Assembly: GCF_001457615.1 (NCBI RefSeq) | Contig: NZ_LN831024.1 | Span: forward strand, 3,990,001-4,022,000 | Direction: 5' to 3' | DNA length: 32,000 nt | Source: Pseudomonas aeruginosa | GTDB taxonomy: Bacteria; Pseudomonadota; Gammaproteobacteria; Pseudomonadales; Pseudomonadaceae | Shown: in pieces, positions 1 to 32,000 of the stretch | How positions within the stretch are numbered: the first letter of the stretch is position 1 | Layout of the letters: every line of letters begins with the position of its first letter | Notes under the pieces: generated by a model | The model's input: only the letters and a program-made list of their open reading frames with translations | What the model was told of the DNA's origin: nothing | Database searches by the model: none | Program-made: the position numbers and the translations under genes

Positions 1-393
1 AGCCTGTGCGTGATGGCCGGGCCGGGCTTCGCCGGCGAACTGAGTGCGGAGGAGTACCTGGCGGCGGACCATGTCGCGGTGACCTCGCGGCGACGCGGCA
101 TCTGCATCGAAGACCTGGCCCTCGGCCACCTCGGCCTGACCCGCCAGGTGCGCCAGCGCTGCCAGCACTACCTGTCGGCGGCGTTGCTGGTGGCCCAGGG
201 CGGCTACCTGCTGACCCTGACCCGAGGCTACGCCGAACTGATCAACCGCGGCCTGGGCAACCGCCTGCTGCCGATGCCGCTGGCCCTGCCAGCGGTGACT
301 CTGAATCTCTACTGGTCGCGCCAGGCCGACGACGAAGCCGGCAGCCTCTGGCTGCGCGGCGAACTGGCGGAGCTGGCGACGCGCCTGCGCTGA
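1..393 (+). CDS. LysR-family transcriptional regulator, C-terminal effector-binding part (5' end outside window)
   Basis: The frame is open from the window edge to TGA at 391-393. The tail (...GICIEDLALGHLGL...LLTLTRGYAELINRGLG...LYWSRQADDEAGSLWLRGEL) looks like a LysR substrate-binding-domain C-terminus, and GC3 is high. Its position fits PA1399 in my recollection of PAO1 order. Confidence 0.7.
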   Translation, partial: SLCVMAGPGFAGELSAEEYLAADHVAVTSRRRGICIEDLALGHLGLTRQVRQRCQHYLSAALLVAQGGYLLTLTRGYAELINRGLGNRLLPMPLALPAVTLNLYWSRQADDEAGSLWLRGELAELATRLR

Positions 394-408
394 GCGCGGG
401 CGCTGCGT

Positions 409-750
409 CTAGGGCTTCGCCGCCTTGGCGCGGGCCTTCTGCAGCCACTGCCCGGCCTTCGCCGAACACTCCGTGACATAGGTCGTATCGATCGCGCAGC
501 GCTCCCCGGTGGCCTTGAGCAGGTAGGCGGCATCGGCTACCTCGTAGTCGGTGTGCCGGCGCGGCGTACCGTTCGCCTGGGATTCGCGTTCGTCCTCGCG
601 GATGTCGCAGTACAGCGCATTGCTGCGGGCGAACAGTTCTAGGCACTCGGCATCCTTGCCCAGCAATGGGTTGGCGCTGTCCTCGGCGGACTTGGAGCAG
701 CCGCCGAGCAGCAGGCAGGCGCAGGCAATCGTGGCAAGCGGGCTACGCAT
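409..750 (-). CDS. small lipoprotein, unknown function (113 aa)
   Basis: ATG at 750. The N-terminus MRSPLATIACACLLLGG|CSK is a signal peptide plus lipobox. The frame has high GC3. Confidence 0.7.
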   Translation of the reverse strand: MRSPLATIACACLLLGGCSKSAEDSANPLLGKDAECLELFARSNALYCDIREDERESQANGTPRRHTDYEVADAAYLLKATGERCAIDTTYVTECSAKAGQWLQKARAKAAKP

Positions 751-830
751 GTGTCCGTTTCCTTGGCCATGGAGAGTGCGCCATTAAAACAGCCCCGGCG
801 CCTCGGCGCACCCGCGGCGTGCCCATGGTG

Positions 831-1463
831 CTACTCCGCATCCCCCTGCCCCAGCAGCGCCCGGTACTTCACCGCCGCCGCGGTCCGCGACGGCACGTCC
901 AGCGCCCGCAGCAGCGACGACACATGGATGCGCACCGTGTAGTGGGAGATGTCCAGGGCGCGGCCGATCTCCTTGTTGCTCTTGCCCTGGGCCAGCAGGC
1001 GCAGGACATCCAGTTGGCGCTCGGTGAGCCCCTCCAGGCGCGGGCTGGGCTGCAGCGGCAGGAGGCCGGAGGGTTCGTAGCGCACCAGCACTTCCCCGGC
1101 GCGGATGGCCAGAATCGCCTGGCCGAGTTCCTCGGGCGCGATGCTCTTGCCGAGGAAGCCGTCGGCCCCTGCGTTCATCACTTCGCCGATGAGCTGCGGG
1201 TCGTCGACCATCGAGACGACGATCAGGGTGGTGCGCGGGAACCGGCGGCGCAGGTCGGCGAGCATCTCGATGCGGGTCAGGCCGGGGAAACGCAGGTCGA
1301 GGATCAGCGAATCGGGCTGCTCGCCTTCGTCAGCCAGGCGCAGGACCCCGGCGAGATCGCCGGCCTCCTCGATCCTGGCCTCGGGCAGCAGGCGCTGGAG
1401 GATACTCAGCATGCCCTCGCGAAACAGCGGATGATCATCGGCGACGATGATGCGGCCAGTCAT
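831..1463 (-). CDS. NarL/FixJ (LuxR-type) two-component response regulator, 210 aa
   Basis: The receiver domain shows IIVADDHPLFREG and LILDLRFPG. The C-terminal LuxR HTH reads LTERQLDVLRLLAQGKSNKEIGRALDISHYTVRIHVSSLL. A GGAG Shine-Dalgarno lies upstream of the ATG at 1463. Confidence 0.9.
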   Translation of the reverse strand: MTGRIIVADDHPLFREGMLSILQRLLPEARIEEAGDLAGVLRLADEGEQPDSLILDLRFPGLTRIEMLADLRRRFPRTTLIVVSMVDDPQLIGEVMNAGADGFLGKSIAPEELGQAILAIRAGEVLVRYEPSGLLPLQPSPRLEGLTERQLDVLRLLAQGKSNKEIGRALDISHYTVRIHVSSLLRALDVPSRTAAAVKYRALLGQGDAE

Positions 1464-1530
1464 TCTTGTAGTCTCCAGGAGTCGCAGTTTCCGCCGCGCA
1501 TGCTACCTTAGCCCGCTACCGCCGCGCCCA

Positions 1531-1557
1531 CCCTTCGTCCGTCTTCGTGACGAAGGG
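1531..1557. promoter_or_regulatory. 9-bp perfect inverted repeat in the divergent response-regulator / kinase intergenic region
   Basis: cccttcgtc (1531-1539) pairs with gacgaaggg (1549-1557) across a 9-nt spacer. It lies between divergent starts at 1463 and 1609. It could be a dimeric regulator site or a 5'-leader hairpin. Confidence 0.3.
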
Positions 1558-1608
1558 GGCGAAACAGAGGAAAAGGCGCGCGGCGCTCCCATGCACACGG
1601 AGGTGCAC

Positions 1609-3231
1609 ATGAAGTTCGAGAAGAATACCGAGCTGGACCAGGCCAACCTGCGACTGATCGTGGCCACCTGCGCGATCCTCTACGTGGTGCTGATCGGCCT
1701 GCTGCCCGGCCTGAAGGTCGAGACCTACCTGCCGATCGTTGCCTACTACGGCCTGTTCCTGATCGCCTCCATACTGCTGCGCCAGGCCATCGTGCGCTGG
1801 CCGGGGCACTACCCGGCGCGGCGGATCTTCTGCATGCTGCACGACTACGCCGGCACCTCGTTCGGCCTGATCGTGGGCGGCGAGGCAGCGCTGCCGCTGT
1901 ACGCGGTGATGGTCTGGATCAACCTGGGCAACGGCATGCGCTACGGCTCGCGCTACCTGGCCATCGCCACCGCCCTGGCGCTGCTCGCGCTACTGGTCAT
2001 CTATCGACTGACCCCGGCCTGGCAGGCTCAGCCGTTCATGGTGCTGATGCTGATGACCACCAGTACCGTCATTCCCTTCTACGCGCACCTCCTGCTGGAG
2101 CGCACGCGCAAGGCCACCGAGGAAGCGTTGCAGGCGAACCAGGAGAAATCGCGCCTGCTGGCCCAGGCCAGCCACGACCTGCGCCAGCCGATCCACTCCA
2201 TCGGCCTGTTCACCGCCTGCCTGCGCGACGCCCACCTGGGCGAAGAGGAACGGCGCCTGGTGGACAACATCGACCGCTCGCTGCTCAACGTCTCGCAACT
2301 GTTCCGCTCCATTCTCGATCTCTACACCCTCGACAACGGCCGGCTCCAGCCCAAGCAGGAGAACGTCCACCTGGGCGAGTTGCTGCGCGACCTGGTCCGG
2401 CGCAACGCCGAAGCGGCGCGCTGGGCCGGGGTGGAACTGCGCCTGCGCCCTTGCCGCCTGTGGACGCGAACCGATCCGGGGCTGCTGTCCACCATGCTGC
2501 AGAACCTGCTCTCCAACAGCCTCAAGTACGCCGCCGAGCGCCCGCTGCTGATCGGCGTGCGGCGGCGAGGCGACGGCCTGGCCGTAGCCATCTACGACCA
2601 GGGCCGGGGGATCGCGGAGGAACACCTGCCGCGGGTGTTCGAGGAGTTCTACCGGGTACGCGAGACGCGCGACCGCGACGTCGAGGGAATCGGCCTGGGG
2701 CTGTCCATCGTCCGCCGCCTGGGGCAGTTGACCGGGATCGAGGTGACGCTGCGCTCGCGGGTCGGACGCGGCACCGCGGTGACCCTGCACGGCCTGCCGG
2801 CGGTCGCCGCGCAAGCCCTGCCCCGCCGCGACGATCCCCTGCAGGCCGGCCTGCTCACCGGCTTGCGGGTGTGCCTGGTGGAAGATGATCGCAACGTCCT
2901 GCGCGCCACCTCGGCGTTGCTCGAACGCTGGGGCTGCACGGTCCAGGCGGAAACCGAGGCGGACGGCTGGCGAACCGATTGCGACATCCTCGTCGTCGAC
3001 TACGACCTCGGCCCCCACGCCTCCGGCGTCGAGTGCATCGAGCGGGTACGGCGGCAACGCGGAGAGGCGATACCGGCGCTGGTGATCAGCGGCCACGACA
3101 TCGAGCGTATCCAGGCCAGCGTCGAAGACACCGACATCGCCCTGCTCTCCAAGCCCGTGCGCCCCACGGAATTGCGCGCCACCCTGCGCGCCCTGCGCGA
3201 GCGCCCGGTGGCCGCCAGCCACGCTTCCTGA
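1609..3231 (+). CDS. hybrid sensor histidine kinase (multi-TM input, HisKA, HATPase_c, C-terminal receiver), 540 aa
   Basis: I prefer the ATG at 1609 because of the GGAGG 6 nt upstream; an alternative ATG is at 1591. The ORF-track start at 1447 overlaps the divergent gene. The first ~190 aa contain about five hydrophobic segments. Motifs seen are H-box SHDLRQPIHSI, N-box LLSNSLKYA, G1 DQGRGI and G2 GIGLGLSIV. The receiver shows VCLVEDD...LVVDYDLG...LLSKP. Its position fits PA1396. Confidence 0.85.
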   Translation: MKFEKNTELDQANLRLIVATCAILYVVLIGLLPGLKVETYLPIVAYYGLFLIASILLRQAIVRWPGHYPARRIFCMLHDYAGTSFGLIVGGEAALPLYAVMVWINLGNGMRYGSRYLAIATALALLALLVIYRLTPAWQAQPFMVLMLMTTSTVIPFYAHLLLERTRKATEEALQANQEKSRLLAQASHDLRQPIHSIGLFTACLRDAHLGEEERRLVDNIDRSLLNVSQLFRSILDLYTLDNGRLQPKQENVHLGELLRDLVRRNAEAARWAGVELRLRPCRLWTRTDPGLLSTMLQNLLSNSLKYAAERPLLIGVRRRGDGLAVAIYDQGRGIAEEHLPRVFEEFYRVRETRDRDVEGIGLGLSIVRRLGQLTGIEVTLRSRVGRGTAVTLHGLPAVAAQALPRRDDPLQAGLLTGLRVCLVEDDRNVLRATSALLERWGCTVQAETEADGWRTDCDILVVDYDLGPHASGVECIERVRRQRGEAIPALVISGHDIERIQASVEDTDIALLSKPVRPTELRATLRALRERPVAASHAS

Positions 3232-3257
3232 GACAAGGCAGGTCGAGGAGCTCAGGC

Positions 3258-3674
3258 CTACGGCGGGCCGTACTTGATGCCGGCGCAGCCGTGGGACAGC
3301 AGCAACTCGCCGTCGTCGGCCTCGAACTGGGTGATCCGCTTGCTCTTGTCGACGGTGACGGAAATGATGCAGCGATTGGGGTGGTTGACGGTATCCCAGT
3401 AGTTGGTGTTCACCATCACGTTGCCCTGCATCTCCGAGCTGGAGCCCACCACTTCATAGCGGGAATAGCTGGTGTCGGTGTACCACTGCATCACCACCTG
3501 CGAGCCGTCAGCGGTGCGCTCCATGTTCTGCGGCGTACCGAAGAAGGCTATCGCTTCCTCGGCGGAACGGCCCTTCCACTGGCTGCGGGCGTAGACCTCG
3601 GGCAGCGTGTCCATCTGGATACAGCCGCCCAGGGAAAGCGACGCCAGTAACGGCGCGATGAATATCCGGCGCAT
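3258..3674 (-). CDS. lipoprotein, unknown function (138 aa)
   Basis: MRRIFIAPLLASLSLGG|CIQ is a lipobox signal. An ACGGAG Shine-Dalgarno lies 7 nt upstream of the ATG at 3674. GC3 is high. Confidence 0.75.
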   Translation of the reverse strand: MRRIFIAPLLASLSLGGCIQMDTLPEVYARSQWKGRSAEEAIAFFGTPQNMERTADGSQVVMQWYTDTSYSRYEVVGSSSEMQGNVMVNTNYWDTVNHPNRCIISVTVDKSKRITQFEADDGELLLSHGCAGIKYGPP

Positions 3675-3689
3675 GGGTTGACTCCGTGT

Positions 3690-3944
3690 CTAGGGGTTCT
3701 TCGGCGGGTTGCCAGGCAGCAGGTCGAAGGTTCGCAGGCCCGGCGCGGCGTCCTGCCCGGACGCTTGCGCGCGGTTCGCCTGCTCGGCCACGGCCATTCC
3801 GCTCTGTGCGCCGACGGGTTTCCTCGACGCCGCAAGCGAACGCCCACCGGCAGAGAACGACTCGCGCGCCGGCTCGTCGCCGCTGCCGAAGCACCACCAA
3901 TCGCTGGCCTCCGGGCCGGTGGCGAGTACGGATTGCCGAGTCAT
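3690..3944 (-). CDS. small hypothetical protein (84 aa)
   Basis: ATG at 3944 is preceded by GGAAGGA. GC3 bias is very strong in this frame only. The stop lies 15 nt upstream of the next gene's start, which looks like an operon. I recognise no domain. Confidence 0.5.
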   Translation of the reverse strand: MTRQSVLATGPEASDWWCFGSGDEPARESFSAGGRSLAASRKPVGAQSGMAVAEQANRAQASGQDAAPGLRTFDLLPGNPPKNP

Positions 3945-4449
3945 GGTTCCTTCCAAGTCGCGTGCGTCCTGCACAACCGGTTTCCGCGAAACGCGGGGAT
4001 CAAGGGCGGGACTATAGCGTCGCGGCGAAGAAGCTCGAATAGCACAGAGGTACTATTTTCTCGGCTCGTCCGATCGGGAAGTCACCTGCGGTGAGTTCCG
4101 GTCGAAGCGGCGCCATTCCATCGACCAACTCTGCGCCCCGGAAAACGCTGGATGCGTTCCCCTGCGTTCTCGGTCTCCAACAGCACCCTCGCGACCGAAC
4201 ACTGCACGGCCATGGCTGGAAGACAAGTGAAACCAGCCACTTGCTTAAATACCTAAGGGAAAGAACATCCTACTGAAAATAAAGAAATTTCTTATACGCA
4301 CTTATTTGGCGCAACGTTAACTTAACTAACTGCACAAACACGCCCTGACCGCGCATTAGAAGAAGTACCGGCCCCCAACGGAATCCAAGTCCAACTTCGG
4401 GAGCCCCCCCTTCCCATGCAGTTAACCAATCCTCCAGGCAGAAACAGCG

Positions 4450-5040
4450 ATGAACCCTCGTGAACATGGAAAACGATCGATCGATAACGAGACACGCAGT
4501 GCGCTCAAGCACCAACGCCCAGCGGTCATCTGGCTGACCGGGTTGAGTGGCGCTGGAAAATCCACTATTGCGAATGCCCTGGAACTAGCGCTTTTCGAAC
4601 AGAAGAAACATACGTTTCTCCTGGACGGCGACGATCTCCGCCTTGGCCTGTGCCGAAACCTTGGCTACAGCGACGAAGATCGCACCGAGAACATTCGAAG
4701 AATCGCGGAAGTGGCAAAGATCCTGCTGGAAGCCGGCCTTATCGTGATCGTGGCAACCATCTCGCCATTTTCGCGAGACAGGCGCCTCTCTCGGGAACTT
4801 ATCGGCATCGAGCATTTCATCGAGGTCTTTGTCGACACGCCGCTCTCGGAATGCGAGAGAAGAGATCCCAAAGGCCTGTACAGGAAAGCACGCTCGGGCA
4901 AGATAGAAAACTTCACCGGGATCGACTCGATCTACGAAACGCCCGCACAGCCGGACATAACGATCGATACACTTTCAGAAGACCCCAACCTGGCGGTGAA
5001 GCGAATCATTTCCTACCTGGAGACGAACCAGCCAGCCTGA
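4450..5040 (+). CDS. cysC: adenylyl-sulfate (APS) kinase
   Basis: P-loop WLTGLSGAGKSTIA, then LDGDDLRLGL, ISPF, and the PKGLYRKARSG..FTGIDS.YE.P signature of APS kinases. GC is lower than the flanks. It is the only + strand gene of the central block. Confidence 0.9.
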   Translation: MNPREHGKRSIDNETRSALKHQRPAVIWLTGLSGAGKSTIANALELALFEQKKHTFLLDGDDLRLGLCRNLGYSDEDRTENIRRIAEVAKILLEAGLIVIVATISPFSRDRRLSRELIGIEHFIEVFVDTPLSECERRDPKGLYRKARSGKIENFTGIDSIYETPAQPDITIDTLSEDPNLAVKRIISYLETNQPA

Positions 5041-5096
5041 CAAGATGATTAGGCCTGGAGGCACGAACCGTCCACCGCACCACTTCCAGCTTGCGC

Positions 5097-6320
5097 TCAG
5101 GGACACCCCGTCTCGCTGCCGAACAGACGGGACAGGTTTCGCAAGGGTTTCGTGAAACGCCAGAAGCGACTGTCCAATATAGCCATCAAACGGGCGTGAG
5201 TATCATCGCGATCTATCTGCGTGCGCCGTAGCAAGTTGTCCGTTTCGGCGAGAGTGCGCTGAGCGGAAACAAGCTCTTCGCGACACGCCGACAATCGCCG
5301 AGAAAGTTCCCGCATGGCTCGTTCGTTCTGTTCGTCCCGAGCACCGGCCTCAAGCAAGCGATCTCTCAGTCCATCGTTCAGTTGCCTCTGTGCGGTACAG
5401 CTCATGGCCAGGTCAGCCACCTGCTCGCTGAACCGCGTCATGCTCTCGTTGTGGGACGAAGCCGATTGCCAGAGTTGCCTGTCCAGCTCCCCCACGTACT
5501 CCAGCAACGGCATCGCTCTGCTGAATTCCCGCTCCAGGCCTTTCCACCCTTCGATGTCGAACCGGTCCACGGCAAGCTGCTGCAGTGCCTCATGCACCTC
5601 GAGCAGCGCCTGAAAGCTTCCCGCTGCGGCAGCCAACGCGCTCGCATCATGGGATGAGTGACGCAATGCGACATCCAGGACATCACCGACGAAGCGGGCA
5701 CAAGCCGACTCGTCCACCGGCAAGGAAAGTCGATGGCCAATACGGCCCAGTTCCTGTTGCGGCAGAGCCAGCAATCGATCGTAGTCGACCACCACGGCCC
5801 CCTTGTGGAGCGCCCACTGCATCGAGCGACAGGAGTGTTCGTACCAGAGCATCAGGCTCTTTTCCCGACTCAAGTGGTCACGGGCAGCAAGAGACTCCGC
5901 GACACTAAGAGGATGGCGAGCCGCAATGACATAGTCGACCCATAGCCCCAATGCATCGAACGCGGCTTGCCAGATCGGCATCAGACGCGGCATACGCGGA
6001 TCCTTGATACCCAGCAGCGCCTTGCCTGCCAGTAGCTCAGTCAAAAGCGCCATGGCCTGCTGGACGATCTCTTCGAATCGCTCGACGCCCAGCACCCGGC
6101 GACTGGACAACCCGACGTCGCCCGACGAAAACCCGCACAGGGCCAGGACTCTGTCATTGAAAGCCACCAGGCGGGCATCTTCCCAGTATCCCTTGGGGTT
6201 GTCCGGCCTGGGTGGGATCAGATTCTCGCCAAACTCAACCCCGAGCGCCTCGAGTCCGGCGGAAAGTACGCTCGTACCGGAGCGATGCATGCCGAGAATC
6301 ACCACCACCCTGGGCGTCAT
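5097..6320 (-). CDS. PAPS-type sulfotransferase domain fused to a ~110-aa C-terminal coiled-coil region (407 aa)
   Basis: A 5'-PSB-like motif VVILGMHRSGTSVLS sits at the N-terminus, and a 3'-PB-like motif reads IAARHPLSVAES. The C-terminal third (about 5166-5495) is heptad-like and rich in charged residues and Leu (ELDRQLWQS...RELSRRLSACREELVSAQRTLAETDNLLRR). The tail ends RFWRFTKPLRNLSRLF. I prefer the ATG at 6320 because of the AGGGAGG 7-8 nt upstream; an alternative ATG is at 6341. Confidence 0.8.
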   Translation of the reverse strand: MTPRVVVILGMHRSGTSVLSAGLEALGVEFGENLIPPRPDNPKGYWEDARLVAFNDRVLALCGFSSGDVGLSSRRVLGVERFEEIVQQAMALLTELLAGKALLGIKDPRMPRLMPIWQAAFDALGLWVDYVIAARHPLSVAESLAARDHLSREKSLMLWYEHSCRSMQWALHKGAVVVDYDRLLALPQQELGRIGHRLSLPVDESACARFVGDVLDVALRHSSHDASALAAAAGSFQALLEVHEALQQLAVDRFDIEGWKGLEREFSRAMPLLEYVGELDRQLWQSASSHNESMTRFSEQVADLAMSCTAQRQLNDGLRDRLLEAGARDEQNERAMRELSRRLSACREELVSAQRTLAETDNLLRRTQIDRDDTHARLMAILDSRFWRFTKPLRNLSRLFGSETGCP

Positions 6321-6341
6321 GGATGAAACCTCCCTATTCAT

Positions 6342-8117
6342 TCAGTGTTTCCTGATCTTTTGCCAAAGCGCCTTCGCCCCGAATGTGCGCAAGAAGAACA
6401 CCCCCTTCGCGCATCGCTCCAGGAATCTTGAAAAACGGCCGTGCTTCTGGATATCCAGCCGGCAGCGCAATCCGTTTGCCAGTCGGTAGGACGCCCATTG
6501 CATGGACAGCCTGGCCGCCCCCAGGGCAGGCACCGGACTATCCGTGCAAACGCCGCATGGAGTCGAAACCGGCACGCGTTCCAGCAACTCCCGCAAACGC
6601 CGCTCGAAAAGAGACAAGGTGAATGCTTCGCGGATGCGGCGTGCGGAGTTCTGCCCCATCCGCCTCAGCATTTCCGGTTCGCGCATGAGGCTCTCGAGCC
6701 TAGCGGCGTAATCCCTGGCCTCTCGTTCGGCATCGCGCCGCGGAACAAGGAAGCCGCAGTGGGCAGAGACCAGTTCTGCGTGACCGCCGACATCGGCTGC
6801 GACTATGGCCATTCCGCACGCCATCGCCTCGTAGAGAACCAGTGCGATACCTTCGCCGGCCGATGGCAGGAAAAATATATCGGAGGCCTGGAACAACTCG
6901 CGCAACGCAGCCTCGTCCTGCCAGCCCAGCATCCGTACCCGCCCGGCCAAGCCATGGCGCCGGAGGTCGTTCCGCAGCTCCCCTGCCAGCTCGCCATCGC
7001 CCAGCACCAACGCGACGAAATCACTACCACGGCGCGCCAACTCGCCAAGGCTGGCGGCAAACAGCTCCGGTCGTTTCTGCGCGCAGAGCCGCCCCGCATA
7101 GGCGATCACTACGCACTGCGGAGCTATTCCCAGGCGCGCCCGGACCTTCGCGCGCGTCAGGCTGTCGGGTTTCCACGAGTCCACATCGGCGAACCAGTGC
7201 AACACCTCGACCTTGCTCGCCTCGACGCCACGGTCGAGCAGCCAGTGGCGCAGGTGCCCGGATACGACCCAGTGCCTGTCCAGCAAGGCAGTGCATCGAG
7301 CGGCTCTACCCGGATGGCCGCCATCGTCCCAGCCCTCCTCCATATGATTGAGGTCGACCACGGGCAGGCCCGGGTAGCGGGTCCGGACGTACCCCAGCAC
7401 GTCATAGGCGAATGCAGAGTTGGAAAGCAGCATCAGGTCGGGTTGTCGACTGTCCACCAGATAAGCAAGGAAGCCGCAAGCTTTCTCGGCAGACAGAAAG
7501 TCCGGAAGCACCCAGACATCCGCAGTGAGCGCGGTAAAACGATCCCGCCACCGATGCTCGGCCGCCAGGCTGGCGACCACCGTCAGCATCCAGCCCTCCC
7601 GGGCCAAGGCTCGAAGCAGATCCAGATTGCAACGATCCGCTCCGCCTGGCTCAAGCCAGGGCGCCAGCAGCAACAGGCGCTTTCCCGGGGCCTTAGGCAA
7701 GCTCCCCGGCGCCAGCATGGCCGACGAGCAAGGCTGCCTGCGCCCGTTCAGCCTTGCGCCAATACGGCCCTCGGGCAACGACCTGCGACTGACGAAGAGG
7801 TCGCCGCGTCGCGCATCTTCGCGGAGTTCGACCCACGGCAGGGTCGGTCGGGACAGCAGGAACCAGATCGCCTCTTCCAGAGCAGTCGCCCTCAGGGCTG
7901 CCGGTGCTCGCGGCAAGTACAGTACCGCCATCCCCTCTACCGGAAGACAGTCACTGTCCACTCCTGGGCAATGAATCCAGCGCCAGCGTTTCAGCGTCTG
8001 CGTCTCGAGAAATGCGGCGATTCGTTCGAGCTCCTCCACGCTGCAATCGCAGGCCGTGAGGATGGACAGCAACGGCACGGCATCGGCGACGGGACCTCGC
8101 GAAAGAACCTTCACCAC
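6342..8117 (-). CDS. GT4-family (GT-B) glycosyltransferase with ~150-aa N-terminal extension of unknown function (591 aa)
   Basis: The C-terminal half shows GRLCAQKRPELF...LGDGEL... and an E-x7-E motif, EGIALVLYEAMACGMAIVAADVGGHAELV. The GTG start (8117 or 8114) overlaps the upstream stop (GTGA). Confidence 0.85.
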   Translation of the reverse strand: MVKVLSRGPVADAVPLLSILTACDCSVEELERIAAFLETQTLKRWRWIHCPGVDSDCLPVEGMAVLYLPRAPAALRATALEEAIWFLLSRPTLPWVELREDARRGDLFVSRRSLPEGRIGARLNGRRQPCSSAMLAPGSLPKAPGKRLLLLAPWLEPGGADRCNLDLLRALAREGWMLTVVASLAAEHRWRDRFTALTADVWVLPDFLSAEKACGFLAYLVDSRQPDLMLLSNSAFAYDVLGYVRTRYPGLPVVDLNHMEEGWDDGGHPGRAARCTALLDRHWVVSGHLRHWLLDRGVEASKVEVLHWFADVDSWKPDSLTRAKVRARLGIAPQCVVIAYAGRLCAQKRPELFAASLGELARRGSDFVALVLGDGELAGELRNDLRRHGLAGRVRMLGWQDEAALRELFQASDIFFLPSAGEGIALVLYEAMACGMAIVAADVGGHAELVSAHCGFLVPRRDAEREARDYAARLESLMREPEMLRRMGQNSARRIREAFTLSLFERRLRELLERVPVSTPCGVCTDSPVPALGAARLSMQWASYRLANGLRCRLDIQKHGRFSRFLERCAKGVFFLRTFGAKALWQKIRKH

Positions 8118-9333
8118 GCCGTCCTGCCCACGGAAAACACCTTGGAGATTCCGCGGGTCCGCCTGAAGTTATCGATGAAAGCCGACCATTGCCGCTCGTG
8201 CAGCAGGTCGTCCAGCCAGTAGATGGCGCTCGCCCTCTCCAGCAGCCAGCCCGGGAGTTTTCGGCACCCACCGGCAATGACGAAAACCGTCGAGGACGCT
8301 GGCAGCTCATCGAATTGTCGACGCCATGCGTTCCAGTCCTCGGTGAGCGGCGCGTCGGCCACCACGGCTACCGCATCGGATATGACGGCGTTGTATTGGT
8401 CGGCGCGGGAGAGGTTGAGCAGAGGAGGATATGCCCAGCAGTCGTAATAGCCTTGCCGCTGCGCTCGAAGAAATGGACTCCCTCGATAGAAGCGAGGATG
8501 GCGAGTCCGCATGCGCTTGTAAGAACTCAAGGCATGACGTTTGCCGGTCTCCAGTCTGGAGCCGACCTGGCGGTGATAGAACAACAGGGGTTCCCTGATC
8601 AGCCTGCCTCGCACCCCACATCCGACCAGGGCGATCCAGAAATCCCAATCCTCGAACTGTGCCTGCCTGGCTTCGTCGAAACCGCCTACCGCCAGCCAGT
8701 CATCGCGATGAAAGATCGCAGAGACACAGAACGGATTGAAGTAACGCAACAGTCCGGGATGAAAGCCGGCGGAACGATGCAGCCGCTGCTCCTCTCCCAC
8801 CACCTGGACCCAGCTGTACGCCAGGCGGACGCCAGAGTTTCCCTCCAGCAAGACCAGGCACTTTTCCAAATAGGTGGACGCCAGCCAGTCATCCGCATCC
8901 AGGCAACAGATATAACGCCCCTCGCCCGCGCCACACCGGCATTCCGCGCTGCGGATGGCCCACGATTGGGCTGGCGCAGGAGCGTCATGCCGGGCTCCTG
9001 GAGAGCCTCGAGGAGGTCCAGGGTCGAAGGGTCATCAGAACCATCGTCGACCAGAATGATCTCGAAGTCCTGGAAGCTCTGCCGGGCCAGGCTATCAAGC
9101 GCGCGCCTCAAATACCTCCCATGGTTGAAGCAGGGAATGACCACGCTCAGCAGGGGCTTCTGCGGATCCCACGGAGTGGCGTGTCCGGAAACCTGCCGGA
9201 GCGCCGAGGCCGAACCGATATCGAGGACAAGATGGACCAGGAGCCTTCCCTTCTCTCCCAGCCACGAACGAAAAGCAGGCGGTAGGGAAAATAGCAGACG
9301 TTGCAGAAAATGGGCCGACCTCACGCCCTTCAC
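8111..9333 (-). pseudogene. GT2-family glycosyltransferase interrupted by a -1 frameshift (two ORFs, 8686-9333 and 8111-8869)
   Basis: The upstream ORF carries LLSVVIPCFNHGRYLRRALDSLARQSF, EIILVDDGSDD and PSAARNAGVARARG. The expected continuation RYICCLDADDWLASTYLEKCLVLLEG... is in the other frame. The switch maps to the C4 run at 8918-8921 (G4 on the coding strand). One extra G would restore a 407-aa protein. Confidence 0.75.
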
Positions 9334-10813
9334 CTGGACACCGGTTCGGTTTCCATGGAGACCTCTTGCTCAGGCCGCACGCCCCCAGGCAGGTAGCCGG
9401 GTATGTTCCTGGCCGCATCCCTGAATGCGGCCCAGCCATGACGTCGCGTCAGCAACTCGCGGGCGCGTTTCACCCGTCTCGCCGTCTCCCCGGGATTGCC
9501 CAGCGCACTCCTGATTGCCCTTGCGAACTCGCCGGCATCGGCGTCAGCGCCGACCAGATAGCCCGTTTCGGTATTCAGGAACTCAGCGATACCCCGACGT
9601 CGGGGGCGACTATGGGCAGCCCTGCAGCAGTGGCTTCGAGCAGGATGTTCGGCAAGCCGTCATAGCGAGAGGTATACAGCAACATCGCATATCGCCCCTG
9701 CCGAGCCAGGGCCTGGAAGGAGTCGTAACGCCCATGAAGCCTGACATTCGGCAGGCGTCGCAGCTTCCTCTGGGTTTCTCCCCTGCAAGCAGGATCGACC
9801 TCGCCGTGGACTTCGAACAGGTATTCGGGAAGCGCCAGGGCAATCTCGTAGAGCAGGTCCGGCCTTTTCTGCGGCGAGATACGGCTGGCCCAAAGAATCG
9901 TCGAGCCTGCGGTCGGAATCGCCTCTGCATGGTCGCTGGCGGGAAAGTAGAGCCCATGCATGAGCTCCGGCGGAATGCCGTCCCGCTCGTGAATCTGTTG
10001 GAGGAAGGTCCGGTTATCCGAAAGCAGGCCCGCCAGGTGCATCCAGGACCGTGGGAGGAACTCGCTGGCATAGCCGCAGCGAACCGCATTGCCGTCCAGG
10101 TCGTCGCAAAAGACGCTGGCGTAAATCCGCTTACCCTCGAACGTCAACGTCTTGCCATGCCGCTCGAGCAGTTCCCAGGCCAGTTGCGAGTTGATGATGT
10201 GGATACTCCTGGCAGGACATTGCAGCAAAAGGCGCAGCAGTACCAGGCGCCGGTCCTCCTCGCCAAGCAGATTGCCCAGGCGTCCGAACTCCACCACCCG
10301 AACCTCCGCCGGAAGCCGGTTGAGCCAGGGAGACACCACATCCCGCGTGACCACTACCGTCACCTTCACGCCCATCTCGGCGCATAACCGCACATGATGC
10401 AGGATTCCCAGGTCAGCGCCACCACGCTGCAAATGCGGGACGAGGAAGACCATATCCGGCGCATATTCGATGAAGTCCGCCAGACATCCCCGGTACAGTT
10501 GCGCCGGTCCGTTATCTATCGGGGCCTTCCAGGAAGTGTAAACGCGCAGCTTCGCCGCCGTGGGATACAGGGCAGGCTCGATCCGGGCCAACGCCTTCAT
10601 TTCGTCGACTATCCATGGCGGCAGCGCCATCGGAGAGGGTGACGGTACGACGACTGCCTCCTTGAGCAACCAGCCCTTCAAACGGTCGCAGACCAGTATG
10701 AAGCGTTGTAGTTGGCGCTCGGAGAGCACCCGCCGCAACGATCCAAGAATAGGTGGATAGGCTGTGCGAGCGAAGCTGGCCGCACGAGCTTTCAGTCTGC
10801 CGTTCAGGCTCAT
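9330..10813 (-). pseudogene. GT4-family glycosyltransferase interrupted by a -1 frameshift (ORF 9575-10813 plus out-of-frame tail to 9330)
   Basis: The ORF ends ...YDGLPNILLEATAAGLPIVAPDVGVSLSS*. The canonical continuation (DVG)GIAEFLNTETGYLVGADADAGEFARAIRSALGNPGETARRVKRARELL... reads in the next frame. The switch is at the C4 run 9592-9595. The restored frame is 494 aa and ends at TGA 9330-9332, overlapping the GTG start of the next gene (GTGA). Confidence 0.75.
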
Positions 10814-10909
10814 CAGGAAAGTTCCACTTGGTAGAAGTGCTGGATGCTCGGCTCATCGATGCGGGGCTGCCGCGGCAGGCATGTGCCTCCCCGGCCCCAG
10901 AGAAGCCGG

Positions 10910-11638
10910 CTAGTGATCGAAACACCGTCCATCGAAGAATCGTCCGGGGCGAACCACTGCGTTCAGCGCGCCCATGGCGGCCAGCATCGATGCTTCCTTG
11001 CGGCGATAGAACAGGCAGGTGCCGCTAGCCAGGGTGTGCTTCCGACCGGACGCAATCACCTCGAGATTCCAATGCCAATCTTCATAACCGAAGCCGGATT
11101 TCCCGACTCGGGTCTCCAGGTATGGAAGCTCCTGGAATACGGCTTTCTCGGCTACGACAACGGAAACCCATGGGTGATGCTTGAAGCAACTTTCCACGGG
11201 ATAGTCTTCGCTCAGTTGATCTACCGAACGCCCCAGCAAATGGCAGGCTCCATGGCTCACCGTGTACTCGGGATGGACCACGACGCCATTGCCCTTCTCG
11301 GATACCACCTGCAGGGCTTCGACCAACCAGTTCGCCGAGCAGTAGTCGTCGCCATCCAACACCCCCACCGTGGACGCATCCGCGCTATCGATCCCGGCGT
11401 TCCGGGAAAGCCCGAGATCACCATGCTCGACCTGAAGGACCTTGTCGCCCTCGCGCAGGACCGGATGCTGCCTGACGATTCGCCGAGTCGTTTGCGAGGC
11501 GCGGTCGAGCACCGCCACCAACTGCACGGAAACCCCATGGTGCGACGCGAATTCACGCATGCGTTGAAAACCCAGCAGGCTCCAATGCGCCAGCACGTCT
11601 TCCGCATGGAAATTCATGATTAAACTGATATCCGGCAT
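10910..11638 (-). CDS. small GT2-like (GT-A fold) glycosyltransferase (242 aa)
   Basis: Motifs are ISLIMNFHAED, GDLGLSRNAGI and a DxD-like VLDGDDY. I prefer the ATG at 11638 because of the GGGAGAA 7 nt upstream and because it lies just after the upstream stop. The ORF-track start at 11683 would overlap the upstream gene. Confidence 0.7.
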   Translation of the reverse strand: MPDISLIMNFHAEDVLAHWSLLGFQRMREFASHHGVSVQLVAVLDRASQTTRRIVRQHPVLREGDKVLQVEHGDLGLSRNAGIDSADASTVGVLDGDDYCSANWLVEALQVVSEKGNGVVVHPEYTVSHGACHLLGRSVDQLSEDYPVESCFKHHPWVSVVVAEKAVFQELPYLETRVGKSGFGYEDWHWNLEVIASGRKHTLASGTCLFYRRKEASMLAAMGALNAVVRPGRFFDGRCFDH

Positions 11639-11654
11639 AAGGGTTCTCCCGGTT

Positions 11655-13361
11655 CTACAAGACGTAGTGGAATCGCTCGGCAACGTCGCAGACTATGTTG
11701 GCAACCAGCTCCTGCTCGTCCGGCGCCAGCCCCTTGCTCCATGCCACAGGCTCGTCGAAAGGCAAGGGGCGGTTGTTTCGCAGAGCGGCCAAGGTCGTTT
11801 GCGGCGCCTCGACGAAGTCCTCGCAGCGCAACAACTGGACGTAATCCCCGGCGTCCTCCAGTTGCAGTGCCAGGTAACGCCACCACAGAGCACGCCGGAC
11901 AGCTAGGTGGTCGGTATCGGCAATGGCCAGCAGTGCCTTGCGCTGCCATCCCGTGAGGGCCAGGTCATCGGGACATCCGAACGGCTGGCGTTCGACGGCA
12001 GCCTGGCGCAGGTGCTCGAAGGTGTTCGCCCAGGAGTTCAGGGTGTCGTAGGGATGACGGATGGTTGCGATCAGCAACGCCGTCGGCATGACCTTGCGGA
12101 TCAGGGGCAGCCGGGCGATATAGGCAAGCGTGTTCTTCGTTCCCAGGTGAAACGAAGCCCCCCGCACCTCAGCGAAATAGTCGCTGGACTGATCGTTGCC
12201 CCTGGCAGTGTCGTCGACCAGGCGGCCATTCACATGCTTGTTCGGCACGGGCCTGCCCGCCAGGATGTCGCGACGTAACTCTGCGTAGTAGCGTGGCAGT
12301 CCCCAAGGAAGAGGCGAGAGTTTCAGCGCTTCGAATACCTGAGGAGGTTCATTGAGCACCACGGTGTCGGGCTGCTGGGAGAGCAGACGGCATAGATGGC
12401 TGGTTCCGCTCCGGGGAATCCCGGTGATCACCAGGTCCTGTCCGGCCTCGACAGTGCCGGTGGAATCACCTTCCGAGAAAGCCAGCCGAGGCGCAGGAGC
12501 CAGGATTGCTTTCTTCCAGTTGGCATCCAGCGCAAGCACTTCGCGCAGCTCAGGGAAACGCTTGGCCAGTTCGTCCAGTTCGGCCCATAGCGAACGCTCG
12601 CGGACAAGTGTGTCGAGAGAATGGTAGTGGCAGAAGAAGGGCGGTAGGGACGCAGCGGATAGCGGCTTGATATGAAGCGGATAATTGAACCGTTCGCTGA
12701 GCGCTCTCGTCTTGTAGTTCAACGCGTGCAGAGCGACGGGTAGCGTCAGCTGGTCCAGCCAGGGCATCTTGTTGGTGATCAGCGGGTCCGCATGGACGCG
12801 TTCGGCGAGCCTGTACCAGACTTCGGCGAAACGCCTGGCATCACGTACCAGGATAAAGCCAGCGTTATAGTACGCAGGCATCGCTTCCCCGGAACAAGTG
12901 GTCACTACCCGATCTCCAGGCAATGCCGATCCCGCATGGGCGTATATGCGTTGCCAGTAATCGTTCTGTTTTGCCACCAATGCCATATCGGCAGGTTTGA
13001 GTGCCGCGTCGAAACGACAAAGCATGTCAGCTTCGAATGCATCGACACAGATCATGTCACTGTCGAGAAACAACGTATGCCCAACAGCCGGCCCCAGCGC
13101 CAACGCCGCGAACTTGTTGCCTATTGGATACTCTGGCCCGAAAGGACTATCCATAGGCAAAAGAGGAATGCCCAAACGTTCATATAAGCGTCGGGATGCA
13201 TCGCTTGGCACACCCCAGTCAGCCTTTCCCGATGGACATGCGGCAATGATATCCATGGAAAAGCCAAAGCGTTTGCGTAGAGAAGCCGCCAACACGGCAG
13301 ACTTGATTTCCAACTCGCCGGCGTGGACGACGAATACCATGGTCAAAGACGATGACATCAT
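11655..13361 (-). CDS. bifunctional-looking protein: N-terminal GT8-like glycosyltransferase domain + C-terminal sulfotransferase domain (568 aa)
   Basis: The N-terminal domain (about 12480-13361) has the DxD motif LFLDSDMICV and a GT8-like YYNAGFILV. The C-terminal domain (about 11655-12479) has the 5'-PSB motif ITGIPRSGTSHLCRLL and the 3'-PB motif IATIRHPYDTLNSW. The ATG at 13361 overlaps the upstream stop (ATGA). Confidence 0.8.
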   Translation of the reverse strand: MMSSSLTMVFVVHAGELEIKSAVLAASLRKRFGFSMDIIAACPSGKADWGVPSDASRRLYERLGIPLLPMDSPFGPEYPIGNKFAALALGPAVGHTLFLDSDMICVDAFEADMLCRFDAALKPADMALVAKQNDYWQRIYAHAGSALPGDRVVTTCSGEAMPAYYNAGFILVRDARRFAEVWYRLAERVHADPLITNKMPWLDQLTLPVALHALNYKTRALSERFNYPLHIKPLSAASLPPFFCHYHSLDTLVRERSLWAELDELAKRFPELREVLALDANWKKAILAPAPRLAFSEGDSTGTVEAGQDLVITGIPRSGTSHLCRLLSQQPDTVVLNEPPQVFEALKLSPLPWGLPRYYAELRRDILAGRPVPNKHVNGRLVDDTARGNDQSSDYFAEVRGASFHLGTKNTLAYIARLPLIRKVMPTALLIATIRHPYDTLNSWANTFEHLRQAAVERQPFGCPDDLALTGWQRKALLAIADTDHLAVRRALWWRYLALQLEDAGDYVQLLRCEDFVEAPQTTLAALRNNRPLPFDEPVAWSKGLAPDEQELVANIVCDVAERFHYVL

Positions 13362-14635
13362 TGGGTAGCCCGGGTCTCGCAGCAGAACGAAACCGGCTCG
13401 AATGCCCCATGCAGATTCACCACTGCATCGAAGCACTTGGGCGAATTGAAGACCCTGAATATCGCCGCATTGACCTGTTTATCCATGAGTTCGCAAACGG
13501 ACTCCGACAAAGAGTTCTCCAGACGAAACGTCAAGGCGTATTCGCCGGCCTGCAAGTCGCAGTCGAAGCTGATGCGTATTCTCAAGCGCCCGTCAGGCTC
13601 GACATTCAAAGCCTTGCCCAGCAATAAATTGTTTATGCCATAGAGGTTGTAACCGCGCTGGTCACGGATAGTCAGGGTGATCTTTGGGTGCTCCGGGACG
13701 GGTAGGTCAAATTGCACAAGTACCTCGACCCAGACACGTTCGCCCGAATCGAAGTAATCCCGGGCTTCGTCAAGTACGCCCATGCGGATGGATAGAAACC
13801 TGCCCTGCCCATTTCCATATGCAATTACCGAGTTCCCGTGTTCGCCAGAAGCGATCAGGCTTCCTGAGCGGACTTCCGCCCGCTGTGTCTCTATACTGTC
13901 CCGCAGATAGAGTTCCGTGGCTGTTTCACAGTCGCCATCGAATATCACTCTACCTTTGGATAGATAGATCGCTCGACTACAGTAACTCTTGATCAACTGT
14001 ATATCGTGGGAGACCAGCAGGATGGTGATGCCTTTCAGCAGCAGTTCTTCAAGCCGGTTCAGGCATTTGAACTGAAACGCGGCGTCACCTACCGCCAGGG
14101 CCTCGTCCACGATCAGCACATCGGCATCGACATATGCCGCAATGGAGAAAGCCAAACGCACGAACATACCGCTCGAATATGTTCGAACCGGACGATCGAT
14201 GAACTCACCGATATCGGCAAACTGGATTATCTCGTCGAGGCGTTCAGAAATTTCCTGCTCGCCCAGTCCAAGAAGCATGGCATTGAAGATTATGTTTTCC
14301 CTGCCGGTGTACTCCATGTTGAAACCGGCCCCCAGCTCCAACAGTGCCGCTACCCTTTCTGGGCGAACCACCTGCCCACTCGTAGGTCGCAAGGTACCCG
14401 CAAGTATCTGCAGCAAGGTGGACTTCCCGGAGCCGTTGCAGCCGATTACTCCAACCACCTCCCCAGGAAAAACCTGGAAACTCACATTCCGCAGAGCCCA
14501 GAATTCCGAATAAAACTTCTTTCTCTCACCCCAGATGGCCTGCAACATCCTTTGATGAGGAGCCCTGTAGACTCTAAAACCCTTGCTTATATCTACGGCC
14601 GCAAGTACCGGCGCATTACCATTCATACAACTCAC
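13358..14635 (-). CDS. Wzt/TagH-type polysaccharide-export ABC transporter ATP-binding protein with C-terminal Wzt_C-like beta-sandwich domain (425 aa)
   Basis: Walker A is GCNGSGKSTLL, the signature motif is YSSGMFVRLAF, Walker B is LIVDEALAVGD, and the H-loop is LVSHD. About 175 extra C-terminal residues (about 13361-13888) show the pattern of Wzt carbohydrate-binding domains. The start is GTG at 14635, with an alternative ATG at 14626. Confidence 0.9.
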   Translation of the reverse strand: MSCMNGNAPVLAAVDISKGFRVYRAPHQRMLQAIWGERKKFYSEFWALRNVSFQVFPGEVVGVIGCNGSGKSTLLQILAGTLRPTSGQVVRPERVAALLELGAGFNMEYTGRENIIFNAMLLGLGEQEISERLDEIIQFADIGEFIDRPVRTYSSGMFVRLAFSIAAYVDADVLIVDEALAVGDAAFQFKCLNRLEELLLKGITILLVSHDIQLIKSYCSRAIYLSKGRVIFDGDCETATELYLRDSIETQRAEVRSGSLIASGEHGNSVIAYGNGQGRFLSIRMGVLDEARDYFDSGERVWVEVLVQFDLPVPEHPKITLTIRDQRGYNLYGINNLLLGKALNVEPDGRLRIRISFDCDLQAGEYALTFRLENSLSESVCELMDKQVNAAIFRVFNSPKCFDAVVNLHGAFEPVSFCCETRATQ

Positions 14636-14645
14636 AGCGAGATCC

Positions 14646-15797
14646 CTACAACGCAGAAAGCATCGTATTGTTTATCCTGAAAACGTCATAGCGCTGTTCC
14701 GCCAACGATCTACTGGCTTCTCCCATACGTGCGATGAGCGAAGGCGACTCGATGAACTTCAACATTGCCGCGGCTAAACTCTGCGGACTCTTGATCGGTA
14801 CCAGAAACCCATTGACACCATCCAGTACCGTTTCACGACATCCCGTCCAGTCAGTCGTTATCACAGGCTTCCCCAGGGACATGGCCTCCTGACTACTTCT
14901 CGGCACACCTTCTCTATAATAGGATGGCAGCACGAATACACTCGTATTGGCCACCCATGCCTTGATGTCATGCACATGGCCAGGCCACTCCAACAAGCCT
15001 TCGACTACCCACTGGTTCATTTCCTCCCGTGACACCCTTCCTGGATTACTGTCGACGCCTCCCAAGACCAGAAAACGCGCGAGCGGACTGCGTTTTCTAA
15101 CGATTCTCGCGGCTTCCACAAAATCATAGATACCTTTCTCCTTGAGAAGACGAGCGACAAACACGAAAGTAATAGGCCGCAACACGGGAGAACTCGCGGC
15201 AAAATAATCAAGATCGACGCCTATACCCGGCAATATCAAGGCACGTCCCGTCTTGGCCAGCCGAGGGCTCACAAACAGATCGTAGTCATCCTGGTTGAGC
15301 AGAAATACACGAGACGAGAACCGAAGGACCAACCTGATCGAACAGGTCACGACATGCCTAAGCAGCTTCCGTAGAAAATGGGTATAGCCTTCTTCCGAAT
15401 AGATGAAACCAGCGCCTTCGATCATCGAATAGCGTAATCTGACACCCGTCAAAAAAGCCGCGATACCACCGTAGATAACGGGCTTTATAAAGTAACTGAA
15501 CACGGCATCGATCTTCAGCGCCCGCAGCTTGCAGATCAGACTCAGGAGTGCGTGCAACTCCTGAAAGGGATTCATGCCCGCACGTTTCAAGCTGTAGGAA
15601 ACCGGAATTGCTCCAAGCTCCGAAACTTGACGGCTTGTCACCTCGTCATAGTCTGGAGCGAAAGCGTAGACCTTCGCTCCTCGACGTACGACCTCTCGAA
15701 TGAAATCGCCACGAAAATTGTAGATTGAAAAAGCCTGATTGGAGATCAGCGCAAGGTTGCTAAAAGGCAACCCATCGACAACAGCGGCGTGATTCAT
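14646..15797 (-). CDS. GT4-family glycosyltransferase (383 aa)
   Basis: The E-x7-E region reads LPSYYREGVPRSSQEAMSLGKPVITTDWTGCRETV. The ATG at 15797 overlaps the galE stop (ATGA at 15794-15797). The 527-aa ORF-track version runs back through galE and is not credible. Confidence 0.85.
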   Translation of the reverse strand: MNHAAVVDGLPFSNLALISNQAFSIYNFRGDFIREVVRRGAKVYAFAPDYDEVTSRQVSELGAIPVSYSLKRAGMNPFQELHALLSLICKLRALKIDAVFSYFIKPVIYGGIAAFLTGVRLRYSMIEGAGFIYSEEGYTHFLRKLLRHVVTCSIRLVLRFSSRVFLLNQDDYDLFVSPRLAKTGRALILPGIGVDLDYFAASSPVLRPITFVFVARLLKEKGIYDFVEAARIVRKRSPLARFLVLGGVDSNPGRVSREEMNQWVVEGLLEWPGHVHDIKAWVANTSVFVLPSYYREGVPRSSQEAMSLGKPVITTDWTGCRETVLDGVNGFLVPIKSPQSLAAAMLKFIESPSLIARMGEASRSLAEQRYDVFRINNTMLSAL

Positions 15798-16807
15798 GAA
15801 TACCCACTCGGATTGGAAACCTGCCAGCGCCAGGCATCCGCAATCATGCATTCGAGGCCCAGCCCCGCCTTCCAGCCCAACTCTCGCTCCGCCTTGGAAA
15901 CATCCGCCCAGCACTCGGCCACATCGCCTGGGCGGCGACCGGACACCGTAAAGGGAATGCGCCTGCCAGAGACTCGCTCGAAAGCTTCGATGACCTGCAA
16001 GACCGAATAGCCGGTGCCCGTCCCAAGATTCCAGACGTGGTAGCCGTGCCCCTGCCCCAGGTATTCGAGCGCCTTGGTATGTCCTGCTGCCAGGTCGCAA
16101 ACATGGATGTAGTCCCGGACTCCCGTCCCGTCGATAGTCGGATAGTCGCCGCCATGTACCGTCAACCGACTCAAACGTCCGACTGCAACCTGGGCGATAT
16201 AGGGCAGAAGATTGTTTGGGGTACCGCATGGGTCCTCACCGATGAGGCCGCTTTCATGAGCACCGATGGGATTGAAGTATCTGAGCACCGCGATGGACCA
16301 ACGCGCATCGGAGCGAGCCAGGTCATCGAGCATGTGCTCGGCAGTCAGTTTTGTCCGGCCATAGGGACTGGCCACGCCTCCCACTTTCGAACTCTCGGAT
16401 ATAGGCAAGGTGCCAGGCATCTGATAGATCGTTGCGGAAGAACTGAAGACAATCTTGAATACCCCGACCCTCTGCATGGCGCGTAGCAGCGAAATAGCTC
16501 CCTGAACGTTGCTCTCGTAATACTCCAGCGGGTCATCAACGCTTTCTCCAACAGCTTTCAACCCTGCCAGATGAATGACCGCATCAACCTTCTCATCGAT
16601 CAGCAGGCGCTCAACAAGAAGACTGTCTCTAACATCTCCCAGTACGAAGCCAACCGAATGCCCGGTTATTCTTTCCACTCGCTTTAGAGATTCCGAAGAA
16701 CCGTTGACAAGATTATCCAGAACCACAACCTTGGCGCCTTGGCCTAAGAGTTCGACCAACACATGAGAGCCAATGAATCCTGCACCTCCTGTGACCAATA
16801 CGCGCAT
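15794..16807 (-). CDS. galE: UDP-glucose (or UDP-GlcNAc) 4-epimerase
   Basis: The Rossmann motif is MRVLVTGGAGFIGSH, followed by FSSSATIY and the catalytic YGRTK (YxxxK). The full length of 337 aa is typical of GalE. GC is markedly low for this genome. Confidence 0.9.
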   Translation of the reverse strand: MRVLVTGGAGFIGSHVLVELLGQGAKVVVLDNLVNGSSESLKRVERITGHSVGFVLGDVRDSLLVERLLIDEKVDAVIHLAGLKAVGESVDDPLEYYESNVQGAISLLRAMQRVGVFKIVFSSSATIYQMPGTLPISESSKVGGVASPYGRTKLTAEHMLDDLARSDARWSIAVLRYFNPIGAHESGLIGEDPCGTPNNLLPYIAQVAVGRLSRLTVHGGDYPTIDGTGVRDYIHVCDLAAGHTKALEYLGQGHGYHVWNLGTGTGYSVLQVIEAFERVSGRRIPFTVSGRRPGDVAECWADVSKAERELGWKAGLGLECMIADAWRWQVSNPSGYS

Positions 16808-16904
16808 CTCGCCTCACCTTGATACGTACAGAGCTGGGTTTTCAGGGGTAAGAACTCCCATCGAGCCCGTCTGTAACGCACTCTCTTTCTACTTACCCAG
16901 TGGA

Positions 16905-16935
16905 AAAGGAGGCGATCGAGAAGATCGCCTCCTTT
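16905..16935 (-). terminator. perfect 13-bp stem / 5-nt loop hairpin between the 601-aa protein gene and galE
   Basis: aaaggaggcgatc (16905-16917) pairs with gatcgcctccttt (16923-16935). On the minus-strand transcript the 3' arm ends in UUU followed by U. It starts 20 nt after the TAA at 16955-16957. Confidence 0.6.
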
Positions 16936-16954
16936 GGCCTGCAGCTAAAGTGAC

Positions 16955-18760
16955 TTAGTTGCGGTTGTTACCAGCCTTGTGGTTCTCCGAGGTGGACGAG
17001 CCATCTTCGTTGAAGTTGCCTTGGGTGGTGGAGGTCATGTTGGTGATGGTGCCATTGGCAGAGCGGATCAGGCCGAGCGCCTCGCAAGTTGGGAACTCGC
17101 CTTCCAGGACCAGACGTGCGCGACCGTTGGCACCGTTCCAGTTGGTACCGTCGATACCGAAGGCCTTGGCTACTTCGGTTACGGTGTACACACCGGTTTC
17201 GTGCGCTTTCAGGGCAGTCTTCCCACTCGAGTCGGTCAGGTAGGTGCTGCCAGTCGCCGGATAACGCTTACCGTTCTGGTCGAACAGTACCCCGCGCACC
17301 TTGCCGTCCCGACCATCGTCGCTGGTGTTGGTCAGACGAATGAAGAACTGGTCGGAAACATTGGAGCCAGGCAGATTGAACAGACTGGCGACGCAACTGT
17401 TCTTCCAGAACTCGTCGAGACGGTTGCCTGCAATGGTACGGTCGACATAGCGTACGTTCTCGAAGTCGACCTTCAGATCACCCACGTCGAAACGTTGCAG
17501 CGCCTGCATCGGCACGGTGCCGGAAGCCTTCACGCAGACGTTGTAGGTCTGGTTGATATTCGAGTTGTCGAACGATACCGGCAAAGTACCGTTGCCCTGC
17601 GCATCCACTACACCTTCGATGGCGGCAGAATTCCAGAGCTTGGCGGCAGACCCCGGATTGGCGGCAAAGGCGGAGCAGTTCCCGGTGGTCAGGCCGATGT
17701 CGCTGATCCCGTTGAAGTTACCCGACAGGGTGCTGGTCACCTTGTCGCCACCGGCGAAACCAAACACGGTTCGACCCGCCTCGTTGAGCACATCCGTATT
17801 GATGCCGAGCCGTACGGCGCCCAGACGCGCATAGTTGGCACCATAATAATCGGTGTTATCGCCACCGACGGACACCGAGGTATCGAAGGAGCGATCCTGA
17901 TTGTTCAGGTTCAACGGATGCAGGACGCGATTCTGCCCATACTGGTTGGTGTTGAGAACGTCCCAGTAAACCGCGGGCAGCGAAGTGAAAATGGTCAGGG
18001 GCGGTGCAGAGTCGTTATTCGCAGGGTTGCCGGCATCGGCGCCAGTGGTGGTATCGAACTGTGCGGAAACCGTGACCTGGAAACGCAATTCGTTCAGCGG
18101 GTCGTTTTGCAGGCTCACTTTCGGATTCCAGGATCCAGCCACGAAGGTGGCATCGCCCTGAAGCGGAGCGCGCATGTTGGTGACCTTGGCAGGCTGGCTG
18201 TCCTGGCTGCTCGGCTCGCGGAAGTTGAAGAACACCACGTTGCCGCCGGTCGCGGTCTGCTTGATCATGTCGGCACCCGCCTGGTCGAGGCGCAGCTCAA
18301 GCGTGTTGTCGGTGGCGCCAGTGCCGCTGGTGATGACGAAGCCGCTACCCGCAGCCAGGGCGCCGATCTTGATCTGGTTGGCGGTCACGGCCTTGGCGAA
18401 GCGCACGACGGTACGACCAAGGGTCAGCTTGATGGTGTGGCCCGCAGCGGCATTTCCAGCCTTCACTGGATCGATGGTGTAGGTAACGCTGGGCAGGTCA
18501 AAGGTAGTTTCTTCGGACTTGTTGCCGAAAATCTCCTGAGCCAGGGTGATGTTGGCCGCCTTGCTATCGAGGTTGGCACCATTTTCCACACTCTTGCCGA
18601 CGACATAGTTGGCCTGTCCTGGTCCGTACTGCTCGGTTGCACCAGGCGAGTTCGCCTCCAGAGTGGGGCTTGTGGCAATAGCAACCACTCCGGCAGCGTT
18701 CGCGACTCCAGCAAACAGTGCCGAAGCTACAGCGGCGCTGAGTAGTGTTCTTTTGAGCAT
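16955..18760 (-). CDS. secreted or surface protein of unknown function, 601 aa, Sec signal peptide, Gly/Asn/Thr/Ser/Ala-rich
   Basis: The ATG at 18760 is preceded by AAGGAG. The signal peptide is MLKRTLLSAAVASALFAGVANA|AG. There are no further hydrophobic segments and only four Cys, and alternating polar/hydrophobic runs suggest a beta-rich fold. Many CGT, GGT, ACC and AAC codons are visible. The ORF-track start at 18895 adds 45 implausible residues. Its position fits PA1383. Confidence 0.8.
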   Translation of the reverse strand: MLKRTLLSAAVASALFAGVANAAGVVAIATSPTLEANSPGATEQYGPGQANYVVGKSVENGANLDSKAANITLAQEIFGNKSEETTFDLPSVTYTIDPVKAGNAAAGHTIKLTLGRTVVRFAKAVTANQIKIGALAAGSGFVITSGTGATDNTLELRLDQAGADMIKQTATGGNVVFFNFREPSSQDSQPAKVTNMRAPLQGDATFVAGSWNPKVSLQNDPLNELRFQVTVSAQFDTTTGADAGNPANNDSAPPLTIFTSLPAVYWDVLNTNQYGQNRVLHPLNLNNQDRSFDTSVSVGGDNTDYYGANYARLGAVRLGINTDVLNEAGRTVFGFAGGDKVTSTLSGNFNGISDIGLTTGNCSAFAANPGSAAKLWNSAAIEGVVDAQGNGTLPVSFDNSNINQTYNVCVKASGTVPMQALQRFDVGDLKVDFENVRYVDRTIAGNRLDEFWKNSCVASLFNLPGSNVSDQFFIRLTNTSDDGRDGKVRGVLFDQNGKRYPATGSTYLTDSSGKTALKAHETGVYTVTEVAKAFGIDGTNWNGANGRARLVLEGEFPTCEALGLIRSANGTITNMTSTTQGNFNEDGSSTSENHKAGNNRN

Positions 18761-18964
18761 GAGAAAATAACTCCTTGAAGCGTTTATATTGAGCATTCCA
18801 GTCAAGTGTCCATCTTTGGACGACACGCTAATGATCATGTATCGGTAATCAACCAACACATCGACAGGCCTGACACCATGAATACTTCCAATCATTCCGG
18901 TGATACCGATCGAATTGACGCCCAGCCACTACCTGAAGTGGCCACATAGGCACCAACGGATGGC

Positions 18965-18993
18965 TTTATATAATTGCCAAAGCACCTCAGCAA
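18965..18993 (-). promoter_or_regulatory. candidate sigma70-type promoter for the 601-aa protein gene (TTGCTG-N17-TATAAA)
   Basis: On the minus strand the -35 TTGCTG (+ strand 18988-18993) and the -10 TATAAA (+ strand 18965-18970) are separated by a 17-nt spacer. This would give a ~200-nt leader. It is a pattern match in AT-rich DNA only. Confidence 0.25.
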
Positions 18994-19278
18994 TAGCAAA
19001 AAGTGCGTTTTCACCTCTTCCTATTTAATAAATGAATTTTCCTACGGAAGAAGGTAAAAACAAAAACCTTAAAATAGAGAAAATTCTTAAGAATATCCAA
19101 GCGATCACGAACAAACGTTTCTAAAAACCGGGTCACACCCAGAAGTAAAAGGCTACTTCTGAGCATTTAGAAAGAAGATTCGCAATAGATTTTTATGGAT
19201 GGATACGGCCCGGAAAGTTCCAGGCCTATCGGGGACCACGACGAGAGTCGTCTAGATGAGTGTTGCAGGTGACCGACC

Positions 19279-21558
19279 TCATTCCATACGGCAGGCGCCC
19301 GGTCTATCGGAGCAGGCCAGTGTCTTGCTCAGCATGGCGCGCAGCTTTTCCGTCACTTCCCTGGCATCGGCATCACTTTCCAGCACGTAAGGCTGGATCA
19401 ACATGATGACTTCTTCACGGGTCTTCACGGCTTTCTGGCGTCCGAAGAGGAAACCGATCCCGGGAATGTCCTTCAGGAGAGGCACGCCAGCGTTGGAGTC
19501 CGTTATGTTGTCCCGAATCAGCCCCCCCATCAGCACCGACCCACCGCTTTTCAACGTAAGCGATGTTTCCAGCGACGTCCTGGAAATCTCCGGAGCGCTG
19601 ATTCCTCCGCCACTGGCCTTGCCACCGCCGCCGGAAGAACCGCCACTGTCGCTCAACTCCTGGCTGACCGTAAGATCGACCCGACTATCCGAGTAGACTA
19701 CGGGGGCGACATTCAGAATTGTGCCGGTAGAGCGGTAGGCAATTTCATTGCGCAGGTTGGTGCTTCCAGCAGTGGTGCTGTCGTCATTGACCTGGGCCGT
19801 TGGGATAGGAATATCCCGACCGACATTGATGTTGGCCTGCTCGCCGCTCTTGACCAAGATACGGGGAGTGGCGAGTACCCGGACTCGTTGATTGTCCGCC
19901 ATTGCCTGGATGGCTGCGGTATTGCCTCCGGCGGTGTTGATGACGTAGTTGAAGCCTCCTTTCCCGGCGCTGCCCTTGCTTCCGGTCGAGGTCGCGCTAT
20001 TGAAACTGCCGTTGAGCATCTCCCACTCCACGCCCAACTCCTGGGTGTCGCTGAGACTTACGCTGGCCACCGTCACCTCGATCAATACCTGGCGGGCCGG
20101 CTTGTCCATTTCCCGGAGCAAGCCCTGCATCTGCTGCCAGGTACGCGCCGCTCCTCGGAACAAGATGGCGTTTCGATTCTCGTCCTCCACTATGGTGCCG
20201 CTGCCGCTGATACCGGCCGCCAAGCCACCGAGCAAACCGTTAGCACCGTCGCCCCCCACCAACGCTGCGGCACCTGCGGCTTGCAGCAAGGGAGCCACCG
20301 CCGGTGCCGCACCATCGTCTCCGGCGCGCCTGCCACCGCCAGATCGCTTGGAAGCGCTGCTTTGCAGTCCGGAGGTGATCCCGTAGGCCCCCTCCCCGGC
20401 GAACCCCGATACCAATGCCCGCAACGACTTGGCCAGTTCGGTGACACGGGTATTGCGAGCTTCGTAGAAGAACAGTCCTTCCTTCTCCTCGCCGATACCT
20501 GCGGCAACCGCCATCGGAGCCCTGTCGACCTGCTGCGCCCACTCGCGCACCAAGTCGAGAAGTTGGCCATCGTTGGCGAAGACGATGAGGCCATTGGAAC
20601 TTTCCAGCGGTACCAGCATTATGCTGCCGACCGCTTCGCCGATACCGACGCTGTAGCCTTGCGCCGCAATCACGCTCTTGAGTTGACTGGCCATGTCGGC
20701 AGCACTGACGAAGGCCGGGTCGATACGCAGGCTGTGACGTCCACGCATGAAAGGTTGATCGAGAAGGCGGACGGCTTCGGTGGCCTGGTTGACGATGGAA
20801 GACATGCCCTTGAGCATCAAGCCACTCCGCGCACCATCGGCCATCACGCTCAGGCCGGATTTTTCGTAGGCACTGTTCAACCAGGGAATCACATCCTTGG
20901 GGTCGACGCTGTGCAACGCCACGAATTGAAATACCGGCCGATAGGCAATCGGCACACTAGGCCGTGCTTCGCCACTGATGAGAATGGGCGGCTCGTCCGG
21001 GCTGAGCCCTACCTGCTTGATCTGGAAGCGATAGATATCGCCTTGGTGGAGTATCTCCACGCCGTAGTTGACGAGCACCTGGCGCGCGACTTCGTAGACC
21101 ATCTGTGCAGTCTGCGGCTGTTCCAAACGAACGGTCACGCGATCAGTCTTTTCCTTCAGAGCGCTTTCGATCTCAAACGGCAAACCGAGGATGTTGCCGA
21201 ATACCTCGTTGATGAATGCGGCAAGCTGCACGTCCTCCACGTTCAGACTGATGTCAGCCTTCTTGTCGTCGAGGATCGCCTTGTCCATTCGATCGACTAC
21301 ACCGCCTACGATCGACCGAGGCGATGTGGGCGTGCCACTGAACTCCGTCTTCGGAACAGCCAACGATGCCGGAGCTTTCTTTCCGTCGTCGCTCACCAGG
21401 GCTACGCCCTCGGTTGCCTTGGCTTTTTCCGACTTCGCGAGCAATGGTTCGGGAAACTGCAATGGGGAAGTACTGCAACCTGCCAATAGGGCCAGACAGA
21501 CGACAATGGACAACGGGTGGCGCAAGAAGGCAAAGCTCGGCCTATGGCAAGGGTGCAT
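19279..21558 (-). CDS. secretin (GspD/PulD family) with lipoprotein signal peptide (liposecretin), 759 aa
   Basis: The N-terminus MHPCHRPSFAFLRHPLSIVVCLALLAG|CST contains a lipobox. An N0-like domain reads ISLNVEDVQLAAFINEVFGNILGLPFEI. The C-terminal secretin domain shows VLIEVTVASVSLSDTQELGVEW, VRVLATPRILVKSGEQANINVG and GGLIRDN...GVPLLKDIPGIGFLFG. I prefer the ATG at 21558; an alternative is at 21591. Confidence 0.9.
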   Translation of the reverse strand: MHPCHRPSFAFLRHPLSIVVCLALLAGCSTSPLQFPEPLLAKSEKAKATEGVALVSDDGKKAPASLAVPKTEFSGTPTSPRSIVGGVVDRMDKAILDDKKADISLNVEDVQLAAFINEVFGNILGLPFEIESALKEKTDRVTVRLEQPQTAQMVYEVARQVLVNYGVEILHQGDIYRFQIKQVGLSPDEPPILISGEARPSVPIAYRPVFQFVALHSVDPKDVIPWLNSAYEKSGLSVMADGARSGLMLKGMSSIVNQATEAVRLLDQPFMRGRHSLRIDPAFVSAADMASQLKSVIAAQGYSVGIGEAVGSIMLVPLESSNGLIVFANDGQLLDLVREWAQQVDRAPMAVAAGIGEEKEGLFFYEARNTRVTELAKSLRALVSGFAGEGAYGITSGLQSSASKRSGGGRRAGDDGAAPAVAPLLQAAGAAALVGGDGANGLLGGLAAGISGSGTIVEDENRNAILFRGAARTWQQMQGLLREMDKPARQVLIEVTVASVSLSDTQELGVEWEMLNGSFNSATSTGSKGSAGKGGFNYVINTAGGNTAAIQAMADNQRVRVLATPRILVKSGEQANINVGRDIPIPTAQVNDDSTTAGSTNLRNEIAYRSTGTILNVAPVVYSDSRVDLTVSQELSDSGGSSGGGGKASGGGISAPEISRTSLETSLTLKSGGSVLMGGLIRDNITDSNAGVPLLKDIPGIGFLFGRQKAVKTREEVIMLIQPYVLESDADAREVTEKLRAMLSKTLACSDRPGACRME

Positions 21559-22033
21559 ACAGTTTCCTTTCAAAACCCTGGGTGTTCCCATCCTGCGAGA
21601 ACGAGAAGCGGATTCCTTGTTCAGTGATGCTCTCCAGACGCTCGCCGCCAGGCAGAGTGGCGCCCGCCGCAAAACGCCGCAGAGGCCCCTCGGCGCTTTT
21701 GGCAACAAGGGCGAAGATGCCGCCTTCATCGCGGACAATGCCGCGTAGCAGCCAATCGACCTTGATTAGCGCCACTCCATCCACGCCCACCGAAACCCGC
21801 TTCGATTCAGCTTCGCGCTCCTCGTCCACGGTTCTCCCCCACCACGACATTCCAGCCAACTTGCCGGCAACCGTCGTATCAACCGCAACGGACGGAACTT
21901 CCGCCAGAACCCACTTCCGGGCTTCAGGAGTGGGCAAGGCGGAAAGATCGGCACTCGGAGCAAAGACAAGTCCGGCAAAGATGGAAGCGACCAGAAGCAG
22001 AAGATTCCAGCGAGCAAAGGCATGAGGCGTCAT
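21542..22033 (-). CDS. single-pass membrane protein with GspC-HR/PilP-like C-terminal domain (163 aa)
   Basis: The N-terminal anchor is WNLLLLVASIFAGLVFA. The C-terminal stretch WLLRGIVRDEGGIFALVAKSAEGPLRRFAAGATLPGGERLESITEQGIRFSF fits the l.L.Gi....g..A.i......r....G..lpGG..l..I....v.l pattern of secretin-binding HR domains. It overlaps the secretin start by 17 nt. Codons ending in T are frequent, which is atypical for this genome. Confidence 0.55.
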   Translation of the reverse strand: MTPHAFARWNLLLLVASIFAGLVFAPSADLSALPTPEARKWVLAEVPSVAVDTTVAGKLAGMSWWGRTVDEEREAESKRVSVGVDGVALIKVDWLLRGIVRDEGGIFALVAKSAEGPLRRFAAGATLPGGERLESITEQGIRFSFSQDGNTQGFERKLYAPLP

Positions 22034-22393
22034 TGGGTTTGCAAATGGCAGGATGGAAAGCGATGAGTTGAAGATGCGGGAAGTGTGGCATTTATAGAAA
22101 ATTGAAAATCCTGAGTTAGAAGTAAGAAAACTCCCAACTTACAAGTCGTAAAACCCAATCATTTCGAGACTCCATCGCCAAGCACGCAAGGACCCGACCA
22201 TTACGGCAGGCGGCACCGGATGGATAGGCAAACAGTGCAGTCGGTACGGGTAACGGCTTGCACACCCCGCGCAGGATTCGCGTCACTCGGCCAGGACTGT
22301 CACTGCACCGAGACGCCAACAGCGGCAATGCAACCGACATTCACCTAGCGAACTCGGCCAAGAGCAGGAAGGCGAACCGACTCCACGCTCGCC

Positions 22394-23359
22394 CTAATGC
22401 GACGACACGTACTCCGCCTCCCCCTGCGCCGGCGGCAGCGAGAACCCCGCGCGCAGGCGCCGGGCTTCTGCCAGCGGCGAGCGGCCGAACAGACGCTTGA
22501 ATTCGCGGTTGAACTGCGAAGCGCTGGCGTAACCGACCGCATGGCAGGCGGCCTGGGCGCTCATGCCCTGGCGCACCATCAGCAGACGCGCCTGATGCAG
22601 GCGTATGCACTTCAGGTACTGCATCGGCGAGGTCTGGGTGATCGCCTTGAAGTGGCTGTGGAACGACGGCACGCTCATCCCCGCCTCGCCCGCCAGTTGC
22701 GCCAGCTCGAGCGGCTCGGCGTATTGCGCGTGGATGCGGCGCAGCGCCCGGGCAATGTTGCCGAAGCGCCCGCGCATGGCCAGTGCCGCGCGCATGGCGC
22801 CGCCCTGAGGGCCGGTGAGCACGCGGAAGTACAGCTCGCGCAGTAGTGCAGGCGCGAGGATCGCTGTCTCCAGCGGATCGCCCAGCGCCTCCAGGAAGCG
22901 CAACACCGATGCCCGCAGCGGCGCGTCCATAGAGCTGGACATCAGACTGCGCGGCGCTTCGACCTGCGCAAGCGCGCGCTGACGGTCGATCTCCACCGCC
23001 AGCCCGGCCGCCAGCGGGAAATCCAGGTGCAGGTAGATCGCCAGCAGCGGTCGCTCTGGCGTGGCATCGGTCTCCATGGTGAACGGCACCGGCACCGCCA
23101 CGGCCAGGTAGTGCTGCTCGTCGTACAGGTAGATCTGCTCGCCGAAATAGCCGCGCTTTCGCCCCTGGCAAACGATGACGATCCCCGGATCGTAGAGCAC
23201 CGGAGTCCGCGCCAGCGGACGATCCGAACGCAGCAGACGGACGCTGTCGAGCCCGGTGAGGTTGTAGCCCTCCCGGGGCGCCAGGTTTTCGAGCAACGCG
23301 ACCATGCGCTGTCGGTCGACGGAGCGGATGGCTTCTGAATCAGGCAGTGATGCGCTCAT
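22394..23359 (-). CDS. AraC-family transcriptional regulator (AraC_N-type N-terminal domain)
   Basis: The C-terminal double HTH reads LAGEAGMSVPSFHSHFKAITQTSPMQYLKCIRLHQARLLM...VGYASASQFNREFKRLFG. I prefer the ATG at 23359. The ORF-track ATG at 23428 would leave only 22 nt to the divergent gene. Confidence 0.8.
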   Translation of the reverse strand: MSASLPDSEAIRSVDRQRMVALLENLAPREGYNLTGLDSVRLLRSDRPLARTPVLYDPGIVIVCQGRKRGYFGEQIYLYDEQHYLAVAVPVPFTMETDATPERPLLAIYLHLDFPLAAGLAVEIDRQRALAQVEAPRSLMSSSMDAPLRASVLRFLEALGDPLETAILAPALLRELYFRVLTGPQGGAMRAALAMRGRFGNIARALRRIHAQYAEPLELAQLAGEAGMSVPSFHSHFKAITQTSPMQYLKCIRLHQARLLMVRQGMSAQAACHAVGYASASQFNREFKRLFGRSPLAEARRLRAGFSLPPAQGEAEYVSSH

Positions 23360-23450
23360 AGAATCAGGCAATGAAACGAGAAATTCCGGTCTCTGAGATA
23401 GGGAAATTTCTGCGTATTGTGCACTCATTCCCCCGTAACGGAGTCACACC

Positions 23451-24284
23451 ATGTCGTTTCGCAAGACCCTGTTGATCACCGGCGCCAGCAGCGGCTTCGG
23501 CCAGGCCCTGGCCCGCGAGGCCCTGAATTCCGGTCACCGCGTGGTGGGCACGGTGCGCAGCGAGGAGGCCAGGAGCGCACTGGAAGCCGTGGCGCCGGGC
23601 CAAGCCTTCGGCCGGCTGCTGGACGTCACCGACCTTGCCGCCATCGAGCCGACGGTCGCAGCCATCGAGCGCGACATCGGTCCGCTGGACGTGCTGGTGA
23701 ACAGTGCCGGCTATGGTCATGAAGGCATCCTCGAGGAGTCGCCGCTGGCCGAGATGCGCCGGCAGTTCGAGGTCAACCTGTTCGGCGCGGTCGCGATGAT
23801 CCAGGCCGTGCTGCCCTACATGCGTCGGCGCCGCCGCGGTCATATCCTCAACATCACTTCCATGGGCGGCTACATCACCATGCCCGGCATCGCCTACTAC
23901 TGCGGCAGCAAGTTCGCCCTGGAAGGGCTTTCCGAAGCCTTGGGCAAGGAGGTAGCCAGCCTCGGCATCGCCGTCACCGCCGTGGCCCCCGGCTCCTTCC
24001 GCACCGACTGGGCCGGCCGTTCGATGGTCCGCAGCCCGCGCACCATCGCCGACTACGACGCGCTCTTCGACCCGGTCCGCCAGGCTCGCCAGGAAAAGAG
24101 CGGCAAGCAACCGGGCGACCCGCGCAAGGCCGCGCGCGCCATGCTCCAGGCCATCGAGGCGGAAAACCCGCCGGCGCACCTGCTGCTGGGCAGCGATGCA
24201 CTGGGGCTGGTGCGGCAGAAGCTGAAGGCGCTGGAGGAGGAAATCGCGGCGTGGGAAGAGGTCACGCGGTCGACGGATGGATGA
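23451..24284 (+). CDS. short-chain dehydrogenase/reductase (SDR)
   Basis: Motifs are LLITGASSGFGQALA, VNSAGYG and the catalytic YYCGSKFAL (YxxxK). An ACGGAG Shine-Dalgarno lies upstream. Confidence 0.9.
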   Translation: MSFRKTLLITGASSGFGQALAREALNSGHRVVGTVRSEEARSALEAVAPGQAFGRLLDVTDLAAIEPTVAAIERDIGPLDVLVNSAGYGHEGILEESPLAEMRRQFEVNLFGAVAMIQAVLPYMRRRRRGHILNITSMGGYITMPGIAYYCGSKFALEGLSEALGKEVASLGIAVTAVAPGSFRTDWAGRSMVRSPRTIADYDALFDPVRQARQEKSGKQPGDPRKAARAMLQAIEAENPPAHLLLGSDALGLVRQKLKALEEEIAAWEEVTRSTDG

Positions 24285-24302
24285 GGTTTGGAAAGTCGTA
24301 GA

Positions 24303-24368
24303 CGGATAATTCCACGGCATTATCCGCCGATACCGCGCCGAACCGGCGGATAACCGCACTGCGGTTAT
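24303..24368. terminator. two short hairpins between convergent genes (possible bidirectional terminators)
   Basis: cggataat (24303-24310) pairs with attatccg (24319-24326), and ataaccgc (24350-24357) pairs with gcggttat (24361-24368). There are no clear U-tracts. Confidence 0.3.
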
Positions 24369-24373
24369 TCACC

Positions 24374-24736
24374 CTACGCCATGGCCAGGTTGCTGGCCCG
24401 CTCCGACAACGGACAGCCCTTTTCCTGCAAGTACCGAATCGCCTGCCGTGCCGTGGCGGGATTCATCGTATTGCCGATGAAGGTCGTCAGCGAGTCGGTG
24501 AACTCCAGCACGATGTTCTCGGTGTAGTGCCATTTCCGGTAGTCCACCCGGGAAATGCTGGAATACGGCTTCGAGCGCGTGCGGATGACGCGGAACTCGA
24601 CACGGTCCGCATGCAGGACCAGCCGCGGGGACAGGTCGCTGTGGGCCCAGCATAGCCAGGGAATGCCTTTCCAGCCGGCGAACGCGGCGACCAGGCGCAC
24701 GTTCAGGCCGCTGTCCGTCGCAGGATCCTTCGTCAC
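24374..24736 (-). CDS. hypothetical protein (about 120 aa)
   Basis: GC3 bias is strong in this frame. I propose the GTG start at 24736, preceded by GGAGG. The ORF-track ATG at 24946 overlaps the upstream GNAT gene. I recognise no domain. Confidence 0.5.
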
Positions 24737-24878
24737 GCGCCCTCGCCTCCCAGATAACAGCCGCGCTGCTTGTCCACTGTCACCGTATGCCCGAAGCCCA
24801 GGACGAACCTGTCGTGGAACGGAAGCCCGGCGAGCCAGGAGGTCGCGCCGGTCCGCAGCCTCTCGTCGCGCCCGCCCC

Positions 24879-25421
24879 TCACTCTCCCACCCGCCCCTCG
24901 ACCCTCCGCAAGCGCGCCATGCTGTACACGTCCACGAAGCGCCCATCCCGCACCGCGTATTCGCGCATCTCTCCTTCGGTCTCGAAGCCGAACTTGCGAT
25001 ACAGCGCCAGCGCCGGGGCGTTGTCGGTGTAGACGGTGAGTTCGACGCGGCGCAGGTTCATCCAGTTGTCGGCGATGTCCAGCAGTTCGCCGAGCAGGCG
25101 GCTGCCGACGCCCTTGCCCTGCCAGGCGACGGCGACACCCATGCCGATGCTGCCGCTGTGGCTGCGGCGGATGCGCGGGTGCTGTTCGAGGCTGGCGCTG
25201 CCGATGACGTCCCCCTGGTGCAAGGCGACGAGGATCAGCAGGCGGTCGTCGTCCACGCTGTCGTGCAGGCGCTTGCGGCGCTGCTCCACCGACTGGAAGG
25301 GCATCTGCAGGACCTGGCGGGCCACGGCGGGGTCGTTGTACAGGGCGGTGAGGCCTTCCACGTGGCGTTCGCTGTAGCGTTCGAGGCGGATCGTCGGCGA
25401 TTCGGCGGTCATTGCGGTCAT
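24879..25421 (-). CDS. GNAT-family N-acetyltransferase (180 aa)
   Basis: Motif A reads [19 protein letters not shown]. The length and beta-alpha pattern are typical of GNATs, and the protein ends ...[12 protein letters not shown]. Confidence 0.85.
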
Positions 25422-25547
25422 CCCTGGGCTGTCTGGCCACCCAGCATAAGCGTCTGCGCCGGGCTCGACCAGCCGGTCGGAGATCGCGCTTTCCCTGCCG
25501 CGCGGCTCTGGCTAAGCTCGACCTTCGAACAACGAAAGGACGCCAGC

Positions 25548-27281
25548 ATGGTCCAGAGCGCCCCAGCCAGCGAAATCGCCGCCCTCATCCTGCGCGGTTT
25601 CGACGATTACCGAGAGCAGTTCCGCGAGATCACCGACGGCGCCCGTGCCCGCTTCGAGCAGGCGCAGTGGCAGGAAGCGCAGCGCGCCTCGGCGCAGCGG
25701 ATCAACCTCTACGAGGAAAAGGTCGCCGAGACGGTGGCCGGGCTGCGCGCGGGGCTGGCCGACAGCGAGCTGCTGGACGTGGAGCGCTGGCCGATCATCA
25801 AGAGCGCCTACATCGCGCAGATCGACCTGCGGCTGGACGACGAGCTGGCCGAGACCTGGTTCAACTCGATCTTCTGCGGGCTGTTCAGCCACGACAACAT
25901 CAGCGACGGCACGATGTTCGTGCACACCACCCGGCCCTCGCTGCGCGTCCACGCCCGCGCGCCCTACACCCGCACCTACCGGCCAGGCGGCGACCTGCGC
26001 CAGGCGCTGGAGAAGATCTTCGACGACTACCGCTTCGACGTGCCCTACGACGACCGCGAGCGCGACCTCGAACGGATCGACGCACTGCTGCACAGCAACC
26101 TGCCGGACTGGGTGTGCAAGGACCCGGACCTGGCCATCGAGCTGATCGGCTCGGTGTTCTATCGCAACAAGGGCGCCTACCTGGTGGGCCGCCTGTTCAC
26201 CCCGGACGAGCAGTGGCCGCTGGTGTTCCCGCTGCTGCACCGCGAGGGCCACGGCATCCAGTTCGACACGGTGATCACCGACGAAGCGGAAGTCTCGATC
26301 ATCTTCTCCTTCACCCGCTCCTACTTCATGGTCGACGTGCCGGTGCCGGCCGAGCTGGTGGCCTTCCTCAAGCGCCTGCTGCCGGGCAAGCACCTGGCCG
26401 AGCTGTACACCTCGATCGGCTTCTACAAGCAGGGCAAGAGCGAGTTCTACCGCGCCCTGATCAACCACCTGGCGACCACCGACGACCGCTTCGTCATGGC
26501 CCCCGGGGTGCGCGGCATGGTGATGAGCGTGTTCACCCTGCCCGGCTTCAACACGGTGTTCAAGATCATCAAGGACCGCTTCAACCCGTCGAAGAGCGTC
26601 GACCACGCCACGGTGATCCAGAAGTACCAGTTGGTGAAGAACCACGACCGGGTCGGACGCCTGGCTGACACCCAGCAGTTCGCCGACTTCCGCTTCCCGG
26701 TGAGCAAGTTCGAGCCGGAGTGCCTGGCCGAACTGCTGGAAGTGGCGCCGTCGACGGTGGTGATGGAAGGCGACGTGGTGCTGATCCGCCACTGCTGGAC
26801 CGAGCGGCGCATGACCCCGCTGAACATCTACCTGGAGAACGCCAGCGAGGCACAGACCCGCGAGGCGCTGAACGACTACGGGCTGGCGATCAAGCAACTG
26901 GCGGCGGCGAACATCTTCCCCGGCGACATGCTGCTGAAGAACTTCGGCGTGACCCGCCATGGCCGGGTGGTGTTCTACGACTACGACGAGATCTGCTACC
27001 TCACCGAGGTGAACTTCCGCTACATCCCCGAGCCGCGCTTCCCCGAGGACGAGATGTCGTCCGAGCCCTGGTATTCGGTGGGGCCCAACGATGTGTTCCC
27101 GGAAGAATTCCCGCGCTTCCTGTTCGTCGACCTCAACCAGCGCCGGCTATTCGCCAAGCTGCACGGCAACCTCTACGACGCCAAATACTGGCAGGGCCTG
27201 CAGGAGCAGATCCGCGAGGGCAAGGTGATCGACGTGTTTCCCTATCGGCGGCAGGAGACGCCCGAGCAGTTGCTCGGGTAG
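25548..27281 (+). CDS. aceK: isocitrate dehydrogenase kinase/phosphatase
   Basis: I recognise the N-terminus [29 protein letters not shown] and the full-length 577-aa AceK architecture, ending ...[10 protein letters not shown]...[15 protein letters not shown]. The ORF-track start at 24555 is a spurious 5' extension through two minus-strand genes. Confidence 0.95.
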
Positions 27282-27315
27282 GTGCGGAGACAGGAATCGA
27301 CCCAGCCGCACGCCC

Positions 27316-28458
27316 CTAGACCAACTGCGCCCCCAGCGCCCGCACCACCCGCTGCAACCCCGCCTGTCCACCGGTGGCGACGCGCAGGCCGGTGATCTCG
27401 CGGCGCGGCGGGTAGTGTTTGCGCAGGGCGTCGAAGGCGGCGCGGCGGGTGGCGCTGTCGCCGGTCAGGCTGCGGCGGAAGGCGGCGTCGTCGCTGCGCG
27501 GGTCGTACACCGCGCGGCACAGCGTGGCCAGCGCCCAGGCGGGGTCGCAGCCGGGGTTGAGCTGCAGGCCGGCGAGCCAGGTTTCCGGCAGCACGTCTTG
27601 CAGGCTCACGCGTTCGGCGATGCCGCGCCAGGCGCAGTAGGCCTGGTAGATCTGCGCGGTGCCGCGCAGCTTGCCTTCCAGGCTGTAGCCGGCGATGTGC
27701 GGCGTGGCGATCAGGCAGCGCGCGGCCAGTTCGGGGTCGGCCTGCGGTTCGCCTTCCCAGACGTCCAGCGCCACTTCCAGGTCGGCGCCGCCTTCGAGCA
27801 GGCGGCGCAGGGCCTGGTTGTCGACCACCGCGCCACGGCTGGCGTTGACCAGCCAGGTACCGGGACGCAGGGCGGCCAGGCGGGGTTCATCCAGCAGGTG
27901 GCGGGTCGGGTGTTCGCCGTCGCGGTTCAGCGGAGTGTGCAGGCTGATCACGTCGGCCTCGGCCAGCAGCCGTTCCAGCGAGACGAATTCGCCGTCCGGC
28001 TCGCGCGCCTGGCGCGGCGGATCGCAGACCAGCACTTTCCAGCCCAGCCCGCGCAGCACCTCCACCAGCCGCCCGCCGACCTGCCCGGCGCCAACCACCC
28101 CATAGGTGCGTTCGGCCAGGTCGGCGCCGCGCACCTCGGCCATCGCCAGCAGGCAGCCGAGCACGTAGTCCACCACCCCGCGGGCGTTGCAGCCGGGCGC
28201 GCTGGACCAGGCGATGCCGGCCTCGGCGAAGTAGTCGAGGTCAAGGTGGTCGGTGCCGATGGTGCAGGTGCCGACGAAGCGCACCGGCGAGCCGGCCAGC
28301 GCCGCGCGGCTGACCTCGGTGACCGAGCGCACCAGCAGCACGTCGACCTCGGCCAGTGCCACGCGGTCGATGGCGCGCCCGGGCAAGCGGCGAATGGAGC
28401 CCTGGTCGGCGAAGAAGGCGTCGACCACGGGAATGTTTTCATCGGCGAGAATACGCAT
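27316..28458 (-). CDS. pdxB: erythronate-4-phosphate dehydrogenase
   Basis: The N-terminus is [16 protein letters not shown] and the NAD-binding motif is [13 protein letters not shown]. The protein is 380 aa with a PdxB-type C-terminal dimerisation region. The ORF-track start at 28788 is an extension. Confidence 0.9.
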
Positions 28459-28672
28459 GCAGACCTCCGCGAACGAGGCTGCACACTCTAGCAGGCTGGG
28501 GGCTCGCGGTGTTGCCGAACGGCTCGCGAGGCGGACCTGCCAGCGCCATGCGCAAGCCTCGACGATCGCGTTTTTCCCAACCACGACCGCGAACGATGGC
28601 CAGCTACAAGGAACAGAACCGCGAACGCCTCGTCCGCCTCCTCGACCAGGCGGCGTACGCCAGGGAGCCCGT

Positions 28673-29179
28673 TCATCGAGCCGGCAGCTCGCTCCGCTCC
28701 GGCATGGCCGCCAGGCGCTGGCGCATTTCCTCGCTGGCGGCAGGCCCGGCCTGCACGGTGCATTGCTCCAGCGGTACCGTTCGGCCATCGGCGAGAGCCG
28801 CCAGGAACGAGCGCACCGGCCGCCCGCTTGTTCGCTCGACGAGCTGCACGCTCTGCCCTTCCTCTGCGTAGTGGCGATTACCCCAGGCGACGAAAGCCAT
28901 GAGCACGAGGCGAAAATCCTCGCCCTTGGCCGTAGGCACGTACTGATAGCGCAGCGGACGCTGGCTGTAGGGCTGGCGTTCGAGCAGGCCCGCCTCCACC
29001 AGCGCGTTCAGGCGCCGGGTGAGCATGTTCGGCGCGATATCCAGGCTGCGGGAAAATTCGTCGAAGCGGCGCAGGCCCTGAAGCGCATCGCGCATGATCA
29101 GGATGCTCCACCATTCGCCGACCCGTTCCAGGCTGCGGGCGATGGGGCATTCGGCATCGGCGAAGGTCTTGCGTTGCAT
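28673..29179 (-). CDS. HxlR-family (MarR-like winged helix) transcriptional regulator
   Basis: The [32 protein letters not shown]...[19 protein letters not shown] signature is present. ATG at 29179. It is divergent from fabF2. Confidence 0.8.
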
Positions 29180-29287
29180 GGTTCTTCCTTGGCGAGGCTC
29201 ACAAAGTGCTGGTCCGCATGTTACTTTCATGATGATAGTTACGTCCACTGACTGCTATTCCAACGGAACAGAAGGACTCGGACCCTC

Positions 29288-30556
29288 ATGAGCAAACGTA
29301 TCGTCGTCACCGGCATGGGCGCGGTCAGCCCGCTGGGCTGCGGAGTCGAACCCATATGGCAACGCCTGCTGGCCGGGCAATCGGGCATCGCCAAGCTCCC
29401 GGCGGAGCTGATCGGCGACCTGCCCATCAGCATCGGCGGCCAGGTCCCCGACCGTGCCCGGGACCCGCAGGCCGGCTTCGATCCCGACCTGCTGCTGGCC
29501 GCCAAGGAACAACGCAAGATGGACCGCTTCATCCTCTTCGCCCTGGCCGCCGCGCAAGAGGCCCTGGCGCAGGCCGGCTGGGCGCCGCAGAGCGCCGAGG
29601 CGCAGGAGCGCACGGCGACCGTCATCGCCTCCGGGGTAGGCGGCTTCCATGCCATCGCCGAAGCGGTGCGGACCACCGACGGCAAGGGGCCGCGACGCCT
29701 GTCGCCCTTCACCATCCCGTCCTTTCTCTGCAACATGGCGGCCGCCCATGTATCGATCCGCCATGGCTTCAAGGGACCGCTGGGCGCCCCGGTGACCGCC
29801 TGCGCGGCGGGCGTGCAGGCCATCGGCGACGCGGCGCGGATGATCCGCGCGGGAGAGGTCGACGTGGCGCTCTGCGGCGGCGCGGAAGCGACCATCCACC
29901 GGGTCAGCCTGGCCGGCTTCGCCGCCGCGCGCGCCCTGTCCAGCGATTTCAACGACAGCCCCGAGCGCGCCTCGCGCCCCTTCGACCAGGCCCGCGACGG
30001 CTTCGTCATGGGCGAAGGCGCCGGCCTACTGGTCATCGAGGAACTGGAGCACGCCCTGGCGCGCGGCGCCAGGCCCATCGCCGAGCTGGTGGGCTACGGC
30101 ACCAGCGCCGACGCCTACCACATGACCGCCGGGCCGGAAGATGGCAGCGGCGCCCGCCGGGCCATGCAGCAGGCGCTGCGCCAGGCCGGCGTGGAAGCGG
30201 CCGCGGTGCAGCACCTGAATGCCCACGCCACCTCCACCCAGGTAGGCGACAAGGGCGAACTGGCCGCCATCAAGGCCGTGTTCGGCACCGGCAGCGGGCT
30301 CGCCATCAGCGCGACCAAATCCGCCACCGGCCACCTCCTGGGCGCCGCCGGCGGCATCGAGGCGATCTTCACGGTCCTGGCACTGCGCGACCAGCTCGCC
30401 CCCGCCACGCTCAACCTGGAAACGCCCGACACCGACGCCGAGGGCCTCGACCTGGTTCGCGGCGAAGCCCGGCGCTGGCCGATGGAACACGCGCTGTCCA
30501 ATGGCTTCGGCTTCGGCGGGGTGAATGCCAGCCTGTTGTTCCGGCGTTGGGTGTAG
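29288..30556 (+). CDS. fabF2: 3-oxoacyl-ACP synthase II (KAS II)
   Basis: The N-terminus is MSKRIVVTGMGAVSPLG. The active-site Cys context is VTACAAGVQAIG, and the His-His triad partners are in NAHATST and GHLLGAAG. The protein is 422 aa. Confidence 0.9.
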   Translation: MSKRIVVTGMGAVSPLGCGVEPIWQRLLAGQSGIAKLPAELIGDLPISIGGQVPDRARDPQAGFDPDLLLAAKEQRKMDRFILFALAAAQEALAQAGWAPQSAEAQERTATVIASGVGGFHAIAEAVRTTDGKGPRRLSPFTIPSFLCNMAAAHVSIRHGFKGPLGAPVTACAAGVQAIGDAARMIRAGEVDVALCGGAEATIHRVSLAGFAAARALSSDFNDSPERASRPFDQARDGFVMGEGAGLLVIEELEHALARGARPIAELVGYGTSADAYHMTAGPEDGSGARRAMQQALRQAGVEAAAVQHLNAHATSTQVGDKGELAAIKAVFGTGSGLAISATKSATGHLLGAAGGIEAIFTVLALRDQLAPATLNLETPDTDAEGLDLVRGEARRWPMEHALSNGFGFGGVNASLLFRRWV

Positions 30557-31276
30557 GGTGGGCGACCCCTCTGCCAGTCGTTCCTGAGCACGCTGGCGGA
30601 GGGGAAGCCACTCATGTCGCATTGCCCCAGAGCGTGTGGGTTTTCCTATGCTGTAACTGCGTCGTGATGGTCTAGGCGCGATCTGGATTCGTGGGGCAAT
30701 TGCTTGTGGAGTGGGCGTTCAATGACCGCTTTCGGCCAAGAGCGGACTTACCCTTTCGTTTAGATTGATCTGCCCAGCAGGGAGTCAGTAAGGAAATGGA
30801 ATGATCGAAGGCCGCTGAACTGATCTTGCTTACTCAATCATGATGGCCATCGCCCTTGGACTTTATGTCAGTGCAAGCGGTGTAGTGCAGCGTGCTCTCG
30901 TGGGGAGCGTGACGAGCCAGCGTTAGCTGTCCTCCACGAGAAGCGGCTAGGGCTCGGAAGCTGCCGTTCGACCAAAGAAGACGAACTACCTAACAGAGTT
31001 TGCACCATGAGTTGCCCTCGGCAATGATCGGCAGGCTCTCGGGTCGAATAGCCGACCCAGATGTTTACCAGACTTAAGAGAGACGATACGGTAAACTCTC
31101 ATGGGCGGGTGTAAGTCTGGTCTTTCCGTTAGTGCTGGCGGAACCCTTTCGGGCTCTATCGTGAGATGCTGTCATGCCTTTGGTAGCTGATTATTATCGC
31201 GCTAGCGCTGTGAAATTCTCACTTTTTGAATACTTATGTTCTGCCAAGAAAAAACATTAAAAAATGGAAGCGTCCA

Positions 31277-31750
31277 ATGATCTCGTTAAGACCTATGCGA
31301 GAAAGCGAATTCTCAGGTTATCTCGATTATTTTGTCCCTGCCTATGCATCTGAGATTTCATCCAGTCATAGGCTTTCGTACAGTGAATCTCTTGTGCAAG
31401 CCAAATTGGAAATAGCAGATGATTTACCTGACGGTATCAATACGGCTGGACAATTTTTGCTGTGCCTGTACGATCCGGCAGATGGCCCCGAAGAAGTCAT
31501 AGGATATCTGTGGTACGAAGAGGATCTGTCCCTGCACTTGGCATTTATAAATGATTTCCACATTCTTCCCGTCCACCAGGGAAAAGGTCTCGCCAAGCAG
31601 GCCTTGGAGTCTTTGGAGCGGGAGCTTAAACTTCGAGGATTTCAACAGATAAAATTACGAGTAGCTGGCGACAACGAACGAGCCAAACATGTTTATGAAG
31701 GCAGTGGCTTTTGTGTGACCGGTATCAATATGAGCAAGCCGCTCGTTTAG
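31277..31750 (+). CDS. GNAT-family acetyltransferase in a low-GC context (157 aa)
   Basis: Motif A reads ILPVHQGKGLAKQALESL. The protein ends ...ERAKHVYEGSGFCVTG. I prefer the ATG at 31277, preceded by GGAAG, over the TTG at 31226. Local GC is far below the genome norm. Confidence 0.7.
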   Translation: MISLRPMRESEFSGYLDYFVPAYASEISSSHRLSYSESLVQAKLEIADDLPDGINTAGQFLLCLYDPADGPEEVIGYLWYEEDLSLHLAFINDFHILPVHQGKGLAKQALESLERELKLRGFQQIKLRVAGDNERAKHVYEGSGFCVTGINMSKPLV

Positions 31751-32000
31751 TAGTGAGGTTGCTACCGTTCGCGTACTGGCGTTTGATTACAATGAGTTCG
31801 AGGTAATGATGCGAAATTGCCCATCAGAGTAAGCGCTATTGCCTGCACTTTGGCAAATATCTGAGTGTGCGCTGGAGCATACCACGCTTCGCTGCACTGC
31901 TCTGCGATAACTCTATGAGTCGCGGTAGGGTTTTGTAGACATGGATTTTTAGTTTTGGGTTGAACGTGTCCTTGGCTTGGCTTCACAAAACTCCTTGTGG

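What the first reader, a model, noticed from the sequence alone, without database searches (positions are those of the whole stretch)
4450..22033. Uncharacterised composite locus: PAPS-dependent sulfated-glycan assembly line joined to a private secretin module and a large secreted protein
Within one lower-GC block sit the following components:
- an APS kinase (PAPS supply);
- two independent sulfotransferase domains;
- seven glycosyltransferase domains (three GT4, two GT2-type, one GT8-like, plus the GT2-like small protein);
- GalE;
- a Wzt-type ABC ATPase with a glycan-binding-like C-terminal domain;
- a 601-aa signal-peptide protein;
- a lipoprotein secretin with a GspC/PilP-like partner.
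All except cysC are co-oriented, and many are start/stop-overlapped. My inference is that they form a single system. It would build a sulfated, probably galactose-containing glycan by the ABC-transporter route and export or display the 601-aa protein through its own secretin. The closest architectural precedent I know is the Aeromonas S-layer locus, where a structural protein, a dedicated PulD-type secretin (SpsD/ApsE pathway) and O-antigen genes are needed for tethering. Sulfated bacterial surface glycans are rare; known cases include rhizobial Nod factors and LPS and mycobacterial sulfolipids. From memory, the syntenic PAO1 block (PA1381-PA1393) was once listed as a putative exopolysaccharide cluster, with no biofilm phenotype and no product ever assigned.
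Basis: partly seen in the sequence, partly recalled or inferred. Interest (0 to 1): 0.85.

Follow-up and report, generated by a model that had tools for sequence, protein, structure and literature searches.

The report
Truncated surface-protein, secretion and sulfated-glycan cluster
This Pseudomonas aeruginosa block is what is left of a gene cluster, conserved in many Gammaproteobacteria, that pairs a dedicated type II secretion machine and its S-layer-like surface protein with an ABC-transporter pathway for a probably sulfated surface glycan; P. aeruginosa has lost the transporter's membrane subunit and most of the secretion machine.

Summary
The listed genes are present at the stated coordinates, in a lower-GC block that matches P. 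aeruginosa PA1381-PA1393.

Three corrections to the observation:
- I can support six glycosyltransferase (GT) domains, not seven.
- Two GT genes are broken in this strain by 1-nt deletions at 8921 and 9595.
- There is no Wzm permease gene in the window.

In 16 of 19 species that carry a PA1383 homologue, that gene sits beside a complete T2SS, and 18 of 19 have a sulfotransferase nearby. The closest relatives read wzm-gspEFGHIJKLM-C-D-PA1383-galE-GT4-wzt-sulfotransferases/GTs. This is the same order as the Aeromonas salmonicida A-layer/O-antigen cluster (wzm | T2SS + vapA | wzt | sulfotransferase-domain gene | GTs).

The "private secretin module" is therefore the C+D stub of a full T2SS. P. aeruginosa has deleted wzm through gspM.

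PA1383 is a 61-kDa acidic all-beta protein. Its C-terminal domain shows a short profile match to the S-layer protein Slr4.

The retained genes are intact in most strains, look constrained in one two-strain comparison, and are expressed. They probably borrow Wzm and a T2SS platform encoded elsewhere, but this is untested.

Verdict: a new variant of a known kind, with moderate to high interest.

The parts
4450..5040 (+). cysC, APS kinase; supplies PAPS
   Evidence: PF01583 at E 1.8e-64. A cysC gene sits next to the homologue of the 414-aa sulfotransferase in Cellvibrionaceae loci L012, L013, L020 and L023.
5097..6341 (-). Gene B: sulfotransferase head followed by a long coiled coil and a conserved SxSWRxTxPLR tail; candidate chain terminator or ruler
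   Evidence: Pfam Sulfotransfer_3 at 21.4 bits, below cut-off. LGMHRSGTS, KDPR and RxPx5Sx3R are invariant in alignment A5. AF2 predicts helices at 264-332 and 337-406 with pLDDT 74-86. Cellvibrio homologues are fused to a GT2 domain.
6342..8117 (-). Gene C: GT4 glycosyltransferase, 591 aa, with an unassigned N-terminal region of about 150 aa
   Evidence: Glycos_transf_1 at E 1.9e-29 and Glyco_transf_4.
8111..9333 (-). Gene D: GT2 glycosyltransferase, split in this strain into ORFs 8686-9333 and 8111-8869
   Evidence: GT2 N-terminal half at E 6e-22. The window has a 1-nt deletion at 8921 relative to L004, where the gene is an intact 407-aa ORF. Intact 404-407-aa alleles are common.
9575..10813 (-). 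Gene E: GT4-type glycosyltransferase, truncated to 412 aa in this strain
   Evidence: The Glyco_trans_1_4 match stops at 110 of 142 profile positions. A 1-nt deletion at 9595 causes the truncation, and L004 has the 494-aa form. The 412-aa allele is seen on 1 contig; one 494-aa allele is seen on 170.
10910..11683 (-). Gene F: small GT2-like protein; the likely start is at 11638
   Evidence: PF00535 at 25.5 bits. The gene is duplicated in the P. schmalbachii, P. citronellolis, P. delhiensis and P. jinjuensis loci.
11655..13436 (-). Gene G: two-domain enzyme with a GT-A (GT8-like) domain and a sulfotransferase domain; the most widely conserved enzyme partner of the PA1383/T2SS pair
   Evidence: Sulfotransfer_3 at 50.9 bits. 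FLDSD, YFNAG, PWLDQ, HYH, ITGIPRSGTS and RHPxDTxxSW are invariant or conserved in alignment A4. PF01501 matches 3 of 12 homologues. Homologues occur in 14 of the 19 genome loci and in L001, L002 and L026.
13358..14635 (-). Wzt: ABC ATPase with a C-terminal carbohydrate-binding domain; no Wzm partner in the window
   Evidence: ABC_tran plus Wzt_C. tblastn with three Wzm proteins finds nothing in the window. Wzm lies upstream of gspE in L024, L026 and L147, and next to wzt in L017.
14646..15797 (-). GT4 glycosyltransferase, 383 aa; its start overlaps the galE stop
   Evidence: Glyco_trans_1_4 at E 2e-29.
15794..16807 (-). GalE-type UDP-hexose 4-epimerase
   Evidence: Epimerase at E 1.8e-51. Cellvibrio loci carry rmlBDAC in this position instead.
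16905..16935 (-). Terminator-like hairpin immediately after the PA1383 stop codon
   Evidence: 13-bp stem, -26.3 kcal/mol, z -4.1, and 0 of 200 shuffles fold as well.
16955..18760 (-). PA1383-family secreted protein, 601-aa precursor: candidate S-layer-like surface protein and T2SS substrate
   Evidence: Signal peptide ending ANA-AG. The mature protein is 61 kDa, pI 5.0, with 4 invariant Cys. AF2 gives an all-beta multidomain model, pLDDT 67. There are 201 family representatives. The gene is adjacent to a T2SS in 16 of 19 species. The C-terminal domain HMM hits Slr4 at 19.5-20.3 bits.
18761..19278 (-). AT-rich intergenic region of 518 bp with a weak terminator-like site at 19128-19142; probable own promoter and leader of PA1383
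   Evidence: GC about 0.50; sequence; scan.
19279..21558 (-). Lipoprotein secretin of GspD type (PA1382)
   Evidence: Secretin, Secretin_N and N0. GspD model covered over its full length at 254.8 bits. It is 57-77% identical to the terminal gene of complete T2SS operons. pN/pS is 0.14 against a second strain.
21542..22033 (-). GspC-like inner-membrane partner (PA1381), 163 aa
   Evidence: T2SSC at E 0.009. It is homologous to the gene between gspM and gspD in relatives, at 36-63% identity. The exact sequence is seen on at least 1000 contigs.
22034..22247 (.). AT-rich region upstream of PA1381, ending at the point where two P. aeruginosa genome arrangements diverge; edge of the wzm-gspM deletion
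   Evidence: The alignment with L004 stops at window position 22247. No remnant of gspE-M exists anywhere in the window.

Best explanation
**What it is.** The block is the P. aeruginosa remnant of a conserved gammaproteobacterial supercluster with this order: wzm - gspE F G H I J K L M - gspC-like - gspD - PA1383-family protein - (galE or rml genes) - GT - wzt - sulfotransferases and GTs - cysC.

**How the intact system works.** Steps marked S are shown by sequence or comparison. Steps marked I are inferred.
1. (S) CysC makes PAPS.
2. (I) GTs build a polyprenol-linked glycan on the cytoplasmic face of the inner membrane. The sugar is a UDP-hexose via the GalE-type epimerase here (which hexose is not resolved) and probably rhamnose in Cellvibrio.
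3. (S for the domains, I for the substrate) The GT-A + sulfotransferase enzyme G and the sulfotransferase + coiled-coil enzyme B sulfate the glycan.
4. (I) By analogy with WbdD and WbbB, B or G caps the non-reducing end and sets chain length.
5. (S for the parts, I for the ligand) Wzm/Wzt export the glycan, and the Wzt C-terminal domain reads the cap.
6. (I) The glycan ends up on the surface, most likely as an LPS-linked O-polysaccharide.
7. (S for the signal peptide and the four invariant Cys; a DsbA gene is adjacent in several taxa) The PA1383-family protein crosses the inner membrane by Sec and forms two disulfides in the periplasm.
8. (I, from conserved adjacency) It is pushed out by the dedicated T2SS.
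9. (I) It binds the anionic glycan as a surface layer or coat, as VapA does on Aeromonas O-antigen.

**State in P. aeruginosa.** A lineage-specific deletion removed wzm through gspM. The surviving genes are intact in most strains, look constrained in a two-strain comparison, and are expressed. The remaining Wzt and the GspC/GspD pair therefore most likely work with a Wzm and a T2SS platform encoded elsewhere, candidates being the CPA Wzm and Xcp or Hxc (I).

**State in this strain.** Two GT frameshifts probably break or alter the glycan line.
For: **The complete form exists in relatives**
- Closest relative L147 (PA1383 83%, GspD 77%, GspC 63% identical) carries wzm-gspE..M-C-D-PA1383.
- L026 shows the whole order through to the GTs.
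- The P. schmalbachii, P. citronellolis, P. delhiensis and P. jinjuensis loci are the same.

**The linkage is conserved more widely**
- Of 19 species loci, 16 have the T2SS adjacent. Two are contig-edge cases, and M. resinovorans lacks it.
- 18 of 19 have a sulfotransferase nearby.
- 11 of 19 have wzt.
- Four Cellvibrionaceae loci have cysC.
- L017 has wzm and wzt side by side.

**Only part of it is in the window**
- Only gspC-like and gspD are present, and there is no wzm.

**A characterised cluster has the same order**
- The A. salmonicida cluster has the same order and a sulfotransferase-domain ORF after wzt. In that work, wzt and GT mutants lose O-antigen and the vapA mutant loses the A-layer (PMC4483657).
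- Slr4 and NpdA S-layer genes also sit beside dedicated T2SS operons (PMC7821379, PMC10765051).

**PA1383 looks like a surface protein**
- Its C-terminal HMM hits Slr4 residues 444-497 at 19.5-20.3 bits. The best of 1923 shuffles scores 9.8.
- Its size, pI and composition are S-layer-like.
- It is monocistronic, with a strong terminator hairpin after the stop.

**Sulfotransferase motifs are conserved**.

**The remaining genes appear to be maintained in P. aeruginosa**
- pN/pS against a second strain is 0.08-0.24 for PA1383, the secretin, Wzt and G.
- The exact PA1381 sequence is on at least 1000 contigs.
- PA1383 is transcribed, translated and seen by mass spectrometry in PAO1 (PMC8850804).
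- PA1383 was found in a surface-shaving proteome of a CF isolate (PMC8959810).
- A PA1382 mutant has altered phage sensitivity (bioRxiv 10.1101/2025.04.03.646983).

**Known mechanism used for the analogy**
- Wzt carbohydrate-binding-domain recognition of a terminal modification, and WbdD chain-length control, are established (PMC9445017 and PMC3482155, listed).
Against: **No chemistry or microscopy**
- No sulfated glycan and no S-layer has been reported for P. aeruginosa or any carrier of this cluster, as far as the held literature shows.

**Homology to known S-layer proteins is thin**
- The Slr4 match covers only about 54 residues.
- NpdA does not match.
- VapA could not be tested.
- The AF2 model is of moderate confidence, and Foldseek against the PDB gives only generic Ig-like or pilin hits with TM below 0.25.

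**Expression is not S-layer-like**
- PA1383 expression in PAO1 is near the median, not the extreme level typical of S-layer genes.
- That paper also cites it as repressed by MvaT and MvaU.

**The sulfotransferase may serve the protein rather than an O-polysaccharide**
- Some distant loci (L001, L019, L022) have enzyme G but no wzt nearby.

**Missing functions at the locus**
- There is no initiating transferase, ligase or oligosaccharyltransferase gene.
- Whether an orphan GspC/GspD pair can dock onto Xcp or Hxc, or an orphan Wzt onto another Wzm, is untested.

**Signs of decay**
- M. resinovorans and Pseudomonas sp. BN415 keep PA1383 and the glycan genes with no T2SS genes in the 10 kb upstream, so the dedicated machine is dispensable or replaceable.
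- This strain has two broken GT genes.

**Small numbers**
- The pN/pS values rest on few substitutions, for example 16 synonymous against 7 non-synonymous in the secretin.
Confidence: 0.6

Rival explanations
1. In P. aeruginosa the block is an evolutionary relic. After wzm and gspE-M were lost, neither the glycan nor the protein can be exported. The genes are silenced and are slowly decaying, with no current function as a system.
For: - wzm and gspE-M are missing.
- This strain has two GT frameshifts.
- The resinovorans and BN415 lineage shows no T2SS genes in the 10 kb upstream of PA1383.
- The lower GC and the repression by MvaT and MvaU cited in PMC8850804 fit a xenogeneically silenced island.
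- Shorter secretin entries of 438-455 aa exist in the protein collection.
- No product or phenotype appears in the held literature.
Against: - Intact ORFs dominate the population. The exact PA1381 sequence is on at least 1000 contigs, the secretin cluster has 1249 member sequences, and the 494-aa GT4 allele is common.
- pN/pS against a second strain is 0.08-0.24.
- PA1383 is transcribed, translated, detected by mass spectrometry and reported under purifying selection (PMC8850804).
- PA1383 was detected in a surface-shaving proteome.
- A PA1382 transposon mutant has a phage-sensitivity phenotype.
- The short secretin entries may be gene calls cut at contig ends.
Confidence: 0.2
2. The glycan is not an LPS anchor. 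It is attached covalently to the PA1383-family protein, making an S-layer-type glycoprotein. Alternatively, the protein itself is the sulfotransferase substrate. The route would resemble the ABC-transporter-dependent S-layer glycan clusters of Geobacillus and Paenibacillus, or RaxST-type tyrosine sulfation.
For: - Enzyme G stays next to the T2SS and PA1383 gene even where wzt is absent from the locus held (L001, L019, L022).
- In L001 and L019 it lies inside the T2SS gene string.
- The nearest solved sequences to the sulfotransferase domain of G are protein-tyrosine sulfotransferases, E 3e-4 over the PAPS loop only.
- From my own knowledge, S-layer glycan clusters beside S-layer genes that use Wzm/Wzt are known in Gram-positive bacteria.
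Against: - No oligosaccharyltransferase or ligase-family gene is present in the window or in the loci examined.
- The TPST match is confined to the generic PAPS-binding loop.
- In the only characterised parallel, A. salmonicida, the glycan genes make O-antigen, and a vapA deletion leaves the LPS profile unchanged.
- A Sec-exported protein would have to be modified before export, or by a periplasmic enzyme that is not encoded here.
Confidence: 0.12
3. The two halves are functionally independent neighbours. One is an ordinary O-antigen or EPS cluster, and a T2SS-plus-substrate cassette happened to insert into it. This is how the Aeromonas authors describe their cluster. There would be no mechanistic coupling.
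For: - wzm and wzt are separated by the T2SS-plus-substrate cassette in Pseudomonas and in A. salmonicida, which looks like an insertion.
- The glycan modules vary between taxa: galE and GT4 genes, rml genes, or LicD and RgpF.
- L024 and L025 carry wzm plus the T2SS with a different downstream cargo and no PA1383.
- Terminators separate the units.
Against: - The association recurs in lineages as distant as Pseudomonas, Cellvibrio, Alteromonas, Oleiphilaceae, Permianibacter and Nitrincola, with different gene orders. One chance insertion would not explain that.
- wzm overlaps gspE by 10-23 nt in L024, L026 and L147, which suggests co-transcription.
- The sulfotransferase G tracks the PA1383 and T2SS pair rather than wzt.
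- From established knowledge, the Aeromonas A-layer needs O-antigen for tethering.
Confidence: 0.08

Closest known systems
Aeromonas salmonicida A-layer / wb_salmo supercluster (VapA, the Sps T2SS, and Wzm/Wzt O-antigen genes; PMC4483657)
   Same: - The gene order matches: wzm, then a full T2SS, then the surface-array protein gene as the last gene of the cassette, then wzt, then a sulfotransferase-domain ORF, then GTs and an epimerase.
- The glycan is made by the ABC-2 route.
- The block has lower GC than the genome.
- The substrate is an acidic, signal-peptide protein of roughly 50-60 kDa.
   Different: - Homology between PA1383 and VapA was not tested, because no VapA sequence could be obtained.
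- The cluster here carries two large sulfotransferase enzymes plus cysC, against one 216-aa ORF of unknown role in Aeromonas.
- The P. aeruginosa version lacks wzm and gspE-M.
- No S-layer or product has been demonstrated.
Slr4 S-layer protein of Pseudoalteromonas tunicata with its adjacent dedicated T2SS (PMC7821379)
   Same: - An experimentally shown S-layer protein encoded directly next to a T2SS operon, and conserved in marine Gammaproteobacteria.
- Similar size: a 579-aa precursor, against a 579-aa mature PA1383.
- Profile-level similarity in the C-terminal domain at the equivalent position, 19.5-20.3 bits with none of 1923 shuffles coming close.
   Different: - The match covers about 54 residues only.
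- Single-sequence search finds no relation.
- Slr4 has two cysteines at positions unrelated to the four conserved in the PA1383 family.
- A linked sulfotransferase or Wzt module is not described for Slr4.
NpdA S-layer protein with an upstream 12-gene gsp cluster (Paracidovorax, Delftia and other genera; PMC10765051)
   Same: The logic is the same: an S-layer protein gene next to a dedicated T2SS, spread across Beta- and Gammaproteobacteria including Nitrincola and Thiotrichales.
   Different: There is no sequence relation. The PA1383 family HMMs score NpdA at 5.5 bits or less.
ABC-transporter-dependent O-polysaccharide pathways with a terminator enzyme and a Wzt carbohydrate-binding domain (E. 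coli O9a WbdD; Klebsiella O12 WbbB; PMC3482155, PMC9445017)
   Same: - A Wzt with a Wzt_C domain.
- A modifying enzyme (gene B) with a catalytic head plus a long coiled coil, fused to a GT in Cellvibrio. This is the architecture of chain-length rulers and terminators.
   Different: - The head is a sulfotransferase rather than a kinase/methyltransferase or a Kdo transferase. I found no report of a sulfate cap in the held library.
- wzm is displaced upstream of a T2SS operon in relatives and is absent here.
Orphan and lipoprotein secretins of P. aeruginosa (XqhA, HxcQ); from my own knowledge
   Same: - A secretin gene outside a complete T2SS operon.
- A lipobox, as in the self-piloting liposecretin HxcQ.
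- XqhA is reported to substitute for XcpQ, which is a precedent for mixing parts between machines.
   Different: - PA1382 keeps its own GspC-like partner and its presumptive substrate next door.
- Its origin by deletion from a full T2SS is shown here.
- Cooperation with Xcp or Hxc is untested.

Membership tests
Type II secretion system (complete machine) | Secretin GspD with N0, N1-N3 and secretin domains | tested here: met
   Secretin at E 3e-43, three Secretin_N stretches, and a faint N0. The TIGR02517 GspD model is aligned over positions 1-600 at 254.8 bits, below the 351 cut-off.
Type II secretion system (complete machine) | GspE ATPase, GspF, L and M platform, and GspG-K pseudopilins encoded with the secretin | tested here: not met
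   tblastn with the E-M proteins of L002 and L003 finds nothing in the 32-kb window. All of them are present in L002, L003, L006-L009, L024, L026 and L147.
Type II secretion system (complete machine) | GspC partner of the secretin | tested here: met
   The 163-aa ORF is 36-63% identical to the gene between gspM and gspD in relatives. Pfam T2SSC is only at E 0.009.
ABC-transporter-dependent (Wzm/Wzt) polysaccharide pathway | Wzt nucleotide-binding subunit, here with a C-terminal carbohydrate-binding domain | tested here: met
   ABC_tran at E 1.6e-21 and Wzt_C at E 4.4e-20.
ABC-transporter-dependent (Wzm/Wzt) polysaccharide pathway | Wzm (ABC-2) permease | tested here: not met
   No tblastn hit in the window. 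The gene is present upstream of gspE in L024, L025, L026 and L147, and next to wzt in L017.
ABC-transporter-dependent (Wzm/Wzt) polysaccharide pathway | Terminating or chain-length enzyme that creates the non-reducing-end cap | tested here: inconclusive
   Gene B has a sulfotransferase head plus a coiled coil, which is an architectural analogy only. There is no biochemical evidence.
ABC-transporter-dependent (Wzm/Wzt) polysaccharide pathway | Polyprenol-phosphate initiating transferase, and ligation to lipid A-core | not tested
   Neither function is encoded in the window. They would have to be supplied from elsewhere (WbpL or WecA, and WaaL).
Bacterial S-layer proteins secreted by a dedicated T2SS (VapA, Slr4, NpdA) | Structural gene adjacent to a dedicated T2SS operon | tested here: met
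   Met in relatives, in 16 of 19 species loci. In the window only the C+D stub remains.
Bacterial S-layer proteins secreted by a dedicated T2SS (VapA, Slr4, NpdA) | Sequence homology to a demonstrated S-layer protein | tested here: inconclusive
   Slr4 gives a local hit in the C-terminal domain at 19.5-20.3 bits, z about 16 against shuffles, over about 54 residues. phmmer is negative. NpdA is negative. VapA was not obtainable.
Bacterial S-layer proteins secreted by a dedicated T2SS (VapA, Slr4, NpdA) | Forms a paracrystalline lattice and is among the most abundant cell proteins | not testable with these tools
   This needs electron microscopy and proteomics. In PAO1 the RNA-seq and Ribo-seq levels are near the median (PMC8850804).
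PAPS-dependent sulfotransferases (Sulfotransfer_1 and Sulfotransfer_3) | 5'-phosphosulfate-binding loop and 3'-phosphate-binding motif | tested here: met
   Gene G has ITGIPRSGTS and RHPxDTxxSW conserved across 12 homologues, with Pfam at 50.9 bits. Gene B has LGMHRSGTS and RxPx5Sx3R invariant across 7 homologues, with Pfam below cut-off.
Glycosyltransferase family 8 | GT-A fold with the DxD, NAG, DQ(D) and His motifs in order | tested here: inconclusive
   The motif order is present and invariant in alignment A4. PF01501 matches 3 of 12 homologues, best E 0.0014, and does not match the window protein. There is no PDB sequence match.

The most novel reading that the evidence does not exclude
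A widespread, undescribed class of gammaproteobacterial cell-surface system. In it, a T2SS-secreted S-layer-like protein of the PA1383 family is tethered to a dedicated sulfated O-polysaccharide. Export of that polysaccharide is gated by a sulfate cap, which is written by a sulfotransferase-coiled-coil terminator and read by the Wzt carbohydrate-binding domain. P. aeruginosa keeps a minimal GspC/GspD adaptor that routes PA1383 through one of its general T2SS platforms, giving this pathogen a cryptic, MvaT-silenced surface coat.
Probability: 0.2. Interest if true: 0.85.

Novelty: new variant of a known kind. Interest (0 to 1): 0.62.

Why it matters
PA1381-PA1393 is a 17-kb block in a major pathogen. 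It is present in most strains and has no product assigned in the held literature. Seeing it as the stub of a T2SS, surface-protein and Wzm/Wzt-glycan supercluster turns an unannotated list of enzymes into specific experiments.
- It names relatives with the complete system in which to do genetics, such as P. citronellolis, P. schmalbachii and Cellvibrio.
- It predicts a secreted substrate and a sulfated glycan.
- It poses a clean question about modularity: whether an orphan GspC/GspD pair and an orphan Wzt can plug into heterologous machines.

If the sulfate-cap idea holds, it would add a new terminal signal to the ABC-transporter O-antigen model. If PA1383 forms a surface layer, it would be a new surface antigen and possibly a phage or immune shield in P. 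aeruginosa. If instead the block is a relic, it documents stepwise decay of an S-layer-type system: complete in a close relative (L147), C+D only in P. aeruginosa, and none in M. resinovorans.

Tried and rejected
**Searches that found nothing**
- Megablast of the block against plasmids gave no match.
- Foldseek of the PA1383 model against the PDB gave only generic Ig-like, pilin or integrin matches with TM below 0.25.
- A profile of the PA1383 family against PDB sequences gave nothing below E 0.1.
- ARAGORN found no tRNA gene at the island borders.

**Libraries or papers not available**
- Matsukawa & Greenberg 2004 (PMC438629) is not held, so the "putative EPS cluster" history is unverified.

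**Searches that added little**
- The third homologous-protein search, run with a broad family alignment to obtain source names such as "S-layer" or Aeromonas, returned essentially the first hit list with no new names.
- The listing of cluster members on ten distant family members gave only "hypothetical protein", one of them from Beggiatoa.

**Attempt to obtain vapA**
- I scanned metagenome contigs for a published vapA PCR primer. Of the 120 matching stretches, none had the second primer within 900 nt. VapA homology is therefore untested.

**Ideas tested and rejected**
- NpdA as a homologue of PA1383: rejected, at 5.5 bits or less.
- The roughly 0.9-kb gap between the PA1383 homologue and wzt in Cellvibrio as a wzm gene: rejected, it encodes a DsbA-like protein.
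- The secretin as a polysaccharide exporter: rejected, because it is the terminal gene of a full T2SS in relatives.
- Capsule-type ABC export: not favoured, because no KpsD/KpsE-type genes were seen.

**Low-confidence result**
- Single-sequence AF2 of gene B was of low confidence in the catalytic domain (pLDDT below 50). It is used only for the C-terminal helices.

Full report
**Observation**

The window is high-GC (0.65-0.73), with a lower-GC block (0.50-0.65) from about 3500 to 22500.
- cysC at 4450-5040 on the plus strand.
- On the minus strand, a 414-aa sulfotransferase-like protein (gene B, 5097-6341).
- A 591-aa GT4 (gene C, 6342-8117).
- A GT2 (gene D, 8111-9333).
- A GT4-type protein (gene E, 9575-10813).
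- A small GT2-like protein (gene F, 10910-11683).
- A 593-aa two-domain protein with a C-terminal Sulfotransfer_3 domain (gene G, 11655-13436).
- Wzt with a Wzt_C domain (13358-14635).
- A 383-aa GT4 (14646-15797).
- A GalE-type epimerase (15794-16807).
- A 601-aa signal-peptide protein with no Pfam or NCBIfam family (16955-18760).
- A 759-aa lipoprotein secretin (19279-21558).
- A 163-aa GspC-like protein (21542-22033).

The 601-aa protein is 99.7-100% identical (reported as 100%) to a P. aeruginosa protein cluster of 625 member sequences. Papers on PA1383 and its antisense ORF olg2 identify the block as PA1381-PA1393. The right flank carries AraC, SDR, AceK and PdxB genes, which from my memory of the PAO1 gene map is the PA1380-PA1375 order.

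Corrections to the observation:
- I can support six GT domains, not seven.
- D and E are each broken in this strain by a single-base deletion in a short C run, at 8921 and 9595. Another P. aeruginosa assembly (L004, 98.97% identical over 15.3 kb) has both genes intact.
- The truncated 412-aa E allele matches exactly one NCBI protein from one 6.32-Mb genome. Intact alleles are on hundreds of contigs. The breaks are therefore strain-specific, or assembly errors.
- There is no Wzm gene anywhere in the window.

**What the surroundings in other genomes show**

I looked up contigs encoding PA1383 homologues. I then scanned one genome per species with a family alignment and mapped every locus with tblastn. 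The result is consistent.

In P. schmalbachii, P. citronellolis, P. delhiensis, P. jinjuensis and several metagenomic Pseudomonas contigs, the secretin is the last gene of a complete T2SS operon (gspE, F, G, H, I, J, K, L, M, then the PA1381-like gene, then gspD). The PA1383 homologue and the same glycan genes follow in the same order.

Looking 10 kb upstream of the secretin in three relatives shows an ABC-2 permease gene (wzm). It lies immediately upstream of gspE and overlaps it by 10-23 nt. It is 42-43% identical to the wzm that sits next to wzt in an Oleiphilaceae locus.

The full unit is therefore wzm-gspE...M-C-D-PA1383-galE-GT4-wzt-G-F-E-D-C-B, with cysC beside B. The closest relative found (L147; PA1383 83%, GspD 77%, GspC 63% identical) has the complete left half.

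P. aeruginosa, in two different genomic arrangements (the window and L004), has only C and D. M. resinovorans and Pseudomonas sp. BN415 show no T2SS genes in the 10 kb upstream. The P. aeruginosa state is best read as a lineage-specific deletion of wzm through gspM. Its edge lies in the AT-rich 214 bp upstream of PA1381. This is also where the two P. aeruginosa arrangements stop being alignable, at window position 22247.

**Breadth of the association**

The PA1383 family has 201 representatives at E below 1e-3 among 1.8 billion cluster representatives. Across the 19 species loci:
- 16 have the T2SS adjacent. Two are cut by a contig end, and M. resinovorans lacks it.
- 18 have at least one sulfotransferase homologue within 10 kb.
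- 11 have wzt.
- Four Cellvibrionaceae loci have cysC next to B.

The carriers include Alteromonas, Ningiella, Cellvibrio, Oleiphilaceae, Nitrincola, Permianibacter and Pseudohongiellaceae.

The sugar-supply module varies:
- galE in Pseudomonas.
- rmlBDAC in Cellvibrio.
- LicD and RgpF proteins in Alteromonas.

In Cellvibrio, Oleiphilaceae and the distant locus L001, a DsbA-like gene follows the PA1383 homologue. This fits the four cysteines that are invariant in the family. Gene orders differ between lineages: the T2SS is divergent in Alteromonadaceae and split around the substrate in L001 and L019. The association is therefore not one inherited accident.

**The proteins**

PA1383:
- The mature protein is 579 aa, 61 kDa, pI 5.0, rich in Ala, Gly, Asn and Thr, with four Cys.
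- AF2 with an 18-sequence alignment gives an all-beta, multidomain model with mean pLDDT 67 and good confidence in residues about 90-200 and 340-560.
- Foldseek against the PDB returns only generic Ig-like, pilin and adhesin folds.

Enzyme G:
- Its N-terminal domain has invariant FLDSD, YFNAG, PWLDQ and HYH motifs. That is the GT8 motif order, as I recall it from LgtC. PF01501 matches 3 of 12 homologues.
- Its sulfotransferase domain has both PAPS-binding motifs.

Enzyme B:
- It has invariant PAPS motifs, a variable region that AF2 models as two helices of about 70 residues each, and a conserved SxSWRxTxPLR tail.
- In Cellvibrio it is fused to a GT2 domain.

From established knowledge, P. aeruginosa assimilates sulfate through APS reductase. 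A separate APS kinase therefore fits a dedicated PAPS supply.

**Transcription units**

- PA1383 is followed at once by a 13-bp hairpin (-26.3 kcal/mol, z -4.1).
- It is preceded by a 518-bp AT-rich gap containing a weak terminator-like site.
- The likely units are PA1381-82, PA1383 alone, and galE through B.
- A monocistronic, terminator-flanked structural gene is what S-layer genes usually look like. This is an inference.

**Comparison with known systems**

The published A. salmonicida A450 cluster reads rmlBDAC-wzm-[spsE..L, hypothetical genes, vapA]-wzt-216-aa sulfotransferase-domain ORF-wbbB-... In that work:
- wzt and GT mutants lose O-antigen.
- The vapA mutant loses the A-layer but keeps O-antigen (PMC4483657).

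That architecture is the one found here, down to the split wzm/wzt and the sulfotransferase after wzt.

Two other demonstrated S-layer proteins, Slr4 and NpdA, are also encoded beside dedicated T2SS operons. I took their sequences from the papers' supplements and tested them:
- An HMM of the PA1383 family C-terminal domain hits Slr4 at the equivalent C-terminal position (residues 444-497) with 19.5-20.3 bits. The best of 1923 shuffles scores 9.8.
- phmmer sees no relation to Slr4.
- NpdA scores 5.5 bits or less.
- VapA could not be obtained.

Membership in a known S-layer protein family is therefore unproven. The way the system is built matches the Aeromonas and Slr4 kind.

The B architecture and the Wzt_C domain match the terminator and carbohydrate-binding-domain logic of ABC-transporter O-antigen pathways (PMC3482155 and PMC9445017, listed). 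I found no report linking Wzt with a sulfotransferase.

**Is the P. aeruginosa remnant alive?**

For function:
- The exact PA1381 sequence is on at least 1000 contigs, and the secretin cluster has 1249 member sequences.
- pN/pS between two strains is 0.14 for the secretin, 0.08 for PA1383, 0.15 for Wzt and 0.24 for G, from small counts.
- PA1383 is transcribed, translated, detected by mass spectrometry and reported under purifying selection in PAO1.
- PA1383 is listed as extracellular in a surface-shaving proteome of a CF isolate, and is up-regulated with cupA1 in an nrdR mutant.
- A PA1382 mutant is more phage-sensitive in a preprint screen.

Against function:
- wzm and gspE-M are lost.
- This strain has two frameshifts.
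- The resinovorans lineage has lost the T2SS completely.
- Expression is only median-level, and repression by MvaT and MvaU is cited.
- No product or phenotype appears in the held literature.

I judge continued function with borrowed partners more likely than pure relic status. Candidate partners, from my own knowledge, are the CPA Wzm and Xcp or Hxc. This is inference.

**Verdict**

It is wrong that the secretin module is self-contained and that the ABC route is complete. The finding is best described as a truncated member of a conserved, uncharacterised variant of the T2SS-plus-S-layer-plus-O-antigen supercluster, distinguished by heavy investment in sulfation.

Noticed in passing
window 16979-18745 (+), antisense to the PA1383 gene: A 588-aa antisense ORF lies entirely inside the PA1383 gene. 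It corresponds to the published overlapping gene olg2 (PMC8850804), but here it has a different start and a longer extent than described for PAO1. The same block holds other long antisense ORFs: 6441-8222 (593 aa) and 19888-21489 (533 aa). ORF length alone is therefore weak evidence in this GC-rich DNA.
   Followed up: partly
window 22247 (right edge of the block); L004 positions 1-6512: Another P. aeruginosa assembly is 99% identical up to this point. It then continues into MFS, glutathione peroxidase, FadL-like, TetR, hydrolase and rhodanese genes instead of the AraC and SDR genes of the window. From my memory of the PAO1 map, these look like PA1286-PA1292. A paper on clone ST395 lists PA1246-PA1292 and PA1381-PA1450 as parts of one deleted 131-kb block (PMC5695207), which is compatible with that adjacency. 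The island edge is therefore a rearrangement breakpoint within the species.
   Followed up: partly
window 8921 and 9595: Single-base deletions in short C runs break the GT2 gene and truncate the GT4 gene. The truncated allele is found in only one public genome. These may be genuine strain-specific pseudogenes or homopolymer sequencing errors.
   Followed up: partly
L024 and L025 (Pseudomonas sp.), positions 12962-17228: The same wzm plus complete T2SS (secretin 72% identical) is followed not by a PA1383 homologue and glycan genes but by an LpoB-like lipoprotein and four proteins with no recorded Pfam family. There is no wzt within 10 kb. This may be a cargo swap on the same machine.
   Followed up: no
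L001:11702-12334, L017:11692-12363, L020:11761-12411: A DsbA-like thioredoxin gene sits directly after the PA1383 homologue in distant lineages, matching the four invariant cysteines of the family. Pseudomonas loci lack it.
   Followed up: partly
window 5097-6341 (C-terminus of gene B) and its homologues in alignment A5: A conserved SxSWRxTxPLR motif closes the coiled-coil region in all seven homologues, whether or not a GT2 domain follows. Its role is unknown; it could be a membrane or partner docking site.
   Followed up: no
L005 7425-9122 and L148 7431-9029: In M. resinovorans and Pseudomonas sp. BN415, which lack the T2SS, a winged-helix (Trans_reg_C) plus TPR regulator lies upstream of the PA1383 homologue. 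It may be a dedicated regulator.
   Followed up: no
window 30500-32000: A second drop in GC, to 0.47-0.52, occurs at the right end of the window, with a GNAT acetyltransferase ORF at 31226-31750. This may be another acquired segment.
   Followed up: no

Follow-up and report, generated by a model that had tools for sequence, protein, structure and literature searches.

For glycans exported by ABC transporters, methyl, phospho-methyl and beta-Kdo groups are the caps with experimental proof. PAPS-dependent sulfation of surface polysaccharides is carried out by rhizobial LPS and capsule sulfotransferases such as Sinorhizobium meliloti LpsS, which are regarded as modifying enzymes and are not known to cap chains or to act as rulers. 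In Escherichia coli O9a and Klebsiella O3, the stand-alone protein WbdD incorporates a kinase and methyltransferase head, an extended coiled coil and a C-terminal amphipathic region, and is encoded with a Wzt carrying a C-terminal carbohydrate-binding domain. In Klebsiella O12 WbbB and O7 ORF6, the terminator (beta-Kdo transferase of family GT99 or methyltransferase-kinase), coiled coil and polymerase glycosyltransferase (GT) modules occur in one polypeptide. In the characterised systems the enzyme at the membrane-distal end of the coil is always the terminator, and the terminator-coil-polymerase layout beside wzm-wzt/Wzt_C has been considered diagnostic of the capping strategy in Klebsiella (PMC11231755).

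The window, a stretch of 32,000 nucleotides of the Pseudomonas aeruginosa contig NZ_LN831024.1 (positions 3,990,001 to 4,022,000), encodes a stand-alone protein with the same order of head, extended coiled coil and C-terminal amphipathic region as WbdD, likewise accompanied by a Wzt with a C-terminal carbohydrate-binding domain. Unlike WbdD, however, its head is a sulfotransferase, not homologous in sequence to the WbdD head, its donor would be PAPS with a cysC gene encoded locally, and its locus lacks wzm. Compared to WbbB and ORF6, it represents an unfused version, with the N-terminal head preceding the coil as it does in its own fused relatives. The resemblance to WbdD, WbbB, KpO7 ORF6 and KpO4 ORF7 is architectural only, and PDB sequence searches with the family profile and with an Aeromonas salmonicida relative retrieved no WbdD or WbbB chains.

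A sulfotransferase with a predicted coiled-coil stalk

The sequence-only reading of this DNA had placed the gene at 5097-6320. The gene itself stands, while the end at 6320 corresponds to an internal methionine (Met8), with the open reading frame reaching 6341 and the stop codon of the upstream GT4 gene, at 6342, lying directly against Met1 (Table 1). A P. aeruginosa cluster of 842 sequences has a representative 98 % identical to the protein, whose exact 414 aa sequence is present on 115 contigs. The protein matches P. aeruginosa sequences at 98 % identity or above, is annotated only as "sulfotransferase family protein" and has no NCBIfam family; we take it to be the orthologue of PAO1 PA1392. 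The gene differs from that of the reference locus L001 in fourteen synonymous and nine non-synonymous codons, with five of the nine non-synonymous changes located in the coil, and is under purifying selection, with a dN/dS ratio of roughly 0.2.

The N-terminal PAPS-type sulfotransferase domain proposed previously is borne out by the translation, which includes both motifs, and by the fold matches of profile and model. The 5'-PSB motif GMHRSGTS occupies aa 17-24 and the 3'-PB motif RHPLSVAES aa 142-150 (R142 to S150). Across 109 homologues M18, H19, R20, G22, S24, R142 and S150 are invariant, as are E54 and K113, the latter within the sequence K-D-P. The Pfam domain Sulfotransfer_3 falls below threshold (21.4 bits, cutoff 27; E 3e-4; aa 13-43 only), and many homologues carry PF13469. 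A profile of the 109 homologues matched the solved sulfotransferases 4gox (1.4e-6) and 4gbm (1.8e-5). The AlphaFold (AF2) monomer model of the 414 aa protein has a pLDDT of 92.9, and all ten of the Foldseek matches in the PDB with E-values of 0.001 or less are sulfotransferases, at a probability of 1.00 (including 4gox, 4gbm and TPST2). Given the sulfotransferase fold, the invariant PAPS-binding motifs and E54/K113, catalytic competence of the head is plausible. The fold and both PAPS-binding motifs are common to the window protein, the CurM and OLS sulfotransferase domains (4gbm/4gox) and human TPST2 (3ap3), but these share merely 15-20 % identity with it, act on unrelated acceptors (acyl-ACP and protein tyrosine) and none includes a coiled coil. 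The R-S-G-T form of the 5'-PSB loop resembles that of TPST.

The head is followed by a single continuous helix with a pLDDT of approximately 97 in the model. An approximately 110-residue heptad-like helix had been predicted from the sequence; in the model it extends over 128 residues. Heptad scoring and the monomer model agree with it: the scorer traced a single register without a break between aa ~281 and ~393, a score equalled by only one of 500 shuffled tails, and the monomer shows a single long helix. Hydrophobic residues occupy 61 % of the a and d positions of the stalk and 23 % of the others. At 1.5 Å per residue the modelled stalk would measure approximately 190 Å (~19 nm). The heptad pattern is consistent with, though not proof of, an oligomer, which we infer.

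At the end of the coil, alignment of the homologues revealed a conserved junction motif with the consensus S-x-S-W-R-x-T-x-P-L-R, which had been overlooked in the sequence-only reading. The information content of these eleven residues alone is too low for database-wide significance; among the 5159 open reading frames of the related loci, 38 strict matches were observed against 0.2 expected, and in 30 of the 33 loci with the motif, no protein within 10 kb carries it other than the sulfotransferase. The spacer between head and motif in the 33 motif-bearing relatives ranges from 78 to 737 aa (median 134) and is not conserved in sequence, with proline and glycine accounting for 3.5 % of its residues against 10.4 % in the head. 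Heads of the Methyltransf_24 type are joined to the same coil-plus-motif module, and the heads therefore appear to be interchangeable. The short amphipathic basic tail noted earlier, RFWRFTKPLRNLSRLF, is present in the translation, forms short helices in the model (aa 392-407), carries a net charge of +5 and exceeds every other part of the protein in hydrophobic moment. The tail may serve as an anchor to the membrane or to a partner.

The surrounding locus and its relatives

Table 1. Features of the window, with coordinates counted from its first nucleotide
Feature	Coordinates	Strand	Basis
cysC, APS kinase, local PAPS supply	4450..5040	+	Pfam APS_kinase 1.8e-64
Coiled-coil sulfotransferase gene, 414 aa	5097..6341	-	Open reading frame and translation
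Basic amphipathic C-terminal segment RFWRFTKPLRNLSRLF, aa 392-407	5121..5168	-	Charge, hydrophobic moment
Junction motif SRFWRFTKPLR at coil end	5139..5171	-	Alignment of homologues
Single 128-residue helix, aa 263-390, putative coiled-coil stalk/ruler	5172..5555	-	AF2 model, heptad register
Sulfotransferase catalytic head, aa 10-257	5571..6314	-	Motifs, profile, AF2 model, Foldseek
GT4-family glycosyltransferase, 591 aa	6342..8117	-	Pfam Glycos_transf_1 1.9e-29
GT2 glycosyltransferase gene, frameshifted	8111..9324	-	G4 here vs G5 in L001, near 8921
GT1/GT4 glycosyltransferase gene, frameshifted	9330..10813	-	G4 vs G5, near 9595
GT2-like glycosyltransferase	10910..11683	-	Pfam Glycos_transf_2 1.5e-5
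Second sulfotransferase	11655..13436	-	Sulfotransfer_3 aa 335-512, Pfam 3.1e-13
Wzt, ABC ATPase with C-terminal Wzt_C carbohydrate-binding domain	13358..14635	-	Pfam ABC_tran 1.6e-21, Wzt_C 4.4e-20
GT4-family glycosyltransferase	14646..15770	-	
GalE-like UDP-sugar 4-epimerase	15794..16807	-	
601 aa secreted all-beta protein, conserved beside cluster in related Pseudomonas	16955..18760	-	
GspD-type secretin, conserved beside 601 aa protein	19279..21738	-	

The cysC gene is convergent with the sulfotransferase gene, and a search for a terminator or structured RNA between the two gave nothing above background. The Wzt_C-bearing ATPase which had been reported about 7 kb away is confirmed by both Pfam domains, its Wzt_C domain spanning aa ~260-425, and its translation also shows Walker A, signature and Walker B motifs. 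An AraC regulator is encoded next to the cluster. Directly downstream of wzt lies the second sulfotransferase gene, with a likely start near 13211 (the gene call in L001). The N-terminus of its product is GT-A/GT8-like, an assignment weakly supported by one weak NCBIfam GT8 match (E 0.007), and no match was found among PDB sequences. Considering this second enzyme, and the two or three sulfotransferases encoded in other related loci, at least some of the sulfation is probably internal. No Wzm partner was detected in the window or in the loci L001, L002 and L087, using BLAST with the Wzm of L006 and an HMM built from the Wzm sequences of related loci (BLAST matches of at least 240 aa), and wzm is absent from the related loci of Pseudomonas sp. 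BN415 and P. schmalbachii. A scan for polytopic membrane proteins identified a sensor kinase alone, and none in the island. The export step is thus incomplete as encoded.

Clustered at 50 % identity, the family of the head comprises approximately 13,000 representatives. The head-coil-motif unit also forms the N-terminus of proteins of 800-1900 aa which run on into two glycosyltransferase modules. Roughly half of the best-matching family representatives share this WbbB/ORF6 format, in which the sulfotransferase takes the place of the terminator: 70/150 are at least 800 aa in length, and in all seventy the match begins within the first ~42 residues. Pfam analysis of eight fused proteins showed two GT modules after the coil and motif in six, in the combinations GT2+GT2, GT1+GT2 or GT2+WbsX. 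The fused protein of locus L025 includes WbsX only, in that of the Paenibacillus locus L060 no GT could be recognised beyond the head, and further fused proteins carry GT1+RgpF (L011) or three GT modules (L009).

The genes of fused proteins often follow immediately on a wzm-wzt pair whose Wzt includes Wzt_C. Overall, a wzt gene occurs within 10 kb of 41/67 tailed members and 0/15 tail-less members of the family (Fisher p = 1.3e-5, with kinship of the loci ignored). At 31 of these 41 loci the Wzt is at least 380 aa in length, Wzt_C is present in 28/28 long Wzt proteins, and fewer than 100 nt separate the sulfotransferase gene from wzt in twenty cases. Wzm was detected in 43/87 records screened (the window and 86 related loci). 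In P0139 the Wzt nucleotide-binding domain, Wzt_C and a sulfotransferase are found in one chain adjoining wzm, and its locus also encodes a 532 aa member of the head-coil family. Wzt-methyltransferase fusions exist in parallel to this Wzt-CBM-sulfotransferase fusion. A minority of the related loci also encode methyltransferases, which could be the real cap there.

The A. salmonicida A450 protein named WbbB (ORF20, 1122 aa) falls within the same sulfotransferase family over its first ~230 residues (LGMHRSGTS..., 36 % identity, 138 bits). Unlike the window protein it is fused to a polymerase, with the head followed by the coil, GT1 and GT2, and its gene is located downstream of a wzt with Wzt_C and of another sulfotransferase gene. 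Deletion of this gene abolishes the O antigen; the N-terminal domain was not mentioned as a sulfotransferase, and no sulfate was reported in the O-antigen structure (PMC4483657). A single terminal sulfate would easily be missed in the published structure.

Proposed capping role and alternative explanations

A role for the window protein as a PAPS-dependent sulfotransferase which, mounted on a coiled-coil stalk, acts as a sulfate-capping terminator and ruler, with the cap read by Wzt_C, is given somewhat better than an even chance. Sulfate is probably a new kind of glycan chain cap, given that the same head sits at the terminator position in many other bacteria. If the mechanism resembles that of WbdD in E. 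coli O9a and of WbbB and ORF6 in Klebsiella O12 and O7, the membrane-proximal end of the stalk would consist of the junction motif and the basic amphipathic helix. Through this tail the protein would dock on the cytoplasmic membrane, at its inner face, beside the polymerising glycosyltransferases, the product of the abutting GT4 gene being the obvious candidate docking partner. A lipid-linked glycan growing from the membrane would meet the sulfotransferase head only once it is long enough, and the head, supplied with PAPS through the adjacent cysC, would sulfate the non-reducing terminal sugar and so stop elongation. The sulfated end would then be recognised for export by the Wzt_C domain of the Wzt from the same gene array. 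Membrane docking, terminal (not internal) sulfation, the ruler function and Wzt_C recognition are all inferred. That the locus follows the same logic as WbdD and WbbB, as first suggested, holds for the architecture and for the terminator position in relatives, but is incomplete for the transporter, as Wzt with Wzt_C lacks a Wzm here and in the related Pseudomonas loci read. Sulfate was also said to be undescribed as a terminator. Nothing to the contrary, and no prior description of a sulfotransferase terminator, was found in the searchable full-text literature, a scope that excludes the 2019 bioinformatic terminator census of Mann, Kimber and Whitfield (Glycobiology 29:822), the paper likeliest to have predicted one, so that priority is uncertain.

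An unlikely alternative, albeit one of appreciable weight, is that the coil and motif tether or oligomerise an enzyme which modifies each repeat internally, with chain length set otherwise. The clusters with two or three sulfotransferases, the methyltransferases which could act as caps in some related loci, and the existence of tail-less stand-alone members, which means that capping is not the only use of the head, would all accommodate such a scaffolded modifying enzyme. However, the head is separated by 80-350 helix residues from the fused polymerase modules, where it would be badly placed to modify every repeat, and the wzt/Wzt_C association is restricted to the tailed forms (41/67 against 0/15). 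It is quite improbable that the cluster represents a non-O-antigen system in which the glycan or sulfate is destined for the 601 aa secreted protein, via the secretin. The 601 aa protein is confined to this Pseudomonas clade, and the order secretin, 601 aa protein, galE, GT, wzt, sulfotransferase, GTs and coiled-coil sulfotransferase is found in P. aeruginosa, Pseudomonas sp. BN415 and P. schmalbachii, with no wzm in these loci. The model of the 601 aa protein consists of Ig-like beta domains with a weak likeness to pilins, adhesins and an archaeal S-layer protein, although its confidence is only moderate (pLDDT 71.6) and no fold match exceeds a TM of 0.2. Between wzm and wzt, A. salmonicida carries the S-layer gene vapA and a dedicated type II secretion system, with a sulfotransferase and then the protein incorporating sulfotransferase, coil, GT1 and GT2 encoded after wzt. 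Nevertheless, no oligosaccharyltransferase or ligase is encoded in the island, and the 601 aa family shows no detectable homology to VapA (hhalign probability 6.5 %), on which ground it was rejected as a VapA homologue. Delivery to the 601 aa protein would in any case be compatible with a capping role rather than opposed to it. The sulfotransferase would then act in that pathway, and the 601 aa protein might form a surface layer or an adhesin that is either glycosylated or anchored through glycan.

The island might also be a cryptic or decaying horizontal acquisition in P. aeruginosa, in which the protein has no current role. Its G+C content of 53-62 %, against 65-70 % in the flanks, the lack of wzm, two frameshifted GT genes in the window and the near absence of these genes from the literature could be read in this manner. 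This is nonetheless very unlikely: the sulfotransferase gene is intact, with close sequences on many hundreds of P. aeruginosa contigs and the low dN/dS given above, every gene is intact in L001, and each frameshift comes down to one base in a G5 run, a typical sequencing error. A truncated Wzt of 328 aa (P0121), found on many P. aeruginosa contigs, was considered as a sign of decay and discarded as a start-codon annotation artefact, since upstream of the annotated start the frame stays open and its sequence is identical.

Implications for surface glycans

With a sulfate cap, chain termination would gain a new and strongly anionic chemistry, and a sulfate-reading carbohydrate-binding module would be needed. 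Thousands of unannotated proteins encoded in O-antigen, capsule-like and Gram-positive glycan loci, both of the "sulfotransferase family" and of the giant multi-GT kind, would also be explained. A ready test system is A. salmonicida A450, where the virulence-associated A-layer is anchored by an O antigen already known to require the fused homologue.

A broader and rather improbable reading is that Pseudomonas produce an unrecognised sulfate-capped glycan, measured by the ~190 Å stalk, exported by the orphan Wzt-CBM with a borrowed Wzm encoded elsewhere, and serving as the anchor of the secretin-exported 601 aa protein, and that sulfation of this type is widespread. The species concerned would be P. 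aeruginosa, P. citronellolis, P. nitroreducens, P. delhiensis and P. schmalbachii. If true, the glycan and the 601 aa protein would form a Pseudomonas counterpart of the O-antigen/S-layer pairing of Aeromonas, and sulfation would constitute a widespread third termination chemistry beside methyl/phospho-methyl and Kdo. The capping role proposed here would suggest that P. aeruginosa, a pathogen with supposedly well-catalogued surface glycans, also carries a sulfated polymer on its surface that is so far uncharacterised.

Catalytic head, stalk and junction motif

A single ORF encodes the coiled-coil sulfotransferase, and the glycosyltransferase gene upstream ends in a stop codon that immediately adjoins Met1 of this ORF. 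The gene placed at 5097-6320 by the sequence-only reading is real, but its end required correction, as position 6320 corresponds to the internal Met8 and the ORF runs to 6341. The three quoted strings are all found in the translation (GMHRSGTS, aa 17-24; RHPLSVAES, aa 142-150; RFWRFTKPLRNLSRLF, aa 392-407). Database entries call the protein no more than "sulfotransferase family protein" or "hypothetical protein"; it shares 98 % identity with the representative of an 842-member P. aeruginosa cluster, and 115 contigs carry a sequence identical to it. Its Pfam Sulfotransfer_3 match is weak (21.4 bits; cut-off 27), and many of its homologues clear the Pfam threshold. The proposed N-terminal PAPS-type sulfotransferase domain is backed by a profile of 109 sequences, which matches solved sulfotransferases, by a Foldseek probability of 1.00 between the AlphaFold model (pLDDT 92.9) and sulfotransferase structures, and by family-invariant residues in the 5'-phosphosulfate loop (M18, H19, R20, G22 and S24) and the 3'-phosphate motif (R142 and S150), with E54 and K113 likewise invariant. 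An active PAPS-dependent enzyme is thus a reasonable reading of the sequence. Since sulfate assimilation in P. aeruginosa proceeds via APS reductase, the neighbouring cysC would mainly provide PAPS to the sulfotransferases.

Behind this head the model contains one unbroken helix (aa 263-390; pLDDT about 97), which at 1.5 Å per residue would span roughly 190 Å. A simple heptad scorer kept to one register without a break between about aa 281 and 393, a result equalled by only one in 500 shuffled tails of the same composition, with hydrophobic residues making up 61 % of the a/d positions versus 23 % of the other positions. The long heptad-like helix predicted earlier is thereby borne out, as is a short basic amphipathic tail, the final 25 residues having a net charge of +5 and an amphipathic moment unmatched elsewhere in the protein. 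When aligned across the family, the tail is variable in length and sequence, yet closes with a conserved S-x-S-W-R-x-T-x-P-L-R motif, absent from the earlier reading, which takes the form SRFWRFTKPLR (aa 391-401) in the window protein. The strict motif occurs 38 times among 5159 ORFs of related loci, versus 0.2 occurrences expected by chance, and the sulfotransferase protein is its sole carrier within 10 kb in 30/33 motif-bearing loci. Methyltransf_24 heads can also precede the coil-plus-motif module, so that the catalytic head resembles a cartridge that can be exchanged. With a position between GT4 and RgpF modules and a degenerate form at a GT2 end as its other settings, the module may be a junction or anchor of general use in these assembly proteins.

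Domain fusions and transporter association in the family

Scanning one genome per species for relatives of the head yielded 80 loci, the ORFs of which were classified with BLAST, HMM and Pfam searches. The key observation is that the head-coil-motif unit is very often only the N-terminal part of a far larger protein: twelve of the 33 proteins with the strict motif stop at most 30 residues beyond it, like the window protein, and 21 extend for 310 to 1098 residues. A Pfam scan of eight long fused members, five with the strict motif, revealed two glycosyltransferase modules after coil and motif in six (GT2+GT2, GT1+GT2 or GT2+WbsX), the others being one with WbsX only and a Paenibacillus protein with no recognisable glycosyltransferase. 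Two additional fused proteins carry GT1+RgpF or three glycosyltransferase modules. The fused proteins share their domain order with the proven terminators WbbB of Klebsiella O12 and ORF6 of O7, and PMC11231755 names a coiled-coil protein as the hallmark of the capping strategy. With an E-value limit of 1e-30, an exhaustive profile search put the family at 13,234 representatives; the 150 best include 65 of at most 600 aa and 70 of at least 800 aa, and the match starts within the first ~42 residues in all. Two ORFs of ~600 aa, about 3-5 kb from the Gram-positive Paenibacillus members, matched Wzm and Wzt-NBD queries, and these loci are possibly S-layer or wall-glycan systems.

A wzt gene lies within 10 kb of 41/67 tailed family members, with a Wzt of at least 380 aa in 31 of those, and near 0/15 members without a tail (Fisher p = 1.3e-5, with related loci counted as independent). 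The sulfotransferase gene is less than 100 nt from wzt in 20 cases, and Wzt_C is present in all 28 long Wzt proteins tested. Searching with the window Wzt recovered a metagenomic protein, P0139, in which NBD, Wzt_C and a classical sulfotransferase form one 693-aa chain, encoded beside wzm. The 532-aa family member at this locus went unannotated, as its gene call starts within the LGMHRSGTS loop. Parallel Wzt-methyltransferase fusions also occur (P0219, P0222 / L092 953-3010).

The 1122-aa 'WbbB' of Aeromonas salmonicida A450, an existing experimental system, starts MKNNELWVVLGMHRSGTS and, with 36 % identity across about 220 residues, falls in the same sulfotransferase family. Unlike the unfused window protein, it continues from the head into coil, GT1 and GT2, and the 'WbbB' gene follows a small classical sulfotransferase and a wzt with Wzt_C. 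The N-terminal sulfotransferase domain is not detected by Pfam at E <= 0.001, and is not called a sulfotransferase in the corresponding paper, where deletion of 'WbbB' abolished the O antigen (PMC4483657). The same authors reported a sulfotransferase gene in the cluster, yet the known structure is without sulfate (PMC4483657); a lone sulfate at the chain end could easily go unnoticed in bulk NMR.

Gene array and genomic island

The Wzt_C-bearing ATPase noted in the sequence-only reading is encoded in the same array as the coiled-coil sulfotransferase, a tight group of nine minus-strand genes in the order galE-like epimerase, GT4, Wzt (ABC ATPase plus Wzt_C), second sulfotransferase, GT2-like, GT1, GT2, 591-aa GT4 and coiled-coil sulfotransferase. 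The wider locus comprises fabF2, pdxB, aceK, SDR, an AraC regulator and the secretin, followed by galE to cysC and a hybrid sensor kinase. From the flanking gene order we take the region to be PA1373-PA1397 of PAO1, with the sulfotransferase as PA1392; literature naming locus tags of this region contained almost nothing on function. The glycan, secretin and cysC genes (window 4001-22000) have a G+C content of 53-62 % in a background of 65-70 % on both sides, which is consistent with horizontal acquisition.

Coordinates of features in the window and related loci
Feature	Locus	Coordinates	Strand	Remarks
cysC, APS kinase	window	4450-5040		Pfam; convergent with sulfotransferase gene
Coiled-coil sulfotransferase	window	5097-6341	-	414 aa
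GT2 gene, frameshifted	window	8111-9324	-	deletion at ~8921
GT1 gene, frameshifted	window	9330-10813	-	deletion at ~9595
Second sulfotransferase	window	11655-13436	-	Sulfotransfer_3, E 3e-13; directly downstream of wzt
Wzt (NBD + Wzt_C)	window	13358-14635		in array
601-aa signal-peptide protein	window	16955-18760	-	upstream of array
GspD-type secretin	window	19279-21738	-	paired with 601-aa protein
Non-sulfotransferase coil-plus-motif protein	L004	15212-19090	-	
Non-sulfotransferase coil-plus-motif protein	L016	15156-17399		
Non-sulfotransferase coil-plus-motif protein	L011	7026-9542		
Non-sulfotransferase coil-plus-motif protein	L006	7384-8586		
Paenibacillus spp. family members	L060, L061, L069, L082			~300-residue spacer, motif, about 445 residues without Pfam match
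1122-aa 'WbbB', A. salmonicida ATCC 33658	L063	4047-7415		N-terminal sulfotransferase domain of window family
P0139	L088	6313-8394		Wzt-sulfotransferase fusion
532-aa head-plus-long-coil protein	L088	9768-11366		two genes downstream of P0139

The window Wzt looks intact. A 328-aa "truncated" Wzt without the Walker A region, found on many P. aeruginosa contigs (P0121; L090 2710-3987), is an annotation artefact and not a real truncation, as its reading frame extends open upstream to a GTG start. The Wzt is an orphan: no Wzm was found with an HMM of Wzm sequences from related loci, whether in the window, in L001 (the reference locus, which is intact), in P. schmalbachii or in Pseudomonas sp. BN415. 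Polytopic membrane ORFs are likewise lacking in the island (4450-21738) and the corresponding BN415 and P. schmalbachii loci. Export would therefore call for a permease from another part of the genome, unless the system works in a different way.

Candidate role in chain termination

Several roles may be considered for the coiled-coil protein. The second sulfotransferase is fused to an N-terminal domain that matches GT8 weakly and contains LDSDMI, a DxD-like motif; it may provide the cap, internal sulfation, or a terminal sugar plus sulfate. As it lies beside wzt, and some related loci encode three sulfotransferases, capping and internal sulfation are not assignable to particular enzymes from sequence; scaffolded internal sulfation by the coiled-coil protein is considered unlikely. 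A cryptic island appears improbable. Two window glycosyltransferase genes are frameshifted relative to the otherwise 98.7 % identical L001, each by a one-base deletion that leaves G4 in place of G5; sequencing error in the homopolymers, true pseudogene formation or slipped-strand switching could account for them.

A role tied to the secreted 601-aa protein is judged improbable. This protein and the secretin accompany the glycan cluster in all three Pseudomonas lineages examined, the 601-aa family is confined to the aeruginosa/citronellolis/nitroreducens group, and its all-beta model (pLDDT 71.6) bears a weak likeness to an S-layer protein, to adhesins and to pilins. The corresponding cluster of A. 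salmonicida has vapA, which is the S-layer gene, and dedicated type II secretion genes placed between wzm and wzt (PMC4483657). No sequence homology was detected between the 601-aa family and VapA, and the parallel is a suggestive lead, not a conclusion. Upstream of the P. schmalbachii secretin (L087 1-2419), three small bitopic proteins without Pfam matches are encoded, which by eye look like GspL/M/C- or PilN/O/P-type assembly components, and the corresponding position in P. aeruginosa holds only one 163-aa ORF (window 21542-22033).

The literature searched contained no link between a sulfotransferase and chain termination, with none for WbdD plus sulfotransferase and nothing relevant for Wzt plus sulfotransferase. 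The abstract of a 2019 census by Mann, Kimber and Whitfield reportedly mentions "predicted new chemistries", and the census may include a prior bioinformatic prediction of sulfotransferase terminators; we know of no experimental demonstration of one. As the window protein has no homology to any characterised terminator, it would work like a terminator without being a member by descent. The best-supported mechanism, which we consider somewhat probable, is that of a WbdD-like stand-alone terminator with a sulfotransferase in place of the kinase and methyltransferase. Docked through its tail and motif to the membrane and polymerase, the protein would hold its head at a distance fixed by the coiled coil; the head would sulfate the non-reducing end, and the Wzt_C domain would then read the sulfate cap.

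Follow-up and report, generated by a model that had tools for sequence, protein, structure and literature searches.

The analysis presented here, of a 32-kb stretch of Pseudomonas aeruginosa DNA (32,000 nt; the window), indicates that PA1381 and PA1382 are probably the outer-membrane half of a single, split third T2SS that exports the neighboring protein PA1383, and that the E-M half of the same machine very probably lies at the hpl locus. Two loose ends in the PAO1 annotation, the "incomplete" Hpl cluster and the orphan PA1382/xqhB with its unannotated neighbor PA1381, therefore appear to be halves of one machine.

Results

The window appears to be the PAO1-type region aceK...PA1380-PA1393. 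ORF calling placed a 163-aa ORF of the PA1381 type at 21542..22033 on the minus strand, followed by a secretin ORF on the same strand whose stop ends at 19279 and whose longest form begins at TTG 21738. The start common to all orthologues is ATG 21558 (MHPCHRPSFAFLRHPLSIVVCLALLAG|C), which gives a protein of 759 aa (PA1382; 19279..21558, minus strand). The stop of the C-like gene lies over the start of the secretin gene in an overlap of 17 nt (21542..21558, minus strand); the two genes are translationally coupled, and the same overlap was found in every Pseudomonas orthologue examined (L001, L005, L008, and L011). No GspE/F/G-K/L/M, pseudopilin, or Wzm gene was detected in the 32-kb window by tblastn with a complete orthologous set and by Pfam searches of the remaining ORFs, and a TM scan found no multi-TM ORF in the island. 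The layout described in the earlier note, in which a full-length secretin with its own lipobox is overlapped by a 163-aa bitopic protein and no GspE/F/L/M or pseudopilin genes are nearby, was borne out in each of these respects.

A conserved motif, TGGGA-N-TTCC...TTTTCAAT (22101..22136, minus strand), was recognized about 105 nt 5' of the ATG of the C-like gene by alignment to orthologues and by local alignment to the L001 spacer. It probably serves the C-D unit as an internal promoter or operator; this function is inferred from conservation, because the consensus promoter scan flagged no sigma-70 site there. A terminator-like hairpin about 140 nt 3' of the secretin stop (19128..19142, minus strand) may end the C-D transcript, and it carries little weight because such sites are no more numerous in the window than in shuffled sequence. 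Since the promoter and terminator scans of the window were both at or below the shuffled expectation, operon boundaries were drawn from conservation.

PA1382 runs from a lipoprotein signal peptide (LLAG|C) through a weak N0 domain and three Secretin_N repeats, accompanied by a Gly/Ala-rich insert, to a C-terminal secretin domain. It matched the Pfam families Secretin (PF00263; 3.3e-43) and Secretin_N (PF03958; 7.3e-26 over three stretches); the N0 match was weak (PF21305; E=0.0016, 18.7 bits, cut-off 27 bits), and the same family has precomputed matches in several orthologues that are about 60% identical to PA1382. The best PDB sequence matches were all T2SS GspD proteins. With 254.8 bits against the NCBIfam GspD equivalog TIGR02517, under the cut-off of 351.35, PA1382 is, by sequence scoring, a member of a divergent GspD-like lineage and not a canonical equivalog. 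The lipobox reads ILGG|C, LSSG|C, LLGG|C, or VLSS|C in orthologues, and its cysteine is kept in all of them, even in a remote one whose secretin is 34% identical; therefore, the lipobox is no chance match, and the reading of PA1382 as a GspD relative of the liposecretin type is upheld. Remote relatives occur in Alteromonas-like and Thiotrichaceae organisms.

PA1381 (21542..22033) is a short GspC of a divergent subfamily. It comprises a TM helix at about residues 3-24 in the AF2 model (the TM scan gave one hydrophobic segment, residues 5-33), a variable linker, and a beta domain of the HR/PilP fold at about residues 80-157; PDZ and coiled-coil regions are absent, and the protein ends about 6 residues past the HR domain. 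Its own match to Pfam T2SSC (PF11356) fell below the 27-bit gathering score (E=0.009, 16.3 bits), and 12 of 22 family members matched the same profile (best, 2.8e-10). No NCBIfam match was obtained for PA1381 or for the 601-aa cargo. The best PDB profile match was LspC/GspC (7oio), and the AF2 model, with pLDDT values of 87-97 over the beta domain, had its best Foldseek matches in PilP (2y4x/2y4y; prob 1.00, TM-target up to 0.69, rmsd 2.2 Å), LspC, and GspB. The HR/PilP pattern suggested earlier for the C terminus was thus found. The subfamily has 28 representatives among 1.84 billion proteins; by name look-up, its distant members, from Pseudomonadales and Parabeggiatoa MAGs, carry only "hypothetical protein" labels. 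A profile search of genome contigs with the C-like alignment returned no relative, the source genome being seemingly masked or absent in that set. Gene placement agrees with the assignment, in that all Pseudomonas orthologues have the order M-C-D with the C/D overlap.

The origin of the pair is seen in related species. In Pseudomonas citronellolis, P. delhiensis, P. jinjuensis, and three metagenomic relatives, E-F-G-H-I-J-K-L-M lie directly 5' of C-D-601-aa gene-galE-glycosyltransferase-wzt, so that the gspD-type secretin gene is contiguous with the E, F, pseudopilin, K, L, and M genes. In L001, the products measure (in aa) 575 (E), 395 (F), 144 (G), then 145, 142, 196, 357, 331, and 199, followed by the C-like protein (164), D (756), and the cargo (601). 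wzm stands ahead of gspE in L001/L002, L004, and L023; the DNA of the three named species begins within gspE, with wzm beyond its reach, and that of P. schmalbachii begins within gspF, with F-M visible. The pair had been proposed to be a minimal system without cognate partners; it instead makes up the last two genes of an E-F-G-H-I-J-K-L-M-C-D operon that sister species carry in one piece.

By tblastn, the window is homologous to the complete locus from L001 position 10022 (window 22012) onward, with no remnant of an upstream gene in the window. Homology to the ancestral M-C spacer starts in the window at the TGGGA-N-TTCC motif, which stayed with C-D; therefore, the chromosomal break lies just upstream of 22101..22136. 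In terms of the complete locus, P. aeruginosa homology stops about 29 nt past the ancestral M stop, which places the break inside those 29 nt. Both P. aeruginosa alleles have the same junction, and a comparison of the two junctions for repeats or shared DNA that might hint at a mechanism gave only chance-level matches of 9-17 nt.

The missing genes were recognized in two further loci, L019 and L020, which carry a wzm-E...M block from which C, D, and the cargo gene are absent. Identities to L001 are 80% for wzm, 83% for E, 81% for F, 84% for G, 60-70% for H-J, 71% for K, 68% for L, and 67% for M. Pfam confirmed the gene domains, with a weak match for K and none for the L-sized gene; the ORFs are intact, with a pooled pN/pS of 0.17. 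A reading of the window locus as truncated by deletion was dropped in favor of a split after these loci had been found. L019 is flanked by an MvaT/U-family gene, presumably mvaU (PA2667), and by genes for NorR/FhpR, the flavohemoprotein Fhp, and a quinone reductase. Between wzm and fhpR lie 12 genes, as expected for PA2677 to PA2666; in the published locus tags, PA2677/6 are HplR/S and PA2665/4 are fhpR/fhp. The block is thus very probably the hpl locus, PA2678-PA2669, an assignment to P. aeruginosa made from flanks, GC content, and locus-tag arithmetic rather than from a whole-genome match. The two halves have diverged congruently, each being closer to L001 than L004 is. In the openly searchable literature, we found no paper that links PA1381/2 with hpl, and a search of the same literature for "orphan secretin" returned nothing.

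The hpl block bears directly on the proposal of the earlier note that the pair is an adaptor for Xcp, in which an orphan C-D couple of the XphA/XqhA kind would dock on the inner-membrane platform of Xcp (or Hxc) and redirect it to PA1383. Such a hybrid would agree with a pair that is encoded away from platform genes and is under purifying selection, and with a PA1381 TM/linker region that evolves fast (omega, 0.70), as might be expected during adaptation to a new partner; XphA/XqhA provide a precedent in the same species. However, an intact, co-diverged wzm-E...M block is present on P. aeruginosa-like contigs, and a plug-in to Xcp is therefore unnecessary. Moreover, contacts between GspC and the platform are usually system specific, and none of the data suggest an involvement of Xcp or Hxc. 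With the wzm-E...M block assigned to PA2678-PA2669 from its flanks and the published tags, the pair does not appear to be an orphan couple devoid of a cognate E-M set, and we consider docking on Xcp or Hxc to be unlikely.

Purifying selection acts on the C-D pair and the cargo in the split state. Between two P. aeruginosa alleles, dN/dS was 0.057 for PA1382 (86 synonymous versus 17 nonsynonymous differences), 0.036 for PA1383, and 0.067 for wzt; for PA1381 it was 0.36 overall, 0.16 in the HR domain, and 0.70 in the TM/linker region. Part of the divergence between the alleles could stem from recombination with donors carrying complete systems, which would weaken this argument. The P. aeruginosa branch is longer than the sister branch for C, D, and wzt, by 1.1x to 2.3x according to the outgroup (for C, the P. 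aeruginosa/L001 ratio drops from 2.3x with L005 as outgroup to 1.3x with L008); because the result depends on the outgroup, we do not lean on this relative-rate test. The longer branch and the PA1381 value are compatible with some relaxed constraint.

These rates also bear on whether the pair is a decaying relic, a nonfunctional leftover of the rearranged island that has not yet been erased. The rearrangement cut the pair from its operon, the P. aeruginosa branch is longer, PA1381, PA1382, or PA1383 is frameshifted or shortened in some P. aeruginosa entries, the cargo gene is split in one strain, a list of genes with mutations in five CF isolates includes xqhB (bioRxiv 2021.12.21.470774), and the cargo is reportedly repressed by MvaT/MvaU (cited in PMC8850804), all of which would suit a relic. 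Decay is, however, difficult to reconcile with the low dN/dS of secretin and cargo between alleles that share a junction, with a secretin that is full length in a 1,249-member cluster versus about 26 shortened sequences, or with the retention of the 17-nt C/D overlap and of the motif upstream. Furthermore, PA1383 is transcribed, translated, and seen by mass spectrometry (PMC8850804), and transposon insertion in PA1382 affects phage sensitivity (bioRxiv 2025.04.03.646983). A relic is accordingly very unlikely.

PA1383 (16955..18760, minus strand; 601 aa) is the probable dedicated cargo, as judged from its position, conservation, and signal peptide. It has a Sec signal peptide with cleavage after ANA, and the mature protein (579 aa, 61 kDa, pI 5.0) is beta-rich and multidomain, with conserved N- and C-terminal tails. 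Its gene is better conserved than any other in the block (86% to L001) and lies immediately 3' of the secretin gene in all related loci; the C-D-cargo order is kept even where the cargo is only 28% identical. The suggestion that the pair is dedicated to the adjacent 601-aa protein is, on this synteny, very probably correct. The AF2 model gave only generic Ig-like surface-protein matches and no specific structural match, and PA1383 has been found in a surface-shaving proteome (PMC8959810). A cargo-based scan found 6 species only. M. resinovorans and sp. BN415 retain a cargo that is 80-82% identical to PA1383 but lack T2SS genes within 10 kb of it; thus, the cargo may not strictly need the machine, or these genomes may be split as well.

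The glycan-synthesis part of the island (4450..16807), assigned by Pfam, tblastn, and synteny, is low in GC and syntenic with the complete loci over the extent of DNA compared. It encodes a galE-like epimerase, GT4 and GT2 glycosyltransferases, Sulfotransfer_3 proteins, CysC (APS kinase, plus strand), and a Wzt-type ABC ATPase with a Wzt_C carbohydrate-binding domain (PA1386; 13358..14626, minus strand; Pfam and tblastn). The gene for the Wzm permease partner of Wzt is missing from the window and has gone with the hpl half, as seen in L019; PA2678 is annotated as wzm (PMC6954232).

Pfam scans of the island revealed neither an OPX nor a porin gene, and it had been suggested that the secretin might itself be the conduit for the glycan or glycoconjugate. 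More broadly, the secretin might serve an export other than that of PA1383, including that of a filamentous phage, since such phages use secretins and phage sensitivity is altered in the PA1382 mutant. However, O-polysaccharide pathways of the Wzm/Wzt type depend on WaaL and Lpt and require no OPX protein, so the apparent anomaly is a false one. We know of no case in which a secretin conducts a polysaccharide. The complete loci place the secretin in a canonical, pseudopilus-containing T2SS with the cargo gene directly next to it; the conduit proposal is thus unsupported, and a secretin devoted to anything other than PA1383 is extremely improbable.

Discussion

We favor the view that PA1381/PA1382 and hpl are parts of one split T2SS. 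The ancestral form would have been a single island that carried wzm, gspE-F-G-H-I-J-K-L-M, gspC, gspD, a gene for a 600-aa cargo, galE, a glycosyltransferase gene, and wzt, followed by sulfotransferase and more glycosyltransferase genes. A single break in the gspM-gspC spacer, which is roughly 140 nt long, would then have generated two loci in the P. aeruginosa lineage: C-D would have kept its own upstream control region and remained with the cargo and glycan genes (PA1381-PA1393), and wzm and E-M would now constitute the hpl locus (PA2678-PA2669). It can be envisaged that lipidated PA1382 reaches the outer membrane via Lol, without a pilotin, that the HR domain of PA1381 docks onto the N0 domain of PA1382, and that its TM/linker region engages HplL/M-like platform proteins. 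The Hpl ATPase and pseudopilins would then push folded, Sec-exported PA1383 through the secretin. The sequences and models establish what the genes are, the fold of PA1381, the synteny, the position of the break, an intact second half, and purifying selection; that PA1381/PA1382 work physically with Hpl, that PA1383 is their substrate, and that a surface layer and glycan are involved is deduced from these.

PA1383 would probably be a surface-associated structural protein and, by analogy with Aeromonas VapA, may be tied to a sulfated O-polysaccharide-like glycan made by the neighboring genes and exported by a likewise split Wzm (PA2678) and Wzt (PA1386). In its fullest form, the proposal is that the third T2SS is complete, split, and normally silenced, and that hpl PA2669-PA2677 and PA1381/PA1382 export PA1383 as an S-layer-like coat tethered to this glycan; we put this forward tentatively, as a possibility that is more doubtful than not. 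Such a coat would be an unrecognized surface structure in an intensively studied pathogen and could modulate phage and immune access. An S-layer is not known for P. aeruginosa.

If the split system is real, P. aeruginosa would have three complete T2SSs, the third of which comes with PA1383 as its named candidate substrate and with an associated sulfated-glycan pathway. The locus also illustrates that a multigene machine can survive a chromosomal break that cuts between transcription units.

The arrangement is reminiscent of the Sps system of Aeromonas hydrophila AH-1, which goes with the S-layer protein VapA/AhsA and sits inside the Wzm/Wzt O-antigen cluster; there, the order is wzm-spsE...M-Orf2-spsD-vapA-wzt, and the products measure (in aa) 551 (E), 399 (F), 144 (G), 123 (H), 139 (I), 201 (J), 340 (K), 252 (L), 198 (M), 166 (the "hypothetical" Orf2), and 743 (D) (PMC4413209, PMC4483657). 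The complete Pseudomonas loci have the same synteny of wzm, E...M, small ORF, D, surface protein, and wzt, with near-identical gene sizes and the cargo gene immediately after the secretin gene, a likeness of order and size. PA1381 suggests a function, that of a short GspC, for Orf2-type hypothetical proteins encoded 5' of S-layer secretins. The systems differ in that the Aeromonas cargo has about 470 aa versus 601 for PA1383, which is only a putative lattice former, the glycan genes are different (sulfotransferases and cysC in P. aeruginosa), and Sps is encoded in one locus whereas the P. aeruginosa system is split over two chromosomal loci. Likewise, the gene for the S-layer protein Slr4 of marine Gammaproteobacteria lies immediately 3' of a conserved, dedicated T2SS operon (PMC7821379), a resemblance to PA1383 in gene position.

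Like PA1382, the secretin HxcQ of the Hxc T2SS carries a lipobox at its N terminus, which implies self-piloting by way of Lol; however, the lipidation of PA1382 is predicted, and the two belong to different T2SS lineages (PA1382 scores 254.8 bits against the GspD equivalog cut-off of 351). XphA/XqhA (PA1867/PA1868), which have no known cognate platform and work with Xcp, similarly combine a short GspC that lacks a PDZ domain or coiled coil with a secretin, encoded away from platform genes. Unlike them, PA1381/PA1382 keep what appears to be their ancestral cognate platform (hpl), a lipoprotein secretin, and an adjacent dedicated cargo. A parallel to the dispersal itself is the lsp system of Legionella, whose LspC (7oio) is the best-matching solved GspC and in which C and/or D also lie apart from E-M; unlike that system, the split in P. 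aeruginosa is recent, is traceable to a single spacer, and has contiguous versions in sister species.

A short GspC and a probable liposecretin

The 163-aa protein PA1381 (open reading frame [ORF] at 21542-22033, minus strand) is a GspC of a short, divergent type. It belongs to a very small family, with 13 clusters in a set of 5.8 billion proteins, and a profile search of 1.84 billion proteins yielded 28 representatives, nearly all of 150 to 200 aa. The window protein scored just 16.3 bits against the Pfam T2SSC domain; 12 of the 22 aligned family members, however, did match it (best value, 2.8e-10), and the sole meaningful sequence match in the PDB was Legionella LspC, a GspC. In the AF2 model, a TM helix (residues 3-24) and a low-confidence linker precede a beta domain (residues 80-157; pLDDT, 87-97), directly after which the protein stops, so that it has neither a PDZ domain nor a coiled coil. 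When this model was used as a Foldseek query, the best 11 matches were PilP structures and LspC (TM-target up to 0.69; rmsd, 2.2 Å), with probabilities of 1.00 and 0.87, respectively. These data support the earlier note, which had proposed a GspC-like partner with an HR/PilP-type C terminus.

The surrounding DNA appears to be a P. aeruginosa PAO1-type stretch, from aceK to PA1396, in which the secretin gene PA1382 (xqhB; minus strand, ending at 19279) follows PA1381. The start used in all orthologues is the ATG at 21558, from which the aligned N terminus reads MHPCHRP...LLAG/C; the product is thus 759 aa long, and its gene overlaps PA1381 by 17 nt, an overlap that is identical in every Pseudomonas orthologue examined. 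The lipobox cysteine is kept in all orthologues, including one with just 34% secretin identity. Pfam searches identified a secretin domain (3.3e-43), Secretin_N in three stretches, and a weak N0; the best NCBIfam model was the GspD equivalog, although the score of 254.8 bits fell short of the required 351, and the nearest solved structures were all T2SS GspD proteins. A secretin with a lipobox, its gene overlapping the 163-aa gene by 17 nt, as originally described, is therefore confirmed by the ORFs, domains, and orthologues. Longest-ORF starts overshoot the conserved ones for the secretin (TTG at 21738; 19279-21738, 819 versus 759 aa), for the 601-aa candidate cargo PA1383 (16955-18895, 646 versus 601 aa), and for the GT gene (14646-16229, 527 aa versus 383 aa in orthologues), which would then overlap galE by about 430 nt.

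Relatives carry the whole operon

Neither the island nor the rest of the 32 kb contains a further T2SS gene or a multi-TM ORF. Judging from gene order, however, the pair forms the distal end of an operon that is complete in relatives, and the suggestion that it has no cognate machinery holds for the window alone. The loci of two non-aeruginosa family members, whose C-like proteins are 64% and 48% identical to PA1381, carry wzm (ABC-2 permease), gspE, gspF, gspG, three or four prepilin-type genes, and K-, L-, and M-sized genes (weak T2SSK and T2SSM_b matches for K and M), followed by the C-like gene, the secretin, a 597- to 601-aa protein, galE, GT4, wzt, and a sulfotransferase. P. citronellolis, P. 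delhiensis, and P. jinjuensis likewise carry an unbroken E-F-G-H-I-J-K-L-M-C-D-cargo-galE-GT-wzt, and F-M-C-D-cargo is found in P. schmalbachii; the DNA examined for these four species begins inside gspE or gspF and hence gives no view of wzm. Two remote gammaproteobacterial loci have a full T2SS set (E-M, C, and D) with a cargo just 27 to 30% identical, one of them (L009) in the rearranged order L-M-C-D-cargo-DsbA-sulfotransferase-E-F-G-H-I-J-K. The retention of C-D-cargo across relatives supports the proposal that the pair is dedicated to PA1383. Pseudomonas sp. BN415 (L007) and Metapseudomonas resinovorans DSM 21078 (L013) have glycan genes and a cargo 80 to 82% identical to PA1383, within 10 kb of which no T2SS gene lies, C and D included.

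The second half and the break point

A metagenome scan with GspF of this T2SS family recovered the long contigs L019 (814 kb) and L020, both of 66% GC and 99.2% identical to one another. Compared with the complete contiguous locus L001, they encode wzm (80% identity), E (83%), F (81%), G (84%), H (60%), I (70%), J (66%), K (71%), L (68%), and M (67%); C, D, cargo, galE, GT, and wzt are absent. Domain scans identified ABC2_membrane, T2SSE, T2SSF, and T2SSG, a weak T2SSK, T2SSM_b above cut-off, and three more N_methyl pseudopilins, including one T2SSJ. Every T2SS and wzm ORF is intact in both contigs (pooled pN/pS, 0.17).

The L019 flanks encode an MvaT/MvaU-family protein, a quinone reductase, a Ser/Thr dehydratase, and an NO-inducible flavohemoprotein with a divergently oriented NorR-type regulator, and the twelve genes between wzm and fhpR correspond one-for-one with PA2677-PA2666. 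The MvaT/MvaU-family silencer gene (L019 16386-16748, minus strand) lies two genes from the T2SS genes and is presumably mvaU (PA2667); MvaT/MvaU are reported repressors of PA1383, the candidate cargo encoded in the other half. In PAO1, PA2678 is wzm (PMC6954232), PA2677 and PA2676 are HplR and HplS (PMC8619066), and fhpR (PA2665) is divergent from fhp (PA2664) (PMC8070244). From flanks, published tags, and gene count, we assign L019/L020 to the hpl locus of P. aeruginosa, the "incomplete" T2SS locus PA2669-PA2678. The hpl half diverges from L001 as the window genes do (64 to 86% identical to L001), and both halves are nearer to L001 than another relative locus, L004, is, a pattern that the division of a single ancestral island would produce. 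By this comparison, the P. aeruginosa T2SS appears to be split, not truncated.

The window aligns with L001 from L001 position 10022 (window 22012) onward; upstream of this point nothing aligns, and the window holds no wzm or gspE-M remnant. The L001 M-C spacer is 141 nt. Its motif TGGGA-N-TTCC...TTTTCAAT lies 29 nt past the M stop and recurs at window 22101-22136, about 105 nt before the C-like ATG, the upstream region being alignable with the spacer from the motif on. This motif is common to L001, two further relative loci (L005 and L008), and both P. aeruginosa alleles. No spacer match was found downstream of hpl-M, so that one cut within about 30 nt accounts for both junctions. Such a cut would have kept an upstream region of its own attached to the C-D unit, which we infer to have a control function; a consensus promoter scan was uninformative.

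Constraint on the pair

The order aceK...AraC-C-D-cargo recurs unchanged in a divergent P. aeruginosa allele (L010-L012). Between the window and this allele, Nei-Gojobori dN/dS was 0.057 for the secretin (86 synonymous and 17 nonsynonymous changes), 0.036 for the cargo, 0.067 for wzt, 0.076 for GT, and 0.061 for the flanking core gene aceK; PA1381 gave 0.36 overall, 0.16 in the HR domain, and 0.70 in the TM/linker. Across window 13358-27281 (versus L011), dS climbs steadily from aceK (0.025) through AraC (0.10), secretin (0.17), galE (0.24), and GT (0.33) to wzt (0.44), which suggests old allelic lineages or recombination and resembles O-antigen-type allelic diversity or recombination with a diverged donor; part of the constraint could thus stem from other genetic backgrounds. 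The secretin is full-length in a cluster of 1,249 sequences versus about 26 truncated entries. A minority of database entries carry truncated secretins (P0098 and P0100; 455 and 438 aa) or a C-like gene that is frameshifted, shortened, or fused (P0008, P0010, P0012, and P0013), so some strains lack an intact copy of one or other gene. Branch lengths for C, D, and wzt are somewhat greater in P. aeruginosa. At L010 12814-14609 (GCA_028331285.1), the cargo is called as two ORFs (353 and 217 aa) beside an intact C-like gene and secretin, and is probably disrupted. With defective copies on one side and these dN/dS values on the other, we consider it improbable that the pair is a relic. A PA1382 transposon mutant showed higher phage sensitivity in one screen (bioRxiv 2025.04.03.646983).

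The candidate cargo and the neighbouring glycan genes

PA1383 has a Sec signal peptide, and the mature protein (61 kDa; pI 5.0) is acidic and rich in A, G, N, and T, with four cysteines. Its AF2 model is beta-rich and multidomain (pLDDT, 68), and the sole structural matches were generic tandem Ig-like surface proteins. Residues 24-70, after the signal peptide, and 575-601 are strongly conserved and disordered in the model; the tail reads ...NMTSTTQGNFN...AGNNRN, with the last five residues nearly invariant. These termini could be anchoring, glycosylation, or secretion signals. PA1383 is expressed and detected by mass spectrometry, with reported repression by MvaT/MvaU and NrdR (PMC8850804), and is present in a surface-shaving proteome (PMC8959810). 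A 588-aa ORF antisense to PA1383 and almost wholly within it (16979-18745, plus strand) matches the published overlapping gene olg2, reported to be transcribed, translated, and under purifying selection (PMC8850804).

Neighbouring genes encode GalE, GT4 and GT2 enzymes, Sulfotransfer_3 proteins, CysC, and a Wzt with a Wzt_C domain, and would specify an ABC-transporter-dependent, O-polysaccharide-like glycan. This glycan is probably sulfated, as suggested by cysC (APS kinase; 4450-5040, plus strand) and two Sulfotransfer_3 genes (5097-6341 and 11655-13436, minus strand) beside a Wzt (13358-14626, minus strand) with the glycan-end-binding domain; more speculatively, sulfate may be a chain-terminating cap, by analogy with WbdD/Wzt of E. 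coli O9a. No Wzm permease is encoded anywhere in the window, and wzm lies with the hpl half (L019 7461-8279), so the glycan exporter is divided as the T2SS is, with one part at each of these loci, and yet wzt has a dN/dS of 0.067. The earlier note had also seen the secretin as a possible glycan conduit, on account of the missing OPX gene. ABC-transporter O-polysaccharide pathways rely on WaaL and Lpt and can do without an OPX protein; its absence is thus no anomaly, and the conduit is unsupported. At the right end of the window (31001-32000), beside a GNAT acetyltransferase ORF (31226-31750), GC falls to 0.47, which may mark the edge of another acquired segment.

How the pair compares with other systems

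The most likely mechanism, which we hold with reasonable confidence, is that Hpl and PA1381/PA1382 together would form a split, Sps-like third T2SS that exports PA1383. That PA1383 then forms an S-layer-like, glycan-tethered coat is a tentative idea. The partnership would make a single, testable machine of two orphan loci in a model pathogen. The lipobox of a liposecretin is common to PA1382 and HxcQ. XphA/XqhA resembles PA1381/PA1382 in form, being a short C plus D encoded apart; to our knowledge, however, it has no cognate platform, unlike PA1381/PA1382, and a role for the latter as an Xcp adaptor is rather unlikely. In Pseudoalteromonas, the surface-layer protein Slr4 is encoded downstream of a dedicated T2SS (PMC7821379), a likeness to PA1383 in gene placement. 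Of the known systems, the nearest is the S-layer secretion cluster of Aeromonas, with the order wzm, spsE-F-G-H-I-J-K-L-M, a 166-aa "hypothetical" Orf2, spsD (743 aa), vapA, and wzt (PMC4413209; PMC4483657). It matches the complete Pseudomonas island almost one-for-one in gene order and sizes, and Orf2 holds the same position as the C-like protein.
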